DNA of 64,000 bases from a virus. Its lineage: Duplodnaviria; Caudoviricetes. Location: the IMG/VR virus record IMGVR_UViG_3300017903_002946, positions 1-64,000 of that record; one strand, given 5' to 3'. The notes beneath the pieces were generated by a model. It saw only the letters and a program-made list of their open reading frames with translations, had not been told where the DNA came from and searched no databases. Positions 1 to 64,000 of the stretch are shown in pieces; position 1 is the first letter of the stretch, and the number at the start of each line of letters is the position of its first letter. Made by a program: the position numbers and the translations under genes.

Positions 1-1079
1 AGGTGGAAACTATTGCTAGAAACGCTTGCGCCGTTATCAACAAGTCGCTTCCCGTCAATCTCAAATCCATAGATAAGCATTCCCGAAGCATCACTTGATG
101 TTTTAGTGATGACTATGGAAGTAACCGTGCCACTAAAAGAAACATCGGTTTTAGTGGTGGCTGAAGACCCCGAGGTTAAATTAACGGCGGTGCCTCCATT
201 GACGGAAATTGTAGCGGTACCACTACCAGTCATACCGCCAAGAAAAGAAACAGTGTTGCTGCAAGAGACCCCTGGGCTAAGGGTCAAAGTTACAACCGCT
301 GTTTGAGAACCGTCTCCGTTTCCGTGCGCGTAATTAGCATCATTGTTATTGAAAGCATTCGTTGCAGGATAGGAACTATGAAAAGTGCCACTATTGCCTG
401 TTGTAGTAATATTGTTGCTCCATGTTTGGCTATTATCAAACAACTTGTAATTCCCAGTAAACTCTTTTGGCTGCCAAACATTATTGTCGTCAAACTCACC
501 GAAGTCAGTCGGATCAAGTGCTTGGCCGTCAATCGAATAAATGTCTGCAAGATAACCATCAAATGCTGCGATACCACTACTGAAAGCGCCAACAGCATGA
601 GCAACTGTATTGTTATAGTTTGATTCGTAATTAAGCGAAGGGTATGTAGCCGTGGAAAATGTCGTAATTCTTACGCCATTAATATAAAGTCGCAAACGGT
701 CAGAGCTAGTGGCATTCGTGGAATCAAACACAAAGACAATGTGATACCAGCTAGAAGTGTCCCTAAATACAGGGGTTGTTGTTAAACGCCAGTTGTAGCT
801 TGACGTATATCCTCTAAATTCGATTGTGTCACTGCCCGTAAAATAAGCGCCCGTGTATTCGGGTGACGTTGCAGTGTCAAACAAATGAAGGGAATGGACG
901 CTTAGTTTTCCGCGCTTCACCCACCCACTCCAAGTCCACGTCCTGCGATTGCCTGCAGACGACGGAGTTCTACTTAGATATGCACTGTCGGCACTGTTAA
1001 ACCGCAAGCTGCGGTCAATCTGATAGCCAGCCTCTGCTGCACCAGTCAGTAACAAAGGGGTTGCAGATCCAGGAATCAT
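1..1079 (-). CDS. Tail fibre / receptor-binding protein with LamG-like (concanavalin) domain, truncated by window edge
   Basis: ATG at 1079 overlaps the stop of the upstream gene (ATGA). Translation begins MIPGSATPLLLTGAAEAGYQIDRSLRFNSADSAYLSRTPSSAGNRRTWTWSGWVKR, a typical marine-phage fibre opening. Absent from the ORF track because it has no stop in the window. Confidence 0.75.
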   Translation of the reverse strand, partial: MIPGSATPLLLTGAAEAGYQIDRSLRFNSADSAYLSRTPSSAGNRRTWTWSGWVKRGKLSVHSLHLFDTATSPEYTGAYFTGSDTIEFRGYTSSYNWRLTTTPVFRDTSSWYHIVFVFDSTNATSSDRLRLYINGVRITTFSTATYPSLNYESNYNNTVAHAVGAFSSGIAAFDGYLADIYSIDGQALDPTDFGEFDDNNVWQPKEFTGNYKLFDNSQTWSNNITTTGNSGTFHSSYPATNAFNNNDANYAHGNGDGSQTAVVTLTLSPGVSCSNTVSFLGGMTGSGTATISVNGGTAVNLTSGSSATTKTDVSFSGTVTSIVITKTSSDASGMLIYGFEIDGKRLVDNGASVSSNSFH

Positions 1080-1609
1080 GAGACGTTCAGAAGTGCTTGT
1101 GCAGAAATACGAGTGGAGCTATCCACAAAAAACGCGATAATATCTACTGCAGATGCAGTTGTCGTAAGTGTTGGAGCTGTACCTCCAGCAAATTTCCAAT
1201 AATTTCCGAACGCTAGGGTTCTACTTCCGGTGCTATCTTGCGAGACAATGATCACACCCGATTGACCTGCAGTTAAGTTCGTCGGATTAGCCAATGTTCT
1301 ATTCCCACCAAGTGTCACACTGTAATTATTGCCTGCAGCGAAATCAGGAGTGATTGTTGCATCATCAGTTAGAGCAGTGATTGCTCCTCGTTGCGCCGCA
1401 GTAAATGTTTGTGCTGTGTCTGTAACAGCATTTGCAGCAGGTACATTAGCTTGTGTTGATACAAGCGCACTTCCTTCTTTTACGTAAAGCTTATCTTGAT
1501 CTGTTGCATAGCAAATCTCACCTTCCTGAATATCAGCAACAGAGCCGTTCAGGTTTGCGTAGGTTCCCCGAGCAATACGTAATGGTGTTCTAGTACTAGG
1601 TGTAGGCAT
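1076..1609 (-). CDS. Tail fibre protein
   Basis: N-terminal LRIARGT...EGEICYATDQDKLYV fibre anchor motif; C-terminal QDSTGSRTLAF...PTLTTTASAVDII module common in marine phage fibres. Confidence 0.7.
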   Translation of the reverse strand: MPTPSTRTPLRIARGTYANLNGSVADIQEGEICYATDQDKLYVKEGSALVSTQANVPAANAVTDTAQTFTAAQRGAITALTDDATITPDFAAGNNYSVTLGGNRTLANPTNLTAGQSGVIIVSQDSTGSRTLAFGNYWKFAGGTAPTLTTTASAVDIIAFFVDSSTRISAQALLNVS

Positions 1610-2121
1610 TAGTCGAATGATCCTCCGTCGAATGTTGATGATGCTGAAACCAATGAATAACCTGTATTAAAGTTTCCACCGTCTACAACTAAAGTGGCAT
1701 TTGAATCCACATATTGTTTGGTCGCAGCCTGCAAATCAGATACAGGATCAGCTGCTAATGTTAAAGGACCTGTCATAGTTCCTCCAGAAATTGGCAATCC
1801 ATTTCCACTGCCACCGCCGCCGCCCCCGCCGCCACTTCCAGATCTACCCATTAAAGTTCTGAAAGTAGATGTAGAAGGTACTGTTAATACAGCACTTGAT
1901 CCAATTGCAAGAGTACCGACTGCACCGGTATTGGTGTTTGCAGTAACTACCTTATCGACTGTAAGAGTTGTAGGGGTCTCAACGAATTGATTGCCACCTG
2001 TTACTGCAGTAGATGTTCCAAGTGTTTTCCACTTTTCTCCATCGTAGGTATATCTAATGCCATTAGAAGCATTAAATGTATCACCAGCGTTCGGATTATT
2101 TGGAAATTGGATTGCAGCCAT
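1609..2121 (-). CDS. Tail fibre-associated protein
   Basis: AIQFPNNPNAGDTF...YTYDGEKW and GGTMTGPLTLAADPVSDLQAATKQYVD fibre motifs; Gly-run hinge. Confidence 0.65.
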   Translation of the reverse strand: MAAIQFPNNPNAGDTFNASNGIRYTYDGEKWKTLGTSTAVTGGNQFVETPTTLTVDKVVTANTNTGAVGTLAIGSSAVLTVPSTSTFRTLMGRSGSGGGGGGGGSGNGLPISGGTMTGPLTLAADPVSDLQAATKQYVDSNATLVVDGGNFNTGYSLVSASSTFDGGSFD

Positions 2122-2191
2122 TATTGCTCTCCCTGCAGATTAACGACTTCAATAAGGTATCTTTAGTATATCGAAAATGGTGGCTCAATAC

Positions 2192-2374
2192 TTACTCTTT
2201 TGGCTCTACTGCAGTCTGATCATTGAGAACTGCATTCTCTTCTTCAAATTGTAAAGTGTCCATTAATCCCTGAAGTAAGTTGACACTTAGTGCCAATAAA
2301 GTGCTGTCGCCAGTAGCCTTTGCTGCTGCATATGAGTTGATAGCTGTTATCAAATCAGATTTTTTGCAAGCCAT
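2192..2374 (-). CDS. Small hypothetical protein
   Basis: 60-aa ORF with its own TAGAAT box at 2396-2401. Confidence 0.55.
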   Translation of the reverse strand: MACKKSDLITAINSYAAAKATGDSTLLALSVNLLQGLMDTLQFEEENAVLNDQTAVEPKE

Positions 2375-2414
2375 TGTATCTATTTAACTTTTATGATTCT
2401 ACTTAAATTAAATA

Positions 2415-4826
2415 TTAGGCGGCTGCAACAGAAAGGCTGCCAGCATTGGTTACTGTAACTTTATACCGTGTGCCATTAGGTGATTTGAGAATCACGCCAG
2501 TGCTCGCGGTTGTTAGCTCTAGGTTTCCACTTGTATCCCACTGAGGTCCACCCGTACTGAGATATGAAGGGGTTACAGACCCTACAGGAATACCACCGTT
2601 CCAGCTTGGGTTGCCCTCAACCCATTGACTTGAATCACTATCTGTGTAGTAGATATAAGTACGCCCTTCATCCGTGTCGTACCACTGGTCTCCTTCATTT
2701 GCACTTGACGGAGCAGAAGTGCCAACAAATGTCTGTCGGCTACCAACCGTAATCCAACTACCGTCAGCTCTCAGGAATTTTTGAGTACCACCACCTGAAA
2801 ATGGAACTAAGCCGTTGTTTGTTGATGTAAATGTCGGCAGTGCAACACCAGTACCTGTACTAGACGTAATCGTTGAACTACTTGCTGTGTAACCTAAGTT
2901 CGTAGGGGTTCCTGGAGGTGAGGCCCAAGTCCCATCGGCTCTAAGGTAGTTAACACTTCCACCACCGGAAAGTGGAGTAAGGCCTGCAATCGTGCTGCTG
3001 AACAAAGGCAATGTGGCATCAGTACCAGTATCTGATGCAATTACTCTTGTTGCACTGTCATAGGACAGGTTAGTCGTACCAACGAAGCTTGCGGTTGTAT
3101 TAATCGTGATATTTGCTGATCCATCGAATGAAGCTGAACCAGTCAAGTCTCCTGCAAGACTAATTGTTCTTGCTGTCTGTAGTGCTGACGCTGTATCGGC
3201 ATTTCCAAGTAATGTCGCAGTAATGTTTCTTGCAGTAAAGTCGCCAGAAGCATCACGAGCAACAATTGCATTTGCCGTATTCAAGTTTGTTGCGGTTGTT
3301 GCAGAGTTTGCGACTTTGCCTGATGTCGTGATTGTTGCTAAGTAGGCATCAGCGATTTGTGTGCCCTGCCACGTACCAGTGTTGATTGTCCCAACACTTG
3401 TCAGACTTGACCCAGTAACACCTGCACCAAGTGAGGTTTCCGTTAATACTTGACTACCATTAACGTAGTAGGACTTGCCTAATGCAAGGTCAATATGTTC
3501 ACTTGATGTCCAGGCATCAGTGCTATTCGCCCAAGCAAAGGTTTTATCCGTAGAACCTTTTAAAGTAAGACCACCACCGTCAGCAGTAACGTCAGTGGGA
3601 GTACTAACAGTTCCAAGCTGAATATTGGAATCTTTAATCGTTACGATCGGTGAGTCTAAAGAAATGCTTGTGCCTGTTGCCGTAAGAGTTCCTGCAATAG
3701 TGACGTTGCCATCAAAAGTCGATACTCCTGTGACATCTAATGTTCCAGGTACATCAATATTGGATGTCCATTCAACTCCCGTACCTGCAGCATTGGTCTG
3801 AATTAATTGGTACGACGATCCGTCAGCAAGCTTACTAACATCAATTTCTGCTGACGCGCTGATGTCGGCATTAATAATTGAACCATCAACAATGTTGGCA
3901 CTTGCAACTGTCACGTTATTAGGCAGAGCACCAGCAGCAATATCGCCTGGCGACACACCACCTGAGATTTGTGATGATTGCAGCGTAATGCCAGACGGCA
4001 GTGACCCGTTAGCCAGTTTTGTTAAAGCAATAGCTGCACTTGCATTGATGTCTGCATCAACAATTGTTCCGTTGACAATGTTGGCACTTGCTACTTGAAC
4101 ACCAGACGGAAGAGTACCAGACGCAAGCTTGCTTAATCCAATTGCTGCCGACGCATTAATATCAGCATCAACAATTGCTCCATCTGCAATCATTGAACTT
4201 GTGATTGAACCGTTATCGCCTGTAGTCACCAACGTACCTGATACATCAGGAATCACGACGGCATGGTCTGCAGAAGGATTCGCAACAGAAAGTGTTGTTT
4301 CATAGGCATTAGCCGACGAACCTTCAAATGTAATGCTGCCGTTATTCAGATAGATGTCTGAAGAATTTAACGTTAGACCTGCATTTAGCACAAGGTTTCC
4401 AGTCAACGTGTCTCCATTGGAGTTCACGTACCGATCATCTAACGTGCCACTCTGATGATTGCTGTTGTTAGGATCAGGAATAAGGTTGGTATCAAATTTT
4501 TCCGTACTAGCATCTAACCATTGTGCTGTATTGCCGTCATCGTAATAGATATAAAGACGTTGATCGTCCGTATCCCAATATAAATTTCCAGCACCTGGAC
4601 TTCCCGGTGGCGTGGCAACCGTCGGGATAATTGCTTGATAGTTAGTAAATGACAGGTTGTTTTTACCTGCTAATCTGACAATCGAACCAGCGCTGTCCTT
4701 AATGAAGATGGCAGGATCATTAGAGTTAAAGTTGATGGCTAATTCACCATCCAGCATATTTGCAGCGGTTGGCTCCTTAGCCGCTCCACTGTCTAAGACA
4801 TTTGAATTCTTTAGCTGAATCTTCAT
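2415..4826 (-). CDS. Long tail fibre protein (803 aa)
   Basis: N-terminal GELAINF...IFIKDSAGSIV motif, repeated IVDADINASAAI units, GDQWYDTDEGRTYIYY motif, C-terminal LKSPNGTRYKVTVTNAGSL. Confidence 0.8.
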   Translation of the reverse strand: MKIQLKNSNVLDSGAAKEPTAANMLDGELAINFNSNDPAIFIKDSAGSIVRLAGKNNLSFTNYQAIIPTVATPPGSPGAGNLYWDTDDQRLYIYYDDGNTAQWLDASTEKFDTNLIPDPNNSNHQSGTLDDRYVNSNGDTLTGNLVLNAGLTLNSSDIYLNNGSITFEGSSANAYETTLSVANPSADHAVVIPDVSGTLVTTGDNGSITSSMIADGAIVDADINASAAIGLSKLASGTLPSGVQVASANIVNGTIVDADINASAAIALTKLANGSLPSGITLQSSQISGGVSPGDIAAGALPNNVTVASANIVDGSIINADISASAEIDVSKLADGSSYQLIQTNAAGTGVEWTSNIDVPGTLDVTGVSTFDGNVTIAGTLTATGTSISLDSPIVTIKDSNIQLGTVSTPTDVTADGGGLTLKGSTDKTFAWANSTDAWTSSEHIDLALGKSYYVNGSQVLTETSLGAGVTGSSLTSVGTINTGTWQGTQIADAYLATITTSGKVANSATTATNLNTANAIVARDASGDFTARNITATLLGNADTASALQTARTISLAGDLTGSASFDGSANITINTTASFVGTTNLSYDSATRVIASDTGTDATLPLFSSTIAGLTPLSGGGSVNYLRADGTWASPPGTPTNLGYTASSSTITSSTGTGVALPTFTSTNNGLVPFSGGGTQKFLRADGSWITVGSRQTFVGTSAPSSANEGDQWYDTDEGRTYIYYTDSDSSQWVEGNPSWNGGIPVGSVTPSYLSTGGPQWDTSGNLELTTASTGVILKSPNGTRYKVTVTNAGSLSVAAA

Positions 4827-4863
4827 TGATTAAAGCCCTAGACATCTTCTTGATATTTATATT

Positions 4864-5082
4864 TTAGCTTTTATCTGCTATGCCAATATTCTTTAATTTC
4901 GATACAATCTGTTCTTTAAGAACGGCTGCAAGTAAGTTTTGATAGGTCATTAGCTGCTTGGTTACTTCTTTCAAGCTATTTCTCAAAACTTCTACATCTG
5001 AACATCCATCTACTTCGTCCGTAATTACTCGAAGTTTTAGAACTTTTTCTAATGGTAGTTCAAAGTCTTCAGGCTTAAACAT
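4864..5082 (-). CDS. nblA: NblA-like phycobilisome degradation protein
   Basis: 72 aa; ELPLEKVLKLRVITDEVDGCSDVEVLRNSLKEVTKQLMTYQNLLAAVLK matches the two-helix NblA pattern (LxLEQxFxL...QxxxxENLxxxLLK). Confidence 0.6.
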   Translation of the reverse strand: MFKPEDFELPLEKVLKLRVITDEVDGCSDVEVLRNSLKEVTKQLMTYQNLLAAVLKEQIVSKLKNIGIADKS

Positions 5083-5126
5083 GACTTGTAAGTATCACTT
5101 TCCTGCTTAAACAATAGCGCACTTAT

Positions 5127-7037
5127 TTATTGAGTGCTATCAAGCACCACATACGCTGTTTCAATTGGATCTAGGTTTAAGCCATTAGACATTGCAAATA
5201 CTATTTCTGATATAGATATACCTGTTCTTTGGTATGAAAGGTTATATGCATTTGCTGAGTTGATTATTTCTTGTACAAGTTTCTCATTAAACTTCTCTGC
5301 CGCATTGGACCAGCGCCTATCGCTCCCAATCGGATACTGATTTGGTTCTCTCACACGTACATCATCATTAAACATTGATGCTATGACGTGCTTACACAGC
5401 TTGAAACTCAAACGATGTTTGTCTGTCTCCCAGCTAGCAGCCTTACCTGCCACCTTATTTTGACCAATCATGTCAAACTCGTCAGGACTCAGAGCTGTTG
5501 GTAGTGGATATCTTTGCTGTCGATTTGTCTTCCGAGTGTCTCCATCTTGATTTGATTGAGGCATCGCCAAGATAGTGTGGGAGTAATTAGGACACGAGCA
5601 CGAATAAGTGATCGAAGGTCTCAATGCTAAGCCGCTTGTAAATATCTCATCCATCCAAGGATTTATATCTGTATGTAAGTCAGTCCATTTCTCGTCTGTT
5701 GTGAAGGTTTTAGCGAAGCTATTGTCCGTAAAGACCAGTTGCGTTCCTGACTCTAAAGCCGGATACAGTTTGATTTCTGCAAAGTAGGGTCTAGATTCAA
5801 TGATCAATTCATTGTTTACGATATCTGCTTTTTCAACTACAAATGGAATAATTGAATATGAAATGTCTTGTACAAGTCCTTGTACAACTTCTCCGGTCAA
5901 GTACTTACTTCCAAAGTATTTCTGATAAGAAGCTTTCTTAAATACGTATGAACCTTCGATTGTGTACGACGCATTTGCAGTTGTAAAGATCGTCGGAAGA
6001 TCTGTAAGGTCTAGCATCGAAGGTGGCAACTCATTCACTCCTTGATCCAATCCAACCAGTGCTTGACCTGTTTCACTTTCTCTAATTGATACCTCAAAGA
6101 AGTAATCATCATCTTTGAAAGTAACGTTATTTATGTTTGACAATGACTTGTCAATAAAGAAATCTGTGACATAAATAATTTTGTTGGTCAGTAGCTCTGG
6201 ATTTGCCAGGATGTCTAAGGACCCCTCTGCATTTTTAACCTGATTGTTGACGCCTTGGTTTGGAATGAAGTCCCCACTGTTTGTGGTTATATTCACGTCT
6301 GCAACGGGGATTGTAATCTTTACTGTTGTTGCTTTCTGATCTAATTCGACAAAGTTCTTCAACTCATCTGACAGTGTTCTGCCTGTGTATATTGCAGGTT
6401 TAGTATCGGATGTCAGTATCTTTTTGAGTGTCGCTTCAGTTCGATTGTCCTCTGTGTACGCACCATCAGCAATTCTCTCGCCCACCATCTGTAGTAGCAA
6501 GCGTCCTGTTGTTGCGTCTGGATTGACGGAAACGAAAATTTCTCCATTATTAAAGTTATCGGTATACGTAAACGAATCATTCTTTACGCTTGTTACTGTG
6601 CCTAGTGATATATTCTCTGGCGTTCTTTTGACAACATAGTGTGTATTTGTATCCGCCTTCATAGTTGGATACTCATATCCCGAAAATGTATTACTTATTT
6701 CGTAGGGTGTGTTTTTGTACAGCGTTGCATCAAGCAGTGCATCTACGAACGGTGTGTTACTGCCAGTCTCCTCTAAACCTGGGTCATAGTTTACGTTTTT
6801 AATCTTTAGTGTGGTCCAAGCAGTGCGGTTATATATCTCATAACCCTTACGCCACTTGACCCAATCACTTTCTAAGTTCCACTGATCGATAACACTTCTT
6901 TGAACCGTAGATCCGAATTCCCGGTTACTCGGATAAAAACCAGAAGCCCTTGGATTACCAAGGGATCGATCTATACTTGCAAACCCTTTAAAGGCGTATA
7001 CACCGGGATTAAAGTCACTACGCTTTCTAGGCATCAA
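5127..7037 (-). CDS. Hypothetical virion-module protein with SWIM-like Zn finger
   Basis: 636 aa; YSCSCP ... LCKHVIA near the C-terminus. Confidence 0.6.
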   Translation of the reverse strand: MMPRKRSDFNPGVYAFKGFASIDRSLGNPRASGFYPSNREFGSTVQRSVIDQWNLESDWVKWRKGYEIYNRTAWTTLKIKNVNYDPGLEETGSNTPFVDALLDATLYKNTPYEISNTFSGYEYPTMKADTNTHYVVKRTPENISLGTVTSVKNDSFTYTDNFNNGEIFVSVNPDATTGRLLLQMVGERIADGAYTEDNRTEATLKKILTSDTKPAIYTGRTLSDELKNFVELDQKATTVKITIPVADVNITTNSGDFIPNQGVNNQVKNAEGSLDILANPELLTNKIIYVTDFFIDKSLSNINNVTFKDDDYFFEVSIRESETGQALVGLDQGVNELPPSMLDLTDLPTIFTTANASYTIEGSYVFKKASYQKYFGSKYLTGEVVQGLVQDISYSIIPFVVEKADIVNNELIIESRPYFAEIKLYPALESGTQLVFTDNSFAKTFTTDEKWTDLHTDINPWMDEIFTSGLALRPSITYSCSCPNYSHTILAMPQSNQDGDTRKTNRQQRYPLPTALSPDEFDMIGQNKVAGKAASWETDKHRLSFKLCKHVIASMFNDDVRVREPNQYPIGSDRRWSNAAEKFNEKLVQEIINSANAYNLSYQRTGISISEIVFAMSNGLNLDPIETAYVVLDSTQ

Positions 7038-7543
7038 TAGAATCCGCCGTGGACTCCAAGTAAGGGTGCTTCTGTTGCCGTATCACTAGAGGTCTTTTTC
7101 TTTACTGCAGCCCAGAGACACTTGCCTTTAGGGATATAGAGAGCTTGGAACTGTGTACCAATAACCAGGTTGGAGTCTGTAGAACCTTGACCAGGAACTG
7201 GATTCAGCACATAGGGCATTGCGCCATAAACAGTCTTAGATCCTTCAGTCGTAGCACCGTTAAAGGTTCCAAGAAAAGAAGCTTGAGATGCTCTTAAAAA
7301 ATCTTTTGCACTACTTATATACATATTGATTGTATAAGCAGTGGTCGTAGCTCTTGCTAAAGAATAGATTTCACTAATAATTGCACCATCGTTACTAGTG
7401 CAATCTACAATTAGTTTTGCACCGTTTGAACCACCAATAGTGATCACAGAGTTTGTTTCAACTGTTGCACCAGCAAGGTCAACAATCTCATGCAGTACTC
7501 GATCAACCAGAAGTGGTTGCTTATTAGTAGATGTTGAAGCCAT
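7034..7543 (-). CDS. Hypothetical structural protein
   Basis: 169-aa ORF tightly coupled to its neighbours in the virion module. Confidence 0.55.
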   Translation of the reverse strand: MASTSTNKQPLLVDRVLHEIVDLAGATVETNSVITIGGSNGAKLIVDCTSNDGAIISEIYSLARATTTAYTINMYISSAKDFLRASQASFLGTFNGATTEGSKTVYGAMPYVLNPVPGQGSTDSNLVIGTQFQALYIPKGKCLWAAVKKKTSSDTATEAPLLGVHGGFY

Positions 7544-8115
7544 TACGCTTTACCTCTTTTCTTTCCTTTTGTTTGCTTAGTCGCACCTGGCGTCATTGCC
7601 ATACCTGCGTATTGCTCCATTGTAGGTAATGGTGTACCTTGACCAGCATTAAAACCTGGAGGGGTTTGAATATTTGCAGGTTGACCAGTAAGACCCATAA
7701 AACTCTGAGGCTTACCTTGCATAGATGGGTGCATATTGATGCGACTAGCTTGCATCATTTCAGCAGGAGGAGTGGGGGCTGCAAACAATGCAAGTGTTCC
7801 ACGCTGGTGGCCACGCATAGTTCCCGAACCTTGGTTCGGCATTTGTGAACGCGGTACAAAAGCAGGATTGATTTCACCACCATCAACGCCAAGTTGCGTT
7901 GCATTCATCAAACCTTTGTCCCCATAAGGAAATTCGTTCACAACCTTCCCATCGGGACCGGGCAGTGCACTCAGCTGAGGACCAAAGCTGGTGACATTAC
8001 CAGGGTGGTTCATCTGTGTCGTCGGGTCACCTGGAGTAACCGACATGTTGATTGACAATCTTTCCCGATTAGGGTCAAGAGCAATGGAGTTTTGTTGAAC
8101 TTTAGATTTTGCCAT
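7543..8115 (-). CDS. Hypothetical Pro/Gln/Met-rich protein
   Basis: 190 aa, low complexity, basic C-terminus, coupled stop/start. Confidence 0.55.
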   Translation of the reverse strand: MAKSKVQQNSIALDPNRERLSINMSVTPGDPTTQMNHPGNVTSFGPQLSALPGPDGKVVNEFPYGDKGLMNATQLGVDGGEINPAFVPRSQMPNQGSGTMRGHQRGTLALFAAPTPPAEMMQASRINMHPSMQGKPQSFMGLTGQPANIQTPPGFNAGQGTPLPTMEQYAGMAMTPGATKQTKGKKRGKA

Positions 8116-8414
8116 TATGCAATCCTCATAGTTTCAGAACGATCATTATTGCCAAAGTCAGCGTTACCGGCAGCCTTTGCATAAAGTGCGAGACGTTGAT
8201 CTAACTTGTCCGTTCCTACAGAATTTTGCTCTGGAGGTGCAGGAGGCGTAGGTACTGTCTCGGGAGCAGGCACTTTGTTTACTACAGGCTGTATACCGCT
8301 GGTGTAGGGGTTTCCATCGCCTTGAGCTCGGGCTTGCTTAAGTCTTTGTTCATAGTCAGATTCCTGACTATTCATTGTAATTTTATGAGCACCGTGCGTA
8401 TTTACGGCATACAT
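8115..8414 (-). CDS. Hypothetical protein
   Basis: 99 aa; TAGAAT box at 8440-8445. Confidence 0.55.
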   Translation of the reverse strand: MYAVNTHGAHKITMNSQESDYEQRLKQARAQGDGNPYTSGIQPVVNKVPAPETVPTPPAPPEQNSVGTDKLDQRLALYAKAAGNADFGNNDRSETMRIA

Positions 8415-8448
8415 GATTTTATTTAAATAGCCTAAACCTATTCTACAC

Positions 8449-8946
8449 TTAAGACCAATCAGTGCTGAGCATCATGCGAGTTCCAACTGCAGTATCAGCA
8501 GGACCAGGCACAGCCATAATAAATTCAGCTCCAGATCTTTCAAATGCATATCGACGTACCTCAGGACGACGATAGTTTGGTACGTAAAGGCTTTCTGCTA
8601 GACGATCTACTTCTCTAAGATAGATTTCTCTAAAGTATTCGTCACCCTTCAGCGGATCTGACGTATTAATCGTACGGCTAACGTCACCTGAAATAATCTC
8701 TTGACGAGAAGGATTAAGCGTTCTGCTGCCATTATCATCAAAGTAATCGTCAGGAATAGCTGCACTAGCTCTCCATGCAATGTCACATCGTTTTATATGG
8801 TAGTTAATTTGCTCATACCAATAGTCATCTGGTATGAGAGACATCGCTTCTTCTAAACGTGAACGATCACCAGCAGGGATTTGTGCACCAGCATTAAAAC
8901 CAAGATGAAATCGAACTTTAGATTTTAAATAATCGTCTAGTTCCAT
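8449..8946 (-). CDS. Possible head completion / head-tail adaptor protein
   Basis: 165 aa, helical, downstream of the capsid genes; call rests on position and size only. Confidence 0.35.
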   Translation of the reverse strand: MELDDYLKSKVRFHLGFNAGAQIPAGDRSRLEEAMSLIPDDYWYEQINYHIKRCDIAWRASAAIPDDYFDDNGSRTLNPSRQEIISGDVSRTINTSDPLKGDEYFREIYLREVDRLAESLYVPNYRRPEVRRYAFERSGAEFIMAVPGPADTAVGTRMMLSTDWS

Positions 8947-9398
8947 TAGGCAACTCCTCTTGTGATATTGCTGTATGTAGTTGCTAATTCATTTTCAAGC
9001 ATTTGAGTTTCGACTGGTGTTAACTCTTGCCCAGTTTGAATTTTTGCAAGTAGTGTTGCAGCAAGGGAATTTTCCATCATTGCTTGTCTTGCTCCTGCTC
9101 CCAATCCACCACCAAGGATTGCACCAACTAATCCACCAGCAAAACGAATGCCAGGGCGAGCGGCATTACGAATGCCCCGCATTCCAGTGTTTGGAACAGG
9201 TGCTAAACCTTGTCCTGCAGCTAATCTGTCTTTAATTTTATTGATTTGTAGACCAGCAGCGTGAGGAACTGCGCCAGCAGTAGCCCCAGTCAATGCACCA
9301 AGGCCTGCCCCAAGCGCTGTAGCAGTGCCAAGTCCCATACGACTTTGTTCATCTTGTGCGGCTTTTGCTAGTAATGCTTCTTCAATACTAATGGCCAT
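8946..9398 (-). CDS. Glycine-zipper hypothetical virion protein
   Basis: GxxxG repeats (LGAGLGALTGATAG; GGLVGAILGGGLGAG). Confidence 0.55.
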   Translation of the reverse strand: MAISIEEALLAKAAQDEQSRMGLGTATALGAGLGALTGATAGAVPHAAGLQINKIKDRLAAGQGLAPVPNTGMRGIRNAARPGIRFAGGLVGAILGGGLGAGARQAMMENSLAATLLAKIQTGQELTPVETQMLENELATTYSNITRGVA

Positions 9399-9427
9399 TA
9401 CTACACTTTTATTTTGATATTACTAGT

Positions 9428-9862
9428 TTAACTAATAAAAATCAAGTCTTCTTCAATTAGTTGTTCCCAGTTAACGCGAGGAATGTTCTCAAGCTGTTTA
9501 AGGTTGGCAAATCTTTCACCACTTAATGACATCCGCAGCTCAACAATCTTTTTAGCAGTAGCAAAGCCAACACCTGGCAGTCGCTTAGCAATTTGTTCAG
9601 CAGGCGCTGCATTTAAATTTAGACGAGTATCTTCAATTGGTACAACTGTCTGAGGAATTTGTTCTTCAGGAGCTTCTTTTTCTACCGGTGCAATTTTTGC
9701 CATTCGTCCTTTCTGAGGATCGTATGGAACAAGTTGATCTAACATCATAAAAGTAACGCCACCAGCAGCATCTTTTACCATTGCAAATTCTTTATCGTGC
9801 TGAGTAACAAACTCCACCAACTTACCAGTTTTGGTGTCTTGAAATAACTTGTGGTCGGACAT
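9428..9862 (-). CDS. Helix-hairpin-helix (ComEA-like) DNA-binding protein
   Basis: RLNLNAAPAEQIAKRLPGVGFATAKKIVELR...FANLKQLENIPRV is the ComEA HhH signature. Confidence 0.85.
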   Translation of the reverse strand: MSDHKLFQDTKTGKLVEFVTQHDKEFAMVKDAAGGVTFMMLDQLVPYDPQKGRMAKIAPVEKEAPEEQIPQTVVPIEDTRLNLNAAPAEQIAKRLPGVGFATAKKIVELRMSLSGERFANLKQLENIPRVNWEQLIEEDLIFIS

Positions 9863-9896
9863 ATCTTTGGGGTATACCTAATCTTATTATAGGCAC

Positions 9897-9922
9897 AAAA
9901 AAAGCGCCTCCGAAGAGACGCT
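9897..9922 (-). terminator. Intrinsic terminator after the capsid genes
   Basis: Minus strand AGCGTCTC-TTCG-GAGGCGCT followed by T-tract; cUUCGg loop. Confidence 0.85.
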
Positions 9923-9942
9923 CTTGATACTGATTATATAAA

Positions 9943-10584
9943 TCAGGCGCTTTGACCAGCTTCAATTCCATAAGGAATATGAGCGTCGTCAACATCAGGA
10001 GCAGAAGCTCCACGGTAGTAGCAGACTTCAACCAGAATGGCGGAAGGGCTCTTACGATCAGCACCAGCAGAAGGATTCTGCTCAGCGGTGAATGCTGCAG
10101 AAGTAACGACTTGAACTGCAGTATCAGCAGAAGTGCTAACAGCAGTACCATTCAGAACACCCAGCATAGGGGAAATAGCACCAGCCGCAGGGAAGAACAG
10201 GTCTGATCCAGCGGTCAGGGTGACTTCACTACCAGTGTTACCAGGGGCGTTGCCGCCAAGAGCAGCAATCTTGATGGTATTACCGGAAGCTGCTGCTTTC
10301 ACGCCAGGAGCGGAAACAGCGGTGCGATAAACAACGGAGTTCTTAGGAATCACGAAGTTTTTATCGATACGTGGCTTGTCATCCTGACGAAGATCAGGGG
10401 ACAGAACCTTCAGGTTATAGGTGCCAGCCGACAGTGAACCACTGGAAAGAGTACCAGCGTTATCGGGATCCAGAACCAGCGCACCAACGATGCGGTAGAA
10501 CTCGACACCAGGGAGAGCTTCTACACCTTGTTCGCGATAAGCGTTCAGGTGAGCAACATAGTTACCGGGAAAAATTACAGACAT
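9943..10584 (-). CDS. Probable capsid decoration / minor capsid protein
   Basis: 213 aa, Ala/Gly/Ser-rich, directly after the major capsid gene with an AGGAGG ribosome site, host-like codon bias. Confidence 0.55.
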   Translation of the reverse strand: MSVIFPGNYVAHLNAYREQGVEALPGVEFYRIVGALVLDPDNAGTLSSGSLSAGTYNLKVLSPDLRQDDKPRIDKNFVIPKNSVVYRTAVSAPGVKAAASGNTIKIAALGGNAPGNTGSEVTLTAGSDLFFPAAGAISPMLGVLNGTAVSTSADTAVQVVTSAAFTAEQNPSAGADRKSPSAILVEVCYYRGASAPDVDDAHIPYGIEAGQSA

Positions 10585-10600
10585 TGTTAGTTACCTCCTA

Positions 10601-11749
10601 TCAATAAACGAAAGAGTAACCAACCGTAATGAAATCGCGGTTAAGCGTTTCAAAACCGGCAAACAGCGACCAGATCATGATGATAAAACGGCTGAAGTCA
10701 TCGTTGTTATTCAGCAAGATCTGAGCGTTGTTACCACCAATACCCACGCCAACAGCCTGAGGGCCGAAGAAGATCAACTGAGCTGCTGTGTAGTCAGCTG
10801 CAGAGCTGCTTTCATCAGTCACAACCAGGTTGTAAGTGGTTTCGGGCAGGTTGGTGGACTCAAACCAACGAACACCCTCAAAGAGGAAGCCAGTTGGCAT
10901 AACGGGTTGGCCAGCCACAAAACCGGCTTGACCATAAGCAGGACCCATGCCTTGGTAGAAGTTGGCATTGGGAGCTTGATTGGGCTGCATGGGGTTAATC
11001 ATGCCATTGCCCGGATAACGAGCGATCTCGCGGAAGTCAGCATTCTGACGCAGATGCATCATTGCAGTTGGATCCACAATGCAACGGTAGTAGCCATCAG
11101 CAAAAGTAGGGACGTTGCGCTTACGCATGTCCTTGACGACTTCCAAGAGGTCAGTCTTAACATCGAACTTGGCGGATTCACCAGCGGCGTAAGTGACGCC
11201 CAAAGTGCCACCAGAGCCACCCTTGGCTTTGCTGCCGGGAAGATAGTAACCACCTTGATCTTTGCTTGCTTGACCAGCAGCTTCGGCTTTCAGGAGTTCG
11301 TTAGCGAACACCCGATCGCGCCAACGGCGATAGTCATCGAGCAGGGTCAGAGAACCAATACTTTGATGGAATACGTTCAGATTGCCAGTATCCAGCAGCA
11401 AACGCTGAGCGGTAATCAGAGTTTCACGGGCCACCTTAAAGGTGGAAGGTTGAGAGGAATCGCGAGAGTCAGCAGGACCGGTGTACTCACGGAGAGTAAC
11501 CAGCACTTTGTCTTTAACGATATTACGTGCGGAGGCAGATCCAAGGGTTTGATCGGCAGTCCGCTCACGGGACTCCTTAGTGCCGGGCTTGCCCCAGAAG
11601 CGATAGCGATCTAACTGAACAGTTTGACCGGGTTGCTTGGAGAAGTCGTGTACCACAACAGGCTCAACTGCCATCTCAATGATGTAAGCCGGGTGGGGAC
11701 GATAAAGCTCTGCACCAAGAAGCTTCGGAAAATCATTATCAATCCACAT
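10601..11749 (-). CDS. Major capsid protein
   Basis: 382 aa, strong C-ending codon bias, followed by a decoration-like gene and terminator; HK97-fold-like motifs (PGQTVQLDRY, YRCIVDPTAMMHLR, GVRWFEST, FFGPQAVG). Confidence 0.75.
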   Translation of the reverse strand: MWIDNDFPKLLGAELYRPHPAYIIEMAVEPVVVHDFSKQPGQTVQLDRYRFWGKPGTKESRERTADQTLGSASARNIVKDKVLVTLREYTGPADSRDSSQPSTFKVARETLITAQRLLLDTGNLNVFHQSIGSLTLLDDYRRWRDRVFANELLKAEAAGQASKDQGGYYLPGSKAKGGSGGTLGVTYAAGESAKFDVKTDLLEVVKDMRKRNVPTFADGYYRCIVDPTAMMHLRQNADFREIARYPGNGMINPMQPNQAPNANFYQGMGPAYGQAGFVAGQPVMPTGFLFEGVRWFESTNLPETTYNLVVTDESSSAADYTAAQLIFFGPQAVGVGIGGNNAQILLNNNDDFSRFIIMIWSLFAGFETLNRDFITVGYSFVY

Positions 11750-11855
11750 AGGATCGTAACTCCGTAAGCTAAAAGGTTTATAAGTGACTTCGACTTAGCC
11801 ACATATAACGATAGTACTAGTTATTGCTATACTTTAGAATATATACCCCAATATT

Positions 11856-12248
11856 TTGTGGTTAATGAAAATGGAATTTATTGACGATAATGAATGGACT
11901 CCAATTCACACTTTGCCAGGTTATGAATGTTGTATTGAATACTATATTAATAGCAAAGGGCAAATTAAAAGTACTAAAGGCAAGTCTGAAAAAATATTAA
12001 AACAGAGAAAAAATAAGAATGGCTATATGCAAGTAAATTTAACGCAGCGAATTGGACGTAAGAAAACTATTACAGCTGCTGTTCATGCATTAGTCGCACT
12101 TGCTTTTTTGAAACCTCCAATGTCATTACCAGGTCGAACAAAGTCTTGCAGTAGAGTTCGTCATGTTGATGGCAGAAAAGATAACAATATAGTTGGTAAT
12201 CTTAAATGGACTAAAATAGAAGAAAGTTGTAATCGCAAAAATGGCTGA
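11856..12248 (+). mobile_element. NUMOD4-HNH homing endonuclease-like gene
   Basis: EWTPIHTLPGY...YYINSKGQIKS (NUMOD4), GYMQVNL, VHALVALAF, HVDGRKDNNIVGNLKW; opposite strand to the virion module; start may be 11865 or 11871. Confidence 0.8.
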
Positions 12249-12765
12249 TAGTTTGATTCTTGCTGGTGTAAAAAACATTAGTAAGCATACTGGTAAAGAG
12301 CTCCGTTTAACCAGACCCAAGCGAGGAGGCGATACTCATAAAATTAAAGAATGGTGGCACACTACAAATGGTGTTCAATATATTGACTGCACCATTTTTG
12401 ATGTAATTGCCAATGGTGAAATTATGAAGCTGGCTATTGCTTCAGGTGATGGAACTTATATACGTATTGATCATGACGGCAAATTAAACTTTAATTTTTA
12501 TGGTGCAAGAGGCGTCACTCGTGCAGCTTTGCTGACTAGTGATCTTGAATTAATTGAACACTACGTTTTGCCTACTATGAGTGGTGGCAAAGTTATGACT
12601 GTTAAGCCTCAAGGAGCAGTTGAAAAACCTAAAGGACCTGAGCCAAAAACTGTTGCTCCAATTAAATCAGTAAAAAAGACTCCAGTTGTCACTACTAAAT
12701 CTTCTCCTGTTCCTACAATTAAACTTTCTAGAACACCTACAAAGAAAAATAAAACCCAAGATTAA
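12241..12765 (+). CDS. Hypothetical protein
   Basis: 174 aa, overlaps the HNH stop; Lys/Pro-rich tail. Confidence 0.6.
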   Translation: MADSLILAGVKNISKHTGKELRLTRPKRGGDTHKIKEWWHTTNGVQYIDCTIFDVIANGEIMKLAIASGDGTYIRIDHDGKLNFNFYGARGVTRAALLTSDLELIEHYVLPTMSGGKVMTVKPQGAVEKPKGPEPKTVAPIKSVKKTPVVTTKSSPVPTIKLSRTPTKKNKTQD

Positions 12766-13451
12766 TAACTTGGTCGATCATTACTCTTCATGATGTATGA
12801 CTGATTTGTAATTGATGCAAGGGGAGTATATTCTTCTCCAATTTTTACTTGAATTTTATATGGAAGCCTGCGAGTATTTCTTGCATGAATTCCAACAAAG
12901 AAATAGTCTTTTGGTTTAATATACATTAGATCATATGGATGCTCTTCATGATTGCTTGTATATAAACGTACATCAAGATGTGAATCGTTATAGATATTTT
13001 CAGTTTTTTCATTTATAAGCTCAACGCTTAAATACGTTTCAGTTCCTATATCCGGTAATGTAATTGCAGGAGTAGCTGCACTATTCCAATCAATATCATT
13101 TTCGGGGGCATCGTCATCTTTAGCTGCTAAAGAGTAGCTCGGTGATACTGAAGTATTGAATAGATCAATTGTGGCAGCGTTATATCCTGCCTCCATGTAT
13201 TCAGCTAGAACAATATCACCAACTACATTTAGGTTGATTCGTATGAAGTAGTTTTCTACACCAAACAATCCAACAGCATCTTCGTACTGAAGGGTATATG
13301 GAACAACGCTTATTTCTTCTACATTTGGCTTAACAATGCTTGCACCACTTGCATAATTAAGTACCTTTCCAGAAGCATAACGATCTGGATTAGTATTATC
13401 ACTTGCAGAATAAACCTGATCGTGCTTTAAGATTTCTGCTGTAACATTCAT
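12762..13451 (-). CDS. Hypothetical protein
   Basis: 229 aa; TACAAT box at 13475-13480. Confidence 0.6.
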   Translation of the reverse strand: MNVTAEILKHDQVYSASDNTNPDRYASGKVLNYASGASIVKPNVEEISVVPYTLQYEDAVGLFGVENYFIRINLNVVGDIVLAEYMEAGYNAATIDLFNTSVSPSYSLAAKDDDAPENDIDWNSAATPAITLPDIGTETYLSVELINEKTENIYNDSHLDVRLYTSNHEEHPYDLMYIKPKDYFFVGIHARNTRRLPYKIQVKIGEEYTPLASITNQSYIMKSNDRPSY

Positions 13452-13480
13452 TCTGCATCAGCTTACTTTCTTATATTGTA

Positions 13481-14422
13481 TTAAACATAGTCACTGACGC
13501 ATTCTGATTGCTCTCTCAATGTTTTCAATGCTTTATGTTCAAGAGTCCTTACGCGATCTCTACTCATATTCAAAATCTGACCAATTGCTGTCATAGACAT
13601 TGGCTCAAGTATTTCGTCTCCGATTCCATAGCGCATGCTAATCACAGCAGCTTGCATTTCAGGCAAATCTCGTATAAGTTCTCGAATATCATCTTTAATA
13701 AACTGCCTCTCTAATAGAAATTCAGGTAGTTGTGTTTTATCTTCTAAAAGATCAACAAGAGCGGTATCACGATTTTCTCCAATCTTGATTTCTAAAGATG
13801 TTGGCTGACGAGCTTTGCACATCAAATCTTTAATTTCATCAACACTAAGATCTAGATATTTAGACAGCTCAAAAACATTTGGAATTTCCCCATTTATTTG
13901 GCTTAACTCACGCTGGGCTTTCTTAAGTTTGTTGAGGTTTTCTGTAACATGAATTGGTAGCCGAATCGCCCTCGATTTTTCAGCGATCGCCCTAGTAATC
14001 CCTTGCCGAATCCACCAATATGCATAAGTACTAAACTTATAGCCACGGCCCGGATCAAATTTTTCCACACCTCTTACAAGTCCAATTGTTCCTTCTTGAA
14101 TAATATCAAGTAAATCCATATTTCGTTTCGTATATTTCTTTGCTACTGAAACAACTAAACGTAGATTAGCTGTCACCATTTTATCTTTCGCTTTTTCTCC
14201 CTCACGAATTTCTCGTTTTAAATTTTTAACAGTTATGCCTAAAACGGCTGCTAAGTCTTCTGTTGTTGCTGTATTTGCTAGATCTTCGCATGCTTTGATT
14301 TCCATCAATCGCTGTACTTTACGGCCTAGCAAAATTTCCTCATCGTGATCAAGAAGTGGGATTCTTCCAATGTCGCGCAAATAGGAACGAACAGAATCTC
14401 CTGTACTCTTGGTTTGGGACAT
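13481..14422 (-). CDS. rpoD: RNA polymerase sigma70-family factor, cyanobacterial group-2 type
   Basis: Region 1.2 [16 protein letters not shown], region 2 [13 protein letters not shown]...[19 protein letters not shown], region 4 HTH; no region 1.1; ATG 14422 preferred over TTG 14428. Confidence 0.95.
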
Positions 14423-14469
14423 ATTCAATCTTCACTGATACTTAATTCTACCAGCCTAAATAATATTTA

Positions 14470-14760
14470 TCAACCGTAAATTCGTGCAAATCTGAGACTT
14501 TCTTTTGGGTTTTCTCCTTTCTCCATTGCTTCTACAGCCATTGCTTGAGCAGCATGTTCGTTATATCCTCTTTCTTTGTAATTTTCGAAATTTCGTTGAT
14601 ATTGTTCAATAGAACTATCAAAGTCAGTACCGCTAGTAACCATCTCTGCGGTCATTTGATTAGCTGCCTGATCAGGCACACCATCAGATGTAAGGTGCTT
14701 AAAAATAGTTTGAAATAGTTCTGGATCAGAAACGAACTCTCCTGCCTTTCTACTATTCAC
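14470..14760 (-). CDS. Hypothetical protein (RKAGEF N-terminal motif)
   Basis: 96 aa, internal duplication GxxxxAAxxMxxE; TAGAAT box at 14787-14792. Confidence 0.6.
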   Translation of the reverse strand: MNSRKAGEFVSDPELFQTIFKHLTSDGVPDQAANQMTAEMVTSGTDFDSSIEQYQRNFENYKERGYNEHAAQAMAVEAMEKGENPKESLRFARIYG

Positions 14761-14805
14761 AGCACCGTACTAATTAATTCTTTCCTATTCTATCAATCGT
14801 ACAAA

Positions 14806-15204
14806 TCAAGCCATAGCATTTTTCATGCCTAACTGTTGCATTACACTAATACCTCTTCTCTCTGCTTCGCCAGGATTGGCAAAAGATGAAGTTGCAGAAT
14901 TAGCGCCATATTTGGCATAAATCATTGTAGAGATTGCTTGTGCTGCATCTTGTTCTGCTTGAGACTGCTTTAGCTGTGCGGTACGCATAGCGCCTTCTTG
15001 TGCTGCAATATTACCAATTACTGCTGTATCAGCATCTTGACCGACTTTAGTCAATAGCTGTTGGGAGCTAATTTGCTCCTGTGGATTTAAAGCAACTTTA
15101 CTAGCAGTTCCAGCATCCATTAGATTGCTAACTAAAGGGGTCTTCTGGACCATACCCGGTTCGCCTTTGTTTAAATGAGCGTAAGCTAAAGTCGGATTAA
15201 TCAT
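14806..15204 (-). CDS. Hypothetical Ala/Gln-rich protein
   Basis: 132 aa; TACAAT box at 15231-15236. Confidence 0.55.
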   Translation of the reverse strand: MINPTLAYAHLNKGEPGMVQKTPLVSNLMDAGTASKVALNPQEQISSQQLLTKVGQDADTAVIGNIAAQEGAMRTAQLKQSQAEQDAAQAISTMIYAKYGANSATSSFANPGEAERRGISVMQQLGMKNAMA

Positions 15205-15242
15205 CTCTACAAACTTTTGTTGTTATTTATATTGTATGCAAA

Positions 15243-15620
15243 TTAAATGCGCCCTTGTTCTGGCCCATCAGCATAATCAATAGCGGCCAGTAATGCAGCA
15301 AGACCTCCTGATCCAGCAAGTACTTGTCCAGCCATTCGTTGAGTATTAGTATCAGGGGCTTTATTTTTGAGTGCATAATCGCCCCCAACACCTAAAAGCT
15401 CTTTTACAAAAATATCTAGATTTTTGTTTTCAGGTCTAGATGCTAATTCAACCGCAGTTGCAATATCTTCTGGCGTCGGTTTACGGCCAAGTACTTTCTC
15501 AAGTATTTGAGGAGTAATTTCACCGTGAAATACATAATCTAGATCAGGATTAGAAGGCAATGACCCCGAAGAGCCAATGCCTAATTCTCTTGCTCTAGCG
15601 CCAGAGTTGTATCCCATCAC
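15243..15620 (-). CDS. Hypothetical protein
   Basis: 125 aa, overlaps the scaffold stop. Confidence 0.55.
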   Translation of the reverse strand: MMGYNSGARARELGIGSSGSLPSNPDLDYVFHGEITPQILEKVLGRKPTPEDIATAVELASRPENKNLDIFVKELLGVGGDYALKNKAPDTNTQRMAGQVLAGSGGLAALLAAIDYADGPEQGRI

Positions 15621-16603
15621 ATGTCTTGAATTAATGCTTTAGTCTGCAGGGCACCTTGAGGGGCTTGAGACAGATACTGCCAAGCTTGCTCAGGGTTGTT
15701 ATCCATCATCTGACTGAAAGATCCCCAGAAATCATTTGCAACGTTCTCTTGGCGGCCAGGTGTTGGCATTTCCATTTGAGGGCGCTGGAAGTTTGGAGGA
15801 ACTTGACCTTTTTCTTGAGCTTCGATTTCAGCTTCAAACTGAGCACGAGCTTCAGCTTGCTCACGAACGCTGGTTTCTTCAGCAGTTTCCGTAGGATAAG
15901 GACCATTGGGGCCGAAAAACTCATTGACATAGTCAGCAAGTACATCGGGATTAGTCAGCATGGTGTTCATAGCACCGTTCTGCTCCATTGCAGCTTCAAA
16001 GCTGGTGACTACATCATTGCCGCGATGAACTTGCTCAATCAGAGCATCTTCAACAGCACAAGCATAAGTATTTAAAAGGGCGGGGGCTTCAGCACCGAAG
16101 TGCTCAAGAACCTCAAGACTTTCGTTGCTGATTCCGCTTAGATACTGATCTTGAGCCTGACTTGCTCCGTGCTGAGCTGCTTGCTGAACCAGCTGACTGA
16201 CCTCTGCTTCCGAATACCCCTGGGTTGAAACTTGGGGCTGCGAAGTCGGGGCTACCGATTGCGCCATTGAAGCCCAGTTGGGTTGTGTAGTTGCCTGCGG
16301 GGTTGGCGTCGTTTGGTAAGCCGAGGGTGAAACCTGGGCCTGGGAGGGGTTGGACGTATTCAGGCTTGCGCTCAGAGCCTGAAACGCCTGCTGCCATGGA
16401 TTGGCCTGGGGTGCCGAAGCCTGCTGGGCCTGGGCCGGTGCCTGGTAAACCGGAGCCTGTGGTACCACCGATTGGGCCGGTGATGCCTGGGAGGTTTGGG
16501 GTACGCTCGTCGCGTACTGACTGGCCGCGCTGGGCACGTAATTGGTCGGCGTTGCTGAGCTCGGCTGGGGTGCTTGTGCTGTCGCCTGGCTTGTAACTTC
16601 CAC
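15617..16603 (-). CDS. Probable capsid scaffolding protein
   Basis: GTG start with TAAGGAG ribosome site; Gln/Ala/Pro-rich disordered N-half and helical C-half; lies between portal and capsid genes; high-expression codon bias. Confidence 0.6.
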   Translation of the reverse strand: MEVTSQATAQAPQPSSATPTNYVPSAASQYATSVPQTSQASPAQSVVPQAPVYQAPAQAQQASAPQANPWQQAFQALSASLNTSNPSQAQVSPSAYQTTPTPQATTQPNWASMAQSVAPTSQPQVSTQGYSEAEVSQLVQQAAQHGASQAQDQYLSGISNESLEVLEHFGAEAPALLNTYACAVEDALIEQVHRGNDVVTSFEAAMEQNGAMNTMLTNPDVLADYVNEFFGPNGPYPTETAEETSVREQAEARAQFEAEIEAQEKGQVPPNFQRPQMEMPTPGRQENVANDFWGSFSQMMDNNPEQAWQYLSQAPQGALQTKALIQDM

Positions 16604-18371
16604 TGTAACTTAACTCCTTACGTAAAAATTCTAATGATCGATATAAGAACCCTGTCATATCAAGGTTCGGGTCAGATGCCAAAGGCATGTCTGGCATTTG
16701 TGGATGTGGTAATTGATAAAAACTACCAAGAAGACTAATAAAGCTGTTAATACTGCTTTGGGTTTGCTGGACCATTCTGAACGGAAATCCGCTTAGCATT
16801 GCGGCTCTTTCTTCGTCAGTTTTTCCGGGGAAAAGATACTTAAGAGCTTCAATAGAATCAACTCCTAATTCTTGAAGGTTGCGGACGACAATACTGTTGT
16901 TCAGAATGTCTTCAGTGCTTTCTTCAAAGACTTCACCCATCCATCTCCAGCTAACTTTTGTTGAGCCGTCTGGAATAAGTCCAGTGACACTAGGAGGTAT
17001 CTCACCTGAATCTAGTTTAACACGCATCTCATCATCACGTTTTTCAACGAATTTGCGGTAGTCTTTTTTATATTTTTCAGCAGCTTTCTTGTATAGTTCT
17101 TCATTTTGATACTCTTCAGGAAGAGGAAGTATAGGCTCTTCTAATCCAATTGCTACAGCAAATGATTCTCTGAAGTTACGCTCTTCAGCATAAATCATCA
17201 TTGCAAATAGACGGCATAAACCATAAGTAAATAATGATCGCGCCTTCTTTTCTGCAGTTGCAGCAACACGTCCGTATAAGGTTTTAATCTCATATGCGGT
17301 TGCGGCAGTATTGATATCAATATCATCAACTCCACCAAGTGCTAAACGTATTTCAGATCGATACTGTTTTACATATAAATTTTGATCTCCAGACACGCTA
17401 TCAGGTGTCATATATCCAACACGATCTGTTGGTTCAAGGTTTGCAATTACACGAGGTACTTTGATCTGTCCATCAAGCGATGCGCCACCAAAAGGCTGAC
17501 TTACACGAGTACTAGACCGTGAAGACGCACCAATGGGTGCAAATCCAGCTTGAGAGCTAATAGTCGGTCGGAAAGAGCTCTCATCACCACTTTCAACGAT
17601 GTCATGCTTGGGCCTGCTAGAAATAAGAGTTGGGTTGCCGAAGAACTTCATGTTCTTTCGGATATTTCTTACTAATTCATCGTGATATAGAATTTGATGT
17701 GCTAACCAATTAAACTCACCGTTACCAGTAGCTTCTCCGGTGCAGTCCATGTGATTAAATACTTCAACCGCAGGTATAAATCCAAGACTATTAGTTAATA
17801 CCTCAGTTTGCCCAGGGCTGCCTATAGGCATTGCACCCATTTGATTTGAAAACTCAATTTTCTCATCAGAAATTGTCTGTTCAATTCGATCTTTATAAAC
17901 TTTTAGTTGAATATATTTTTTCTTTCCAGATTTACCATTTGAAAACGGGTAATTATCAGCTAATCCGTTGCTTTGCTGAATATTAAAAGAATACGTCAGC
18001 ACAACTGATTCAAGTTCACCAGTTTGATCACGATATGCTCTATAACTATCTTGAGGAAAGTACAAAATCTGATAACTTTCACCAGATGGTCTGAAATAAA
18101 ACAGACCTTGACCATCACATAGAAAATAATCGACAATACTGTCGTATTTCATTTCTAGCATGTTTTCTTCAACAACACGCGCTAAAAAATCTCTACGTTT
18201 ACCAAAAGAATCTTGCTCTGAGAAGAATTCAATACCTCTTCGCAGCATGAAAGTACGCATTTGGGCAAGATGAGAAGACACAATCATTGTGTCTACTGAC
18301 AAATCCCCTCTACGTTCTTTAGCAGCTAAGAGAATTTGTTGAAAATCACCTTTAACGGCAGTGTTTGCCAT
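16113..18371 (-). CDS. Probable portal protein with long C-terminal extension
   Basis: 752 aa near the terminase; portal-like layout (DYFLCDGQGLFYFRP, GFIPAVEVFN, TLYGRVAATAEKK, VSWRW); last ~163 codons overlap the scaffold gene. Confidence 0.7.
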   Translation of the reverse strand: MANTAVKGDFQQILLAAKERRGDLSVDTMIVSSHLAQMRTFMLRRGIEFFSEQDSFGKRRDFLARVVEENMLEMKYDSIVDYFLCDGQGLFYFRPSGESYQILYFPQDSYRAYRDQTGELESVVLTYSFNIQQSNGLADNYPFSNGKSGKKKYIQLKVYKDRIEQTISDEKIEFSNQMGAMPIGSPGQTEVLTNSLGFIPAVEVFNHMDCTGEATGNGEFNWLAHQILYHDELVRNIRKNMKFFGNPTLISSRPKHDIVESGDESSFRPTISSQAGFAPIGASSRSSTRVSQPFGGASLDGQIKVPRVIANLEPTDRVGYMTPDSVSGDQNLYVKQYRSEIRLALGGVDDIDINTAATAYEIKTLYGRVAATAEKKARSLFTYGLCRLFAMMIYAEERNFRESFAVAIGLEEPILPLPEEYQNEELYKKAAEKYKKDYRKFVEKRDDEMRVKLDSGEIPPSVTGLIPDGSTKVSWRWMGEVFEESTEDILNNSIVVRNLQELGVDSIEALKYLFPGKTDEERAAMLSGFPFRMVQQTQSSINSFISLLGSFYQLPHPQMPDMPLASDPNLDMTGFLYRSLEFLRKELSYSGSYKPGDSTSTPAELSNADQLRAQRGQSVRDERTPNLPGITGPIGGTTGSGLPGTGPGPAGFGTPGQSMAAGVSGSERKPEYVQPLPGPGFTLGLPNDANPAGNYTTQLGFNGAIGSPDFAAPSFNPGVFGSRGQSAGSASSSARSKSGSRSVSKRNQQRKS

Positions 18372-18397
18372 ATTATTACTATTTACTTATTTATAGT

Positions 18398-19345
18398 TTA
18401 AATCTTTTTGATTCGATCCATAGAATCTTCGAAAATTTCTTTAGTTTTGTCTTTTACCGGAGGTGGAATTTCTGGTAATTCAAAATTACCCATAAATGGA
18501 TTTATTCCAAATAGGTTTTGATTACGTTCCTTGGACCGATTACGTGATTCTGTAATAGAATTATTTAGGCTACTTTCTAATTGATACATTCTTTCAGGAT
18601 CATTCGCACCAAAATCACTGATCTTGCGTCTGTCAAAGCTCTTTTGCATATCTCTTTGACCAAGCATATTAGAATCAATATACATATCTATAAATCTAGC
18701 TGCAGCAGCAGGGCTATCATCAGTATCGTAGAAACCGCCCATGGTAGCTTTACTTACGGGAGAGTCATATAAGCTGCTTTCTCCACTACCACCTTGATAG
18801 TTGAAAATGCGATTACTACCGCCATAATAACGACGATTATCAGATTGATCTCTATTATCAATACGTTGACTAATTGAGTTGTCTTGATTAACTTGATTGT
18901 TATTTCCTTCAATATCAATAGGATTATTTTGAGAAATAGGTGAAACAATTCCGCTATCGCCACCTCTTACATTTCCAGTTTGCTGACTATTAGTTGGAAT
19001 CGGCTCTGGAGTTGGAGTTGCTACAGGTGTAGGTGTTGGTTCATCAGGATTATTTTTTGGACGATTATCTATCAAATCTCTTAAATTATCTAATGCTCCT
19101 TCAGCTTTACCTCCCATTTTAGTTTCATCTTTATTACGATCAGCATATTTAAGAACTTGTTTTGCTGCTCTATATTTATTTAATCCAAAATCTTTGGCAG
19201 CATCATGTGCATAACGAATATCTAAACCACTGAATCGATCAGCATCTTTACCGGATCCAGCCCCCCTAGCTGTTCTATCGTAGTTGTTTAAATATTCAAC
19301 ATAAGCGGCCAAATTGCCTTCTCCTGCTTTCCGTGATTTAGACAT
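18398..19345 (-). CDS. Hypothetical virion protein (RKAGE motif; paralogue of 40150-40734)
   Basis: 315 aa, PTPTP linker, GGDSGIVSPISQNNPIDIEGNNNQVNQDNSI segment. Confidence 0.6.
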   Translation of the reverse strand: MSKSRKAGEGNLAAYVEYLNNYDRTARGAGSGKDADRFSGLDIRYAHDAAKDFGLNKYRAAKQVLKYADRNKDETKMGGKAEGALDNLRDLIDNRPKNNPDEPTPTPVATPTPEPIPTNSQQTGNVRGGDSGIVSPISQNNPIDIEGNNNQVNQDNSISQRIDNRDQSDNRRYYGGSNRIFNYQGGSGESSLYDSPVSKATMGGFYDTDDSPAAAARFIDMYIDSNMLGQRDMQKSFDRRKISDFGANDPERMYQLESSLNNSITESRNRSKERNQNLFGINPFMGNFELPEIPPPVKDKTKEIFEDSMDRIKKI

Positions 19346-19352
19346 TTAATAT

Positions 19353-20891
19353 TTATAAATTAAAGCTTTCACTATTGTAATCGATTTGTAAGTTTCCTCT
19401 TCTTAATAATCCTCCTATTGTTAATACCATTGAATCCACAGCATCATCATGAGATGAATGTCCAAAATTTAATAGCTCATCTTCTAATACATTCCATTTT
19501 CTCCATTTATTCCAAACTACTTTTTTATTTTCATATAATCCAAGAACACCTCTTAACCTGGCTAATTTATCGCCTTTAAATCCTTTTACGGGAGATACTG
19601 ACAAATTATATAATGCTCGTTGTTCAATTATTATTCTTTTAAAATCTCCCTCAAATGAGTTCTGATAAGCAATTGCTTCAGGCCATATTAAACACGGCGA
19701 AAGTGTTGGAAAATATTGACCATCATCGTTCTCAGCAAGGATGTTCCAATCTGCAAGCATTTCGCAGAGGAGGTCCATCTTTTCGAGATTGCCCATGGTG
19801 CGGGCACGACGTTGATCAATCATGTATATTTTGCCTTCTTTAATTCCTCCTAATGTCATTACGGTCCAATCATTTTTTTCTCTAAGGCCAGCACTTAAAT
19901 CAATACCTACACCTAAGCAGTCATAATCTTCAGGTACTTGACCTTTGATAATTAATTCTGGTGAAATGCCAACATCTGTAGACCTTACTGCTGTATTTAA
20001 GTATTGATATGCAAAAGCAACTCGATCTTCTAACTTTCGTTCATTTAAATATTTCATAGACCAAAACTCTGGCCAATATGAACGTTGCTTGCCGTCTGCG
20101 TCTGTTATGACCGCTTTTTGTACGATTTGTTTCCAGTTATTTTTGGGTATAAATAGAGTTGCGTGTATATCGTCAAAATGGAATCGGGTGCCCAAACAGA
20201 TGGCCCGTGCACCTTGGAACATAGTAGGTGCAATGACATTGGACCATGTTTGTTCCATCTCCCTTCTAATGTCCGGATTATTGATGGATGCAGCGGATTT
20301 AATAGGGTCATCGATAAGCACCAATTGCGATCTTTTTGATGTAATTGCTCCCTTTAGACCTCCACATGCAATGGTAAAAGCTTCTTCACCAGCTGTATCA
20401 ATACCCGCAAATTCATAATCGATACTCCAATACTCATCACTTCGTTTAATTTTAGATAGCCTTACCATTGGGAAAACTTCACGGTATTTAGGGCTGGTTA
20501 AGATACCTTTGATCGTTGCTGATTTTGCTCTACTAATATCGACCATATATGCGATATATAGGATACGAAGCATCTTTTTTGCATTAGTATGTCGGCCAAT
20601 CATCCATGCTGCAAATAAACCAAGCACTGTACTTTTAGCAGAACCACGAGGTGCAAGAATTGCAGTGTTTGCTCCACCAATTCCTAATAAACACTCACTA
20701 TCTAAACCTGTGCATAATTCTGCATGCCATTCCAGCATATGTTTTGCTGGAGGTTTTCCCATAAATTTGCAAAAGGCTTGAAAACTTTCTCTTGCTTCGA
20801 GCACCTCTGTACTGGGCGCTTTAACAGTTACCTTAGTCGCTGTCATTAATGCTGATCGTTTATAAGCTAATGCAGGACTAGGTATTGCCAT
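19353..20891 (-). CDS. terL: Terminase large subunit
   Basis: Walker A APRGSAKST, Walker B LVLIDDP, coupling motif LGTRFH, nuclease GIDLS ... HDDAVD. Confidence 0.93.
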   Translation of the reverse strand: MAIPSPALAYKRSALMTATKVTVKAPSTEVLEARESFQAFCKFMGKPPAKHMLEWHAELCTGLDSECLLGIGGANTAILAPRGSAKSTVLGLFAAWMIGRHTNAKKMLRILYIAYMVDISRAKSATIKGILTSPKYREVFPMVRLSKIKRSDEYWSIDYEFAGIDTAGEEAFTIACGGLKGAITSKRSQLVLIDDPIKSAASINNPDIRREMEQTWSNVIAPTMFQGARAICLGTRFHFDDIHATLFIPKNNWKQIVQKAVITDADGKQRSYWPEFWSMKYLNERKLEDRVAFAYQYLNTAVRSTDVGISPELIIKGQVPEDYDCLGVGIDLSAGLREKNDWTVMTLGGIKEGKIYMIDQRRARTMGNLEKMDLLCEMLADWNILAENDDGQYFPTLSPCLIWPEAIAYQNSFEGDFKRIIIEQRALYNLSVSPVKGFKGDKLARLRGVLGLYENKKVVWNKWRKWNVLEDELLNFGHSSHDDAVDSMVLTIGGLLRRGNLQIDYNSESFNL

Positions 20892-20924
20892 AAGTTAGAC
20901 TTTTACCCCAAGTCTAACTAATAA

Positions 20925-21206
20925 TTACCTACGTTTAAGACCAAAGTTTTTAGCTTTCTGTTCGTTTTGCCGATTCTTTATTCTACGGATAGCTTTACTA
21001 CGTGCAGCCAGTGCTTTTGATTCTGCAAATGCAATACCCATATCTCTTTTGAACTCTGCATCAGCTATTTGACGTGCTGAAGTTTTAGAACCAGCCTCAT
21101 CTAATGCAGGAAGTGCTTTAGGCAAAGTATTTGCTAAACGTATTCCCGATATACCAGTATCTACTATTGCGGGAAGTTCTTTTAATTTAATATTACTAGC
21201 AGTCAT
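20925..21206 (-). CDS. Hypothetical basic protein
   Basis: 93-aa ORF between terminase and upstream gene. Confidence 0.5.
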   Translation of the reverse strand: MTASNIKLKELPAIVDTGISGIRLANTLPKALPALDEAGSKTSARQIADAEFKRDMGIAFAESKALAARSKAIRRIKNRQNEQKAKNFGLKRR

Positions 21207-21739
21207 TAATTTAGCTCACTATATATTTTTGCCCATACTGCATTCATTGCATTATCGATAGGTTCAGCAAAGTGTGGATCATCTTTGAAAATAGCAGTCA
21301 TTTCACGCATCACACGATCAGCGCCAGCCAAAATTAATCCACGTTTATCTGTTGTTTTATTCATTCGATCAGACGTTTCAATGTGCGAGCGTAATTCTTT
21401 TTCCAACGATGCCAGACGAGCCGCACCATCCGAGCCTTTGATTTCACCCGAGGTAATCGCCATTCGTAAGTCTTGTATATCGGAGTGCAAAGCAGCAATT
21501 TCGCTATTAAGTATCTCACGACGATTAAGCTTTTTAAACTTCATTTTGACCCAACGGGCCATATCATTAAATGTACCTGGATATTTCAATATTCCTGCAT
21601 ATACCCAAATTTCAATAACCGATGGAGTTACCTCAGCAAATTCTCTGAAGCTTTCTGACTCAGCAGCTGGTAAATTATCAAGCCATTGATCAACGTAAGT
21701 AACGTATACTTTGCCTGTTTTAGATTGAGCAACTGTCAT
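21206..21739 (-). CDS. Possible terminase small subunit
   Basis: 177 aa, helical with coiled coil, just upstream of terL; positional inference. Confidence 0.4.
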   Translation of the reverse strand: MTVAQSKTGKVYVTYVDQWLDNLPAAESESFREFAEVTPSVIEIWVYAGILKYPGTFNDMARWVKMKFKKLNRREILNSEIAALHSDIQDLRMAITSGEIKGSDGAARLASLEKELRSHIETSDRMNKTTDKRGLILAGADRVMREMTAIFKDDPHFAEPIDNAMNAVWAKIYSELN

Positions 21740-22539
21740 TAAAATCCTCTTGCAAGACTATTAGAACGATCTTGTGCTCTTTGCTCTTTACGCGAATCAA
21801 TTCGATCTTGGAAGTCATAAGTTTTGCGATCTTGATCACCACGTGCAGCCACTCCTAGTCGATCTTGTTCGCCTTGAGTAATAGTGCCCAGACGGCTCTC
21901 AACACCTTGTGCTCTGTAGTTCTTACGAGTCTGCTCACCAGCTGCCTGCATAGTACCTACGTTTCTACCAAACTCACGATTTTGAAATTCATTTTGTAGT
22001 TCGAACTGCTTGTCCATGGCCCTCATGCCATATCCAAACTCATCAGCACGAGCATCACGTTGATTTCTCAATTCTAAGTCGGCACCAAATTTTGCAGTGT
22101 CTTTAAACAACCCACCCTGAAATTCAGCCATATCTTTTGTCAACTCATTATCAAAGCCTTTACCAATAAAATCACCTATTAGACCATATTTAATATCACG
22201 TCCTAAGTTATCATCTTTATCTTGAGATGTACCCATAAATTTATCCATTATCTGTTGAAATATATTTAATCCCTGCCCTGTTTTATTAATAGATTGCTCT
22301 GGCGTAGGCGTTTCTTTTTGATTGCCAGATTCATTAGAAGTGGGTGCATTTTCTCTAGATTCGTCACCTTCATCTCTATCGTCAATGCCATTTTTATTGA
22401 TATCCCGAAAATCCGCCGTTCTGGCCATCCCGTCCTCTGGTCTTGAAAAATAACGGTAATCGGGGGAGTTAGGATTGTAGACGTCTTTGCCCATCATTCC
22501 ACCACCTCTCATCATCCTTCCACCAAAGTATGAATTCAT
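21739..22539 (-). CDS. Probable internal virion (ejection) protein
   Basis: 266 aa, QGEQDRL-type charged helical repeats; TACAAT box at 22566-22571. Confidence 0.5.
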   Translation of the reverse strand: MNSYFGGRMMRGGGMMGKDVYNPNSPDYRYFSRPEDGMARTADFRDINKNGIDDRDEGDESRENAPTSNESGNQKETPTPEQSINKTGQGLNIFQQIMDKFMGTSQDKDDNLGRDIKYGLIGDFIGKGFDNELTKDMAEFQGGLFKDTAKFGADLELRNQRDARADEFGYGMRAMDKQFELQNEFQNREFGRNVGTMQAAGEQTRKNYRAQGVESRLGTITQGEQDRLGVAARGDQDRKTYDFQDRIDSRKEQRAQDRSNSLARGF

Positions 22540-22607
22540 GAGCCTTTTATTTCACTAATATAAATATTGTATCTAACTACAATAGATATATTAGGCGTAA
22601 ATGTGTC

Positions 22608-23654
22608 ATGCAATTTAATTCAGTAAAAAGCGGTAATTTTTTGGCTAATGCTAAATCAGTTAATGATAACGCTACTGAAATTTATGACACTGCTCGTCGG
22701 ACAGGTTTTCAAGTTGATCGAGTTATTAAACAATCTAATGCAAGTAATGCTGTTAAAAAAGTAGCCGCCGCTCGCCGTAATAAAGCTATTGTTAATCAAG
22801 CTTCTGAAATTATTGGAGATGCTAAGACTGAAGATATAAAAACTAAAAGTAAAAAAGCTGTTAAAGATATTCTACGGCCTGCTGTCCGTATGGAAGGTAT
22901 TAATCGTATGGCAGGCAGTATTGCTGCAGGTGCTTACATTATGGATGAGAGTAAAAAGCTGCAGAAGGAGCAGGCTGAATTGAAGAGGCAGCGGCAGCTG
23001 ATAAATCAGTCGCTGATTGACTTAAATAAACAAAAGGCAGAACAAGCTAAAACAAATGCTGAGTTCAATAAAAAACTGCTTGAGCAATATGAAAGGGAGG
23101 GTGGTATGTTGCCTGATGATGAGACCACAGATTCTTCTTCAAATCAGACTTCTTCTCAAAAAGTTAGTGCAACTGGTCAGCCTGAAATTACCGCTTTAAA
23201 TAACTCTTCTTACACTGGCTCATTAAATTCTTTAAGTCCTGAAGATAAGAAGTGGATTGCATTTGGAGTATCTGGTGAATCTAAACCTAATACCGATGAT
23301 GATTTCGGTGTTGCTAGCGTTATCCTTACAAGAATGAAAAACCGTAATCAGTCTGCTTATGATGTAGTTCATGCGCCTGGTCAATTTGCTGCAGTAGTAG
23401 GTACTCCAGGAAAACATGGTCCTACAGCTAAGCATGTTCCTGGATTAGTAGATAGATTATTTAGTCCTGAAGGTATGGCCAAAATTGAAGAGGCCACTAA
23501 AAAATTAGATGGTCGTGCTTACTTTAAAGGGCAGGAACTGCTGCGTAATCGCTCTAGTAGGGGTAACAAAGACTACAACAAAGACGGAAAACCAGATATG
23601 GATCCAATGTTCCATCCCTTAGGTAACTTCTATCACTATGGGCATCAAAGTTAA
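22608..23654 (+). CDS. Virion-associated protein with C-terminal SleB-like (Hydrolase_2) cell-wall hydrolase domain
   Basis: WIAFGVSGES...GVASVILTRM...YDVVHAPGQFAAV...AYFKG...GNFYH fits the SleB pattern; coiled-coil N-half; TACAAT box at 22578-22583. Confidence 0.7.
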   Translation: MQFNSVKSGNFLANAKSVNDNATEIYDTARRTGFQVDRVIKQSNASNAVKKVAAARRNKAIVNQASEIIGDAKTEDIKTKSKKAVKDILRPAVRMEGINRMAGSIAAGAYIMDESKKLQKEQAELKRQRQLINQSLIDLNKQKAEQAKTNAEFNKKLLEQYEREGGMLPDDETTDSSSNQTSSQKVSATGQPEITALNNSSYTGSLNSLSPEDKKWIAFGVSGESKPNTDDDFGVASVILTRMKNRNQSAYDVVHAPGQFAAVVGTPGKHGPTAKHVPGLVDRLFSPEGMAKIEEATKKLDGRAYFKGQELLRNRSSRGNKDYNKDGKPDMDPMFHPLGNFYHYGHQS

Positions 23655-24472
23655 TACGCAAATGCGTTACCCATGGATCGCATGCCTTCAACGATTTGCA
23701 TAATTGCTTTCTGGCGATCAAGGCGGAAGTTACGAGCCTCTTGCATGTCAAGTCTGCGGTTCTCTAGTCCAAGCTGCATCTGTTGGATTTGGAATTCCTG
23801 AGCACGGTTTGCTTCAGTTTGTGCATCACGCCGCATTTGTTCACGCAGTGTGTCAGCTCTTAATCGCGATTCTTTTGCATCCTGTCTTGCCCAGATTTTT
23901 TCTCGATCTTTAAGTGCAAGCCTTCGATCTTCTGCTTCATCCTCTCTCTGTACTCTTCTTTTATCCTGACTAATCTCATAGTCAATTTGCGCAGGGGACA
24001 TCGTAACAAGAGTACTGACATCCATACCCCTTGCTTTTGCAAGCTTTAGCTTCTCAACTCTTGCAAGTTCAGCATCTCTTCTATATCCAGCCGCTTTGCT
24101 GCTTTCACCCTGAGTTTTGTTTGGGCCGTCTTTATACTCAAATACCGATTTTTCGGGGGGCTTTAAGCCTAATGTTATATAATCTTGCCTTACTTTGCCA
24201 TAGTCAGCAAGTAAGTCTTTATTGATTGCATCAATTGCGTTTTGCCTGGCCTGCGCTCTTACCTTACTTACAGGGACACCTGTAGCCCAAGAACGTGCAT
24301 GATCGCCAAAATCATCTACGTATGCATCAGGGTTGTCTAAGTCAAATTCCTCACTCCTCGCAATCGCTTCAGGTGTGTAACCGATTGACTGCTTTAAACC
24401 AGGAATTAAATCAATACCAGCTTTGGTTAACAGCCCGCCACCAGTAAGAATTGCACCTCCAGTTAATAACAT
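23651..24472 (-). CDS. Probable internal virion protein
   Basis: 273 aa, Arg/Glu/Gln coiled-coil C-terminus. Confidence 0.5.
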   Translation of the reverse strand: MLLTGGAILTGGGLLTKAGIDLIPGLKQSIGYTPEAIARSEEFDLDNPDAYVDDFGDHARSWATGVPVSKVRAQARQNAIDAINKDLLADYGKVRQDYITLGLKPPEKSVFEYKDGPNKTQGESSKAAGYRRDAELARVEKLKLAKARGMDVSTLVTMSPAQIDYEISQDKRRVQREDEAEDRRLALKDREKIWARQDAKESRLRADTLREQMRRDAQTEANRAQEFQIQQMQLGLENRRLDMQEARNFRLDRQKAIMQIVEGMRSMGNAFAY

Positions 24473-24999
24473 CAGATTAACCCTCGCTGTTGTAATAATT
24501 TGACTGCTTCTTCTAGTTTACGTTGTTCGGCAGACTTACCTCCGCCAAAAACAAACTGTGTGGCATCACTTGCCATCTTTCCTAAGCCTGCACCAGTTGC
24601 AATGGCCAATGGATTACCCAGACCCACAATTCCGCCAATAGTTCCACCGATACCCATTGCGCTTGCATCCATAGCTTTGTTAGCAAGGCTGTCAGGACCG
24701 GCAACAACATCAGCTGCATCAAGAGCAACTAATGCTGTACTTAATCCAGGTACGGCACGAAGAATGTTTCTAGCTGCTTTTCCTCCAGCAAAGCGTGCTA
24801 AAGGTCTTACTTTAACTATCCCAGATTTTGCTCCCTTTGCTGCAGACTTACCATCAAAAATAAGATGATCTCTTATTTTTTCCTGAGCACTATCAGCAAA
24901 GTTTTCACCGCTCAGAAAACGTAGAACGTCATTAACGTTCGTAGCGCCAATCTTTTTGGCTAACTCTTCTAAGCTCATTTGAGTGTGTCCAGTAACCAT
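24472..24999 (-). CDS. Probable internal virion protein
   Basis: 175 aa, Gly/Ala zipper. Confidence 0.5.
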   Translation of the reverse strand: MVTGHTQMSLEELAKKIGATNVNDVLRFLSGENFADSAQEKIRDHLIFDGKSAAKGAKSGIVKVRPLARFAGGKAARNILRAVPGLSTALVALDAADVVAGPDSLANKAMDASAMGIGGTIGGIVGLGNPLAIATGAGLGKMASDATQFVFGGGKSAEQRKLEEAVKLLQQRGLI

Positions 25000-25004
25000 G
25001 ATGT

Positions 25005-25439
25005 TTAACCAAATAGTCCTCCAAGACTTTGACCAAGACGACCACCAATCATGCCACCTATTGGTCCGCCAATTGCGGCTCCTCCAATTGTACCAACAGC
25101 GCCTAATGCTGAGCTAAACATTGATTTACTTGCGTCTTTTCTGGCTGCTGCTTTTATGGCATCAGCTTGTTTTTTTGCATCTTGTGCATCTGCAAAACCA
25201 GCCAGTCCTCCTATCCGTGCACCAAGTTCTGCATCCTTAATTGCATTAAAAATATTTGCCTGTGAGGCAGTATTTTGAGCAACAATTCCTGCAAAATCAG
25301 GTGCTGCAGCGCGATTAGCTTTAAAAATTCTTGCAACATTAACCGCATTTCCTGCGGTTCCGTAATTACTGGTAGGTCCTCCAGTAATAGTTGGGGGTGT
25401 TAAATTTAAGCTAGATCCAGAAAGCGAGAAACTTGCCAT
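25005..25439 (-). CDS. Probable internal virion protein
   Basis: 144 aa, C-terminal glycine zipper; TACACT box at 25462-25467. Confidence 0.5.
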   Translation of the reverse strand: MASFSLSGSSLNLTPPTITGGPTSNYGTAGNAVNVARIFKANRAAAPDFAGIVAQNTASQANIFNAIKDAELGARIGGLAGFADAQDAKKQADAIKAAARKDASKSMFSSALGAVGTIGGAAIGGPIGGMIGGRLGQSLGGLFG

Positions 25440-25467
25440 AACAGCGTATCAGCCTTTGTATAGTGTA

Positions 25468-25896
25468 TCAATTAAATAATTGTGGCAGCATGAAATTATT
25501 TCCAGGCCCTGCTCCAGTTTCTATTCCTAAATCATTTATTTCTCCTTGACTTAAATCAACTCCATACGTTTTACCTCCAATTTCTGCTGTTGGGCCGCCA
25601 CCAAATCCACCCAGTGCGGCACTACGTCCAATACCCCCTACCAAATCCATAACAGTACCAAACATACCAGCATTTTGTGTTTGTTGTTGTGCATAAGCAC
25701 CCGCATCACGTAGAAGATCTTTGCGTTTAGATTCTCCAAACAAATCAAGCCCTTTTCCTGCCAGACGTCCAGCTCTTTTTGCAGCACTTCCTTTCATATA
25801 TGCATTAGCTCTATTACGTGCATTTACAGCCATTCCTGTATCGAAAGAATCGCCCATAAAGCTTGTTACATCAATGCCTGAATTTAAAAAGCTCAT
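25468..25896 (-). CDS. Probable internal virion protein
   Basis: 142 aa, Gly/Ala-rich. Confidence 0.5.
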   Translation of the reverse strand: MSFLNSGIDVTSFMGDSFDTGMAVNARNRANAYMKGSAAKRAGRLAGKGLDLFGESKRKDLLRDAGAYAQQQTQNAGMFGTVMDLVGGIGRSAALGGFGGGPTAEIGGKTYGVDLSQGEINDLGIETGAGPGNNFMLPQLFN

Positions 25897-25900
25897 TGTT

Positions 25901-27139
25901 TTAACTCAAATACTGCTCTGCATTACCGCCTTCTAATTGATTGGCAATAGAGTTACGGCGGCGTCTTTCTGATTCAATTATATTACCTGTTACATTACCT
26001 ACGGTTAATCCGGCAAGTCCTCCTGTTAACCCGCCAATTGCAGCACGTCCTGATCGTGAACCATACTTAGCTCCCGCAACTCCACCAGCTAAAGCTCCTA
26101 GGTAAGGAACTACGCCTGTTGTAATCGGTAGACCTCTACCAAGAAACTGAACTTCTGGTCCATGAATGCCTTCATCTGTAAATTTTAAAGCACCTGCGCC
26201 AATTGTTATATCACCATCTAAAGGATTGTAGTCCTCACGTTTGTCATATTTAAAAGCTTGATATCGATTGTATTCTTCACGGCTAACATCAGGTCTTACT
26301 TTTTTAAACTCATCGTAGGGAAGCAATTGCCCTGTTCTACCCATTAAATATTTAAGACCTATTTCACCAATAACGTTTTTAGTTTTACTTGGATCATCTT
26401 CATCAGGTATTGCGGCTTTATATCCTTCAGCTCCACCAAACGGGCTCATAAGTCCCAAACCAGTATTGATTGCAATACCAGTGGGAATAGCTAACGACTG
26501 AACCATGCCAGGGCTGTAGTTCCGTTTCTGCAGATCACCACTTTCGTCAAAACTATAACCACGTGCTGCTGTCAGACGATCGTCAATCTGCTTTGCATAT
26601 CCTCTGCGGAGCATCTCACCAATGGCTTGCTCATCCGCTCTGTTCAAATAACGTGGCTGTTTCCCTTCACCAGACTTCTTGGTGAACGGAGTATCGGTGC
26701 TCTGTACACGAGACTTCTCATACAGCTCTGGAACGATCCTGGATAGGGTCTGTTCGTTAATTACTTCACCTGTTGCCTGCAGTGCATTCAGAAGCCAGTA
26801 GATGCCTCTGGTGGTGTCCTGCGTCAAGTCATTGGCAATGCTTCCGCCAAACTGTCCGATCTTATGTGCAGTGCTGCCTCTCAAGCTCATGTCGAGCTCT
26901 TGTAAGGCTTGTGTCTTTTCAGGGCTTAACTTCCCAAGTGCTTCCTGTATACGGAATGCAGCAGGGTGTGTTCCCATCAATGCATCAAACTTTGTGGACT
27001 CTTCTGTCTGTCCTTTTAGCTTTCGATCACGCAGGAATGCATTACGTCTGTCCTCGCGTCCAAGCTGATAGTCTGCGGAAAACCCAGCACCTAAGTCGTT
27101 CAAGATGTTTTTGATTTGTTCTCGCCTACTCTCAGCCAT
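25901..27139 (-). CDS. Probable internal virion protein
   Basis: 412 aa, C-terminal glycine zipper. Confidence 0.5.
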   Translation of the reverse strand: MAESRREQIKNILNDLGAGFSADYQLGREDRRNAFLRDRKLKGQTEESTKFDALMGTHPAAFRIQEALGKLSPEKTQALQELDMSLRGSTAHKIGQFGGSIANDLTQDTTRGIYWLLNALQATGEVINEQTLSRIVPELYEKSRVQSTDTPFTKKSGEGKQPRYLNRADEQAIGEMLRRGYAKQIDDRLTAARGYSFDESGDLQKRNYSPGMVQSLAIPTGIAINTGLGLMSPFGGAEGYKAAIPDEDDPSKTKNVIGEIGLKYLMGRTGQLLPYDEFKKVRPDVSREEYNRYQAFKYDKREDYNPLDGDITIGAGALKFTDEGIHGPEVQFLGRGLPITTGVVPYLGALAGGVAGAKYGSRSGRAAIGGLTGGLAGLTVGNVTGNIIESERRRRNSIANQLEGGNAEQYLS

Positions 27140-27149
27140 TAGTTTTGCC

Positions 27150-27653
27150 TCAACTAATTAATGCACTTTGCGTCGAAGCAGGGAGCAATCCAAGCTCAGC
27201 AAGGATGCGTCCGGTTTGGTCTTCACGAATTAACTGTTCAAGCTTCTGACGATCTTGTTCATTTAATCTTTCATAAGCTGTAAGGCCTTTGCCTCCTAAA
27301 AGCTTATCTTTGCCACGCTGTATTTGATCACCAACAGATCGACCGGCAAAGTCACCCAGAATAGAACCACCAATATCAAGTCCTGTGCCTAATACTTGAT
27401 TTTTTCCTCCAAGCCTTCCTAAACCAAGTCCACCCAACGAACCGCCTACTGCAGTTGAAGTTCCTGCAATAAGTTTGTCTCCTATGTCTCCTGGTGTCAT
27501 CGCTCCTTCTAATCCACCAAACAATATGTCAGGTAACAGACGCAGCGTAAGTTCGTCAGCTTTCATGAATTGGTTTGTGCCAGGAACTTTAAATAAACTT
27601 TTTAATGCTTCTCCGGCAAACCTGCCGCCTTTACTTAGTAATTTAACCGACAT
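27150..27653 (-). CDS. Glycine-zipper virion protein
   Basis: ATG 27653 (MSVKLLSKGG) preferred to the longer track ORF, which overlaps the upstream gene. Confidence 0.5.
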   Translation of the reverse strand: MSVKLLSKGGRFAGEALKSLFKVPGTNQFMKADELTLRLLPDILFGGLEGAMTPGDIGDKLIAGTSTAVGGSLGGLGLGRLGGKNQVLGTGLDIGGSILGDFAGRSVGDQIQRGKDKLLGGKGLTAYERLNEQDRQKLEQLIREDQTGRILAELGLLPASTQSALIS

Positions 27654-27966
27654 TATTATTATCCTCTTGATTAATAGGTTTAACCGGCTTGCCCATATTA
27701 TATCTAGCTTGATACCACTCTTGACCTTGGTTTGACTTTTCAAATGCGATCATAAAATCGTCAGTCCACTTTTTGTTTTCAGGATCATTCATATATCGCT
27801 GCACACGAGCACGAGCTTGTATTTGTTGTTCAGGTCTATCTAAATCGCTTGCTTGTTTAATTTTGGTGGCACTGTTTATTGTGCCAGTACTTAAAGGCTT
27901 ACGTTGTGCTTCTTGTTGTGTATCGCGACCCTGTTGGGTATTGCGTCTTAAATATGTAAGTTTCAT
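27643..27966 (-). CDS. Hypothetical protein
   Basis: 107 aa, coupled to neighbours. Confidence 0.5.
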   Translation of the reverse strand: MKLTYLRRNTQQGRDTQQEAQRKPLSTGTINSATKIKQASDLDRPEQQIQARARVQRYMNDPENKKWTDDFMIAFEKSNQGQEWYQARYNMGKPVKPINQEDNNNVG

Positions 27967-27968
27967 GA

Positions 27969-30008
27969 TTAGCGGCTCCGAGGGAAGGACGAACGACGAG
28001 CAATGGGCGGCAATGAACTAATGATCGTACTCATTGCATCAGCGCGACGCGCAAGGTCTTTATCAGCTCTGCGTTGAACTGCTTGAGCACCAATGATGTT
28101 TGCTTCATTACGCTTACGACGGATTGCAGCATCAGCTTTAGATTCACCTTTTTTGGCACGACTTTCACTTAAGCGTTCTAATGTTGCGCGGATTGCATCT
28201 GGATTAGTTTGTCCAGTTCGATTGTAGACAGGCTCCTGAAGCAGGGTTGCTTCCATGGGACCACGAACTGTTGATTGTGTTGGTCTGTCAGCAGGCATAC
28301 CGATAAACGGTTTTTGAGCAGCAGCTCCTCCACGCTGTGCATCAAGACCAGCCATAGCAGAACGGATGTCCTGTTTGATTGGCTTACCTTTAGAGTCAGT
28401 ACCAACACGGATACTGGAGCCACCGCCTTGTTGAGCGATTGGAATGCTTCCAAACCCTTCAGGCGGTGCATTAAAGATTACGTCTTTAGTTGGTTCTCCT
28501 GTACGAGACAAGTAGGTGCCGGTAGGATTTTGGTTTACAGAAGAACGCTTAGCTGCGTCTAGCTGGAACATTGCATTAGCTAGCCGTTCCTCATCTCCAC
28601 TAGTCATGCCTAACTTCTGCATCAGGCCGCTGACGACCTGAGTACCAGCAGGGATGTTTTTAGTTCTACTCGTTTCGTCTGGGTTACGAATCATCAGTGT
28701 GTCGCCACGTTTTTCTAGTTCTTTTTGGATGAATTTGGCTACTGTTTCTATTTCATCAATATTTCTGACGTTGTCTGAAATAGTAGGAGTATTAGGCAGC
28801 TCCATGCCAGCAAGAACGTTACGCACTCTGTTGGAAAAGTCAGTCGTTTCTTTGCTGATATTTGCTTGGGGATAGCGGGGAGGAGTGCTTCCGGTGTCTT
28901 GCGTCATGGCAGGGAGGTTGCTAGCTGCCCACTCCCGAGCGGTTTGGGGGTTCTGAGGCGCGTTGATCAACTGAGCAGTGTCAGGAGTGTTGGCTCCTTG
29001 AGTTGCAAGGCTGATACCGAGCTCAGGGTCTAGAGCAATGGGCACCTTGGTTGCTGGATCGGCATATCCAACGACACGTCCAGTACCATCAACAATTTCT
29101 TCGGCTTGAGGGAACTGACTGGGAGCACCTTGACGGATAACAAGAGATTGCTCCATTGGTCCTAAAGCACCAGCAGCTCCCATTCGTCTCATTTCGCCTA
29201 TACGTCCAATTGCTTCATCAGCAAATGCACCAGCACCGCCCGTTAAGAAGGCCGTGCGAGCAATATTCTGTGCTTCAGCATCTGCACGGAATTGATTGGC
29301 TTCACGGACCTCAGGATTAAATCTTCTGCTGTCTTTGCGTGCAATTACTCTACCTATCCGTGCATCAGCGACCTTTTCATTCTGCAAATACTGCTTAAGA
29401 GCGTCCATTGCAGTAGATGTTTCGCTATCGACGCCAGATCCTCCAAAAACACGAGCAATAGATCCGCCAACACCGCTTTTTTGTCGTGCAGCAGAGCGTT
29501 CAAGGTCCTTTAAAGCGTCAGAAATAACAGATTTGGGGGCCATTTTGACTTCTTCGCCCCGAGTTTCATCAAAAGTCTCTCTTCGAAGCAGGCCAGTCTC
29601 CTCATCAGTCGTAAATCCACGGTCATCAGCACGATATGTCTGCTCATCGTCCTGCATTTGCCCGAATGCAGCAGCGTATTCATCATCTTCTTGGAATTTC
29701 AGCCCATCGAGCTCTGCACGGCCTACTTCATTTGTAGTAGTTTTATTGGCTTGGGCAATTTGGCGTAGATATTGTTTGGAATCAAAGCCGTCACCTTTAC
29801 GCTGTTGACGTCTTTGCTGCCGAGACACCATTGCAAGTGTTTCTTCAGGCGACATACCAAGCGTTCTACCAGCGGCTTGGAACTCGGCAGACTTAATAAG
29901 TTCAGCATTTATGTCATGCGGAGTTTGTTGAGGATCACCACTTGCAGAAAAACGGCTTAATGCAACTTTATTTGTATTATGCCTTGCTTGATTAGTTTCT
30001 AAGTACAC
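27969..30008 (-). CDS. Large probable internal virion protein (679 aa)
   Basis: Gln/Ala/Arg-rich and helical; GTG start with TACAAT box at 30035-30040. Confidence 0.55.
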   Translation of the reverse strand: MYLETNQARHNTNKVALSRFSASGDPQQTPHDINAELIKSAEFQAAGRTLGMSPEETLAMVSRQQRRQQRKGDGFDSKQYLRQIAQANKTTTNEVGRAELDGLKFQEDDEYAAAFGQMQDDEQTYRADDRGFTTDEETGLLRRETFDETRGEEVKMAPKSVISDALKDLERSAARQKSGVGGSIARVFGGSGVDSETSTAMDALKQYLQNEKVADARIGRVIARKDSRRFNPEVREANQFRADAEAQNIARTAFLTGGAGAFADEAIGRIGEMRRMGAAGALGPMEQSLVIRQGAPSQFPQAEEIVDGTGRVVGYADPATKVPIALDPELGISLATQGANTPDTAQLINAPQNPQTAREWAASNLPAMTQDTGSTPPRYPQANISKETTDFSNRVRNVLAGMELPNTPTISDNVRNIDEIETVAKFIQKELEKRGDTLMIRNPDETSRTKNIPAGTQVVSGLMQKLGMTSGDEERLANAMFQLDAAKRSSVNQNPTGTYLSRTGEPTKDVIFNAPPEGFGSIPIAQQGGGSSIRVGTDSKGKPIKQDIRSAMAGLDAQRGGAAAQKPFIGMPADRPTQSTVRGPMEATLLQEPVYNRTGQTNPDAIRATLERLSESRAKKGESKADAAIRRKRNEANIIGAQAVQRRADKDLARRADAMSTIISSLPPIARRSSFPRSR

Positions 30009-30047
30009 TATTTCTACTGCAAAAACCTACAACTATTGTAGATAATT

Positions 30048-31580
30048 TTACTTTGTTAAATATTGGCCAGTTGCAATAAAGTTTTTCAAAAACTCTTGTG
30101 CGTTTTCAGCCTCTTCAGATTTATCTAATACTTCATTTAAAGTATTAATAGGAATTGGATTCTGTAATGTTGATCCATTTATTGATTCAACAACGCCTGG
30201 TGCATCTGGCTTGTCAAACCCTTCTGCTGTTTTATCCAGAATTTTTGGAGTTCCGTCAGTATTAAACGCTTTTTTCAAATACTCTTTTTGCGCCAAAGCG
30301 GGGTTAGCTTCAGCCCATAATTGGAGTGCTGTTTTTCCTGTATTCTTATACTCTGGTCCATCAGCATACATTGCTTGGATCTGATCCATATTATTAATGC
30401 CCGCATTAAACGCGGTTTTGAATTGTTCAGTTGCGTTTGGATCTAATTTTGGTCCACTGTCCGTAGGAGTAGGAGTAGGAGTAGGAGTAGGAGTAGGAGG
30501 CGCAATATTTTGTGTATTTAAAGGTATGTAAGCAGGTGCTTTAGAATCAATTGATTGAGATTGAGCTGCGTTGCCGCCTCCTGCATATTGCTTTCTTAAT
30601 GCTGCTATTTCTGCTGCATGATAGCCAGTGTCATATCGTTTTCCGTTTATTTCAATGACTGTGCCTGACGCTTTAGGTCGTTGAGATGCTGGAGATTGAT
30701 TTAAGGGTTTGCCAGTTTCTGCGGATTTACCGGTTCTTGTCTCGTAATCTTGCATTGCTCGTTCATAAGCCTCTGGACTTTTATATCCCAATCGTTTCCA
30801 TTTTGTTGTTCTATCTTCAGAGCCAGTCAAATTCAGCGCTAGGCCTGTCAACACTGGAGCGGCTACATAGGAGGCGGCTTCTAATCTTTCACCTAGATGG
30901 GCACCTGGGCGCACAACATTGTAGATATTTAATGCTTTTATAGTATTGCCAAGTAAGTTTTTGCCTAAAGCTTTTGCTAATGGCGGTTTAGCCTTTGGTT
31001 TAGGTGTACTTACAATTGCTGATACGTTGTTTGGCTTAGGTGTGGCTCCTGGATTGCCGTAACCACCGGGATTACCTGGCGTAGGAATACCTCCTCTTTC
31101 AATGTTTACTCTGGCTCCGCCCGGACGAGCACCACTTCCGCCTTGATATCCTGGGTTTTTTGTCAATCCCCCGCCTTTACTGGCAGGATTGCCCGTGTTT
31201 GTAGACGTCGGGGCGCTCTGTCTCACCAGATCTCCACGACTGTTAGCCCGTGCTAATGCTGAACTACGGCTAGATGAACTGGGGGGTGGAGAAGCAGAGC
31301 TAGGTGTAACCTTAGGCGTTGACTGTGAGTTTTCGCTAATCAATTTTAAGAGATTGTTTCTTGATTGAGTTATACCTTTTGAAGAGCCTTTACCTATATA
31401 GCCGTAGCCCTTTTGCAGCTCGTTACGTGCAGCATCTGTGATTAAAGCATTAGTTCGCGTTACGTCTACCTTTCCAGATTGAAGAATGCTTTTTAGTTGC
31501 TTTAATTGACTTTCATCTAATCCAAATTTACTGTATTGCCGCATCATAGTCTCGATGCGTTCCGGGCGGAAATTTGTCAT
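30048..31580 (-). CDS. Large low-complexity virion-module protein (510 aa)
   Basis: Ser/Pro/Gly-rich with a PT tandem tract (GTAGGA repeats near 30463-30498); TAAAAT box at 31602-31607. Confidence 0.55.
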   Translation of the reverse strand: MTNFRPERIETMMRQYSKFGLDESQLKQLKSILQSGKVDVTRTNALITDAARNELQKGYGYIGKGSSKGITQSRNNLLKLISENSQSTPKVTPSSASPPPSSSSRSSALARANSRGDLVRQSAPTSTNTGNPASKGGGLTKNPGYQGGSGARPGGARVNIERGGIPTPGNPGGYGNPGATPKPNNVSAIVSTPKPKAKPPLAKALGKNLLGNTIKALNIYNVVRPGAHLGERLEAASYVAAPVLTGLALNLTGSEDRTTKWKRLGYKSPEAYERAMQDYETRTGKSAETGKPLNQSPASQRPKASGTVIEINGKRYDTGYHAAEIAALRKQYAGGGNAAQSQSIDSKAPAYIPLNTQNIAPPTPTPTPTPTPTDSGPKLDPNATEQFKTAFNAGINNMDQIQAMYADGPEYKNTGKTALQLWAEANPALAQKEYLKKAFNTDGTPKILDKTAEGFDKPDAPGVVESINGSTLQNPIPINTLNEVLDKSEEAENAQEFLKNFIATGQYLTK

Positions 31581-31619
31581 TACGAATTTACACTTTTTCT
31601 CATTTTATCGAAACTGCAA

Positions 31620-31740
31620 AAGCTACGCTAACTACGCTGCTTTCTAATATTGTTTATTTGAAAAAGATAGAGAAGCAGGTAGCGAGTGAATTAAAAAGTA
31701 GATATATCAAAAACTAGCGTATTTTGCGTAGTTTGTAGTT
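31620..31740. repeat. Copy 1 of a ~120-bp dispersed non-coding repeat with internal inverted arms
   Basis: AAGCTACGCTAACTACGCT at 31620-31638 is identical to 40756-40774; right arm GCGTATTTTGCGTAGTTTGTAG; AT-rich spacer aligns with copy 2. Confidence 0.85.
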
Positions 31741-32309
31741 TGATTCCAAATCAGCAGCACATTACTGCTTGTTTATTTTGTGTTAATTAACACAAACACA
31801 GCCATATATAGTATGTACCATAAAATATCGTAGATATACCCAAATATTTTGGGATACGAGTCGTTGTTTTTAGTAAGGCACAAAAAAACGCTCTATAGGT
31901 TCCTAAAAATGCTACAAAATTTTTGACACGTCTAATCCCTGTTGTACCCGCCTACCCGGTGGAACAAAAAAAATACACTGAAGTTTTACTTGTGATTTAC
32001 TTTTGTTCTAACAACAGATTCAAACTCAAGTTTCAATTCATAAGTTTACTTAAGTGTTTCCACATGTTAGTTGCTTATGTTGTAACAGTTGAGTTTCTAC
32101 ACAAGTTGCAATCGTCTAACTCAAGTCTTACTTTCGTTTAGATCAGATGTTGCAACGTATGTGTAATCATTGATGTCACATGTATCTTGCGCCTACTGCA
32201 TCACTGATGCGTAACGTATACGTGTAGTCATCAATCATCAATTCAATTGTAGAACACACTTCACGTCTATCGACGTGTTTAGTTAGTTGTGTTCTTTATA
32301 TATTTCACT

Positions 32310-32480
32310 ATGTTCAATCCTTATGTCACGCAGATTGCTGCTCAAACTGGCATGACTGAATACGAAGTGAACCGTGTTGCACGCAGGTCTCCAATCACAT
32401 TGGAATATGCACAATCACGTGGCTTCGATTCAGTTGCTGAGTACGAGGAAGCACTGCACGAGTTTCTCAACTCAAACTGA
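32310..32480 (+). CDS. Small early protein
   Basis: ATG 32310 after the first hairpin element; 56 aa. Confidence 0.65.
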   Translation: MFNPYVTQIAAQTGMTEYEVNRVARRSPITLEYAQSRGFDSVAEYEEALHEFLNSN

Positions 32481-32539
32481 ACACATGAGAGCCCGCCTAT
32501 CGGCGGGTTTAGTTCATTGTGCTCTTATTGCATAATCAC

Positions 32540-32665
32540 ATGCGTTTGCAAGTTTTGATTCAACAGCATCGTGCTCCTAGAACTAGGTTCACTGTGAAGA
32601 TCAATGATCAGCATCGTGCTTTTAATACTTTTGCTGAAGTGAAGGATTTCCTTCTGTCTCAGTAA
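32540..32665 (+). CDS. Small early protein (41 aa)
   Basis: MRLQVLIQQHRAPRTRFTVKINDQHRAFNTFAEVKDFLLSQ, lies between two hairpin elements. Confidence 0.55.
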   Translation: MRLQVLIQQHRAPRTRFTVKINDQHRAFNTFAEVKDFLLSQ

Positions 32666-32725
32666 TAAACACTGGAGCCCGTCTATCGACGGGTTTCATA
32701 CTCCGTGTTCTTTATATACCTTCCA

Positions 32726-32953
32726 ATGATTCCAGGTATGTGTCGTGTCTGGTTCCGTTTACGTGAACCTGACCCTTCCAATGAATGGAGCAACTGTTGG
32801 CAAGATATGCCATATGCTCCACGTAGTTACAACGATTGTGAAGACCTCGTTGATTACTACCAAAGTGAGTGGGGTAACTTATACAGCTATTGCATTCGCA
32901 GTGCTGCATGGGGTGCTTCCCCTTCACCAACTATGCCAGGTTGTCCTGGCTGA
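32726..32953 (+). CDS. Small early Trp/Cys/Tyr-rich protein
   Basis: ATG 32726; bounded by hairpin elements. Confidence 0.6.
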   Translation: MIPGMCRVWFRLREPDPSNEWSNCWQDMPYAPRSYNDCEDLVDYYQSEWGNLYSYCIRSAAWGASPSPTMPGCPG

Positions 32954-33016
32954 ACACACAAGGGCGTCAATCGACGCCTTTATTTGTTTGTGTTCTTTTG
33001 ATACTTAAGTATCTAC

Positions 33017-33340
33017 ATGCGTAAACTCGCTACTCTTACCAAGATGACTGCCAAAGGTCTGTCAACTTGGACATTCGCTCAGTGCGATGGTGTATATCTC
33101 GCATACGGTGGTATTACCAACCGTTGCCGAGTATTCCGCTCATACGCACAGCTTCAGGACTGCATGGTGAACTATGCATCCTATGGTTACGATTTGGAGC
33201 GTCACACGGCTAAACGCCGTTGGGACAAACCAACTCCAAAACCTGTAAAGAGTGTTGCTTCTATCCAGCAGGAACTTCCCCTGTATGAAGACACTCAAGC
33301 ACCACGTCCTGCTGAGGATACTGTGGTTGCTCTCTATTGA
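33017..33340 (+). CDS. Early hypothetical protein
   Basis: 107 aa, bounded by hairpin elements. Confidence 0.65.
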   Translation: MRKLATLTKMTAKGLSTWTFAQCDGVYLAYGGITNRCRVFRSYAQLQDCMVNYASYGYDLERHTAKRRWDKPTPKPVKSVASIQQELPLYEDTQAPRPAEDTVVALY

Positions 33341-33420
33341 ACATCTTGCGATACGGCGCTTATCAGCGCCTTTCTCGCTTTTTGCCCGATTAGGGCTTAT
33401 TCATTTATTCGTAATTACTT

Positions 33421-33669
33421 ATGCGTTTCAAAGTCCCTGGTCAAGATATCAACGTTCGCCTCTTCGAGCGCGTTGAGACTGTTGACAATCAGTACGACAT
33501 CTTTGATGTTGGCATTGAACAAGCAGATGGTTCTATCGACAGCATGGTTGTCGGTGGTTCCTTCTCTTATGCCAAGTCCCTTGTCAAAGCTATGGACACT
33601 AAGGCTGAAGAAGCTAAGGCTGCAAAAGCAGCTGAAGCTAATGAGCCTGAACTATCTGCAGTTGCTTGA
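33421..33669 (+). CDS. Early hypothetical protein
   Basis: 82 aa, followed by hairpin 33677. Confidence 0.65.
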   Translation: MRFKVPGQDINVRLFERVETVDNQYDIFDVGIEQADGSIDSMVVGGSFSYAKSLVKAMDTKAEEAKAAKAAEANEPELSAVA

Positions 33670-33707
33670 CGCCTATGCGCCCTATCGGGCGCTTTATTTT
33701 TCGTTTT

Positions 33708-34145
33708 CTATCTATAGAATGCAGGAACGTTTCCTGGCTTTACTCCTTCGAAAAAGTTAGGAAACTTAGCCTTACTGGCTTCCATGTTATAACCAGCGGG
33801 AGCTGGAATACCTCCTTGAACAGGTGGCATCATCCCACGTATTTGATTTTGTTCTACTTCATGAGTCATTCCATAGTCTCGTCTGGGATCGCCAGGAGCC
33901 AATTCATTTCCGTAAAGTCCAATAGGCTGGATCGTTGCATCATCTGCAACTCCAGGAATATCCATTTGAACCCTACGGTTCAAACCCTGTTTAGGACCTT
34001 CAAGTATTGGCATAAGAACATTGGCAGCAAGTTCTGGACCTTCAAGTATTGGCATACGAACATTGGCACCAAGTTCTGGACCTTGTCCACTTGTTCCTAA
34101 GTTATTGGCCATGTATGCCTGAAGGAAGTCGTTTGCTTGCATCAT
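33708..34145 (-). CDS. Late-type hypothetical protein with a 14-aa tandem repeat
   Basis: GPELxANVxMPILE twice (42-nt unit, 33994-34083); TACAAT box at 34165-34170; ATG 34145 preferred. Confidence 0.6.
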   Translation of the reverse strand: MMQANDFLQAYMANNLGTSGQGPELGANVRMPILEGPELAANVLMPILEGPKQGLNRRVQMDIPGVADDATIQPIGLYGNELAPGDPRRDYGMTHEVEQNQIRGMMPPVQGGIPAPAGYNMEASKAKFPNFFEGVKPGNVPAFYR

Positions 34146-34174
34146 TCTATATCGCAATATTTATATTGTATCTA

Positions 34175-34555
34175 TCACCTAAGTAAGATCTGTCCAGGCT
34201 CTTGTTGATCTGCTGGACCACCAAAGCTTGCGGCTAGATCTATTAGTCCTTTACCTGCGAGGGTTACACCTGCTGCGGGAAGGACGTACTTAGGCACAGC
34301 ATTAGCTGCAGGAAGTGCATACTCCATAGCATTCCGTGCTCCCCTCTGCATCTTTGTCTCAGGACCATAAACAAGATGCTCTACTTCACCTTTACGTAAG
34401 GACGGGTGTCCGCCTCCTGCTATTACAGCAGCAGTTCTTACAGCTGGATTACTACCCTCGTACATTTTGTTGATACGAGCGGTGTACGCATCGTCTACTC
34501 CACGAGCTCTTTCAAGTAATCCGCTTAAGAATTCACCGGCCTTACGTTTATCCAT
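34175..34555 (-). CDS. Late-type hypothetical protein (RKAGEF motif)
   Basis: 126 aa; TACAAT box at 34580-34585. Confidence 0.6.
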   Translation of the reverse strand: MDKRKAGEFLSGLLERARGVDDAYTARINKMYEGSNPAVRTAAVIAGGGHPSLRKGEVEHLVYGPETKMQRGARNAMEYALPAANAVPKYVLPAAGVTLAGKGLIDLAASFGGPADQQEPGQILLR

Positions 34556-34729
34556 AACTTACATTGTTTCTTTAACCACATTGTATCTACAATGGCGGGT
34601 TAAGAACTGGTAAAATTGAATTGATGCTATATACCTTTTATGGCAAATACCTACGTCATCTTTTTATCTATGTGGGCTATAGCCTCACTTGGATTGTTAT
34701 TCAAAGTATTGTATTTCTAACATAAACTT

Positions 34730-34882
34730 ATGACTAAAGCTCATAAATATACTCAACTGTTGCGAAAAGCTCAACTTGCGACTACTAGAGAAGATGCTAT
34801 CAAGATACTCGAAAAAGCTTGTAAATTAGAGCTTATTGAGAACGAATATCAATTAAATGCATTTCAGATAGCTTGTAAATAA
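34730..34882 (+). CDS. Small hypothetical protein (50 aa)
   Basis: MTKAHKYTQLLRKAQLATTREDAIKILEKACK... Confidence 0.45.
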   Translation: MTKAHKYTQLLRKAQLATTREDAIKILEKACKLELIENEYQLNAFQIACK

Positions 34883-34974
34883 TCGGCATTTACTACTACA
34901 TTTACCGTATATACCGATTGCTCTATTAGATACTTACTTAGTAAATTAATAGGGCCGGTATATATAAACGAGCA

Positions 34975-35208
34975 ATGAGCTTTTTAAATTTGTACGACAT
35001 TCAATCCTCATTTGATCCTTGGATTAGATATCAACGTCCATCTGTATATGTCATCTCTGACTCTCAATTGGCCGCTTATAAACGTGAACAAACACAGTCA
35101 GAAATTAACGAACTGAACAAGTTAATTGATAGCCATAAAGCTTCAATTGAACGATTGGAAGCACATGTTTCTGATTTGCAGAAACAACTTGAGCCAACTA
35201 AAGATTAA
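34975..35208 (+). CDS. Small coiled-coil protein
   Basis: 77 aa with heptad C-half; followed by hairpin 35215. Confidence 0.6.
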   Translation: MSFLNLYDIQSSFDPWIRYQRPSVYVISDSQLAAYKREQTQSEINELNKLIDSHKASIERLEAHVSDLQKQLEPTKD

Positions 35209-35264
35209 AGCAATGCCGCATAACTGCGGCTTTCTGAATATTTGAATTAATTCAGAAATCACAC

Positions 35265-35390
35265 ATGATTGTCTTTGATCAACAAACTATCATTCTGGCT
35301 ATCATCGGAATGATTGGTTTGCTTTCTACAGCCATCGTTTTATCTACTGCATTCAAGCGTAACCGTACTGGTTCCGGTAAATGGCAATAA
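35265..35390 (+). CDS. Small single-pass membrane peptide (41 aa)
   Basis: TIILAIIGMIGLLSTAIVLSTAF hydrophobic span followed by KRNR. Confidence 0.5.
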   Translation: MIVFDQQTIILAIIGMIGLLSTAIVLSTAFKRNRTGSGKWQ

Positions 35391-35503
35391 CACCTAACTG
35401 GCAAAAGCACAGCAAGAAAGAGGTTAAGTGCAAACTTAAACCTCAAGCTTTGCGTGCACGTAAGGCTGCATTGAAAGCATTTAAACGAAAGTATGCCGCT
35501 TAA
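35381..35503 (+). CDS. Small basic cyanophage protein (40 aa)
   Basis: MAITPNWQKHSKKEVKCKLKPQALRARKAALKAFKRKYAA; stop codon lies in the loop of hairpin 35495. Confidence 0.6.
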   Translation: MAITPNWQKHSKKEVKCKLKPQALRARKAALKAFKRKYAA

Positions 35504-35540
35504 CAGCGGCTTTTTTTGTATTGTCCTTTGACTAATAGTC

Positions 35541-35783
35541 ATGACTTTAATTTCCACCAAAGACATTCTTGCTGAGATGCCTTTGCCAAAAGCTATCGAA
35601 AAGAACGTGGATAGCGACTTTAAGTCTTTTCCTCCTGTTGATGACACTATTGTCTGGATCAAGCAGGTGGATTGGAATGAAGTTGGTATGCGCTGCAAAG
35701 GTGGCCTCAATAATGTGGGGCTTGTCCTTGCTGTGACTGGTGAAAAACTCTATGACTTTGGTTGTTGGTTAGCCAAAGTTTGA
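35541..35783 (+). CDS. Early hypothetical protein
   Basis: 80 aa between hairpins. Confidence 0.6.
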   Translation: MTLISTKDILAEMPLPKAIEKNVDSDFKSFPPVDDTIVWIKQVDWNEVGMRCKGGLNNVGLVLAVTGEKLYDFGCWLAKV

Positions 35784-35835
35784 AACTTTAGGCGCTTAAC
35801 AGCGCCTTTTCTTTCTTGTACTCTTTGAAGATTAC

Positions 35836-36354
35836 ATGAAAGGTATAGCTCAATCCCACTTTGTCGGTATTCAGCGTGTACAACCGCACAAGTCGCGGAT
35901 TGTGCATGCGTTTGACTTGGACGACACTATTACTCAAAAGCCTGATGGCTTTGATAACCGTGGTATGTCCAAAAATGATTTCTTTGATGCATCCAGAGCA
36001 TTCGGTCCTGATGACCGCATTGTGGATTTATTACGGATGATGCATCAATGGGGTGATTCAATTGCCATCTGTACGGCTCGTCCGTCCGATAGGCTTACTG
36101 AATCCTACAACTGGCTTCGCAAGTGGAACATCCCATTTGATGTCATCCTTGTGTCTACTGGCGTAGATAGCAGCGGTAATACAAAGCAGCACATGCTGAA
36201 GTATCTCCGCAAAAGCTATCGGATGGTGGGTACTCTCATTGATGACAGTCCCTACAACATAGAAGGCGCTCGCCTACAACGGATTAAACGCATCCATGTA
36301 CTCAAGAACTGCGAGTACTGGGATGCACATCCAGAAGTGGTGGTCAAGGTTTGA
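35836..36354 (+). CDS. HAD-superfamily phosphatase (PNKP phosphatase / nucleotidase-like)
   Basis: Motif I AFDLDDTI, motif II CTARP, motif IV LIDDSPYNI. Confidence 0.8.
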   Translation: MKGIAQSHFVGIQRVQPHKSRIVHAFDLDDTITQKPDGFDNRGMSKNDFFDASRAFGPDDRIVDLLRMMHQWGDSIAICTARPSDRLTESYNWLRKWNIPFDVILVSTGVDSSGNTKQHMLKYLRKSYRMVGTLIDDSPYNIEGARLQRIKRIHVLKNCEYWDAHPEVVVKV

Positions 36355-36468
36355 TGAAGCTACTTCTCTATATATTCCTTGCTCTCTACTTCAATGCAGA
36401 TGCAAGATCTATCGGCTTATGCCTTCTACCACCTTTGTCTAGTACAGAGACAACTGATATTTGCTTTG

Positions 36469-36648
36469 ATGAGCAATAGCCGCCGATTGGCGGCTTTAGT
36501 TTCTTGTGTCCAGTACATGATCACAATGACAGACCTTCAAGTACGTGCAGCAAAGCGCACTCGCGAAGAGTATCTCCGTCAAACCAAAGAGATGATGAGA
36601 GATCTTCTTTACCTTCGTAAAGCAGGTAAAACAGCCGTGATTGGTTGA
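36469..36648 (+). CDS. Small hypothetical protein
   Basis: C-terminal part of track ORF 36379-36648; true start uncertain (36469 or later). Confidence 0.45.
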   Translation: MSNSRRLAALVSCVQYMITMTDLQVRAAKRTREEYLRQTKEMMRDLLYLRKAGKTAVIG

Positions 36649-36708
36649 AAACACACAAGGGCGCTTAACTGCGCCTTTCTTTTTTAATGTTCTTTTTCTG
36701 AATGCTTA

Positions 36709-36918
36709 ATGGCAATCACCTATGACTTCCAGATTGTTGCTAGCAACATTCCAGGACTTAAGAAGGTGGTTCCTCAGAACGAAGATGCGTTCTGCTATCT
36801 CGTAGATGAAACCGAATACACCATCTTCTCAGATGGTTCTACCGCTCTATTTAACGAGCGTATTGATGACTTCATCTCCGATGCAGGCCACGCACATATG
36901 TGCTGCAATATCGCTTGA
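36709..36918 (+). CDS. Small early protein
   Basis: 69 aa between hairpins 36660 and 36932. Confidence 0.6.
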   Translation: MAITYDFQIVASNIPGLKKVVPQNEDAFCYLVDETEYTIFSDGSTALFNERIDDFISDAGHAHMCCNIA

Positions 36919-36977
36919 GTTAACCACTTTTCCCGCTTAGCAGCGGGTTTCGTTCTTTTTGTAAATTCGAGATCTAT

Positions 36978-37355
36978 ATGACTCAATCATTCAACATTCC
37001 CGACAGCATCTCACCGGAGGTGCTTCAAAAGCACCTTAAAAATGCAGTAGTCGATGAACCTATCAATGATTTGCCTGAAGATCTTTTTGATCAAGCAGAG
37101 CATTGGGTACAGCAAGCTTCATCCAACTCGGACAACCCCATGATTGTCCATAAGTTGATGATTATTGCTATCGTCGATCGCATGATTCAGTTCCACGAAG
37201 GTATTGCTGAACGTATGGATGAAAAGGGTGATGGGAGACAAGCTGGAGTTTGGCTCAAAGATGCTGGTAAGTTCCAGGCCATTATGAACATTCTTCAGAC
37301 GATCGAATGTGGCCCTGATGACCCTATTTGTACTTCTTGTAGTGGTCACCACTAA
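36978..37355 (+). CDS. Early hypothetical protein
   Basis: 125 aa, Cys/His-rich C-terminus. Confidence 0.6.
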   Translation: MTQSFNIPDSISPEVLQKHLKNAVVDEPINDLPEDLFDQAEHWVQQASSNSDNPMIVHKLMIIAIVDRMIQFHEGIAERMDEKGDGRQAGVWLKDAGKFQAIMNILQTIECGPDDPICTSCSGHH

Positions 37356-37412
37356 ACACTTTGCCGCTTAACAGCGGCTTTCTTTTTTTATGTTCTTTAT
37401 CAAAGTTTCACT

Positions 37413-37895
37413 TTGACTAACACTCAAACTCGCTACGCTCAGTTCAACGCTCTCACCGTCACTGGACGTATTTTCAACGCTGAGATCGTGACGCAAGCTG
37501 ACGGCAGCCAGTTTTTGGCTGTATCCGTTATCAGCACTGCTACCACTGATGGCGCAGACTTGGTGTATAACTTCACCAACAACAACGGCCTTATGGGCCT
37601 TCACGAGAAGGGCTATTTCGGTAAGGGCCGTCAGGTGACTATCACTGGTCACATCAAAAATGTCAGTGAGGTCTACACCGACAAGTCTGGCCAAGTGCGT
37701 ATGCGCAAGCGTCCCGAGATCAGCCTCATTGGAGTGACTGTTCTTGACGGTGGCCTTGGACCTATGCCTAAAGTTGAGAACAACGTACGTTCTGTTGCAG
37801 GCTCTGTTGTCACTCAAGTTGGCACTCCTGCTATTGATGACACTCCTGACTACAGTTCAGAGGCAGAGCAACAGGAAGAGGTTGCTCTTTATTGA
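37413..37895 (+). CDS. OB-fold single-stranded DNA-binding protein-like
   Basis: LTVTGRI...GRQVTITGHI...Y.DKSG pattern and acidic tail; strong codon bias. Confidence 0.55.
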   Translation: MTNTQTRYAQFNALTVTGRIFNAEIVTQADGSQFLAVSVISTATTDGADLVYNFTNNNGLMGLHEKGYFGKGRQVTITGHIKNVSEVYTDKSGQVRMRKRPEISLIGVTVLDGGLGPMPKVENNVRSVAGSVVTQVGTPAIDDTPDYSSEAEQQEEVALY

Positions 37896-37992
37896 ATAAA
37901 TTCCTGGCCGTGTATCCCACGGCTGGGATTTTTCTTTTTTCAAACTATAAACATTAATCAGAACCACGCAGCAGGATTATAAGTAGCAAGCT

Positions 37993-39078
37993 TTAAGCAA
38001 ATCTGTTGCTCATTAGCTTGTTATATGCAAGACCCAGCTTCTCCATAGCCTTTTCTGTACCTGGACGTCTGACAACAGTGACTATTCCAGTCTTATCCCG
38101 TCCTTGTAAACCTTGTTTAAACAGCTCACGTTCTTTTCGTGCAGCAGCATTACGTGCATCCATTGCTTCACGGCTAGATCTGATTTGATCAGTACCAATA
38201 ACATTGGCTGCTGCTTGAACAGCATTTGTTGTACCGTAAGCAGCATTTGTCGCTGCATTTACGTGAGATGGGTTAGTTAACTTGTTATGCCATGCAGCAA
38301 CGGTACTACCACGACCAGTCGGGTGGTACATCGTACTTTTCAAGTCTTTAGCACTGACATTAAGAGCAGCATCTGCTGACAATATTGTCGCTAACTCTTT
38401 TAAAAATGGTAGATCTACTTCACCTGCAAAACGAGACATTCGCAATTGCGGCGTTACTTGATCAACTAACGAATGAATAGCATCAGCATTACTAGTCCCA
38501 GGCAAAATAATATGTGCACCATGAGCACCTTCACCTTTGAAGAACTGACGATTAATCGGATCAAAGTGGGCAATGTTATGAGCTGGCGCAGAAAGAGGTA
38601 TCAATCCGCTGTATGCCTGACTAGTAATGGGCAATTCCTTGCCAGCACCATATAACGTGTCACCCCAGTTTTCATATGACTGATTACCTGTAATAGTAGC
38701 AACTGACCCAGCAGGCACACCATGATGAATTTCACCTCCATGCCAACCCCTAATCATATTCATCTCAGATGCAGTCTTATTTAAAGGGCCACGAACCAAA
38801 CTAAGTGCCGTCTCAAACGGTACGTCCTTTAATTCAGGATTCTCCTTATACAACTGCTGGACTTTATTTAACACAGGTTCAAACAAAGCAGTAGATTCAG
38901 CATTCAATAAGTTGTTTGCTCTACTAATATCTTGACGAATTCGTGGGTTTAATGACCTGCCATCAGACATTAGCTTCGATGCAAGTACGTTGTACAACAT
39001 CACCTTTGACTGATAGTTAGGGTCGTTTGTAATTAACTTGTGATTAATAGCCTTATTACCTTGCCAAAGTTTTCCCAC
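37993..39078 (-). CDS. Hypothetical protein (361 aa)
   Basis: Long open frame antisense to the early genes; His-rich central part. Confidence 0.6.
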   Translation of the reverse strand: MGKLWQGNKAINHKLITNDPNYQSKVMLYNVLASKLMSDGRSLNPRIRQDISRANNLLNAESTALFEPVLNKVQQLYKENPELKDVPFETALSLVRGPLNKTASEMNMIRGWHGGEIHHGVPAGSVATITGNQSYENWGDTLYGAGKELPITSQAYSGLIPLSAPAHNIAHFDPINRQFFKGEGAHGAHIILPGTSNADAIHSLVDQVTPQLRMSRFAGEVDLPFLKELATILSADAALNVSAKDLKSTMYHPTGRGSTVAAWHNKLTNPSHVNAATNAAYGTTNAVQAAANVIGTDQIRSSREAMDARNAAARKERELFKQGLQGRDKTGIVTVVRRPGTEKAMEKLGLAYNKLMSNRFA

Positions 39079-39198
39079 TCATATACATACCTATGTTTAT
39101 TTAATTCGCATAAGTATCAACATCTACTATTTGATTGTATAAACTTTTGGGACGCTAATTAGCGTCTCTCGTTATTAACGTCCTTTCAACTATTTCTT

Positions 39199-39426
39199 AT
39201 GGACACGCAAATGGTTTTGATTGCTAAATCACAAGTTGAACAACTTCTTGTGCAACTTCAACGAGCAGAAGGATATTGTTTGAAGGCTCGTCCTGTTAGT
39301 TTTCCTATGTCTCGTGAAGATTTATTTGCAGAACCAACTGAGTTTTACTCAGGTGCATCTGGATATGCTCGGTCTACAATGCGTCAGGTAATTGACACTC
39401 TTGAATCACATCTTCAAGATGTTTGA
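39199..39426 (+). CDS. Small hypothetical protein
   Basis: 75 aa after a GACGCT-AATT-AGCGTC hairpin (39151-39166). Confidence 0.55.
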   Translation: MDTQMVLIAKSQVEQLLVQLQRAEGYCLKARPVSFPMSREDLFAEPTEFYSGASGYARSTMRQVIDTLESHLQDV

Positions 39427-39430
39427 GCTA

Positions 39431-39545
39431 GGGTAATTACAGGCAGGAAGAAGAACGACGTCACTGCCTACCCGATCGGGTTACAGGCATTTTTGTCGTT
39501 TCTGTCTGTGTAATTGAAAAGGCTGCCTCGTGGTGGCCTTTCCCC
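39431..39545 (+). ncRNA. Candidate structured RNA upstream of tRNA-Leu
   Basis: Nested pairings AATTAC/GTAATT, AGGCAG/CTGTCT, AACGAC/GTCGTT, TGCCT/AGGCA, ACCC/GGGT plus a second AAAGGC/GCCTTT hairpin. Confidence 0.45.
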
Positions 39546-39550
39546 CAAAT

Positions 39551-39634
39551 GCCTAGGTGGCGGAATAGGTAGACGCATCGGACTTAAAATCCGCTGACAT
39601 TTATGTCGTGCGAGTTCAAGTCTCGCTCTAGGTA
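39551..39634 (+). tRNA. trnL: tRNA-Leu(TAA)
   Basis: Acceptor GCCTAGG/TCTAGGT, loop CTTAAAA, long variable arm GACAT/ATGTC, T-loop TTCAAGT; CCA not encoded. Confidence 0.93.
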
Positions 39635-39673
39635 TTATTTAGTTAAAGTAATTATGTTGAAAGAAATATATAT

Positions 39674-39964
39674 GTGCCGTACAAAAATCCGTGCAAACGT
39701 AAACAAGCACGTAAAAAACATCGTCAACATATTAAAGATGAAATAAACAAACGCCTTACTCCATGTGCACACTGCGGCGCTTTTGATGTAGCTTTTATGG
39801 ATTGGCACCATACAGATCCATCTACTAAAGTAGCCTCAGTTAATAGGTTAAAACGTGATTCAACACTTGAAGCAGCATTAGCTGAATTAGAAAAGTGTAT
39901 ATGTCTTTGTTCTAATTGCCATCGTAAACTTCACTATTACGAGCAATCAAACAAGGTTCCGTAG
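39674..39964 (+). mobile_element. HNH endonuclease in the tRNA cluster
   Basis: CAHCG...DWHHTDP...CICLCSNCHRKLH; its stop codon lies inside tRNA-Arg. Confidence 0.85.
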
Positions 39965-40028
39965 CTCAGTTGGATAGAGCATCGCTCTTCTAAAGCGTCG
40001 GTCGTTGGTTCGAATCCAACCGGAATCG
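39955..40028 (+). tRNA. trnR: tRNA-Arg(TCT)
   Basis: Acceptor GGTTCCG/CGGAATC, D arm TAGCTCAGTTGGATAGAGC, loop CTTCTAA, T-loop TTCGAAT. Confidence 0.93.
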
Positions 40029-40030
40029 TT

Positions 40031-40103
40031 GCTTCGTTAGCAATCTGGTGAATGCAGCAAACTCATAATTTGCCTAAGGCTGGTTCAATCCCAGCACGAA
40101 GCA
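40031..40103 (+). tRNA. tRNA with CAT anticodon (elongator Met or Ile2)
   Basis: Acceptor GCTTCGT/ACGAAGC, anticodon arm GCAAA-CTCATAA-TTTGC; lacks initiator features. Confidence 0.88.
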
Positions 40104-40149
40104 TATGTATGTTCTATGTACAATTGATAAAGAATCAATTTATCAATAA

Positions 40150-40734
40150 ATGTCTTATCATCAATCTGATCACTATAACCCACGTTTTGGTTTTGGTAGA
40201 CTTGGACGTGTAAATAAAGATGATTTTAGTATTGACGGAAAATCTTGGGAATATCGAAATCCTACAAACTATAATGATGATGATGACGGATGGTCTAACT
40301 ATAACTACAAATACAATAACAATGCCAGTGCAGTAACAAATCCTTTATACGACTATGATTATGGAACTGTTCGAGATGCTGCAAAAAAACTTGGCATTGG
40401 CAACGTTGATGAAAAAGCAGAAGTAGATCAATTACTAAAATATATTCAAGAAGGACCTGAAAAAGAGACCAAAGTTAAACAATCTAAAAAAGATAAAAAT
40501 AAGCCAAAAGCGCAAGAATTTAAAGACGAATACGTAGATAAAATAATTAAAGAAACTAAACCTGAATTAAGCCAAACTGTTGGTGACGTGACAGGTGGAG
40601 ATAACAGTATTGTTTCTCCTATAAATCAAGCAAATCCTATTTCAATTAAAGGAGATAGCAATACTGTCTCACAAGATAGCTCTATTAAGCAAATGATGGA
40701 CAATTTGACGCAATCCTTACGGTTAGCTTATTAA
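40150..40734 (+). CDS. Late-type hypothetical protein, paralogue of 18398-19345
   Basis: GDVTGGDNSIVSPINQANPISIKGDSNTVSQDSSI; TACAAT box at 40119-40124. Confidence 0.6.
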   Translation: MSYHQSDHYNPRFGFGRLGRVNKDDFSIDGKSWEYRNPTNYNDDDDGWSNYNYKYNNNASAVTNPLYDYDYGTVRDAAKKLGIGNVDEKAEVDQLLKYIQEGPEKETKVKQSKKDKNKPKAQEFKDEYVDKIIKETKPELSQTVGDVTGGDNSIVSPINQANPISIKGDSNTVSQDSSIKQMMDNLTQSLRLAY

Positions 40735-40740
40735 AAAGTT

Positions 40741-40882
40741 ACGATAAGCTACGATAAGCTACGCTAACTACGCTAGCTTCTATATACTGTTTTTAAAAAT
40801 AAGAGAAGAGAATAATGAGCAGTTCTAATAAAAAAAGACATATATAAAGAACTACTGTAGTTTGCGTAGTTTTTTGTAGCTT
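40741..40882. repeat. Copy 2 of the ~120-bp dispersed repeat, with extra ACGATAAGCT tandem units
   Basis: Same orientation as 31620-31740; 19-nt exact match plus aligned spacer and GCGTAG right arm. Confidence 0.85.
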
Positions 40883-41058
40883 TTAATGTACCCCAATAAT
40901 TGTTGAAAGCCAGTAAATACAGGCATATTCGAGCAAAAAACCGCTTGTAAAACTTGCTACCCGTAAAACAGTAAAACTGTAGATCCACAAAACTATATGA
41001 CCACAAGTAGCAAGACGTAAACCACTGGTATTATTTATCACCATCTTACAGCGGTCAC

Positions 41059-41199
41059 ATGAAACGAGTAACAGTTGTGTTTCCGCCTGATCTACACAAG
41101 CTTCTCAAGCTCAAGAGTGTCAACGAAGATAGAACAATGAACGACCTCATACTTACAGCTGTACGTAAGTACATCAGTAAATCTAGTTCAGATATATAA
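41059..41199 (+). CDS. Ribbon-helix-helix (ParG/CopG-like) DNA-binding protein
   Basis: MKRVTVVFPPDLHKLLKLKSVNEDRTMNDLILTAVRKYIS (46 aa; below the ORF-track cutoff). Confidence 0.8.
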   Translation: MKRVTVVFPPDLHKLLKLKSVNEDRTMNDLILTAVRKYISKSSSDI

Positions 41200-41240
41200 A
41201 TATTCCTGCTGAGTTGAACTAGGCGAAATAGGTTTGATGG

Positions 41241-41259
41241 GCCGCTTACCAGCGGCTTT
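41241..41259 (+). repeat. TANC-loop hairpin upstream of DUF932 gene
   Basis: GCCGCT-TACC-AGCGGC-TTT. Confidence 0.8.
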
Positions 41260-41289
41260 CACAACGAGTGTCCAATATATGCATTCAAA

Positions 41290-42231
41290 ATGCCCGCAAA
41301 TTTCACATCTGGCTGGCTCGGCAACGGCGAACGTGCTTGGCACGGAATGGGTGTCGTCACTGACGGAACCTTGCCAGCGCGAGAAGCGTTTGAAACAGCA
41401 GACGCACTCTTTACTGTCGAGAAGCGACCACTTTTCTACAACTGCGCAGACGAAGCAGACGGAGTACTTGAATCGGACGCATTTGCTGTCGTCCGTACCG
41501 ATTCCGAACGCTTGCTCGGTGTTGTCTCCCGTCAATACGAGATCGTGCAGAACGATTCGCTCCTTCGGATGGCCGAGTTCATCCGAGAAGAGGTTGACAT
41601 GGACTGCGTCATCGTTTTATCGGATGGTGCCAAGGTCTGTTTTACCGCCACACTCCGTGGTGCGGCGACGGACATCGTCCCTGGTGACACAGTAAAGCGT
41701 CGCATTGTTGGCTACCTCGGTCACGACGGCAAGACTGGCTGTGGCGCTAAGTTCACCAACATCCGTGTTGTCTGTCAAAACACACTGACTGCAGCACTCG
41801 GTGAATCTGGTGCACACAGCAGCATCACTCACAAGAACGGTGCTAACAACAACTTCGATGCTCTTATCAATAGCATTGATGTAGCACGTCAGGACTTTGT
41901 TACTGAGTGTGAGCTGATGCGTGAGTTCTCGCAGTTTGCTATTACTAGCGCTCAGTTCAATGACTTTGTTGACCAGGTCTACAATATTGATGAAGGTCAA
42001 GTGTTCCGTAAGCGTGACAAAATCACTGCTGCTATGAACCGTGGCTATGGGGTTGAGTACAACCCTGGCACTCTGTGGACTGCAGTTAATGCAATCACAC
42101 AGATCGAGACAAGCACTCGTGGCACTACTGCTGCTAAGGGTCGTGCTCAGTTTGCACGTGGCACCTTCGGTGTCGGCGCTCAAATCAGCAAGAAAGCATT
42201 TGCTGTTGCACGTGAATTAGTATCTGCATAA
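41290..42231 (+). CDS. DUF932 family phage/plasmid-like protein
   Basis: AWHGMG, LGVVSRQYEIVQN, GHDGKTG...TNIRVVCQNTL, GTLWTAVNAIT motifs; host-like codon bias. Confidence 0.85.
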   Translation: MPANFTSGWLGNGERAWHGMGVVTDGTLPAREAFETADALFTVEKRPLFYNCADEADGVLESDAFAVVRTDSERLLGVVSRQYEIVQNDSLLRMAEFIREEVDMDCVIVLSDGAKVCFTATLRGAATDIVPGDTVKRRIVGYLGHDGKTGCGAKFTNIRVVCQNTLTAALGESGAHSSITHKNGANNNFDALINSIDVARQDFVTECELMREFSQFAITSAQFNDFVDQVYNIDEGQVFRKRDKITAAMNRGYGVEYNPGTLWTAVNAITQIETSTRGTTAAKGRAQFARGTFGVGAQISKKAFAVARELVSA

Positions 42232-42350
42232 TGACTTGTAAAGAAGCGTTGAATGCTCGTTATAGCGTTCGAGGTACAAAATCAAATGGTATTAGCGAGT
42301 ATGCGGTTTCATTGAATTTCTTTGAAGCACAACGCTTCTTTAATTCATTA
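42229..42350 (+). ncRNA. Candidate structured RNA / large intergenic stem-loop
   Basis: Perfect 12-bp inverted repeat 42240-42251/42330-42341 enclosing a 10-bp helix with G-U pairs (42253-42262/42293-42302). Confidence 0.4.
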
Positions 42351-42432
42351 GTTAGGCGTGGATTTAAAGCTATTGCTACTCCTCACTAATTATTACTTTT
42401 GTTATACATTAGTAACTGTTAATTATGAATAA

Positions 42433-42774
42433 ATGCTTAAGCGTATTATTAGCAGTGTCTTTATTGCTGCTGCCTGTTTCAACACAAGCGCATCCAGTGC
42501 AGGAACAATGTTGGCTTCCTGGTATGGTCCGTATTTCCACGGAAGGCTCACAGCCAACGGCGAAATTTACAATATGTACGGAATTACCGCCGCACATAAG
42601 ACCTTACCTTTCGGTACAAAATTACGTGTTTGCTACCAAGGATGCGTGGATGTACGTATCAATGATCGCGGCCCTTACATTGGGCAGCGTGAGCTTGATT
42701 TATCTTACGGGGCAGCAAAAGCCATCGGCTTGATTGAGCCTGGTGTAGCAACTGTCGAGATTACATATATTTAA
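42433..42774 (+). CDS. rlpA: RlpA-family lytic transglycosylase (DPBB) with signal peptide
   Basis: ASWYG...HGRLTANGE...TAAHKTLPFGT...VRINDRGPY...LDLSYGAAKAIG. Confidence 0.92.
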   Translation: MLKRIISSVFIAAACFNTSASSAGTMLASWYGPYFHGRLTANGEIYNMYGITAAHKTLPFGTKLRVCYQGCVDVRINDRGPYIGQRELDLSYGAAKAIGLIEPGVATVEITYI

Positions 42775-42869
42775 TAACCAGGGCACACAATTGTGTTAAG
42801 TCCCTGATATATTAAGAACAAGTTAGGAGTAAACCTAACGCTCCTAACTGTTGTTACTAGGAGATTGAA

Positions 42870-43022
42870 ATGAGTAAAACTATTCGAAACGAAAAGACGC
42901 GTGGCTATCTTGATAAGTTGCAAAAGCAACGCGAAACACGCAAGCAAATTCGTGACCTTAAATCATTTGATTGGTTGGCTGATATTTTTCCTGACGAACA
43001 GCTGATTACAGCTGAAATTTGA
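42870..43022 (+). CDS. Small hypothetical protein (50 aa)
   Basis: AGGAG ribosome site; MSKTIRNEKTRGYLDKLQKQRETRKQIRDLK... Confidence 0.55.
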   Translation: MSKTIRNEKTRGYLDKLQKQRETRKQIRDLKSFDWLADIFPDEQLITAEI

Positions 43023-43118
43023 GCAAATATACCCTGCCTTTGTCAGGGTTTTCTAATTTACAATACTTAATGTAGGCTTAACCGCCGAGTAATAACCCGA
43101 AACATCGTCTTTTTTAAA

Positions 43119-44204
43119 ATGGCAACTAGCATCATTTCGGGTGCCCAGTCCCGCAAAACAAACTGGGAATATTTTTGTGAATGGGTCACTAGTACAAACA
43201 ATCGCCTCTATGTAGGTTGGTTTGGCGTACTAATGATTCCTACTCTTCTCGCAGCAACTATTTGTTTTATTACTGCGTTTGTAGCAGCACCACCTGTCGA
43301 TATTGATGGAATTCGTGAACCTGTAGCTGGATCTCTGCTTTATGGAAACAACATTATCTCCGGTGCCGTTGTACCATCCAGCAATGCAATCGGCTTACAC
43401 TTTTATCCGATCTGGGAAGCAGCAACACTCGACGAGTGGCTGTATAACGGGGGACCTTTCCAACTCACGGTCTTTCACTTCCTTATCGGTATCTACGCTT
43501 ACTTGGGACGAGAGTGGGAACTTAGTTACCGACTAGGAATGCGTCCTTGGATTTTCGTAGCATACAGCGCACCTGTTGCTGCAGCTTCTGCTGTTTTTCT
43601 TGTATATCCATTTGGCCAAGGATCTTTCTCTGATGCAATGCCCCTCGGCATCTCCGGAACATTCAACTATATGTTTGTCTTCCAGGCTGAACACAATATC
43701 CTCATGCATCCCTTCCATATGCTCGGCGTTGCTGGGGTATTTGGTGGCAGTTTGTTTAGTGCTATGCACGGAAGTCTGGTTACTTCTTCTCTTATTAGAG
43801 AAACGACTGAAGAAGTGAGCCAAAACTATGGCTATAAGTTTGGCCAAGAGGAAGAGACCTACAACATCGTGGCTGCCCATGGTTACTTTGGTCGCTTGAT
43901 CTTCCAATACGCCTCCTTCAACAACAGCCGTAGCCTCCACTTCTTCTTGGCTGCCTGGCCTGTTATTGGCATTTGGTTTACCGCCTTGGGAGTGTCAACC
44001 ATGGCCTTTAACTTGAACGGTTTCAACTTTAATCAGTCTATTCAATCATCTAAAGGACATGTTATTGATACATGGGCTGATATTTTGAATCGTGCAAGCC
44101 TTGGCATGGAAGTAATGCATGAGCGAAATGCTCATAACTTCCCTCTTGATCTTGCTACTGCAGATATTACTCCTGTTGCGCTAATTGCACCATCTATTGG
44201 TTAA
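43119..44204 (+). CDS. psbA: Photosystem II reaction centre protein D1
   Basis: [20 protein letters not shown] ... [13 protein letters not shown]; intronless; REWE (Glu130) type. Confidence 0.99.
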
Positions 44205-44209
44205 TCATA

Positions 44210-44449
44210 ATGATTAAATTATTTATTGCCTCGCTTTCCTGCGGGGCTTTTTTATTAACATCCTGCACTTTTACATTAAATTCTAATGAGCTTATTACCA
44301 GTTGCATCGCTGGGTTTGTTGAGACTTCGTCAGGTAAGGGTACGCTTGATTTCTTCACGTTCACTAAATTCTCGCCTAAGATTCATAGTCTTGAAAACGT
44401 TAGCATCAAAACAGCAAAAACAATTACTAAACAAATAGGTGTTTGTTAA
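44210..44449 (+). CDS. Possible small lipoprotein
   Basis: MIK + hydrophobic stretch + LTSC lipobox-like motif; overlaps the psbA terminator, so uncertain. Confidence 0.35.
   Translation: MIKLFIASLSCGAFLLTSCTFTLNSNELITSCIAGFVETSSGKGTLDFFTFTKFSPKIHSLENVSIKTAKTITKQIGVC
44228..44253 (+). terminator. Probable terminator after psbA
   Basis: GCCTCGC-TTTCCT-GCGGGGC-TTTTTT. Confidence 0.7.
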
Positions 44450-44587
44450 TGAATGAGCTAAATAGAGAGCAACTTAGAGATTTGATGCATGCTGTAAGAC
44501 ATTATCAATATCACCACATAAGCATTAATAATCCTCGTTATGACGAGTTTTCACATATATTAAATGTATTAGAACAAAATTTACCTA

Positions 44588-45241
44588 ATGAAGATATTTC
44601 TAGACACAGCAAACACTTCAACAGTGAAGAGATTGTTTTCGACAGGTCTGATAGACGGAGTTACAACGAATCCATCATTGATCCGGAAATCTGGAGCTAA
44701 TCCACTTGATGTGTATGCTGAAATGCAATCTTTTGGAGTACCTGATATTAGTATGGAAGTTTCTGGTACTGCAGATGAAATGTATGATGAAGCTCAAAGT
44801 TTATCTAGTCAATTTGGGGATGTAGCGACGATTAAACTTCCAATGACAGTTGATGGGTTAAATGTTACTCGTCAATTAAGCCAACAAAATATTCGCACTA
44901 ATGTTACTTTAGTTTTTACTATTCCTCAAGCAATTCTTGCGGCAAAAGCAGGTGCTACGTATGTATCTCCTTTTGTTGGACGTTTAGATGATCAACAAAT
45001 TGCAGGCCTTGAAGTTGTTCGAGGTATTGCAAGTCTTTATCAAATGAAAAACGTTCGCACTAAAGTATTAGCAGCATCTATTCGAGATGTACATCGTGCT
45101 GTACGTTCTTTTTACAATGGAGCTGATGTAGTTACTATGCCTCCAACTGTATTTGAAAGAATGTCAGATCATATTCTTACTGATGCAGGATTAGAAATTT
45201 TTAATGCAGATATTGCCGCAATAGCTCAAAATAATCACTAA
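44588..45241 (+). CDS. talC: Transaldolase (TalC/FSA family)
   Basis: MKIFLDTAN, DGVTTNPSLI, Schiff-base Lys in IKLPMT, TNVTLVF, YVSPFVGRLDD, LAASIR. Confidence 0.97.
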   Translation: MKIFLDTANTSTVKRLFSTGLIDGVTTNPSLIRKSGANPLDVYAEMQSFGVPDISMEVSGTADEMYDEAQSLSSQFGDVATIKLPMTVDGLNVTRQLSQQNIRTNVTLVFTIPQAILAAKAGATYVSPFVGRLDDQQIAGLEVVRGIASLYQMKNVRTKVLAASIRDVHRAVRSFYNGADVVTMPPTVFERMSDHILTDAGLEIFNADIAAIAQNNH

Positions 45242-45266
45242 ACTTAATAAAGTTATTATATTTACT

Positions 45267-45458
45267 ATGACTGTTACTAATGAAGATGGCGGACGCCAAA
45301 ACGTATTCGCTAAAGAACCAAAAATGAATGTGATGGATGTCACTGTTACGCATAACGAAAAAGCAGAAATGTTAAATGGAAGGCTCGCAATGCTTGGCAT
45401 TATTGCTGCCCTTGGTGCTTACGCAACTACTGGACAAGTCATCCCCGGTATTTTTTAA
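45267..45458 (+). CDS. hli: High-light inducible protein
   Basis: AEMLNGRLAMLGIIAALGAYATTGQVIPGIF chlorophyll-binding motif. Confidence 0.95.
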   Translation: MTVTNEDGGRQNVFAKEPKMNVMDVTVTHNEKAEMLNGRLAMLGIIAALGAYATTGQVIPGIF

Positions 45459-45573
45459 TTGGAGTAATGGATTTTATTCAGGACCTTCAATAATGATTAA
45501 AGTTGCAAAATGGTAATACTCAACTAAAGAGTTATATAGTTATGATTAAAGCAACGTTATTCGATACTAAATT

Positions 45574-45726
45574 ATGTCTTTAGGAGATGAAGCTGCAGCT
45601 GCCTCAACACGATATACTCGTCGCCCTATTGTAGGCAATTCACCAGCAAAAGTAGAAGAAACTCCAGTTGTAGAAGAAACTGTAGTAGAAACTCCTGTTG
45701 AAACTGCTAATACTGACCAACAATAA
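45574..45726 (+). CDS. Small acidic low-complexity protein (50 aa)
   Basis: VEETPVVEETVVETPVET repeats. Confidence 0.45.
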   Translation: MSLGDEAAAASTRYTRRPIVGNSPAKVEETPVVEETVVETPVETANTDQQ

Positions 45727-45774
45727 ATACCACAAACATTGTTAAACTAAAGACATATTTGCATTTAATCAACT

Positions 45775-46578
45775 ATGTCTGCTGCCGAAGAAAACACTCG
45801 TAAAAGTGGTAGCCGAATGGCTGCTAAACGAGGCACACGAATTAACAATACTAATAAAGTAGATTTTAGCGGCGCTAAAATTGGTGCTTTTAATTCGGGC
45901 AACAGTACATCTACTTCTAAATCTACTTCTAATTCCTCTGCTGGAATGAGCAGTAGCAGTTCTAGTAAACCAGGTAAAAAACCATTTACACAGCCAGGTA
46001 GTTCTAGTAAAAATCAAAAAAAAGCAGATCGTGAAAAACGCGCCGAAAAGCGCATGATGCGAATCAAATCTTTGCGTATGCAAAGAAGGAAAGCAAGGCA
46101 AAGCGGTGATAAAAAGCTTGCTAAGAAACTTTCTATGCGAATTATGAGAATTCGTAGAATGTCTTCACAACAGGCTCAAAGACGCATGATGCGAATCAAA
46201 TCTTTGCGTAATCAAAGAAAGGCAGCAAAGCAAAGCGGTAATACAAAGCTTGCTAAGAAACTTTCTATGCGAATTATGAGAATTCGTAGAAAGTCTTCGC
46301 AACAGACTAAAAAGCGCACTAATAATAGACTTACTAAGCGAATTATGAGAATTCGTAGAAAGTCTTCACAACGGGCTCAAAGACGCATGATGCGAATCAA
46401 ATCTTTGCGTAATCAAAGAAAGGCAGCAAAGCAAAGCGGTAATAAAAAGCTTGTTATGAAACTTTCTATGCGAATTATGAGAATTCGTAGAAAGTCTTCA
46501 CAACAGGCTCAAAGACGCATGATGCGAATCAAATCTTTGCGTAATCGAAAAAAAAAACTAAAGAGCGCAAGAAAGTAA
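45775..46578 (+). CDS. Very basic Arg/Lys/Met repeat protein, N-terminal part (protamine/histone-H1-like composition)
   Basis: 44-aa unit RRMMRIKSLRNQRKAAKQSGNKKLAKKLSMRIMRIRRKSSQQAQ, three full copies plus partials; TAAACT box at 45743-45748. Confidence 0.7.
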   Translation: MSAAEENTRKSGSRMAAKRGTRINNTNKVDFSGAKIGAFNSGNSTSTSKSTSNSSAGMSSSSSSKPGKKPFTQPGSSSKNQKKADREKRAEKRMMRIKSLRMQRRKARQSGDKKLAKKLSMRIMRIRRMSSQQAQRRMMRIKSLRNQRKAAKQSGNTKLAKKLSMRIMRIRRKSSQQTKKRTNNRLTKRIMRIRRKSSQRAQRRMMRIKSLRNQRKAAKQSGNKKLVMKLSMRIMRIRRKSSQQAQRRMMRIKSLRNRKKKLKSARK

Positions 46579-46913
46579 TCAGCTCTTTGCGTAATCAAAG
46601 AAAGAAAGCAAGGCAAACCGGTAATAAAAAGCTTGCTAAGAAGCTTTCTATGCGAATTATGAAAGTTCGTATGAAGGATAGACCACGTCCGATGAGATCT
46701 ATTCGTCAGGTTATGAGAGCTAAGCGTCAAGCTATGAGAGCTATTCGTCAGGCTATGAAGCTTAGGCGTCGAGCTATGAGGCTTAGGCGTCAGGCTATGG
46801 GATCTACGCCTCGGGTTATGAGAGCTATTCGTCAAGCTATCAGAGCTAAGCGTCGAGCTATAAGAGCTAAGCGTCGGGCTATGAGACTTCGACGTCGGGC
46901 TATGAGACGCTAG
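46545..46913 (+). CDS. Very basic repeat protein, C-terminal part in the -1 frame
   Basis: Frame open from 46545; continues the 44-aa unit, then ~10 heptads such as MRAIRQA / MRLRRRA (21-nt repeats). Confidence 0.6.
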   Translation, partial: SKKKTKERKKVISSLRNQRKKARQTGNKKLAKKLSMRIMKVRMKDRPRPMRSIRQVMRAKRQAMRAIRQAMKLRRRAMRLRRQAMGSTPRVMRAIRQAIRAKRRAIRAKRRAMRLRRRAMRR

Positions 46914-46974
46914 AAGTAGAGTTAACCGTAAAAAAAGAAAGTAAACTTTCTTAAGTGTCACTAATAAACTAACC

Positions 46975-46996
46975 ATAGCCGCCAAAAGGCGGCTAT
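46975..46996. terminator. Probable terminator after the basic protein
   Basis: ATAGCCGCC-AAAA-GGCGGCTAT. Confidence 0.65.
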
Positions 46997-47040
46997 ATTT
47001 ATGTCATGGGTTAATCGCCCATGTTTTAAATTTGCAACGA

Positions 47041-47211
47041 ATGCATATATCAAATCAACAATCCAAAGAACTCACTGAGATTATTGAAGATACAATTGAA
47101 TATTTTTGCGATAAAGAAAAAGTGTCTGGGCAACTAGCTTGGACCTGTATTGAATGTTTAGCAACTTCAAAACTTGCTGAATTAAATGGTGAACTTACAT
47201 CTTTTGTGTAA
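47041..47211 (+). CDS. Small hypothetical protein (56 aa)
   Basis: KELTEIIEDTIEYFCDKEKVSGQLAWTCIECLATSKLAELNG. Confidence 0.55.
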   Translation: MHISNQQSKELTEIIEDTIEYFCDKEKVSGQLAWTCIECLATSKLAELNGELTSFV

Positions 47212-47382
47212 TGGTATATACATCCAAAAAAATTGCACAGGCATGTGTAGACTATGTCGTTCCCATGTGCAATACTCACCATACAAATCGACTTGAAGTT
47301 CTTGAAACTATGGCAGTTTTAATTGCTAAAGAGATTTCACATCTTAAAAGCATAGATCCTGTTAGAAATCGATAAAATAAAT

Positions 47383-47401
47383 GCCGCTTAACAGCGGCTT
47401 T
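47383..47401 (+). repeat. TANC-loop hairpin
   Basis: GCCGCT-TAAC-AGCGGC-TTT, identical to 35495 and 37363. Confidence 0.85.
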
Positions 47402-47445
47402 AGTTCTTAATGCCTTTAAGGCATCTGTCAAACAAATACATTTCC

Positions 47446-48096
47446 ATGACTATTCTCCAAGACAACACAGCTATTGTTTCAGATTTGATTGCTGGTGGTC
47501 AGCAATCTGATGTCAGCATGATGATTGGTGTCGGTGTCAATAAAGATAGCGATGCAGTATTTTTCATGTATCGCGGTGATGATCAAGAGCCAGTTGCACT
47601 TACTATTCCAACTTCGGGTAAACCTTTGACTCGCCTTGGCAATGTCAAAGTGACTGGTATCAATATTGCTGAAGATATTGGCTCATTTAAGTCCACCAAG
47701 CTCAATCTTTTTTTGACTACTAACACAGGTACAGTTATTCTTGTTACTTCTGGATTGACAACTCTCTGGTCCCAATGTGTCTTGACTGGCTTAATGGGAG
47801 CATTCAATACTGGCAATCTTGAATTTGCTTTGACTTTGGATACCTGGAAAGGTAATTCCAAAATGAAGCCATGCTTTGCCGCTATCCGTTCTGGCGATCT
47901 TAAAATGTCTGATACTGATTTGTATGAGCAACTTAAAGAAGCCCGATCTGATCGTGATAATAAAAAAGTAGAAACTATTTTGCGTGATTGTGTTTCAATT
48001 CTCAGTCATTCAATCTCACCTTCAGACGAAAAAGATCTTAAAGTATTGAATGTGAATATTCACCATAACAACGACAATAACGAGGAGCTTTTCTGA
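47446..48096 (+). CDS. Hypothetical protein
   Basis: ATG 47446 preferred; beta-rich 216-aa ORF. Confidence 0.6.
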   Translation: MTILQDNTAIVSDLIAGGQQSDVSMMIGVGVNKDSDAVFFMYRGDDQEPVALTIPTSGKPLTRLGNVKVTGINIAEDIGSFKSTKLNLFLTTNTGTVILVTSGLTTLWSQCVLTGLMGAFNTGNLEFALTLDTWKGNSKMKPCFAAIRSGDLKMSDTDLYEQLKEARSDRDNKKVETILRDCVSILSHSISPSDEKDLKVLNVNIHHNNDNNEELF

Positions 48097-48629
48097 TGGG
48101 TTCACAGTCTGAACGCCGTAATCTCTATTACGAAGAAAATGATCAATATGATCCTTTGATTTCAGTAGATATCAACGAATATCTTATTGAAAGTTGGCCT
48201 ACTTTAACATTAAAACAACGTACTTCTGTTTGGACTCTTTGTCAAAATGATGAAGAATTTGATTACACCAGTATTTACGATCAGATTGATGATTATGTAT
48301 ATAAACTTGCTGAAAGTGATTCTGAAGTATATTTGGGTGATGATTCTTCTGATTATGAAGAATATGATGACGATGAAAATGACGATGACACTGATGATGA
48401 AGACGAAAGTCTTGATGGTTATCTAATTGTCGATGTTGTCACTTATTTGTCAGATAAATATCCAAATATTACTGAAGAACAACTTTTTGAAATTTCAGAC
48501 CATATGAATAGCGACGAAGCATTTAGCTGGGATGCTCTTTATACCTATATGGATTTTTACGTCAAGCAATATGCATGCGAAGTAGATAATACTATTAATT
48601 TAGAAGAATCTTCAGATGAAGCTGAATGA
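48096..48629 (+). CDS. Highly acidic protein with internal domain duplication
   Basis: Two aligned ~55-aa repeats separated by a poly-Asp/Glu linker. Confidence 0.65.
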   Translation: MGSQSERRNLYYEENDQYDPLISVDINEYLIESWPTLTLKQRTSVWTLCQNDEEFDYTSIYDQIDDYVYKLAESDSEVYLGDDSSDYEEYDDDENDDDTDDEDESLDGYLIVDVVTYLSDKYPNITEEQLFEISDHMNSDEAFSWDALYTYMDFYVKQYACEVDNTINLEESSDEAE

Positions 48630-50162
48630 GTATTGACTCAATTGCTGAACTTCAAACTACACGTAGATATTTAACTTCTATTTTGTTAAATCTACCAATA
48701 CAAACAAATGATATAAGTGTGGCAAGCCTTCTTGTCATGCTTGATCATTTTGTAGCCAATCCAAAAGATTATCTTGAACTTATTAAATGTCAAGAACAGT
48801 AATTATCAATGACTACGATGCACTCGATGTCGTATTGCTGTGTCACGCAGCACTGGCCCAGGACTCACCAGAAACTCCTACGTTCTATTTCAACCAAATA
48901 CTCAATCTTATGTTTGGTTATCTCAATACTGCTCAACGAAAAGAAGTCGAAGAGTATCTTGCTGAGAAGAAGTATCTGCCTGAGGTAAAAATCGAACTAA
49001 GTAAATGAAACTAACCAAAGAAAATCAGGAGTTTCTTGACACACTGTTTGACAATTTAATGAAACATACAGACAGTAACATGATTGATTTGCACGATGAT
49101 GACTCGTGTTGTGACCACATTGAATTCGAAAAGCTAGTTGACAATGATTGATTACGATATTAAATACATTGATAAAGAAGGTGACCAGCAAGACTTTGTA
49201 ATCACTTCAATTGATGCAAGGACGGCAATGAACAATTTGTTTGAGCTGTGTCCAGATGCTAAGCGAATTGTTCGCTGCACACCCAAACCAATGTTTGAGG
49301 ACTAATGGAATTAAATTCTGAAGCTATTGAACATTTCAAAGACTACCTTGTTGAATCAATGAATGATGATGTTTATTATCAACTAAAAGATTGGCTTAAT
49401 CAAGTACTTGGTGAAGATCAGGATTTTGATGAAGCAATCAATTTCTTTGTGGATAATCTCCATGGCTCACTTCAATGGATTGACTAATGTTCAAAACACA
49501 AACTGAAATGGAAGCTATTGCAGTTTCCAAGCCAACAATCCGGACTGTGTTTAATCCACAAACGCTAAACGAAGATGAGCATCTTGGTTATGACGCAGAG
49601 GTGCAATACAAACGCAAAGAAAATACTGTGCGTTTGATTATATGTAGCCAGCTAGATACAGTACGAGTTGGTGAACCTGTGATGATTTCATATCATTCAG
49701 GAATGAGATGTTATCAACATAGCCGCCACGTTGTAACATCTAATGAGGAGAATTGCATTGGCGGTTTCTACTTTACTGACGGTAAAAAAGCATGAATGAT
49801 TTAGACATACTCACAGCTCGTGAGCAATTGATGGAAGACATTGATTCTATCATTGAGACAACATTTAATGAGGTGTTCCCACATACAAAAGAATATAAGG
49901 AACTACAAGATGATCTCGTTATAACCTTATGTGACGCTGTCTGTACAAACTTATCTGCTAACCACAGTACAAAAGCATGAATCAACTTGTTTTTGATTAT
50001 TTATGTGATCTTGCAAACAATAAAACTGTTGACGGCTTAGTTGACGACAACGTCTGGGAAGCAAGTACATATATTATTGAAAATTTTAATTATCAAGATA
50101 TCTACAATCAAATAGATAATCTTCTTGAAAATTATTTAGTGCAACACAGCACAGAAGATTGA
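48626..50162 (+). other. Run of small coupled hypothetical genes (48626-48802, 48787-49008, 49005-49151, 49144-49305, 49305-49487, 49487-49795, 49792-49980, 49977-50162)
   Basis: Consecutive ORFs with overlapping stop/start codons; mostly acidic products. Confidence 0.6.
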
Positions 50163-50231
50163 ACACTTTACAAAACAGCAAATCATTGGAGATAAAGAGC
50201 ATATGGACTACGAACCCATTGACGTAATTTA

Positions 50232-50579
50232 ATGATGAAACATTACAAACTCTATGTTTTTACCCAAGACGCTTGTCCTCCTTGCGCACGGCTCAAGAAC
50301 TATGTCGAAACTCTCTCAGAAGATGAAAGGGCTGAGCTTGATTTTGTCCCACTTAAGACGGCCTCTGGTCAGCGTACGGCGCTTGCAGAGGAGCTTGCGG
50401 TGGATCTTACACCAACACTCGTTGTCTGCCACGAGACTATCTCTTGTGAGATTGCTAGTGACGACGAAGAATACTGCGAGTTGGAAGAAGAATCTGTAGA
50501 GCGCTTTGTTGGTGCTGCTGCAATTATTGAAAACCTCGACAGTCTACTTGACGCATATACATACGCACATCCTGAATGA
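50232..50579 (+). CDS. Thioredoxin/glutaredoxin-like protein
   Basis: YVFTQDACPPCARLK (CPPC), VDLTPTLVV. Confidence 0.8.
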   Translation: MMKHYKLYVFTQDACPPCARLKNYVETLSEDERAELDFVPLKTASGQRTALAEELAVDLTPTLVVCHETISCEIASDDEEYCELEEESVERFVGAAAIIENLDSLLDAYTYAHPE

Positions 50580-50584
50580 TTTAA

Positions 50585-50812
50585 ATGTCGAAGAAAAGTA
50601 ACATAATTGAAGCGAAAGGCACTATTTTTAAAGAAAGTGGCAACGGATATTTCAACGTAGAACTTGAAGAACCTAAAGGTCATAATTGTCTGTGCCGTGC
50701 CTCAGGTCGCTTGATCACTCGCAAGATTCAATTGCTTGTGGGTGATCGAGTTACTGTTGAATTGTCACCATATGATCTTGATCGTGGACGTATAACACTC
50801 CGCGAAAAATGA
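50585..50812 (+). CDS. infA: Translation initiation factor IF-1
   Basis: IEAKGTI...FNVEL...ASGRL...I.LLVGDRVTVELSPYDLDRGRIT.R signature. Confidence 0.92.
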   Translation: MSKKSNIIEAKGTIFKESGNGYFNVELEEPKGHNCLCRASGRLITRKIQLLVGDRVTVELSPYDLDRGRITLREK

Positions 50813-51294
50813 ACAAAACAACTATAAACTGGTATAACGCAATTAAAAAACAAATGACATTAGGAGATCAAGCACGAGTATTTCGCAAAACGTTTAATCA
50901 AGAAATACTTGATAATATTTCCCGCTACGGTTTCGTTAAGAAGCAATTGTGGGACATGCAAGTGGGACTTATTAACGAAGAATCTTGTGAGTTTCTTGAA
51001 GCTGCTGAGGAACTATATGCAGATCCTGAAGATCAAGACCTTCGTCAATCACTTGTTAAAGAGTTAAGTGATTTAGTCTTTGTCTGCTATCAATTTGCAG
51101 CTGCTTTTAATATTGATTTAGACAGGGCAATGACCCTTATTTTTGAATCTAATATGAGTAAACTAGATGCACAAGGCATGCCAATCTATCGAGAAGATGG
51201 CAAGGTTTTAAAGGGTCCTAACTATAAAGCTCCAGATCTTTCTTCGTGTTTGCCATTGCCCCTACTTTCTTATGACGAATCCCATGGAAAATAA
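50809..51294 (+). CDS. mazG: MazG-like nucleotide pyrophosphohydrolase
   Basis: LINEESCEFLEA...KELSDLVFVCY...SNMSKL...REDGKVLKGPNY. Confidence 0.85.
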   Translation: MNKTTINWYNAIKKQMTLGDQARVFRKTFNQEILDNISRYGFVKKQLWDMQVGLINEESCEFLEAAEELYADPEDQDLRQSLVKELSDLVFVCYQFAAAFNIDLDRAMTLIFESNMSKLDAQGMPIYREDGKVLKGPNYKAPDLSSCLPLPLLSYDESHGK

Positions 51295-52711
51295 TCAAAT
51301 GATTGCTCGTACTGGTCGAGTTCAATCCTGGATGGATGATCAAACCAGTCGGTTGCCTGTGTCGTGCACAGTCTTTGTTGTTGATGACTCGATGGAAGGT
51401 CCTAATGGTATCGAAGCAAGCTGGCGTTTTGTCTCTCATGCACTTCGTAATGGCGCTGGAGTCGCGGTCCACCTTTCAAAACTACGCGCTAGAGGAAGCG
51501 ATAATGGCAAGGGACTTGTTGCATCTGGTCCTTGCTCGTTTGGACAAATATATTCAATGCTCAACCAAACTCTCAGACGAGGAGGTATCTATAAAAACGG
51601 AGCAGTAGTTCTTCATCTAGATATCAATCATCCTGATATCCTAGAATTTGTTCAAATGCAGCGTAACGAAATTCCTTGGGCTAAACGTTGCGTTAATGTC
51701 ACAACTACATTTTGGAATGAAGCTACACGTGAAGTTAAAGATGCAATCATTGCTGGCATCAAACGTGGAGACATCTGGCTTGCAAAAATGCGCACTGATC
51801 AATACGGTCGGCGTATCTATGCAAACGTTTGTCTAGAAGTCTTTTTACGCTCACGTGGCACTTGTTTGTTGGAACACATTAACTTGGGTGCATGCACACC
51901 TGAAGAAATTCCTCAAGCTTTTGTAGATGGCATGGAAGAACTTATTGAATTGCACTCCAAAACTGGTGTAGAAAATACTGGTGAGTATTTAACCCAAGAT
52001 GAAGATCGACAAGTTGGTCTTGGAATGCTTGGATTAGCTAATTTGTTGGCACTTGAAAAAGTTACTTATGCACAATTTGCTGAAGCTTTAGAAGAATGCC
52101 TTTGGCCTGAAAGAAGCTATATCGTGACTCCTCCTGCCCGTAAAATTGTAAAAGCACTTAAGCGAGGCATTGATGCCGCAGCAGCTGTAGCACGCCTGTC
52201 CAACATGGATCGTGCGTTTGCAATTGCTCCAACTGCATCATGCAGCTATCGCTACACTGATCGAGCAGGCTATACAACGGCCCCTGAATTGGCTCCGCCA
52301 ATCGGGCGCACAGTTGATAGGGACAGCTCTACATTTGGGGTTCAATCCTTTGACTACGGTCTAGTTGAAACAGCTGAAGAAGTCGGCTGGAATGACTACA
52401 AACGTACTGTTGATGGAATTATGGAACTTCTTAACCGCACTGGCCTTGCACACGGTTATAGTTTTAATTCTTGGAGTGATGTCGTAATTTACGACGATCA
52501 GTTTATTGATTCGTGGCTTGCATCTCCACAAACAAGTTTGTATTATTCATTGCAAGTCATGCAGAATACCCAAGATAAAACTGATGCAATGGCTGCATTA
52601 GGCGGCAATTTCGAATCTATTTTTGGATTTGATGAATTAGATGCTGATGACAACGATGTGTCATTGACAATGTTCAATGATCCTGCAGCCTGTGTAGGTT
52701 GCGCAGAATAA
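51284..52711 (+). CDS. nrdA: Ribonucleotide reductase alpha subunit, minimal cyanophage type without ATP cone
   Basis: PVSCTVF, YANVCLEV, CLLEHINL, RQVGLGMLGLA, AIAPTASCS. Confidence 0.9.
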   Translation: MENNQMIARTGRVQSWMDDQTSRLPVSCTVFVVDDSMEGPNGIEASWRFVSHALRNGAGVAVHLSKLRARGSDNGKGLVASGPCSFGQIYSMLNQTLRRGGIYKNGAVVLHLDINHPDILEFVQMQRNEIPWAKRCVNVTTTFWNEATREVKDAIIAGIKRGDIWLAKMRTDQYGRRIYANVCLEVFLRSRGTCLLEHINLGACTPEEIPQAFVDGMEELIELHSKTGVENTGEYLTQDEDRQVGLGMLGLANLLALEKVTYAQFAEALEECLWPERSYIVTPPARKIVKALKRGIDAAAAVARLSNMDRAFAIAPTASCSYRYTDRAGYTTAPELAPPIGRTVDRDSSTFGVQSFDYGLVETAEEVGWNDYKRTVDGIMELLNRTGLAHGYSFNSWSDVVIYDDQFIDSWLASPQTSLYYSLQVMQNTQDKTDAMAALGGNFESIFGFDELDADDNDVSLTMFNDPAACVGCAE

Positions 52712-52770
52712 CCAAGCCTTTAATAAGAAAATCTCTTATTAAAAGAAACCAACTAACCTTTAATAAGATA

Positions 52771-53502
52771 ATGAAAGCAGAAACTCCTTACATCCAACTT
52801 CATCAGCGTAAACGTACATGGACACCTGTTCAAGTATCGTCTGGCCAACTTCTCGAAGGAGGCGAAGAAGTCATTCAACGTGCCCTTTCTTTGCGTTGCT
52901 TAGAAATTCCAGTTGGTGATTTTATTCAAGATGCTATGAAAGGTGACTTGCCTGATGTCAAAGGCTGCAAAGAACTTCTTGAAAGTAATGTACAAGACGA
53001 AATTAAACACGATATTGCACTCAACTATGCAGCTAAAGTCCATAAAATTCCTAAACAATTTGAAAAAGAAGCTGCGCATATTTGTAAAACATGGCTTGAA
53101 CTTGATCGACATCCAGTCCTTAAAGCCGTTGTATTGGAAAGATCCGTCTTCTTTGTTCTCTTACCAATCTTTCGATTCCTTGGAGACACGGGATTGCGCA
53201 CGACAAGTGCCGACATCTCACGAGATGAACAGACCCATGTTGCTGCCAACACGCTTGTCTGTGAGGCGCTTGGACTTACCTCTGACAAAACCCTCAACAA
53301 TCTCCGCCGCGCTACGATCGCATGGTGCCTTCAATCCCTCCAAGGCAAATCTGATCACAAACATCTCTCGGCAAACTTCTGGCTTACAAGTTCAGATTCT
53401 TTGTATTCAAGAGGCAAAGCGGAAGGGTTGATGGAAACAAGAGCTTCACGTATGCCGGCTTTCTTTGAAACTAGCAGTGTTAATCTTCCTCAATATGCTT
53501 AA
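52771..53502 (+). CDS. nrdB: Ribonucleotide reductase beta subunit (ferritin-like)
   Basis: LEIPV, DEIKH, VLERSVFF, DEQTH metal-ligand motifs; directly after the alpha gene; ATG 52771 preferred. Confidence 0.75.
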   Translation: MKAETPYIQLHQRKRTWTPVQVSSGQLLEGGEEVIQRALSLRCLEIPVGDFIQDAMKGDLPDVKGCKELLESNVQDEIKHDIALNYAAKVHKIPKQFEKEAAHICKTWLELDRHPVLKAVVLERSVFFVLLPIFRFLGDTGLRTTSADISRDEQTHVAANTLVCEALGLTSDKTLNNLRRATIAWCLQSLQGKSDHKHLSANFWLTSSDSLYSRGKAEGLMETRASRMPAFFETSSVNLPQYA

Positions 53503-53511
53503 TTAATTTAT

Positions 53512-53769
53512 ATGCCTTCCAAAATTGAAGTTGTTGCTGAAAAAATTTGTCTAGATACATTTGATGATCATTCACTACCAACTGATGTCCATGTAATTAC
53601 TTTTACAAAAGATGGTGAACGTCAGTTTGATGCTGTTCGAGCTTATTCTAAGGTTGATATTTTTAATGAGTATTATGACAAATTAGGCAAAGATAATCCA
53701 ATTCATTCTATTGAATCTGGATATGGACGAATCAAACCTCGAATATACGGTAAAATTTCTGGAGATTAA
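53512..53769 (+). CDS. Hypothetical protein
   Basis: 85-aa ORF after nrdB. Confidence 0.6.
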   Translation: MPSKIEVVAEKICLDTFDDHSLPTDVHVITFTKDGERQFDAVRAYSKVDIFNEYYDKLGKDNPIHSIESGYGRIKPRIYGKISGD

Positions 53770-53770
53770 T

Positions 53771-53971
53771 ATGAATAGTGAATATGGTTCTGTTGAACAC
53801 TATGCTCAACAGTTTTCTGATTGGTTAGCTGATATTCAGGCTGATGAACCACATTATGGAGATAATCTAATTGCTGGTCTTAAGCTTGCATTAGCTGATT
53901 GGAAAAATTATTATCAAAAACAAGTTGCTGAATGTGATCGTATCGAAAAATTATTTGATGAAGAAATCTGA
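53771..53971 (+). CDS. Hypothetical protein
   Basis: ATG 53771 (MNSEYGSVEHY) within track ORF 53711-53971. Confidence 0.5.
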   Translation: MNSEYGSVEHYAQQFSDWLADIQADEPHYGDNLIAGLKLALADWKNYYQKQVAECDRIEKLFDEEI

Positions 53972-54054
53972 TTATCAGCAGCAGCTTTTATTGCTTGTTA
54001 AAAAGTATACCCAACAACTTACTATTAAGCAACTTAAACAATTAATTGCTAAAC

Positions 54055-54678
54055 ATGCATAATGCTAAACTTGTTTGGATAACTCCAGACGCAGAAAAAC
54101 TTATTGGCAAAATTGCAAGAGTTTCAAATCCTAAAAACGAAGACAATCCTAATGTCGAAAAACTCATCCGATATCTTATCAAACACAAACACTGGAGCCC
54201 ATTTGAAATGGCGTCCATGTGCGTCGAGATTAAGACTACACGCGCTATTGCTCCGCAAATATTACGCCACAGATCCTTCTCATTTCAAGAGTTCAGTCAA
54301 CGCTATGCAATCCCAACTGAATTAGTTGTTCCTGATCTTCGTCGTCAAGATTTGAAAAATAGACAAAATAGTATTGATGATTTACCTAAAGAAACAGTCG
54401 AATTGCTTCAACACCAAATCAATAATCATTATCGAAGCTCTTTAGATATTTATAATAGTATGTTGGACTATGGTGTAGCTAAAGAGTGTGCGCGTTCTGT
54501 TCTCCCTCTTAATACAGCAACACGTTTATATATGTCCGGTACTATTAGAAGTTGGCTTCATTATGTTGATCTTCGAGCTGATAATGGCACACAACATGAG
54601 CACATGATAATTGCCAGATCAATTGGAGAATTACTTGCCGATCAAGTTCCTACTATTGCTCGCGCAATGTGGGACTGA
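54055..54678 (+). CDS. thyX: FAD-dependent thymidylate synthase
   Basis: HWSPFE, QILRHRSFSFQEFSQRY, KECARSVLP, TQHEH. Confidence 0.97.
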   Translation: MHNAKLVWITPDAEKLIGKIARVSNPKNEDNPNVEKLIRYLIKHKHWSPFEMASMCVEIKTTRAIAPQILRHRSFSFQEFSQRYAIPTELVVPDLRRQDLKNRQNSIDDLPKETVELLQHQINNHYRSSLDIYNSMLDYGVAKECARSVLPLNTATRLYMSGTIRSWLHYVDLRADNGTQHEHMIIARSIGELLADQVPTIARAMWD

Positions 54679-54714
54679 CCTTTAATATAAAGACTGAAAA
54701 ACTAAACAGTCATA

Positions 54715-55374
54715 ATGAATTTTATTGCTGCAACAATTGAATTACGATCCTTTATTTCAGATCCGATCAATGCTTATGGTCTTGATTATCGTGGCGCTGA
54801 TGCTGTTGTGCCCAGTGGTAGTGGCGCTTCAGAGGTTAAACTTAGAGTCCTCTGTTATGACCGTGAAGGGCCGAAGCTTTCTCTTTTTAAAGAATGGAAG
54901 CCAAATACAAGAGCTTTGATTACTGGTAATCTTGTTTTTTCTGATGATACAAGTAAACCACTTGATCTCATTGTTACAACAATTGAACCGGGTATTCCTG
55001 ATTCTGTGTATTGCAATCAAGTTGTATTAGGCAATGCTTTCTTCGGCGCAGATGAAATTAAAGAACGTAAAAATAATCAAGTAGCAGTGAAAATTGGTAC
55101 GTCTCTCGACAACTCTGACATTGTGACTTGGCTTTTCCTAGAAACTCATGAATCAAGAAAGAAAAAACTTACAGATCGAATCCGCAAAGGACGGCCTATC
55201 TGCGTTCAAGGCTACCTCCGCGAATATCGCAAGGATGACAGTGACAGCCCTTATCGTGCCATTGTTGCATCTGACTTCACGACTCGAAAAGATCGAGAAA
55301 AATCTAGCAGGAATCCACAAACGAATGGTTCAGCAGCGGGTTACACAGAAGTTGATCCAACGCCGGATTATTGA
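54715..55374 (+). CDS. ssb: SSB-like protein, probably two OB folds
   Basis: TWLFLET...RKGRPICVQGYLREYR...IVASDF; acidic C-terminal tip. Confidence 0.6.
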   Translation: MNFIAATIELRSFISDPINAYGLDYRGADAVVPSGSGASEVKLRVLCYDREGPKLSLFKEWKPNTRALITGNLVFSDDTSKPLDLIVTTIEPGIPDSVYCNQVVLGNAFFGADEIKERKNNQVAVKIGTSLDNSDIVTWLFLETHESRKKKLTDRIRKGRPICVQGYLREYRKDDSDSPYRAIVASDFTTRKDREKSSRNPQTNGSAAGYTEVDPTPDY

Positions 55375-55418
55375 ACGTAAGATTCACCTAGCTCGAAATC
55401 TTTCGGGCTGGGATTATC

Positions 55419-55880
55419 CTATTTACCAATATTTCCAATAGGATACATTTTATTCATGCGTTTAATTTCCTCAGGTGTAAAATCTCCAAAAGTTGGATTA
55501 TAGTTTCCATCGAAATCAGCAATACCATGAGTCATGCCGTGGTTATAGCCTTTATGGTAAGGCTGCAAGGATCTTTCATTGAACGGTAAATCTTTATCTT
55601 CAGGATAATATGGCATTTGCATATATCCACCATCACCTTGCCCAGGATAGTAAGGCATTTTTTTCACACCAGATTTATCTCCGGGTCTTAAAAGAAAGTC
55701 AGTTAAACCCCCATCTAATCCTGACGTTTTCATTCCTGTAATTGCACCAAGCAATCCACCATCAGTAAGGTTTACTCCTGTAGCTGAACCAACTAATCCA
55801 CCTTTCATAACCATATCAGTAAGGTCAATGCCAGTTAAAGCACCAACTAAACCTTTACCAAAGACATCTGCAAAACGCAT
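55419..55880 (-). CDS. Late-type glycine-zipper hypothetical protein
   Basis: GLVGxxTG repeats; TACAAT box at 55904-55909; ATG 55880. Confidence 0.55.
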   Translation of the reverse strand: MRFADVFGKGLVGALTGIDLTDMVMKGGLVGSATGVNLTDGGLLGAITGMKTSGLDGGLTDFLLRPGDKSGVKKMPYYPGQGDGGYMQMPYYPEDKDLPFNERSLQPYHKGYNHGMTHGIADFDGNYNPTFGDFTPEEIKRMNKMYPIGNIGK

Positions 55881-55943
55881 AATACATAACCTCACATTTT
55901 AATATTGTACAACTTATAGTTGTTATGTCTTAGATATTTAGAT

Positions 55944-56681
55944 ATGACACTGCAAGTTTTACCACCTGAATTACTCGAACAAAGTCAAGAAAAAATTGAA
56001 ACTAAAGAACCTCAACCTTATTGGAAACCAAGCAGTCTTAAAGATGGAGAAAGCGAAGAATTTCGACTTCTGGGCTGTTATGAAACAGGTCATGCAATCA
56101 TGGGTTGGCAGTACGCTTCCGAAGCAGCAGGTCCAGACGGTGAACTCAAATTCAATGGGTACATTGTTACTCGCACTCACCCTGGTACTCCTAGCGATCT
56201 TGCTCGTGAAACTGACTGGTCCAAACCAGATCGACCAAAAATTGATGGCTCCTACGTCAAACCACGTAGGTTTTTAGCTTGGGTAGGTACATCAGCTACT
56301 CGTGGTCGTCTTGAAGTACTGTTTATTGAACAAAAATCTTTACGCGATCAACTTACTGAAATTCTGCAAGAAGTTGAAGATTACACATGGACTGAAGATG
56401 GCCTTGCTAATTTTTCGATTAAGATCTCTCGTAAGGGAGCTGGTTTGGAAACTTCATACAGCATCTTACCGAAGGTGCGAAAAGTTCCACAGAAAATTGT
56501 TGATCAATGGGCATCTAACAAAGATTCAATCTGGCTTCCTAACTTCTTTGAAGGGAAAGATCCTTTTGATGGAAAGCAAGTTGACCAAAAAGGTTTACCT
56601 GCTGGTGGAATAGACAAACGAGGCAGCACTGTGCTTACTACAAAAGCTGCTAAAAATAACGAACCTGAAACTGAATTTTAA
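55944..56681 (+). CDS. Probable gp32-like ssDNA-binding protein
   Basis: KPSSLKDGESEEFRLLG ... IKISRKGAGLETSYSILP; acidic tail; precedes the exonuclease. Confidence 0.5.
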   Translation: MTLQVLPPELLEQSQEKIETKEPQPYWKPSSLKDGESEEFRLLGCYETGHAIMGWQYASEAAGPDGELKFNGYIVTRTHPGTPSDLARETDWSKPDRPKIDGSYVKPRRFLAWVGTSATRGRLEVLFIEQKSLRDQLTEILQEVEDYTWTEDGLANFSIKISRKGAGLETSYSILPKVRKVPQKIVDQWASNKDSIWLPNFFEGKDPFDGKQVDQKGLPAGGIDKRGSTVLTTKAAKNNEPETEF

Positions 56682-56983
56682 TGACTAACTCACTTCAAAA
56701 TTTGCCTCCTGAAATGCAAGAGCGCATTAATCAACTTATTACAGGAGCTAAAACTGCTCAAGCACCTGCTCCTATTACACGACCGCCTTCGCTAATGGAT
56801 CATACTATTGCACTTCGCCAGGAAGTTGCACAGTTGTCTAATCAAGTAGTAGCGATGGGTCAAGTAATGGAGGGTGTAGGTCAACTAGTTGGAGAGCTAT
56901 ACCAACTTTTTCAGACGCAAACCGCAACTACAGATTACAGCTCAACTTATCAAGAGAACCAGGAACTAGAGAGTGACTACTGA
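56681..56983 (+). CDS. Coiled-coil hypothetical protein
   Basis: 100 aa with heptads. Confidence 0.55.
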   Translation: MTNSLQNLPPEMQERINQLITGAKTAQAPAPITRPPSLMDHTIALRQEVAQLSNQVVAMGQVMEGVGQLVGELYQLFQTQTATTDYSSTYQENQELESDY

Positions 56984-57743
56984 TAAACCTTATAGAATTC
57001 AAACTTCTGCCGGACATAGAAAATATCTATGCTCCGGCATTTATATGCCAAGTGTAACCACTGTATTATCTGCCACTGAATCAGAAAAATCTAAAGCAGG
57101 TTTACGTACATGGCAAAAGAATAATCCGGGTGCGCTAGAGGAGGCATCTACTCGCGGCTCTGCTATTCATCTTGGTTGTGAAAACTATATTCGTGGATTG
57201 GATCCCAATATTCCTGATGAATTTCAAGAATTTTGGAATGGTATTTCGACATACCTAGATTGGTTTGATACAATTCATTGGTCAGAGCGTCCTTTACGTC
57301 CTGATTGGAATCACCTTAGAAGTGATGACAAAGAAGTTGCTTACGTTTGGAGTACAGAACATCGATATGCTGGTTGTCCAGATTTAATCGGTGAAATTGG
57401 CGGTGTACGAGTTATTGCTGATTTTAAAACAAGCAATACTCCTTACTGCTCAACTTTTCCTGAACGTGGTGACCGTATGGGTTTTGGCGGTTATCGCAAA
57501 TATACTAAGTGTGCTCAACAAATGGCTGCTTATCGGTATGCCTTAAATGAGCGGACAGGGTTTCTTTGTGATGTTGCCCTTATCATTGTTTCTACACCGG
57601 AAACAACACAAGGAATATTTATTGATGGAGATCAACTAGCTCTTCACGAATCGCGTTTTTTAAAACGTTGTCAACAATTTCATGAGATAGATAATGAAAC
57701 TAAGGATTGCAGTCAACAAGAATTGCAAGAACAAACTAACTAA
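56973..57743 (+). CDS. PD-(D/E)XK (Cas4/RecB-like) exonuclease
   Basis: PSVTTVL, RGSAIH, YAGCPDLIG, IADFKTS, QMAAY. Confidence 0.88.
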   Translation: MTTDKPYRIQTSAGHRKYLCSGIYMPSVTTVLSATESEKSKAGLRTWQKNNPGALEEASTRGSAIHLGCENYIRGLDPNIPDEFQEFWNGISTYLDWFDTIHWSERPLRPDWNHLRSDDKEVAYVWSTEHRYAGCPDLIGEIGGVRVIADFKTSNTPYCSTFPERGDRMGFGGYRKYTKCAQQMAAYRYALNERTGFLCDVALIIVSTPETTQGIFIDGDQLALHESRFLKRCQQFHEIDNETKDCSQQELQEQTN

Positions 57744-59916
57744 ACCTGCACATGATTGGCAAAATATTAACGAAGATATTGAATGGTTACTTGGTTGGGT
57801 TCAGCAAGGTTATGGCTGGTGCGCAACTCATTTTCATAACAGGCATCGTAAATCTGATAATTCAGTAGGTTCAAATGTCATTGTTATTGATTTTGATGGA
57901 GATACTTCGCTTGCACGTTTTTGGTCAACTGACACTGCTCGACATTGGTGTGCTGCTACTTATACGTCTGCAAGCCACAGTGAACAAGAACATCGGTTTC
58001 GAGCTCTTTTTCCACTAGCTCGATTGCTTAATAGCTCTGCAGAACATCGTGGTGCCTACTGGCTTATTGTTAATCGATTACTTGCTGAGTTAGAGCTTGA
58101 AGGGCTCGCTGACAATTGCGGTCAAAAACCTGAACGGCTTTGGTTTGGAAATTCAAATACTGAAATTCAATCAAATAAAGAATGTGAACCTGTACCTGAG
58201 TTCTTGCTAGAAGATATTGCTTATGAAGAAGCCTCAAACTTTAATAGTTCAGACATTACTGATATAGATATTAAACGCTGTCAGTGGCTTCTAGAATCCT
58301 TTTTACGCCCTTCTGAAGATGGTGAGTATGAAACCTATTATGTGCCTGTCATGGCTGCTTGTGCAGGCATTGGTGAACCTATGTTCGATTCATGGGTTAC
58401 ATGGGTATTAAATGGCCATCACGGAGAAAAGCAAGAAAATATTCAACCATTTAAGTGGCGAGGTCTCGGTAATTATTCAGGTCATACTACACTTTATTCG
58501 CTTGCTAAAAAGCAAGATCCAGATTGGGCTAAAAAACTTCCTGTTAATCTAAGATTTGGTGCTCTTGGAGCTGCCGGAGGTTATACCGAGTTTGATCCTA
58601 TTCATAACTTTGATAAGTACATAAATACAATGGAATTAAGCGCACAACAAAATGACATTGACATCGAACCAATTCCTGATTCACAGCAAGTAAAACGTAG
58701 AGGGCGTCCAAAAAAATCATCTGATGATCTTGCAAAAGAACGTGAAAGCGATGTTACTAAGGTAAAAGATATTCTTCACGATTTACGTAAAAATGAACTA
58801 ACAAGTGCAATTGAGTACACTGACAACCAAGGTCAAACTATTGCTTTGCAAGGTAACGACCTTGATCTAATGACTGTTAAAGTTGCATGTGAAAATGGTA
58901 TTTTTATTCCAGAAGCACGTATTAAAAGCGCGATTCAATATGCAGCATCTAAAAATTTATACTGCCCAATCAAAAAGTATCTAGAGAAGTGTGCTGCAAC
59001 TTGTGCACCACATACTGATTGGAATCGTGTAGGAAAAATATTTCTTGGCAACAGTTATGCAATTGCTACAACTGCAATGCAACGCATGATGATTGGTGCT
59101 GTAGCACGTGCATTTAATCCTGGATGTTCTATGTCTTGGCTTCCGATTTTAGTAGGTCCTCAAGGAGCTGGTAAATCTATGTTTGCTCGGTGCCTTGTAC
59201 CCCAAAACCTTTTTTCAGAAATTACTACACCACTAGAAACTCTGATGAAAGAGCAATATCGATTGCATGTTGCATGGCTTTTAGAGCTTCCTGAAATTGA
59301 TAACTATTTTAATTCACGTAACATTGAAAACTTTAAAAATCTTGTTACTACAAGAGTAGATGAAGTTAGATTTCCTTATGCATCTTTACCAAGCAAATTG
59401 GCTCGTAGGTTTGTTCTGATTGGAACGACTAATAGAAATCAATTTTTGGTTGATAGTACTGGCAATAGACGCTTTGTACCACTTGAAATTGGTCCTAACT
59501 TTCAAATCCCTTGGAAGGAGCTTAATATTCAACGAGATTATCTTTGGTCAGCAGCTGTTCACGCATATAGAAATGGAGAAGGTTACGAATTTAATAGTGG
59601 CGAAATTGCTGCTATTGCTGATTACATCCAAGAGTTTGGTGATCCAGATCCTTGGCTTGACAAAGTTGCATCTTATGTAGCTATTCGTGATGAAGTAAGT
59701 GCTGCGGAAGTTTTAACTAACGCACTAGAGCTTGATCCTCGCAGTCAAGGCAGAAGAGAAGGACGAAGAGTTGCAGATATTCTCCAGTCAATGGGATGGA
59801 GACGTCTTGTCACTTCACGAAAAGATCCACTTACAAACAAATCAAAATCTGTTCGTATTTGGCAGCGTCCTAGCAATGATCCTCTTATTGAAGATCACAT
59901 ATTGAACGACTTTTAA
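57694..59916 (+). CDS. Primase (AEP-like + PriCT) fused to VirE/VapE-type SF3 helicase
   Basis: IVIDFDG, YTSASH, RFRALFPL; Walker A GPQGAGKS, Walker B LELPE, GTTN, DSTGNRRF. Confidence 0.88.
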   Translation: MKLRIAVNKNCKNKLTKPAHDWQNINEDIEWLLGWVQQGYGWCATHFHNRHRKSDNSVGSNVIVIDFDGDTSLARFWSTDTARHWCAATYTSASHSEQEHRFRALFPLARLLNSSAEHRGAYWLIVNRLLAELELEGLADNCGQKPERLWFGNSNTEIQSNKECEPVPEFLLEDIAYEEASNFNSSDITDIDIKRCQWLLESFLRPSEDGEYETYYVPVMAACAGIGEPMFDSWVTWVLNGHHGEKQENIQPFKWRGLGNYSGHTTLYSLAKKQDPDWAKKLPVNLRFGALGAAGGYTEFDPIHNFDKYINTMELSAQQNDIDIEPIPDSQQVKRRGRPKKSSDDLAKERESDVTKVKDILHDLRKNELTSAIEYTDNQGQTIALQGNDLDLMTVKVACENGIFIPEARIKSAIQYAASKNLYCPIKKYLEKCAATCAPHTDWNRVGKIFLGNSYAIATTAMQRMMIGAVARAFNPGCSMSWLPILVGPQGAGKSMFARCLVPQNLFSEITTPLETLMKEQYRLHVAWLLELPEIDNYFNSRNIENFKNLVTTRVDEVRFPYASLPSKLARRFVLIGTTNRNQFLVDSTGNRRFVPLEIGPNFQIPWKELNIQRDYLWSAAVHAYRNGEGYEFNSGEIAAIADYIQEFGDPDPWLDKVASYVAIRDEVSAAEVLTNALELDPRSQGRREGRRVADILQSMGWRRLVTSRKDPLTNKSKSVRIWQRPSNDPLIEDHILNDF

Positions 59917-59955
59917 TTACACTAAAGTTACTAAAACATATATTATTCAGATACA

Positions 59956-60192
59956 ATGAAAGCCAAAGATATTAAAATCGGACAACGTGTTGTTACTTCT
60001 CCAGGAGAACGTATTGCACTTGTAGTTGGTAAACCTGAATTTTATACTCCACGTGCCCAACTCGTAAGAATTAAGTACGAAAATAGCACTCGTTACGAGT
60101 ATAAAATGAATCATCAGCTAGAGCTTCTTCCTATTGAACAACAATATGAAGTACATGGTGGTCATCATATTAAACCTGATAGTGATTTTTGA
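59956..60192 (+). CDS. Small SH3/KOW-like hypothetical protein
   Basis: 78 aa, IKIGQRVV...ALVVG...VRIKY beta pattern. Confidence 0.5.
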   Translation: MKAKDIKIGQRVVTSPGERIALVVGKPEFYTPRAQLVRIKYENSTRYEYKMNHQLELLPIEQQYEVHGGHHIKPDSDF

Positions 60193-60986
60193 TGTCTGAA
60201 TCAACTCCTAATCGTAAAGTTGGTGGTCATGCTTACGGTAGACGCAACTTAAACCTTTCAAATACTGCAGAAGAAGGAACATTATGTATTTACAGCGGCC
60301 ATTCTATTGGCCGTTTTAGTGCTACTTCAATGCGTTTTGATAGTCATCAAGCGTGTGTTCGATGTGTGGCTGCAGCAAGAGAAGGTAGAATGTCTTTTGA
60401 CATTAATCGACTGCTTAAGAAAGAACGCAAACGTGCTCTTAAGTTTTGGTCTAAAGTTGATATTGATCAACCTGACGAATGCTGGGAGTGGCAGGGTTAT
60501 AAAGCTCCTGGCAATGGAATGCCGCAGTTTCCTTGGAGACGGCCTGGAATTAGCAGTAGCACTCAACATCATCCTCAGCGCGTAGCTATGTGGTATACGT
60601 GGGGAGATCTTGGTTATACCGGTGTAAAAACTACTTGCGGTAATAAATATTGCTGCAATCCATTTCATTTAATTCCTCAAAAAATTGGTGTTTTTGTTGA
60701 TCAAGATTCTTATCTTGAAAGCTTTGAACTTGCCTGTGAACTGCATACACTTAAGCAGCAAGTAGCTGAATATGCTGTTGAACAAGCTTTAAAAGAGCAA
60801 GAAATGATTACTAATGCTCAAGAACTTGACGACCGTGCAAATCTAACGTTTGCTCCAAATTCTGAATTTGCTGACCGTTGGGAAGCAGTTGTAGAAGATA
60901 TTATTAATGGTAGACACTCTAGTCAATTCAATTCGTCTCAACTAAATAGTGAGGATGAAGAAAATAATACCACAAATAATGAATAA
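60192..60986 (+). CDS. HNH-endonuclease-derived protein, apparently catalytically degenerate
   Basis: FWSKVD...ECWEWQG...CGNKYCCNPFHL scaffold; VKTTC replaces VxHxC. Confidence 0.7.
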   Translation: MSESTPNRKVGGHAYGRRNLNLSNTAEEGTLCIYSGHSIGRFSATSMRFDSHQACVRCVAAAREGRMSFDINRLLKKERKRALKFWSKVDIDQPDECWEWQGYKAPGNGMPQFPWRRPGISSSTQHHPQRVAMWYTWGDLGYTGVKTTCGNKYCCNPFHLIPQKIGVFVDQDSYLESFELACELHTLKQQVAEYAVEQALKEQEMITNAQELDDRANLTFAPNSEFADRWEAVVEDIINGRHSSQFNSSQLNSEDEENNTTNNE

Positions 60987-61018
60987 TTAATTTATCCTAA
61001 ATAGAGAGTCATTCTATT

Positions 61019-61438
61019 ATGTCTAGACGCAACGATCTGATTCAGCAATTAATTGCTTCAGAAAAATTTGGTCCTGAAAAAGAACAAGAGCAGAAGTTTC
61101 TCATGGCTACTGCAGAATTGATCCTTTCAGATCTTATTAATATTGCTCTTAACGGCGTAGAAAAGCATGGTCCAGGTTCACTTGTGATTAACTTATTGAA
61201 TGATTCAACTACTTTCATGTGGGCAGAATCAATTGAAATTGATCTTCAAATTTCTGAACGTGAAAACGATACAGATGTGAACGAGTTTTTACGAAAACTT
61301 TTACAGGAGATTAATGAAAATGATTGGTCGCAAAACGTGCTTATTACATTAATTAGTGATGCTGGAACAAGAACATTTGCAGTCGAAGCAGGTCGGAGCC
61401 AAGAAAGCTTTAGAGCGCTCGCAGAAGAATTTATCTGA
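61019..61438 (+). CDS. Hypothetical protein
   Basis: 139-aa ORF in the replication cluster. Confidence 0.6.
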   Translation: MSRRNDLIQQLIASEKFGPEKEQEQKFLMATAELILSDLINIALNGVEKHGPGSLVINLLNDSTTFMWAESIEIDLQISERENDTDVNEFLRKLLQEINENDWSQNVLITLISDAGTRTFAVEAGRSQESFRALAEEFI

Positions 61439-62027
61439 TAAACTTGCTTCTAAAGGTTTAAAGCTTCCTCTCTATCCAACGCCTCAACTCATTGATAGAG
61501 CAAGGCAAGTCATGGGTAGCATTGACTTTGACCCAACATCTGATCCTGTGCAGCAAGTACTTGTTGAAGCTACTTCAGTTCCTACTATTGATGTTAATCC
61601 ACTTCAAGAACATTGGCATGGTAACGTTTGGATTGCACCTAAAGGTGCTGTAAAAAACTGCCGTATTTGGCTAAACAAAACTATTAATGAATATCGCAAT
61701 GGTCATATTAATAGTTTTATTTTTTTTAGTAGTGCTTCTGAATTACTACGTGCTGCACCAATTGTGTGGGATTATCCCATTTGTATTCCTTTCAAAAGAG
61801 TTAAACAACTCCGAGCAACGTCAACAGGATTTGAATCTGTATGTCCATCTACATGGAATTTAATTGTCTATGGTCCTCCTATTCATCAAGCATTAACTGA
61901 TATTGATAAAGTTTCTTTGTTTTATAACAACTTTAGAGATATTGGTCGTGTTATTTATAGCGAATATGCAGGTGATGGGTGGCAAAAGGATCTTGAGTAT
62001 TACGAAGAAAATAAAGGTAATATCTAA
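61356..62027 (+). CDS. DNA N6-adenine methyltransferase-like protein lacking the NPPY motif
   Basis: YPTPQLIDRARQVMGSIDFDPTS...WHGNVWIAPKG...WLNKTINEY; start uncertain. Confidence 0.7.
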   Translation: MMLEQEHLQSKQVGAKKALERSQKNLSDKLASKGLKLPLYPTPQLIDRARQVMGSIDFDPTSDPVQQVLVEATSVPTIDVNPLQEHWHGNVWIAPKGAVKNCRIWLNKTINEYRNGHINSFIFFSSASELLRAAPIVWDYPICIPFKRVKQLRATSTGFESVCPSTWNLIVYGPPIHQALTDIDKVSLFYNNFRDIGRVIYSEYAGDGWQKDLEYYEENKGNI

Positions 62028-62440
62028 TGAGTAAACATATTGCTCAAGATTATTTTTATGTGCTTCCTTCCGAGAGCAAAGTCCATCCTTGCCGTCTCAT
62101 TACAAAAGATGGAACTTTAATGTGGAAGCACGCTTTGCTTTATCAAAACTCTCAATTATTTTTACCCATTTCTGAGGCTCACGAACAACACATAATAAAA
62201 ACTGCTCAGCGCTTAGAAGAGCTGAACAGTTGGGTGTCACAAGGACTTGAGCCTTGGGAATGTTTTTCAATTAAAGCGTGGTATCAACCTAACGAATCTG
62301 AGTTATCTGAAGGTATCTCTGCTTACTTCACTCATACAACTCATGACCTTACTTTTACTTATACAAACTTATTGCCACACATCCAAGATCATGAGAATTT
62401 TGAACTACGTGACAAATATCTATTCTTTCGTCGCTGTTGA
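62027..62440 (+). CDS. Hypothetical protein
   Basis: 137 aa, followed by hairpin 62448. Confidence 0.55.
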   Translation: MSKHIAQDYFYVLPSESKVHPCRLITKDGTLMWKHALLYQNSQLFLPISEAHEQHIIKTAQRLEELNSWVSQGLEPWECFSIKAWYQPNESELSEGISAYFTHTTHDLTFTYTNLLPHIQDHENFELRDKYLFFRRC

Positions 62441-62447
62441 CAACAAG

Positions 62448-62466
62448 GCCGCATATCTGCGGCTTT
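62448..62466 (+). repeat. TANC-loop hairpin between convergent genes
   Basis: GCCGCA-TATC-TGCGGC-TTT. Confidence 0.8.
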
Positions 62467-62467
62467 A

Positions 62468-62755
62468 TTAGTCTAGCGAATTAATTAATCTAGTAAGATA
62501 CCATTGCGCTTTTTCAGCATCTTCTTTACTTTTCTTTTTATGCCAAAGTCTAATCATATATTTTAAAACTTGGCCTTGAAGAAAACCTAGCATTGGAGAT
62601 GGCGCACTATTGATTGAATCTTCAATTACATCTATAGCTTCTACACGTCCTTGTGTGTAATGTTTAGGATTGTGCACCATACTATAATTAACGTCATTAC
62701 TTTCAAACAACTTTTTATTTTCTGAATTCATTATTCTCACATCTAAATCAGTCAC
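62468..62755 (-). CDS. DUF3310 family protein (T7 gp1.7-like nucleotide kinase family)
   Basis: VHNPKHYTQGRVEAIDVI...GQVLKY..R..HK....EDAEKAQWYL. Confidence 0.85.
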   Translation of the reverse strand: MTDLDVRIMNSENKKLFESNDVNYSMVHNPKHYTQGRVEAIDVIEDSINSAPSPMLGFLQGQVLKYMIRLWHKKKSKEDAEKAQWYLTRLINSLD

Positions 62756-62785
62756 TTCCTAATATAGAGTCAATGAATTACTGAT

Positions 62786-63337
62786 GTGGATATGCCCAGC
62801 CCTAAAGGTGACCCAACTTTTATTAAAAATAAAGAGAAATATTTTATAAATGTTGCACAAACTATTGCACAAGCCTCAACACATCCAAAATCTCCTGGAG
62901 GATGTATTATTGTGCGTGATCGAGAAATTATTGGAAATGGCAGAAGTTTATTAACTGACAGTAAAGTTGAAGTTGATTGCATTTCATATGCAGTAGCTGC
63001 TGCTGCTAAAGCTGGTACTCCAGCTATTGGCGCAGTTATATACAGCACTAGATATCCATTTTCTATATCTATTTTTCAAGCACATATGATGGGTATTCGT
63101 AAAATTGTGATACTTGCTCATGAGTGGGAGCCGTATTATCGAGAAGAATTTAGACGTGCCGGTCGTTTAGCAAGAGAATTACAAGTAGCAATTGAACCTA
63201 TATTTCTAGATGAAGACCCAAGATTTACACAAAATACAAATGACAGAAACATTGATCCAGTTCTCTTCCCAGAAGCGAACCCGTTCACGCCAGATGAATA
63301 TGATCCAGATAATGCAAAAGACACCTTCGATGAATGA
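62786..63337 (+). CDS. dCMP-deaminase-fold protein lacking Zn ligands
   Basis: YFINVAQTIAQAS...GCIIVRDREIIGNG...GAVIYST..P...MGIRKIV; HAE is replaced by DCI and PCxxC by PFSIS. Confidence 0.75.
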   Translation: MDMPSPKGDPTFIKNKEKYFINVAQTIAQASTHPKSPGGCIIVRDREIIGNGRSLLTDSKVEVDCISYAVAAAAKAGTPAIGAVIYSTRYPFSISIFQAHMMGIRKIVILAHEWEPYYREEFRRAGRLARELQVAIEPIFLDEDPRFTQNTNDRNIDPVLFPEANPFTPDEYDPDNAKDTFDE

Positions 63338-63854
63338 ACAAATTATTTTTGACCTTGAATCCACTGGTTTATTACGACAAGGATCCCGTATTCACTGCAT
63401 TGTTATGCGAAACGGTAACGATGGCGGCACTTCTGTGTTTGACCATCGTCCTGAGCAATCAATCATACAAGGAGTAAAAGAACTAGAACAGGCGGATGTA
63501 TTGATTGGCCATAACATTATTGGCTATGACATCCCATTGATCAAAGAGCAGTTTCCTGAATTCAAGCCTCAAGGCCAGGCCATTGATACTCTTGTTCTGA
63601 GCCGTCTTTTTTATCCACATATTGCAGATAGAGACTACGAACGTCGTCCACACGGAATGCCACAAAGGCTGTACGGACGACATAGCCTTGAGGCCTGGGG
63701 TTATCGCCTTAAGTGCTTTAAAGGTGACTTTGGCAAGCACGAAGGCAACTGGTCTGTTTATACACCTGAGATGCTTGACTACTGCATCCAAGACACCGAA
63801 GTAACGCTCAAACTTTGGGCACTAATGAAACGTCGTATGGAAGATTACTCATGA
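63330..63854 (+). CDS. polA: Family-A DNA polymerase, stand-alone 3'-5' exonuclease part
   Basis: ExoI FDLES, ExoII GHNIIGYDIP, DTLVLSRL, HSLEAWGYRL, ExoIII YCIQD; ATG 63330. Confidence 0.92.
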   Translation: MNEQIIFDLESTGLLRQGSRIHCIVMRNGNDGGTSVFDHRPEQSIIQGVKELEQADVLIGHNIIGYDIPLIKEQFPEFKPQGQAIDTLVLSRLFYPHIADRDYERRPHGMPQRLYGRHSLEAWGYRLKCFKGDFGKHEGNWSVYTPEMLDYCIQDTEVTLKLWALMKRRMEDYS

Positions 63855-64000
63855 CTATGAATGATTGTGTCTTGCTTGAAATGCAGATGGCAGAAATCAT
63901 GTCACAACAAGAAGCCAGTGGCTTCCGTTTTGATGTAGCTGCTGCAGAGAGAGTGCGTGGTGAACTCCAAGAAGAAGTTACCCAACTTGAGCAATCAATT
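63851..64000 (+). CDS. polA: Family-A DNA polymerase, polymerase part (5' fragment)
   Basis: ATGA-coupled ORF MTMNDCVLLEMQMAEIMSQQEASGFRFDVAAAE matches the T7 gp5 segment (EHRAAWLLAKQERNGFPFD); runs off the window. Confidence 0.8.
   Translation, partial: MTMNDCVLLEMQMAEIMSQQEASGFRFDVAAAERVRGELQEEVTQLEQSI

Follow-up and report, generated by a model that had tools for sequence, protein, structure and literature searches.

The hairpin family

The source phage is an uncultured marine cyanophage of an S-EIV1-like lineage with a psbA-bearing genome of 80.6 kb, and the window analysed here is a stretch of 64,000 nucleotides (positions 1 to 64,000 of record IMGVR_UViG_3300017903_002946). The phage encodes a sigma-70-family factor of its own, and its two largest ORFs (the longest at most 1231 aa) contain SPRY and DUF7483 domains and are tail-fibre-like. 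Searches with two large proteins of no assigned function gave no lead.

The early genes are punctuated by short hairpins (Table 1). A perfect 6-bp stem (at least four G/C) with a 4-nt loop and a following TTT occurs 15 times on the plus strand of the 80.6-kb genome and never on the minus strand, whereas 200 dinucleotide-preserving shuffles gave a mean of 0.09 for both strands together and a maximum of one. An earlier sequence-only reading had listed 15 hairpins; all are where it placed them, each with its TTT, and chance is ruled out as their origin. A covariance model finds 17 copies in the phage, again on the plus strand only, the two additional members being those at 36479 (loop GATT) and 39151 (loop AATT, lacking the TTT, E=4e-4). 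Compensated stem variation had also been claimed and is evident, with two-sided changes at 6/6 pairs (70 cells) and a covariation score of 0.574 (shuffles, 0.130; slid controls, at most 0.07); the percentage of paired positions is high because the set was built that way, whereas the two-sided changes are free of such bias. These hairpins form a family that is under selection and strand-specific, far beyond chance.

Table 1. Hairpins and the strong terminator, in window coordinates
Feature	Coordinates	Strand	Description
Hairpin 1	32262..32277	+	CACGTC-TATC-GACGTG, TTT; box GTG-TTC-TTT 32289-32297 in frame with gene ATG 32310
Hairpin 2	32492..32507	+	CCCGCC-TATC-GGCGGG; upstream stop codon 11 nt 5'; GTG box 32519 in frame with ATG 32540
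Hairpin 3	32678..32693	+	CCCGTC-TATC-GACGGG; GTG box 32705 in frame with ATG 32726
Hairpin 4	32963..32978	+	GGCGTC-AATC-GACGCC; box GTG-TTC-TTT-TGA is a 3-codon mini-ORF; main ATG 33017
Hairpin 5	33355..33370	+	GGCGCT-TATC-AGCGCC; flanking GCGA/UCGC, AGAG/CUCU in L007; box TTG-CCC-GAT-TAG is a mini-ORF
Hairpin 6	33677..33692	+	GCGCCC-TATC-GGGCGC; no downstream box; probable convergent junction, no plus-strand gene 3'
Hairpin 7	35215..35230	+	GCCGCA-TAAC-TGCGGC; gene-replacement breakpoint versus L015 and L010 at 35233
Hairpin 8	35495..35510	+	GCCGCT-TAAC-AGCGGC; mini-ORF TTG-TCC-TTT-GAC-TAA stops 5 nt before ATG 35541
Hairpin 9	35791..35806	+	GGCGCT-TAAC-AGCGCC; 7-codon mini-ORF, stop overlaps main start 35836 (ATGA)
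Hairpin 10	36479..36494	+	GCCGCC-GATT-GGCGGC; GTG mini-ORF, stop overlaps in-frame ATG (ATGA)
Hairpin 11	36660..36675	+	GGCGCT-TAAC-TGCGCC, T.T closing mismatch; mini-ORF ATG-TTC-TTT-TTC-TGA; GTG in orthologues
Hairpin 12	36932..36947	+	CCCGCT-TAGC-AGCGGG; box TTG-TAA, start then immediate stop; L007 orthologue GGCGCA-AATT-TGCGCC (three compensated pairs)
Hairpin 13	37363..37378	+	GCCGCT-TAAC-AGCGGC; 8-codon ATG mini-ORF, stop overlaps main TTG start 37413 (TTGA); overlap kept in six relatives
Member 14, degenerate	39151..39166	+	GACGCT-AATT-AGCGTC; no TTT; box without start codon, GTCCTTTCA retained at same phase; before gene 39199
Hairpin 15	41241..41256	+	GCCGCT-TACC-AGCGGC; orthologues GGCGCT (L015), GTCGCT-TAGC (L007), all compensated
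Hairpin 16	47383..47398	+	GCCGCT-TAAC-AGCGGC; box ATG 47410 is the start of a 228-codon ORF
Hairpin 17	62448..62463	+	GCCGCA-TATC-TGCGGC; orthologues GCCGCT-TAAC; ends plus-strand block, faces minus-strand ORF 62468-62755; no box
Strong canonical terminator	37902..37928	+	11-bp stem, loop TATCC, -17.8 kcal/mol, tail TTTTTCTTTT; closes first early block

The 15 hairpins first listed have the loops TATC (six), TAAC (six), TAGC, TACC and AATC (one each). Across 65 non-identical copies from the phage and seven related contigs, the set behind the box and +4 counts below, TAAC (28), TATC (14) and TAGC (6) are joined by AATC, TACC, GACT, AATT, TATT, GATT, TAAT, AAAC and AACT. The loop is thus biased to T-A-N-C and changes from one orthologue to another about as fast as the background, and the A at position 2 is its only invariant base. 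Modelled across relatives, as the sequence-only reading had proposed, the stems covary but the fixed TANC loop that it described is not found.

On the template strand the loop reads GNTA, and the hairpins could be N4-type promoters, extruded as DNA and read by an RNA polymerase encoded by the phage or carried in its virion. The strand specificity and loop bias of the family and its location upstream of early genes agree with this, and d(GNNA) loops are stable. However, N4 promoter hairpins have 3-nt rather than 4-nt loops, within GNTA the middle T is better conserved than the A and G at the ends, and two of the 17 copies close a gene block and have no gene after them. Such promoters, suggested in the sequence-only reading, are unsupported because the searches revealed no RNA polymerase gene in the phage: the largest ORFs are the tail-fibre-like ones, and a search for a T7/N4-like polymerase with PF00940 gave no match in the phage, its control also matching in no control genome. 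We regard this explanation as very improbable.

The stems are of only 6 bp, with free energies of -7 to -12 kcal/mol, and each has an A/U-rich single-stranded tract on its 3' side. In four cassettes the fold is longer and irregular, with an internal loop that is asymmetric. GAACAC and GTGTTC in the flanks are inverted repeats of each other, and the outer helix GAACA/UGUUC is invariant in a 14-sequence subfamily and therefore gives no covariation signal; it is missing from most copies. Other loci have flanking helices of their own, one of which has undergone a compensatory change (GCGA/UCGC to AGAG/CUCU), suggesting a role for the single strand, most simply as RNA. These helices and the A/U-rich tracts are what would be expected if RNase III cut the extended hairpin, or RNase E the U-rich tract 3' of it, to give monocistronic mRNAs with protective hairpins, much as the RNase III sites of T7 divide its polycistronic early RNA. 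This is rather unlikely, given the absence of the outer helix from most copies and of covariation where it is present; moreover, RNase III substrates usually span about two helical turns, and the combined cassette helices are shorter.

Organization of the cassettes

Each hairpin is part of a larger unit of approximately 55 nt which, as read from the sequence, consists of a stop codon, 6-14 nt, the G+C stem with its U-A-N-C-type tetraloop, UUU, eight pyrimidine-rich nucleotides, a box of the form NUG-YYC-UUU, 16-25 nt, and the main start codon. In 11 copies a stop codon lies 6-14 nt 5' of the stem, and in 12 the next ATG is 29-38 nt 3' of it; the earlier reading had likewise placed the hairpins usually just after a stop codon and before an ATG. 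The copies at 33677 and 62448 lie at convergent gene ends without a plus-strand gene downstream; these two also lack the box and are therefore presumed to be terminator-only copies. Hairpin 1 has no upstream ORF and is therefore placed in the leader of the early block. The sequence-only reading did not describe the exact spacings, the phased box or the lack of a Shine-Dalgarno sequence before the ATG.

The box begins exactly 11 nt past the hairpin, phased to it without indels, and is the best-conserved segment between orthologues (94%, as against 49-59% in the flanks). The box has a start codon at +12 to +14 in 49 of the 65 copies (GTG in 27, ATG and TTG in 11 each), with CTG in one; the start codons swap between orthologues (ATG/GTG, TTG/ATG), and five copies in three orthologue groups retain the box but have no start codon in it (ACG, CTG, GCG). 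The NUG frame is fused to the gene at 32262, 32492, 32678 and 47383, and ends in an ATGA or TTGA overlap in the 35791, 36479 and 37363 groups, among relatives approximately 75% identical, although the main ATG is so close (about 20 nt) that such fused or overlapping mini-ORFs are partly expected by geometry alone. Codon 2 varies non-synonymously (F, L, S, P) while its third-position C (+17) and the following TTT are kept, suggesting that the box is a nucleotide motif rather than a peptide. None of the cassette copies has a Shine-Dalgarno sequence, and away from hairpins the box has at most scattered single matches, most of them weak.

A hairpin followed by a box is also the order of elements in rrn leaders and spacers, including those of the host, and the pair could act as boxB-like and boxA-like sites that load Nus or a phage factor for antitermination or programmed pausing; in one variant the hairpin would stabilise a pause of the polymerase 13 nt past the stem, where -1 is U and +1 is G. 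Cyanobacteria are not known to have Rho, and boxA complexes would lack their main target there. The uniform geometry (6-bp stem, 4-nt loop, 11-nt spacer) is unlike that of host terminators, the first copy lies in a leader as nut sites do, and the loop is biased to U-A-N-C, with UAAC fitting the UNAC fold class with its U-C 1-4 pair (PMC5311481). The consensus GTTCTTTA is identical to the core of boxA as defined for gamma-proteobacteria, GYTCTTTAANA (PMC5725501), but only 12 of the 65 copies match GYTCTTTA, and the host boxA is GAACCTTGACAA or GAACCTGGACAA, from which most copies of the phage box depart at 7-8 of 12 positions. The loops drift, fifteen reloading sites would be without known precedent, and none of the early ORFs searched, nearly all of which are ORFans, was recognised as encoding an N-like or Nus-like protein. 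The antitermination sites entertained by the sequence-only reading are therefore weakly supported; in the searches described above, of the kind it suggested, neither a polymerase nor an antiterminator was recognised. We consider a polymerase-modifying signal quite unlikely.

Termination and promoters

A scan for sigma-70-type promoters gave 30 matches as against 39.5 expected and placed none between a hairpin and its ATG, in agreement with the earlier remark that there is no room for one, and at no phase do the copies share a conserved hexamer that has A at -11 and T at -7. Like terminators, the hairpins stand close behind stop codons and are oriented in the direction of transcription. The position +4 after the stem is T in 4 of the 65 copies, compared with 38 of 65 terminator-like sites of a host-like Synechococcus genome. 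Metatranscriptome contigs of relatives span the hairpins at 35215, 35495, 35791, 36660, 36932 and 37363, which is compatible with read-through, but only weakly so because DNA carry-over could also give such contigs. The hairpins cannot be efficient stand-alone terminators, as the sequence-only reading had argued, the downstream genes being without sigma-70-like promoters. Its further argument that terminators need no conserved loop is not supported, since the loops drift and several unrelated phages have the commonest hairpin of the family, GCCGCT-TAAC-AGCGGC, with a long T-run as a lone terminator-like site. A role at the RNA level, which was among its options, fits the data, whether in attenuation, processing or protection.

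Cassettes that combine a terminator with a promoter have been described as PeSLs, for which gene swapping by homologous recombination was proposed (PMC2839356, PMC4122927). The phage cassettes could be true PeSLs, each with its own early promoter and every gene an independent transcription unit; in that case TTT(A/C) would act as a -35 element of the T4 type, the promoter would include the box, and the mRNAs would have little or no leader. The shared architecture and gene swapping, the strong conservation and phasing of the box, and the presence of a cassette before the first gene with no ORF upstream are all in keeping with this, and the phage sigma factor might read a non-standard promoter. 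Against it are the hairpin-ATG gap of merely 29-38 nt, a box-ATG distance of 16 to 25 nt that is unfit for leaderless starts, and the low conservation (49%, the least) at +21 to +32, the expected site of the -10 element if the mRNA were leaderless, as well as the unenriched scan, the lack of a conserved hexamer and the scarcity of the box away from hairpins. We consider true PeSLs unlikely.

Gene exchange at the cassettes

Comparison with the closest relative (L015) shows that 7 of 12 homology breakpoints lie no farther than 25 nt from a hairpin (P=0.001), and these correspond to gains and replacements of single genes bounded by cassettes; with L010 and L007, which are more distant, the enrichment did not reach significance. 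Relatives thus exchange genes at cassettes, as judged from these alignments. The single-gene insertions and replacements, and the inverted repeats in the flanks, could also reflect targets of a site-specific recombinase that moves single-gene cassettes. Relative to the attC sites of integrons, however, the phage stems are perfect, without extrahelical bases or an R/L core-site pattern, and as the stem varies freely with compensation it offers a recombinase no sequence to recognise. A function in gene expression is indicated by the constant placement relative to stop and start codons, and homologous recombination in a conserved patch of approximately 40 nt suffices for the swaps, as proposed for PeSLs; recombinase sites are accordingly a far-fetched explanation.

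Discussion

The explanation that we prefer, and to which we give about an even chance, is that the repeats are portable intercistronic RNA cassettes, each joining a leaky terminator or 3'-protecting hairpin to a putative Shine-Dalgarno-independent ribosome entry site; we infer termination, read-through and ribosome entry alike. The hairpin with its short, interrupted U-tract would be a weak intrinsic terminator or attenuator and would shield the 3' end of the upstream cistron, and a ribosome terminating at the stop codon, so near the stem, would make it still harder for the hairpin to form. Most polymerases would pass through, and the 14-gene block at 32.26-37.9 kb would therefore form one polycistronic early mRNA with stepwise attenuation, ended by the strong terminator at 37902. 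The presence of a full hairpin in the first cassette, with no upstream gene to terminate, counts against this explanation.

The U-rich spacer and the NUG 11 nt past the stem would form the ribosome entry site, with the NUG frame serving either as the start of the gene or as a mini-ORF of 1-10 codons that ends at or just before the real start, presumably coupling termination to reinitiation. In the first cassettes the GUG can pair with the GAACAC directly 3' of the upstream stop codon, and upstream translation would then unmask it.

The earlier suggestion of an undescribed early-expression system appears overstated, as the published PeSL concept (PMC2839356, PMC4122927) matches these cassettes in architecture and gene-swapping behaviour, apart from the promoter, which they lack. 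Most likely they are a variant of the known PeSL rather than a new transcription system, and the conserved cassette may, as in PeSLs, provide a patch of homology for the insertion, deletion and replacement of single early genes.

A co-varying hairpin family in the early region

Every hairpin named in the sequence-only reading is present at its place, and the claim that they form a genuine family is confirmed. Hairpins that combine a perfect 6-bp stem (four or more G/C) with a 4-nt loop and a following TTT occur 15 times on the plus strand and never on the minus strand, compared with a mean of 0.09 for both strands together in 200 dinucleotide-preserving shuffles. A covariance model trained on 65 non-identical copies recognizes 17 members when run over the entire genome. 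Every one is on the plus strand, and one (39137-39190) was outside the training set; the lone minus-strand match mirrors a copy that is palindromic, and 400 kb from a host-like marine Synechococcus genome gave no match. The compensating variation of the stems likewise holds up. All six pairs change on both sides, with two-sided changes in 70 cells and a covariation score of 0.574 (0.130 in shuffles, at most 0.07 in slid controls), and compensated substitutions separate orthologous positions (CCCGCT/AGCGGG versus GGCGCA/TGCGCC; GCCGCT versus GGCGCT or GTCGCT).

The loop had been described as a fixed TANC, and the bias towards this form is real (TAAC 28, TATC 14, TAGC 6), but nine other forms occur and the fixity does not stand. 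The A at position 2 is the sole invariant base, T1 and C4 are kept in approximately 85% of copies, and within orthologue groups the loop drifts among TAGC, TAAC, AAAC and AATT, as well as GATT, GACT, AATC and AACT. Loops are 79-88% identical between orthologues, near the value for the surrounding DNA, and stems are 80-97% identical, with compensation. Tetraloops of the UNAC class, which includes UAAC, fold like GNRA loops with a U-C pair between positions 1 and 4 (PMC5311481), and such a fold would account for the preference for U1 and C4 but not for the invariant A2.

The commonest hairpin, GCCGCT-TAAC-AGCGGC, is found as single copies with long T-runs in phages that are unrelated, with portal and terminase proteins of different families; one of these carries a 3217-codon ORF. 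By itself the hairpin is thus of an ordinary terminator type. That ORF (contig L018, 2487-12140, minus strand) ends at a bidirectional copy of the hairpin and matches an N4-like virion RNA polymerase in size; its phage is unrelated to the one described here. In another unrelated phage group (contigs L008, L009, L011, L012, L020, L028, L029, L030 and L032) the identical hairpin is followed by TTTTTTGTGCGCTATACT, an arrangement resembling a terminator fused with a -10-like TATACT. In the host-like genome, terminator-like sites combine long T-runs with stems of 5-11 bp and diverse loops, none of them a TANC tetraloop. An Rfam search over the region returned no family.

A start-codon box in fixed phase with the stem

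Downstream of the stem the features of the cassette align without a single indel. The TTT is invariant (65/65) and is followed by a pyrimidine-rich spacer and then, at +12 to +20 counted 3' of the stem, by a box with the consensus NTG-YYC-TTT that was absent from the earlier description. The box is 94% conserved between orthologues that are about 75% identical overall, and its flanks are 59% and 49% conserved. Among the 65 copies the triplet at +12 to +14 is GTG in 27, ATG in 11, TTG in 11 and CTG in one. Sixty copies lie ahead of a plus-strand gene, and 55 of these have a start codon there when a shift of one or two bases is allowed. Orthologues also exchange one start codon for another, with ATG/GTG at 36660 and TTG/ATG at 33355 and 35495 (cassettes being named by the start coordinate of the hairpin).

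The NTG relates to the following gene in several ways. At 32262, 32492, 32678 and 47383 its frame is continuous with the gene. Elsewhere it opens a mini-ORF of 1-10 codons, with a stop that overlaps the start of the gene as ATGA (35791 and 36479 groups) or TTGA (37363 group), an arrangement conserved across relatives, and in a third class the mini-ORF stops 4-15 nt short of that start. At 33355 and 41241, which are a minority, the NTG frame either stops at a greater distance or runs into the gene in another frame. Upstream, 6-14 nt separate the stem from the stop codon of the gene before it, the distance from the stem to the main ATG is 29-38 nt in 12 copies, and a Shine-Dalgarno sequence (a GGAG- or GAGG-like element) is absent from every copy. 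Pairing of the box with host 16S rRNA was considered and rejected, the complementarity not being consistently above that of shuffles. A weaker copy of the box stands directly 3' of tRNA-Met, where the tRNA may replace the hairpin (see table).

The reading that we favor, and to which we assign about an even chance, is that the cassette is a portable intercistronic unit acting at the RNA level, consisting of a leaky terminator or 3'-protecting hairpin and a Shine-Dalgarno-independent ribosome entry site. The entry site would be formed by the U-rich spacer and the NUG, with the NUG acting as the start of the gene itself or of a mini-ORF coupled to it.

Features of the window discussed in the text
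Feature	Coordinates	Strand	Details
Sigma-70-family factor gene	13481-14428	-	complete (regions 1.2, 2, 3, 4); 315 aa; amid structural genes
Divergent non-coding region	31581-32261		680 bp; late versus early gene blocks; 88% conserved with L015
Sole sigma-70-like match in that region	31787-31814		TTAACA-N16-TAGTAT
HAD-like protein gene	35836-36354	+	PHROGs: polynucleotide kinase/phosphatase and phosphoheptose isomerase (phrog_415, 4.6e-15)
Variable internal segment of an early protein gene	37045-37250		inside gene 36978-37355
Strong terminator	37902-37928		11 bp, long T-run; -17.8 kcal/mol; exactly at block end
Weaker box copy	40105-40150		TATGTTCTATGTA; PWM score 10.8; before gene at 40150
psbA	43119-44204	+
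Bidirectional terminator-like hairpin	46975-46996		ATAGCCGCC-AAAA-GGCGGCTAT; -15.7 and -17.3 kcal/mol; after Arg/Lys-repeat protein gene
Second hairpin	47005-47023		next to the preceding feature

Possible termination and read-through

The hairpins share with intrinsic terminators and attenuators a G+C stem-loop followed by U's, oriented along transcription and placed just after stop codons. This position and orientation count for a terminator role, as does the use of the family's commonest hairpin as a lone terminator elsewhere. At two convergent gene ends (33677 and 62448) the copy retains its hairpin and TTT but has no box, which points the same way. Efficient termination is argued against by the stems, which are short, of one length and weak (-7 to -12 kcal/mol), by the short U-tract, interrupted by a non-T at +4 in 61 of the 65 copies (T in 4/65), and by the block at 32.26-37.9 kb, where 13 copies, all needing read-through, lie among 14 small ORFs in 5.6 kb without internal promoters and the strong terminator stands at the end. 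Intrinsic terminators also differ in having no conserved box in phase with the stem. The late minus-strand genes have almost no such hairpins. A bidirectional terminator-like hairpin, with a second hairpin next to it, is listed in the table. Intercistronic C(UUCG)G hairpins were reportedly described in phage T4 by Tuerk in 1988, and the recurrence of one tetraloop is a point of likeness with the cassettes.

In marine metatranscriptome runs, where assembled contigs of relatives (85-99% identical) cover small shares of the region, contigs bridge six hairpins, and one of 1303 nt spans three. These are compatible with read-through; DNA carry-over is possible, and contig ends and uncovered parts are uninformative on RNA ends. 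We infer that the hairpins act in weak, leaky termination or attenuation together with protection of 3' ends. A nearby ribosome interferes with terminator hairpins, and on this general ground a ribosome terminating 6-14 nt from the stem would add to read-through.

Probable structure at the RNA level

Changes in paired positions beside the main stem argue for a structure that acts single-stranded, most simply as RNA and not as DNA: at 33355 a short flanking helix GCGA/UCGC is replaced by AGAG/CUCU in a relative, and in cassette 37363 another hairpin, which surrounds the TTG start, has U-A changed to G-C. The first four cassettes are predicted to form a longer two-helix fold with an asymmetric internal loop. 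In one subfamily the upstream stop codon is embedded in cTGAACAC; the GAACAC within it is complementary to GTGTTC in the box, and the two co-occur in 11 of 12 cases. The resulting lower, outer helix GAACAC/GUGUUC has five pairs invariant in 14 sequences and is absent from most copies; since its arms co-occur without covariation, it was rejected as a proven structure and is kept as an idea only.

These folds bear on the possibility that the cassettes are RNA processing sites, which we consider improbable. Early mRNAs of phages T7 and T3 carry RNase III sites (R0.3 to R1.3), which are hairpins between the early cistrons of a polycistronic RNA, and the cassettes resemble them in lying between consecutive early cistrons, in leaving, if cut, a 3' hairpin on the upstream message and, for the subset with a predicted second helix, in the asymmetric internal loop. 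They differ in that the lower helix is short, unproven and missing in most copies.

Promoter and antitermination readings

The suggestion that these are hairpin promoters of the N4 type did not survive, and we regard it as very improbable. N4 virion RNA polymerase promoters are small hairpins with a preferred loop upstream of early genes, as the cassettes are, and have a 5-7-bp stem and a 3-nt loop with a template-strand purine at its center. The loops here are 4 nt with T as the invariant template-strand base, and two copies lie at the ends of gene blocks. No polymerase gene was found: neither the ORF inventory nor the domains of the largest proteins (SPRY, DUF7483) include an RNA polymerase, ESM Atlas gave no lead and no sign of a polymerase for two large unknown proteins beside the early block, and PF00940 had no match, a weak negative because the control of that search matched in no control genome.

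The view that there is no room for a sigma70 promoter is borne out by a consensus scan, which gave 30 matches compared with 39.5 expected and none between hairpin and ATG. That the units are true promoter cassettes is rather unlikely, as the alignment has no conserved hexamer containing the essential A and T, and the stretch that would fit a leaderless -10 element is the least conserved (49%); a leaderless -10 was also rejected because no TAnnnT is kept at constant spacing from the ATG. The non-coding region from which the late and early gene blocks diverge, with its single sigma-70-like match, probably holds the early and late promoters and is perhaps the site of an origin.

A Nus-type or pause signal is suggested by the consensus GTTCTTTA, which is the core of the gamma-proteobacterial boxA GYTCTTTAANA (PMC5725501), and by the order of hairpin and then box as in rrn leaders. 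The likeness to lambda nut and rrn boxB-boxA sites extends to the combination of a hairpin with a short U-rich box (PMC5725501, PMC2724277), but the enterobacterial core appears in only 12 of the 65 copies, the tetraloop does not resemble GNRA, the units here are far more numerous, and no family match among the early proteins searched suggests an N-like protein. In the rrn operons of Synechococcus MIT S9451 and RCC307 the host boxA reads GAACCTTGACAA at the spacer site, and the leader has GAACCTGGACAA or a sequence close to it; identity of the box with it was rejected, 7-8 of the 12 positions differing in most copies. We judge such a signal improbable, slightly more so than processing. A broader form of the idea, in which a dedicated factor of the host or the phage recognizes the hairpin, with its U-A-N-C loop, and the box phased 11 nt after it as a single cis signal, is possible though unlikely; the signal would be either a nut-like site for termination resistance or pausing, or a device for hairpin-guided, Shine-Dalgarno-free ribosome loading that couples the early genes. 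In either form it would mean a promoter-less gene array that is expressed and tuned purely by reiterated RNA signals.

Gene exchange at the cassettes

Comparison with the closest relative, contig L015 (about 86% identity), shows homology breaking at +22 after 32262, +19 after 32492, 10 nt before 32678, +17 after 33677, +3 after 35215 and 2 nt before 35791. The intervals between these breaks contain, in L015, an additional gene with its hairpin, a substituted gene, a substituted two-gene segment or a deletion. Seven of 12 breakpoints fall within 25 nt of a hairpin compared with 16% expected (P=0.001); the enrichment is not significant against the more distant L010 and L007, where the test is without power. 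The genes swapped are almost all ORFans. As part of the unit that we favor, the cassette would double as a homology patch for modular gene exchange. Recombinase sites offer another account of hairpins at such seams, and one that we hold very improbable; integron attC sites were rejected, as the stems are perfect and core sites are absent.

Only 3 of 20 searched proteins of the early plus-strand region (14 of the 20 inside the block) have any family match, and a HAD-like protein is the sole early-block product matching families of known function. A metatranscriptome contig (run X3) has 207 other letters for 204 nt of one early gene and L007 is likewise divergent there, this being a variable internal segment of the protein. 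The same hairpin family is present in seven related IMG/VR contigs, with up to 14 copies per 12.6 kb. In one of 106 kb (IMGVR_UViG_3300050343_000255; L016 and L019) the early region is present twice in near-identical form, which points to a concatemer or to two strains assembled together. A 160-aa early protein used as query for related loci recovered only the three closest contigs, and an IMG/VR motif scan with the TTT-N9-box pattern gave, among the matches listed, unrelated chance matches and no new relatives.

The full IMG/VR record is 80,569 bp with a terminal overlap of 141 nt, of which the window is the first 64 kb. The plus strand carries psbA, ribonucleotide reductase and primase-helicase genes, three tRNA genes lie at 39.5-40.1 kb, and the structural genes, with a sigma-70-family factor gene in their midst, are on the minus strand. 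Polar Synechococcus phage S-EIV1 is the only isolate with a related structural protein (49% amino-acid identity); it has no such hairpins and no match to the covariance model, and no close DNA relative was found among isolated phages. The text of a paper describing the uncultured marine cyanophage lineage related to S-EIV1 (Flores-Uribe et al., 10.1101/325100) mentions no hairpin, terminator, promoter or intergenic element, and no usable literature was found on the cyanobacterial Box-A string or on cyanophage early promoters.

Relation to promoter-early stem-loops

Promoter-early stem-loops (PeSLs) are known from the T4-type phages RB49/phi1, T4/PST and KVP40/nt-1 (Arbiol 2010, PMC2839356; Comeau 2014, PMC4122927). 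Like them, the cassettes are repeated composite units in short gaps between small, variable early ORFan genes, with a stem-loop right after the upstream stop codon and then the expression signals of the next gene, and they are seams where close relatives gain, lose or replace single genes, as the L015 breakpoints illustrate. Unlike them, the cassettes have no sigma-70-like -35/-10 pair and no Shine-Dalgarno sequence, the gap between hairpin and ATG is only about 32 nt, the hairpin is uniform (6 bp, tetraloop, TTT) with a start-codon box at a fixed 11-nt phase, and the phage belongs to an S-EIV1-like and not a T4-like lineage. The cassette acts like a PeSL yet fails two defining features, promoter and Shine-Dalgarno, and because both are missing we file it as a PeSL variant and not as a member. 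The portable part here seems to be a terminator with a translation start, not a terminator with a promoter.

The cassette offers a testable model for the expression of early ORFans without recognizable promoters or Shine-Dalgarno sequences, which also covers graded gene dosage along the operon and the exchange of single genes between relatives. If it works as proposed, it would be a small insulator or ribosome-entry part for Synechococcus engineering. The idea of portable expression linkers that double as recombination seams is hereby extended outside the T4-like phages.
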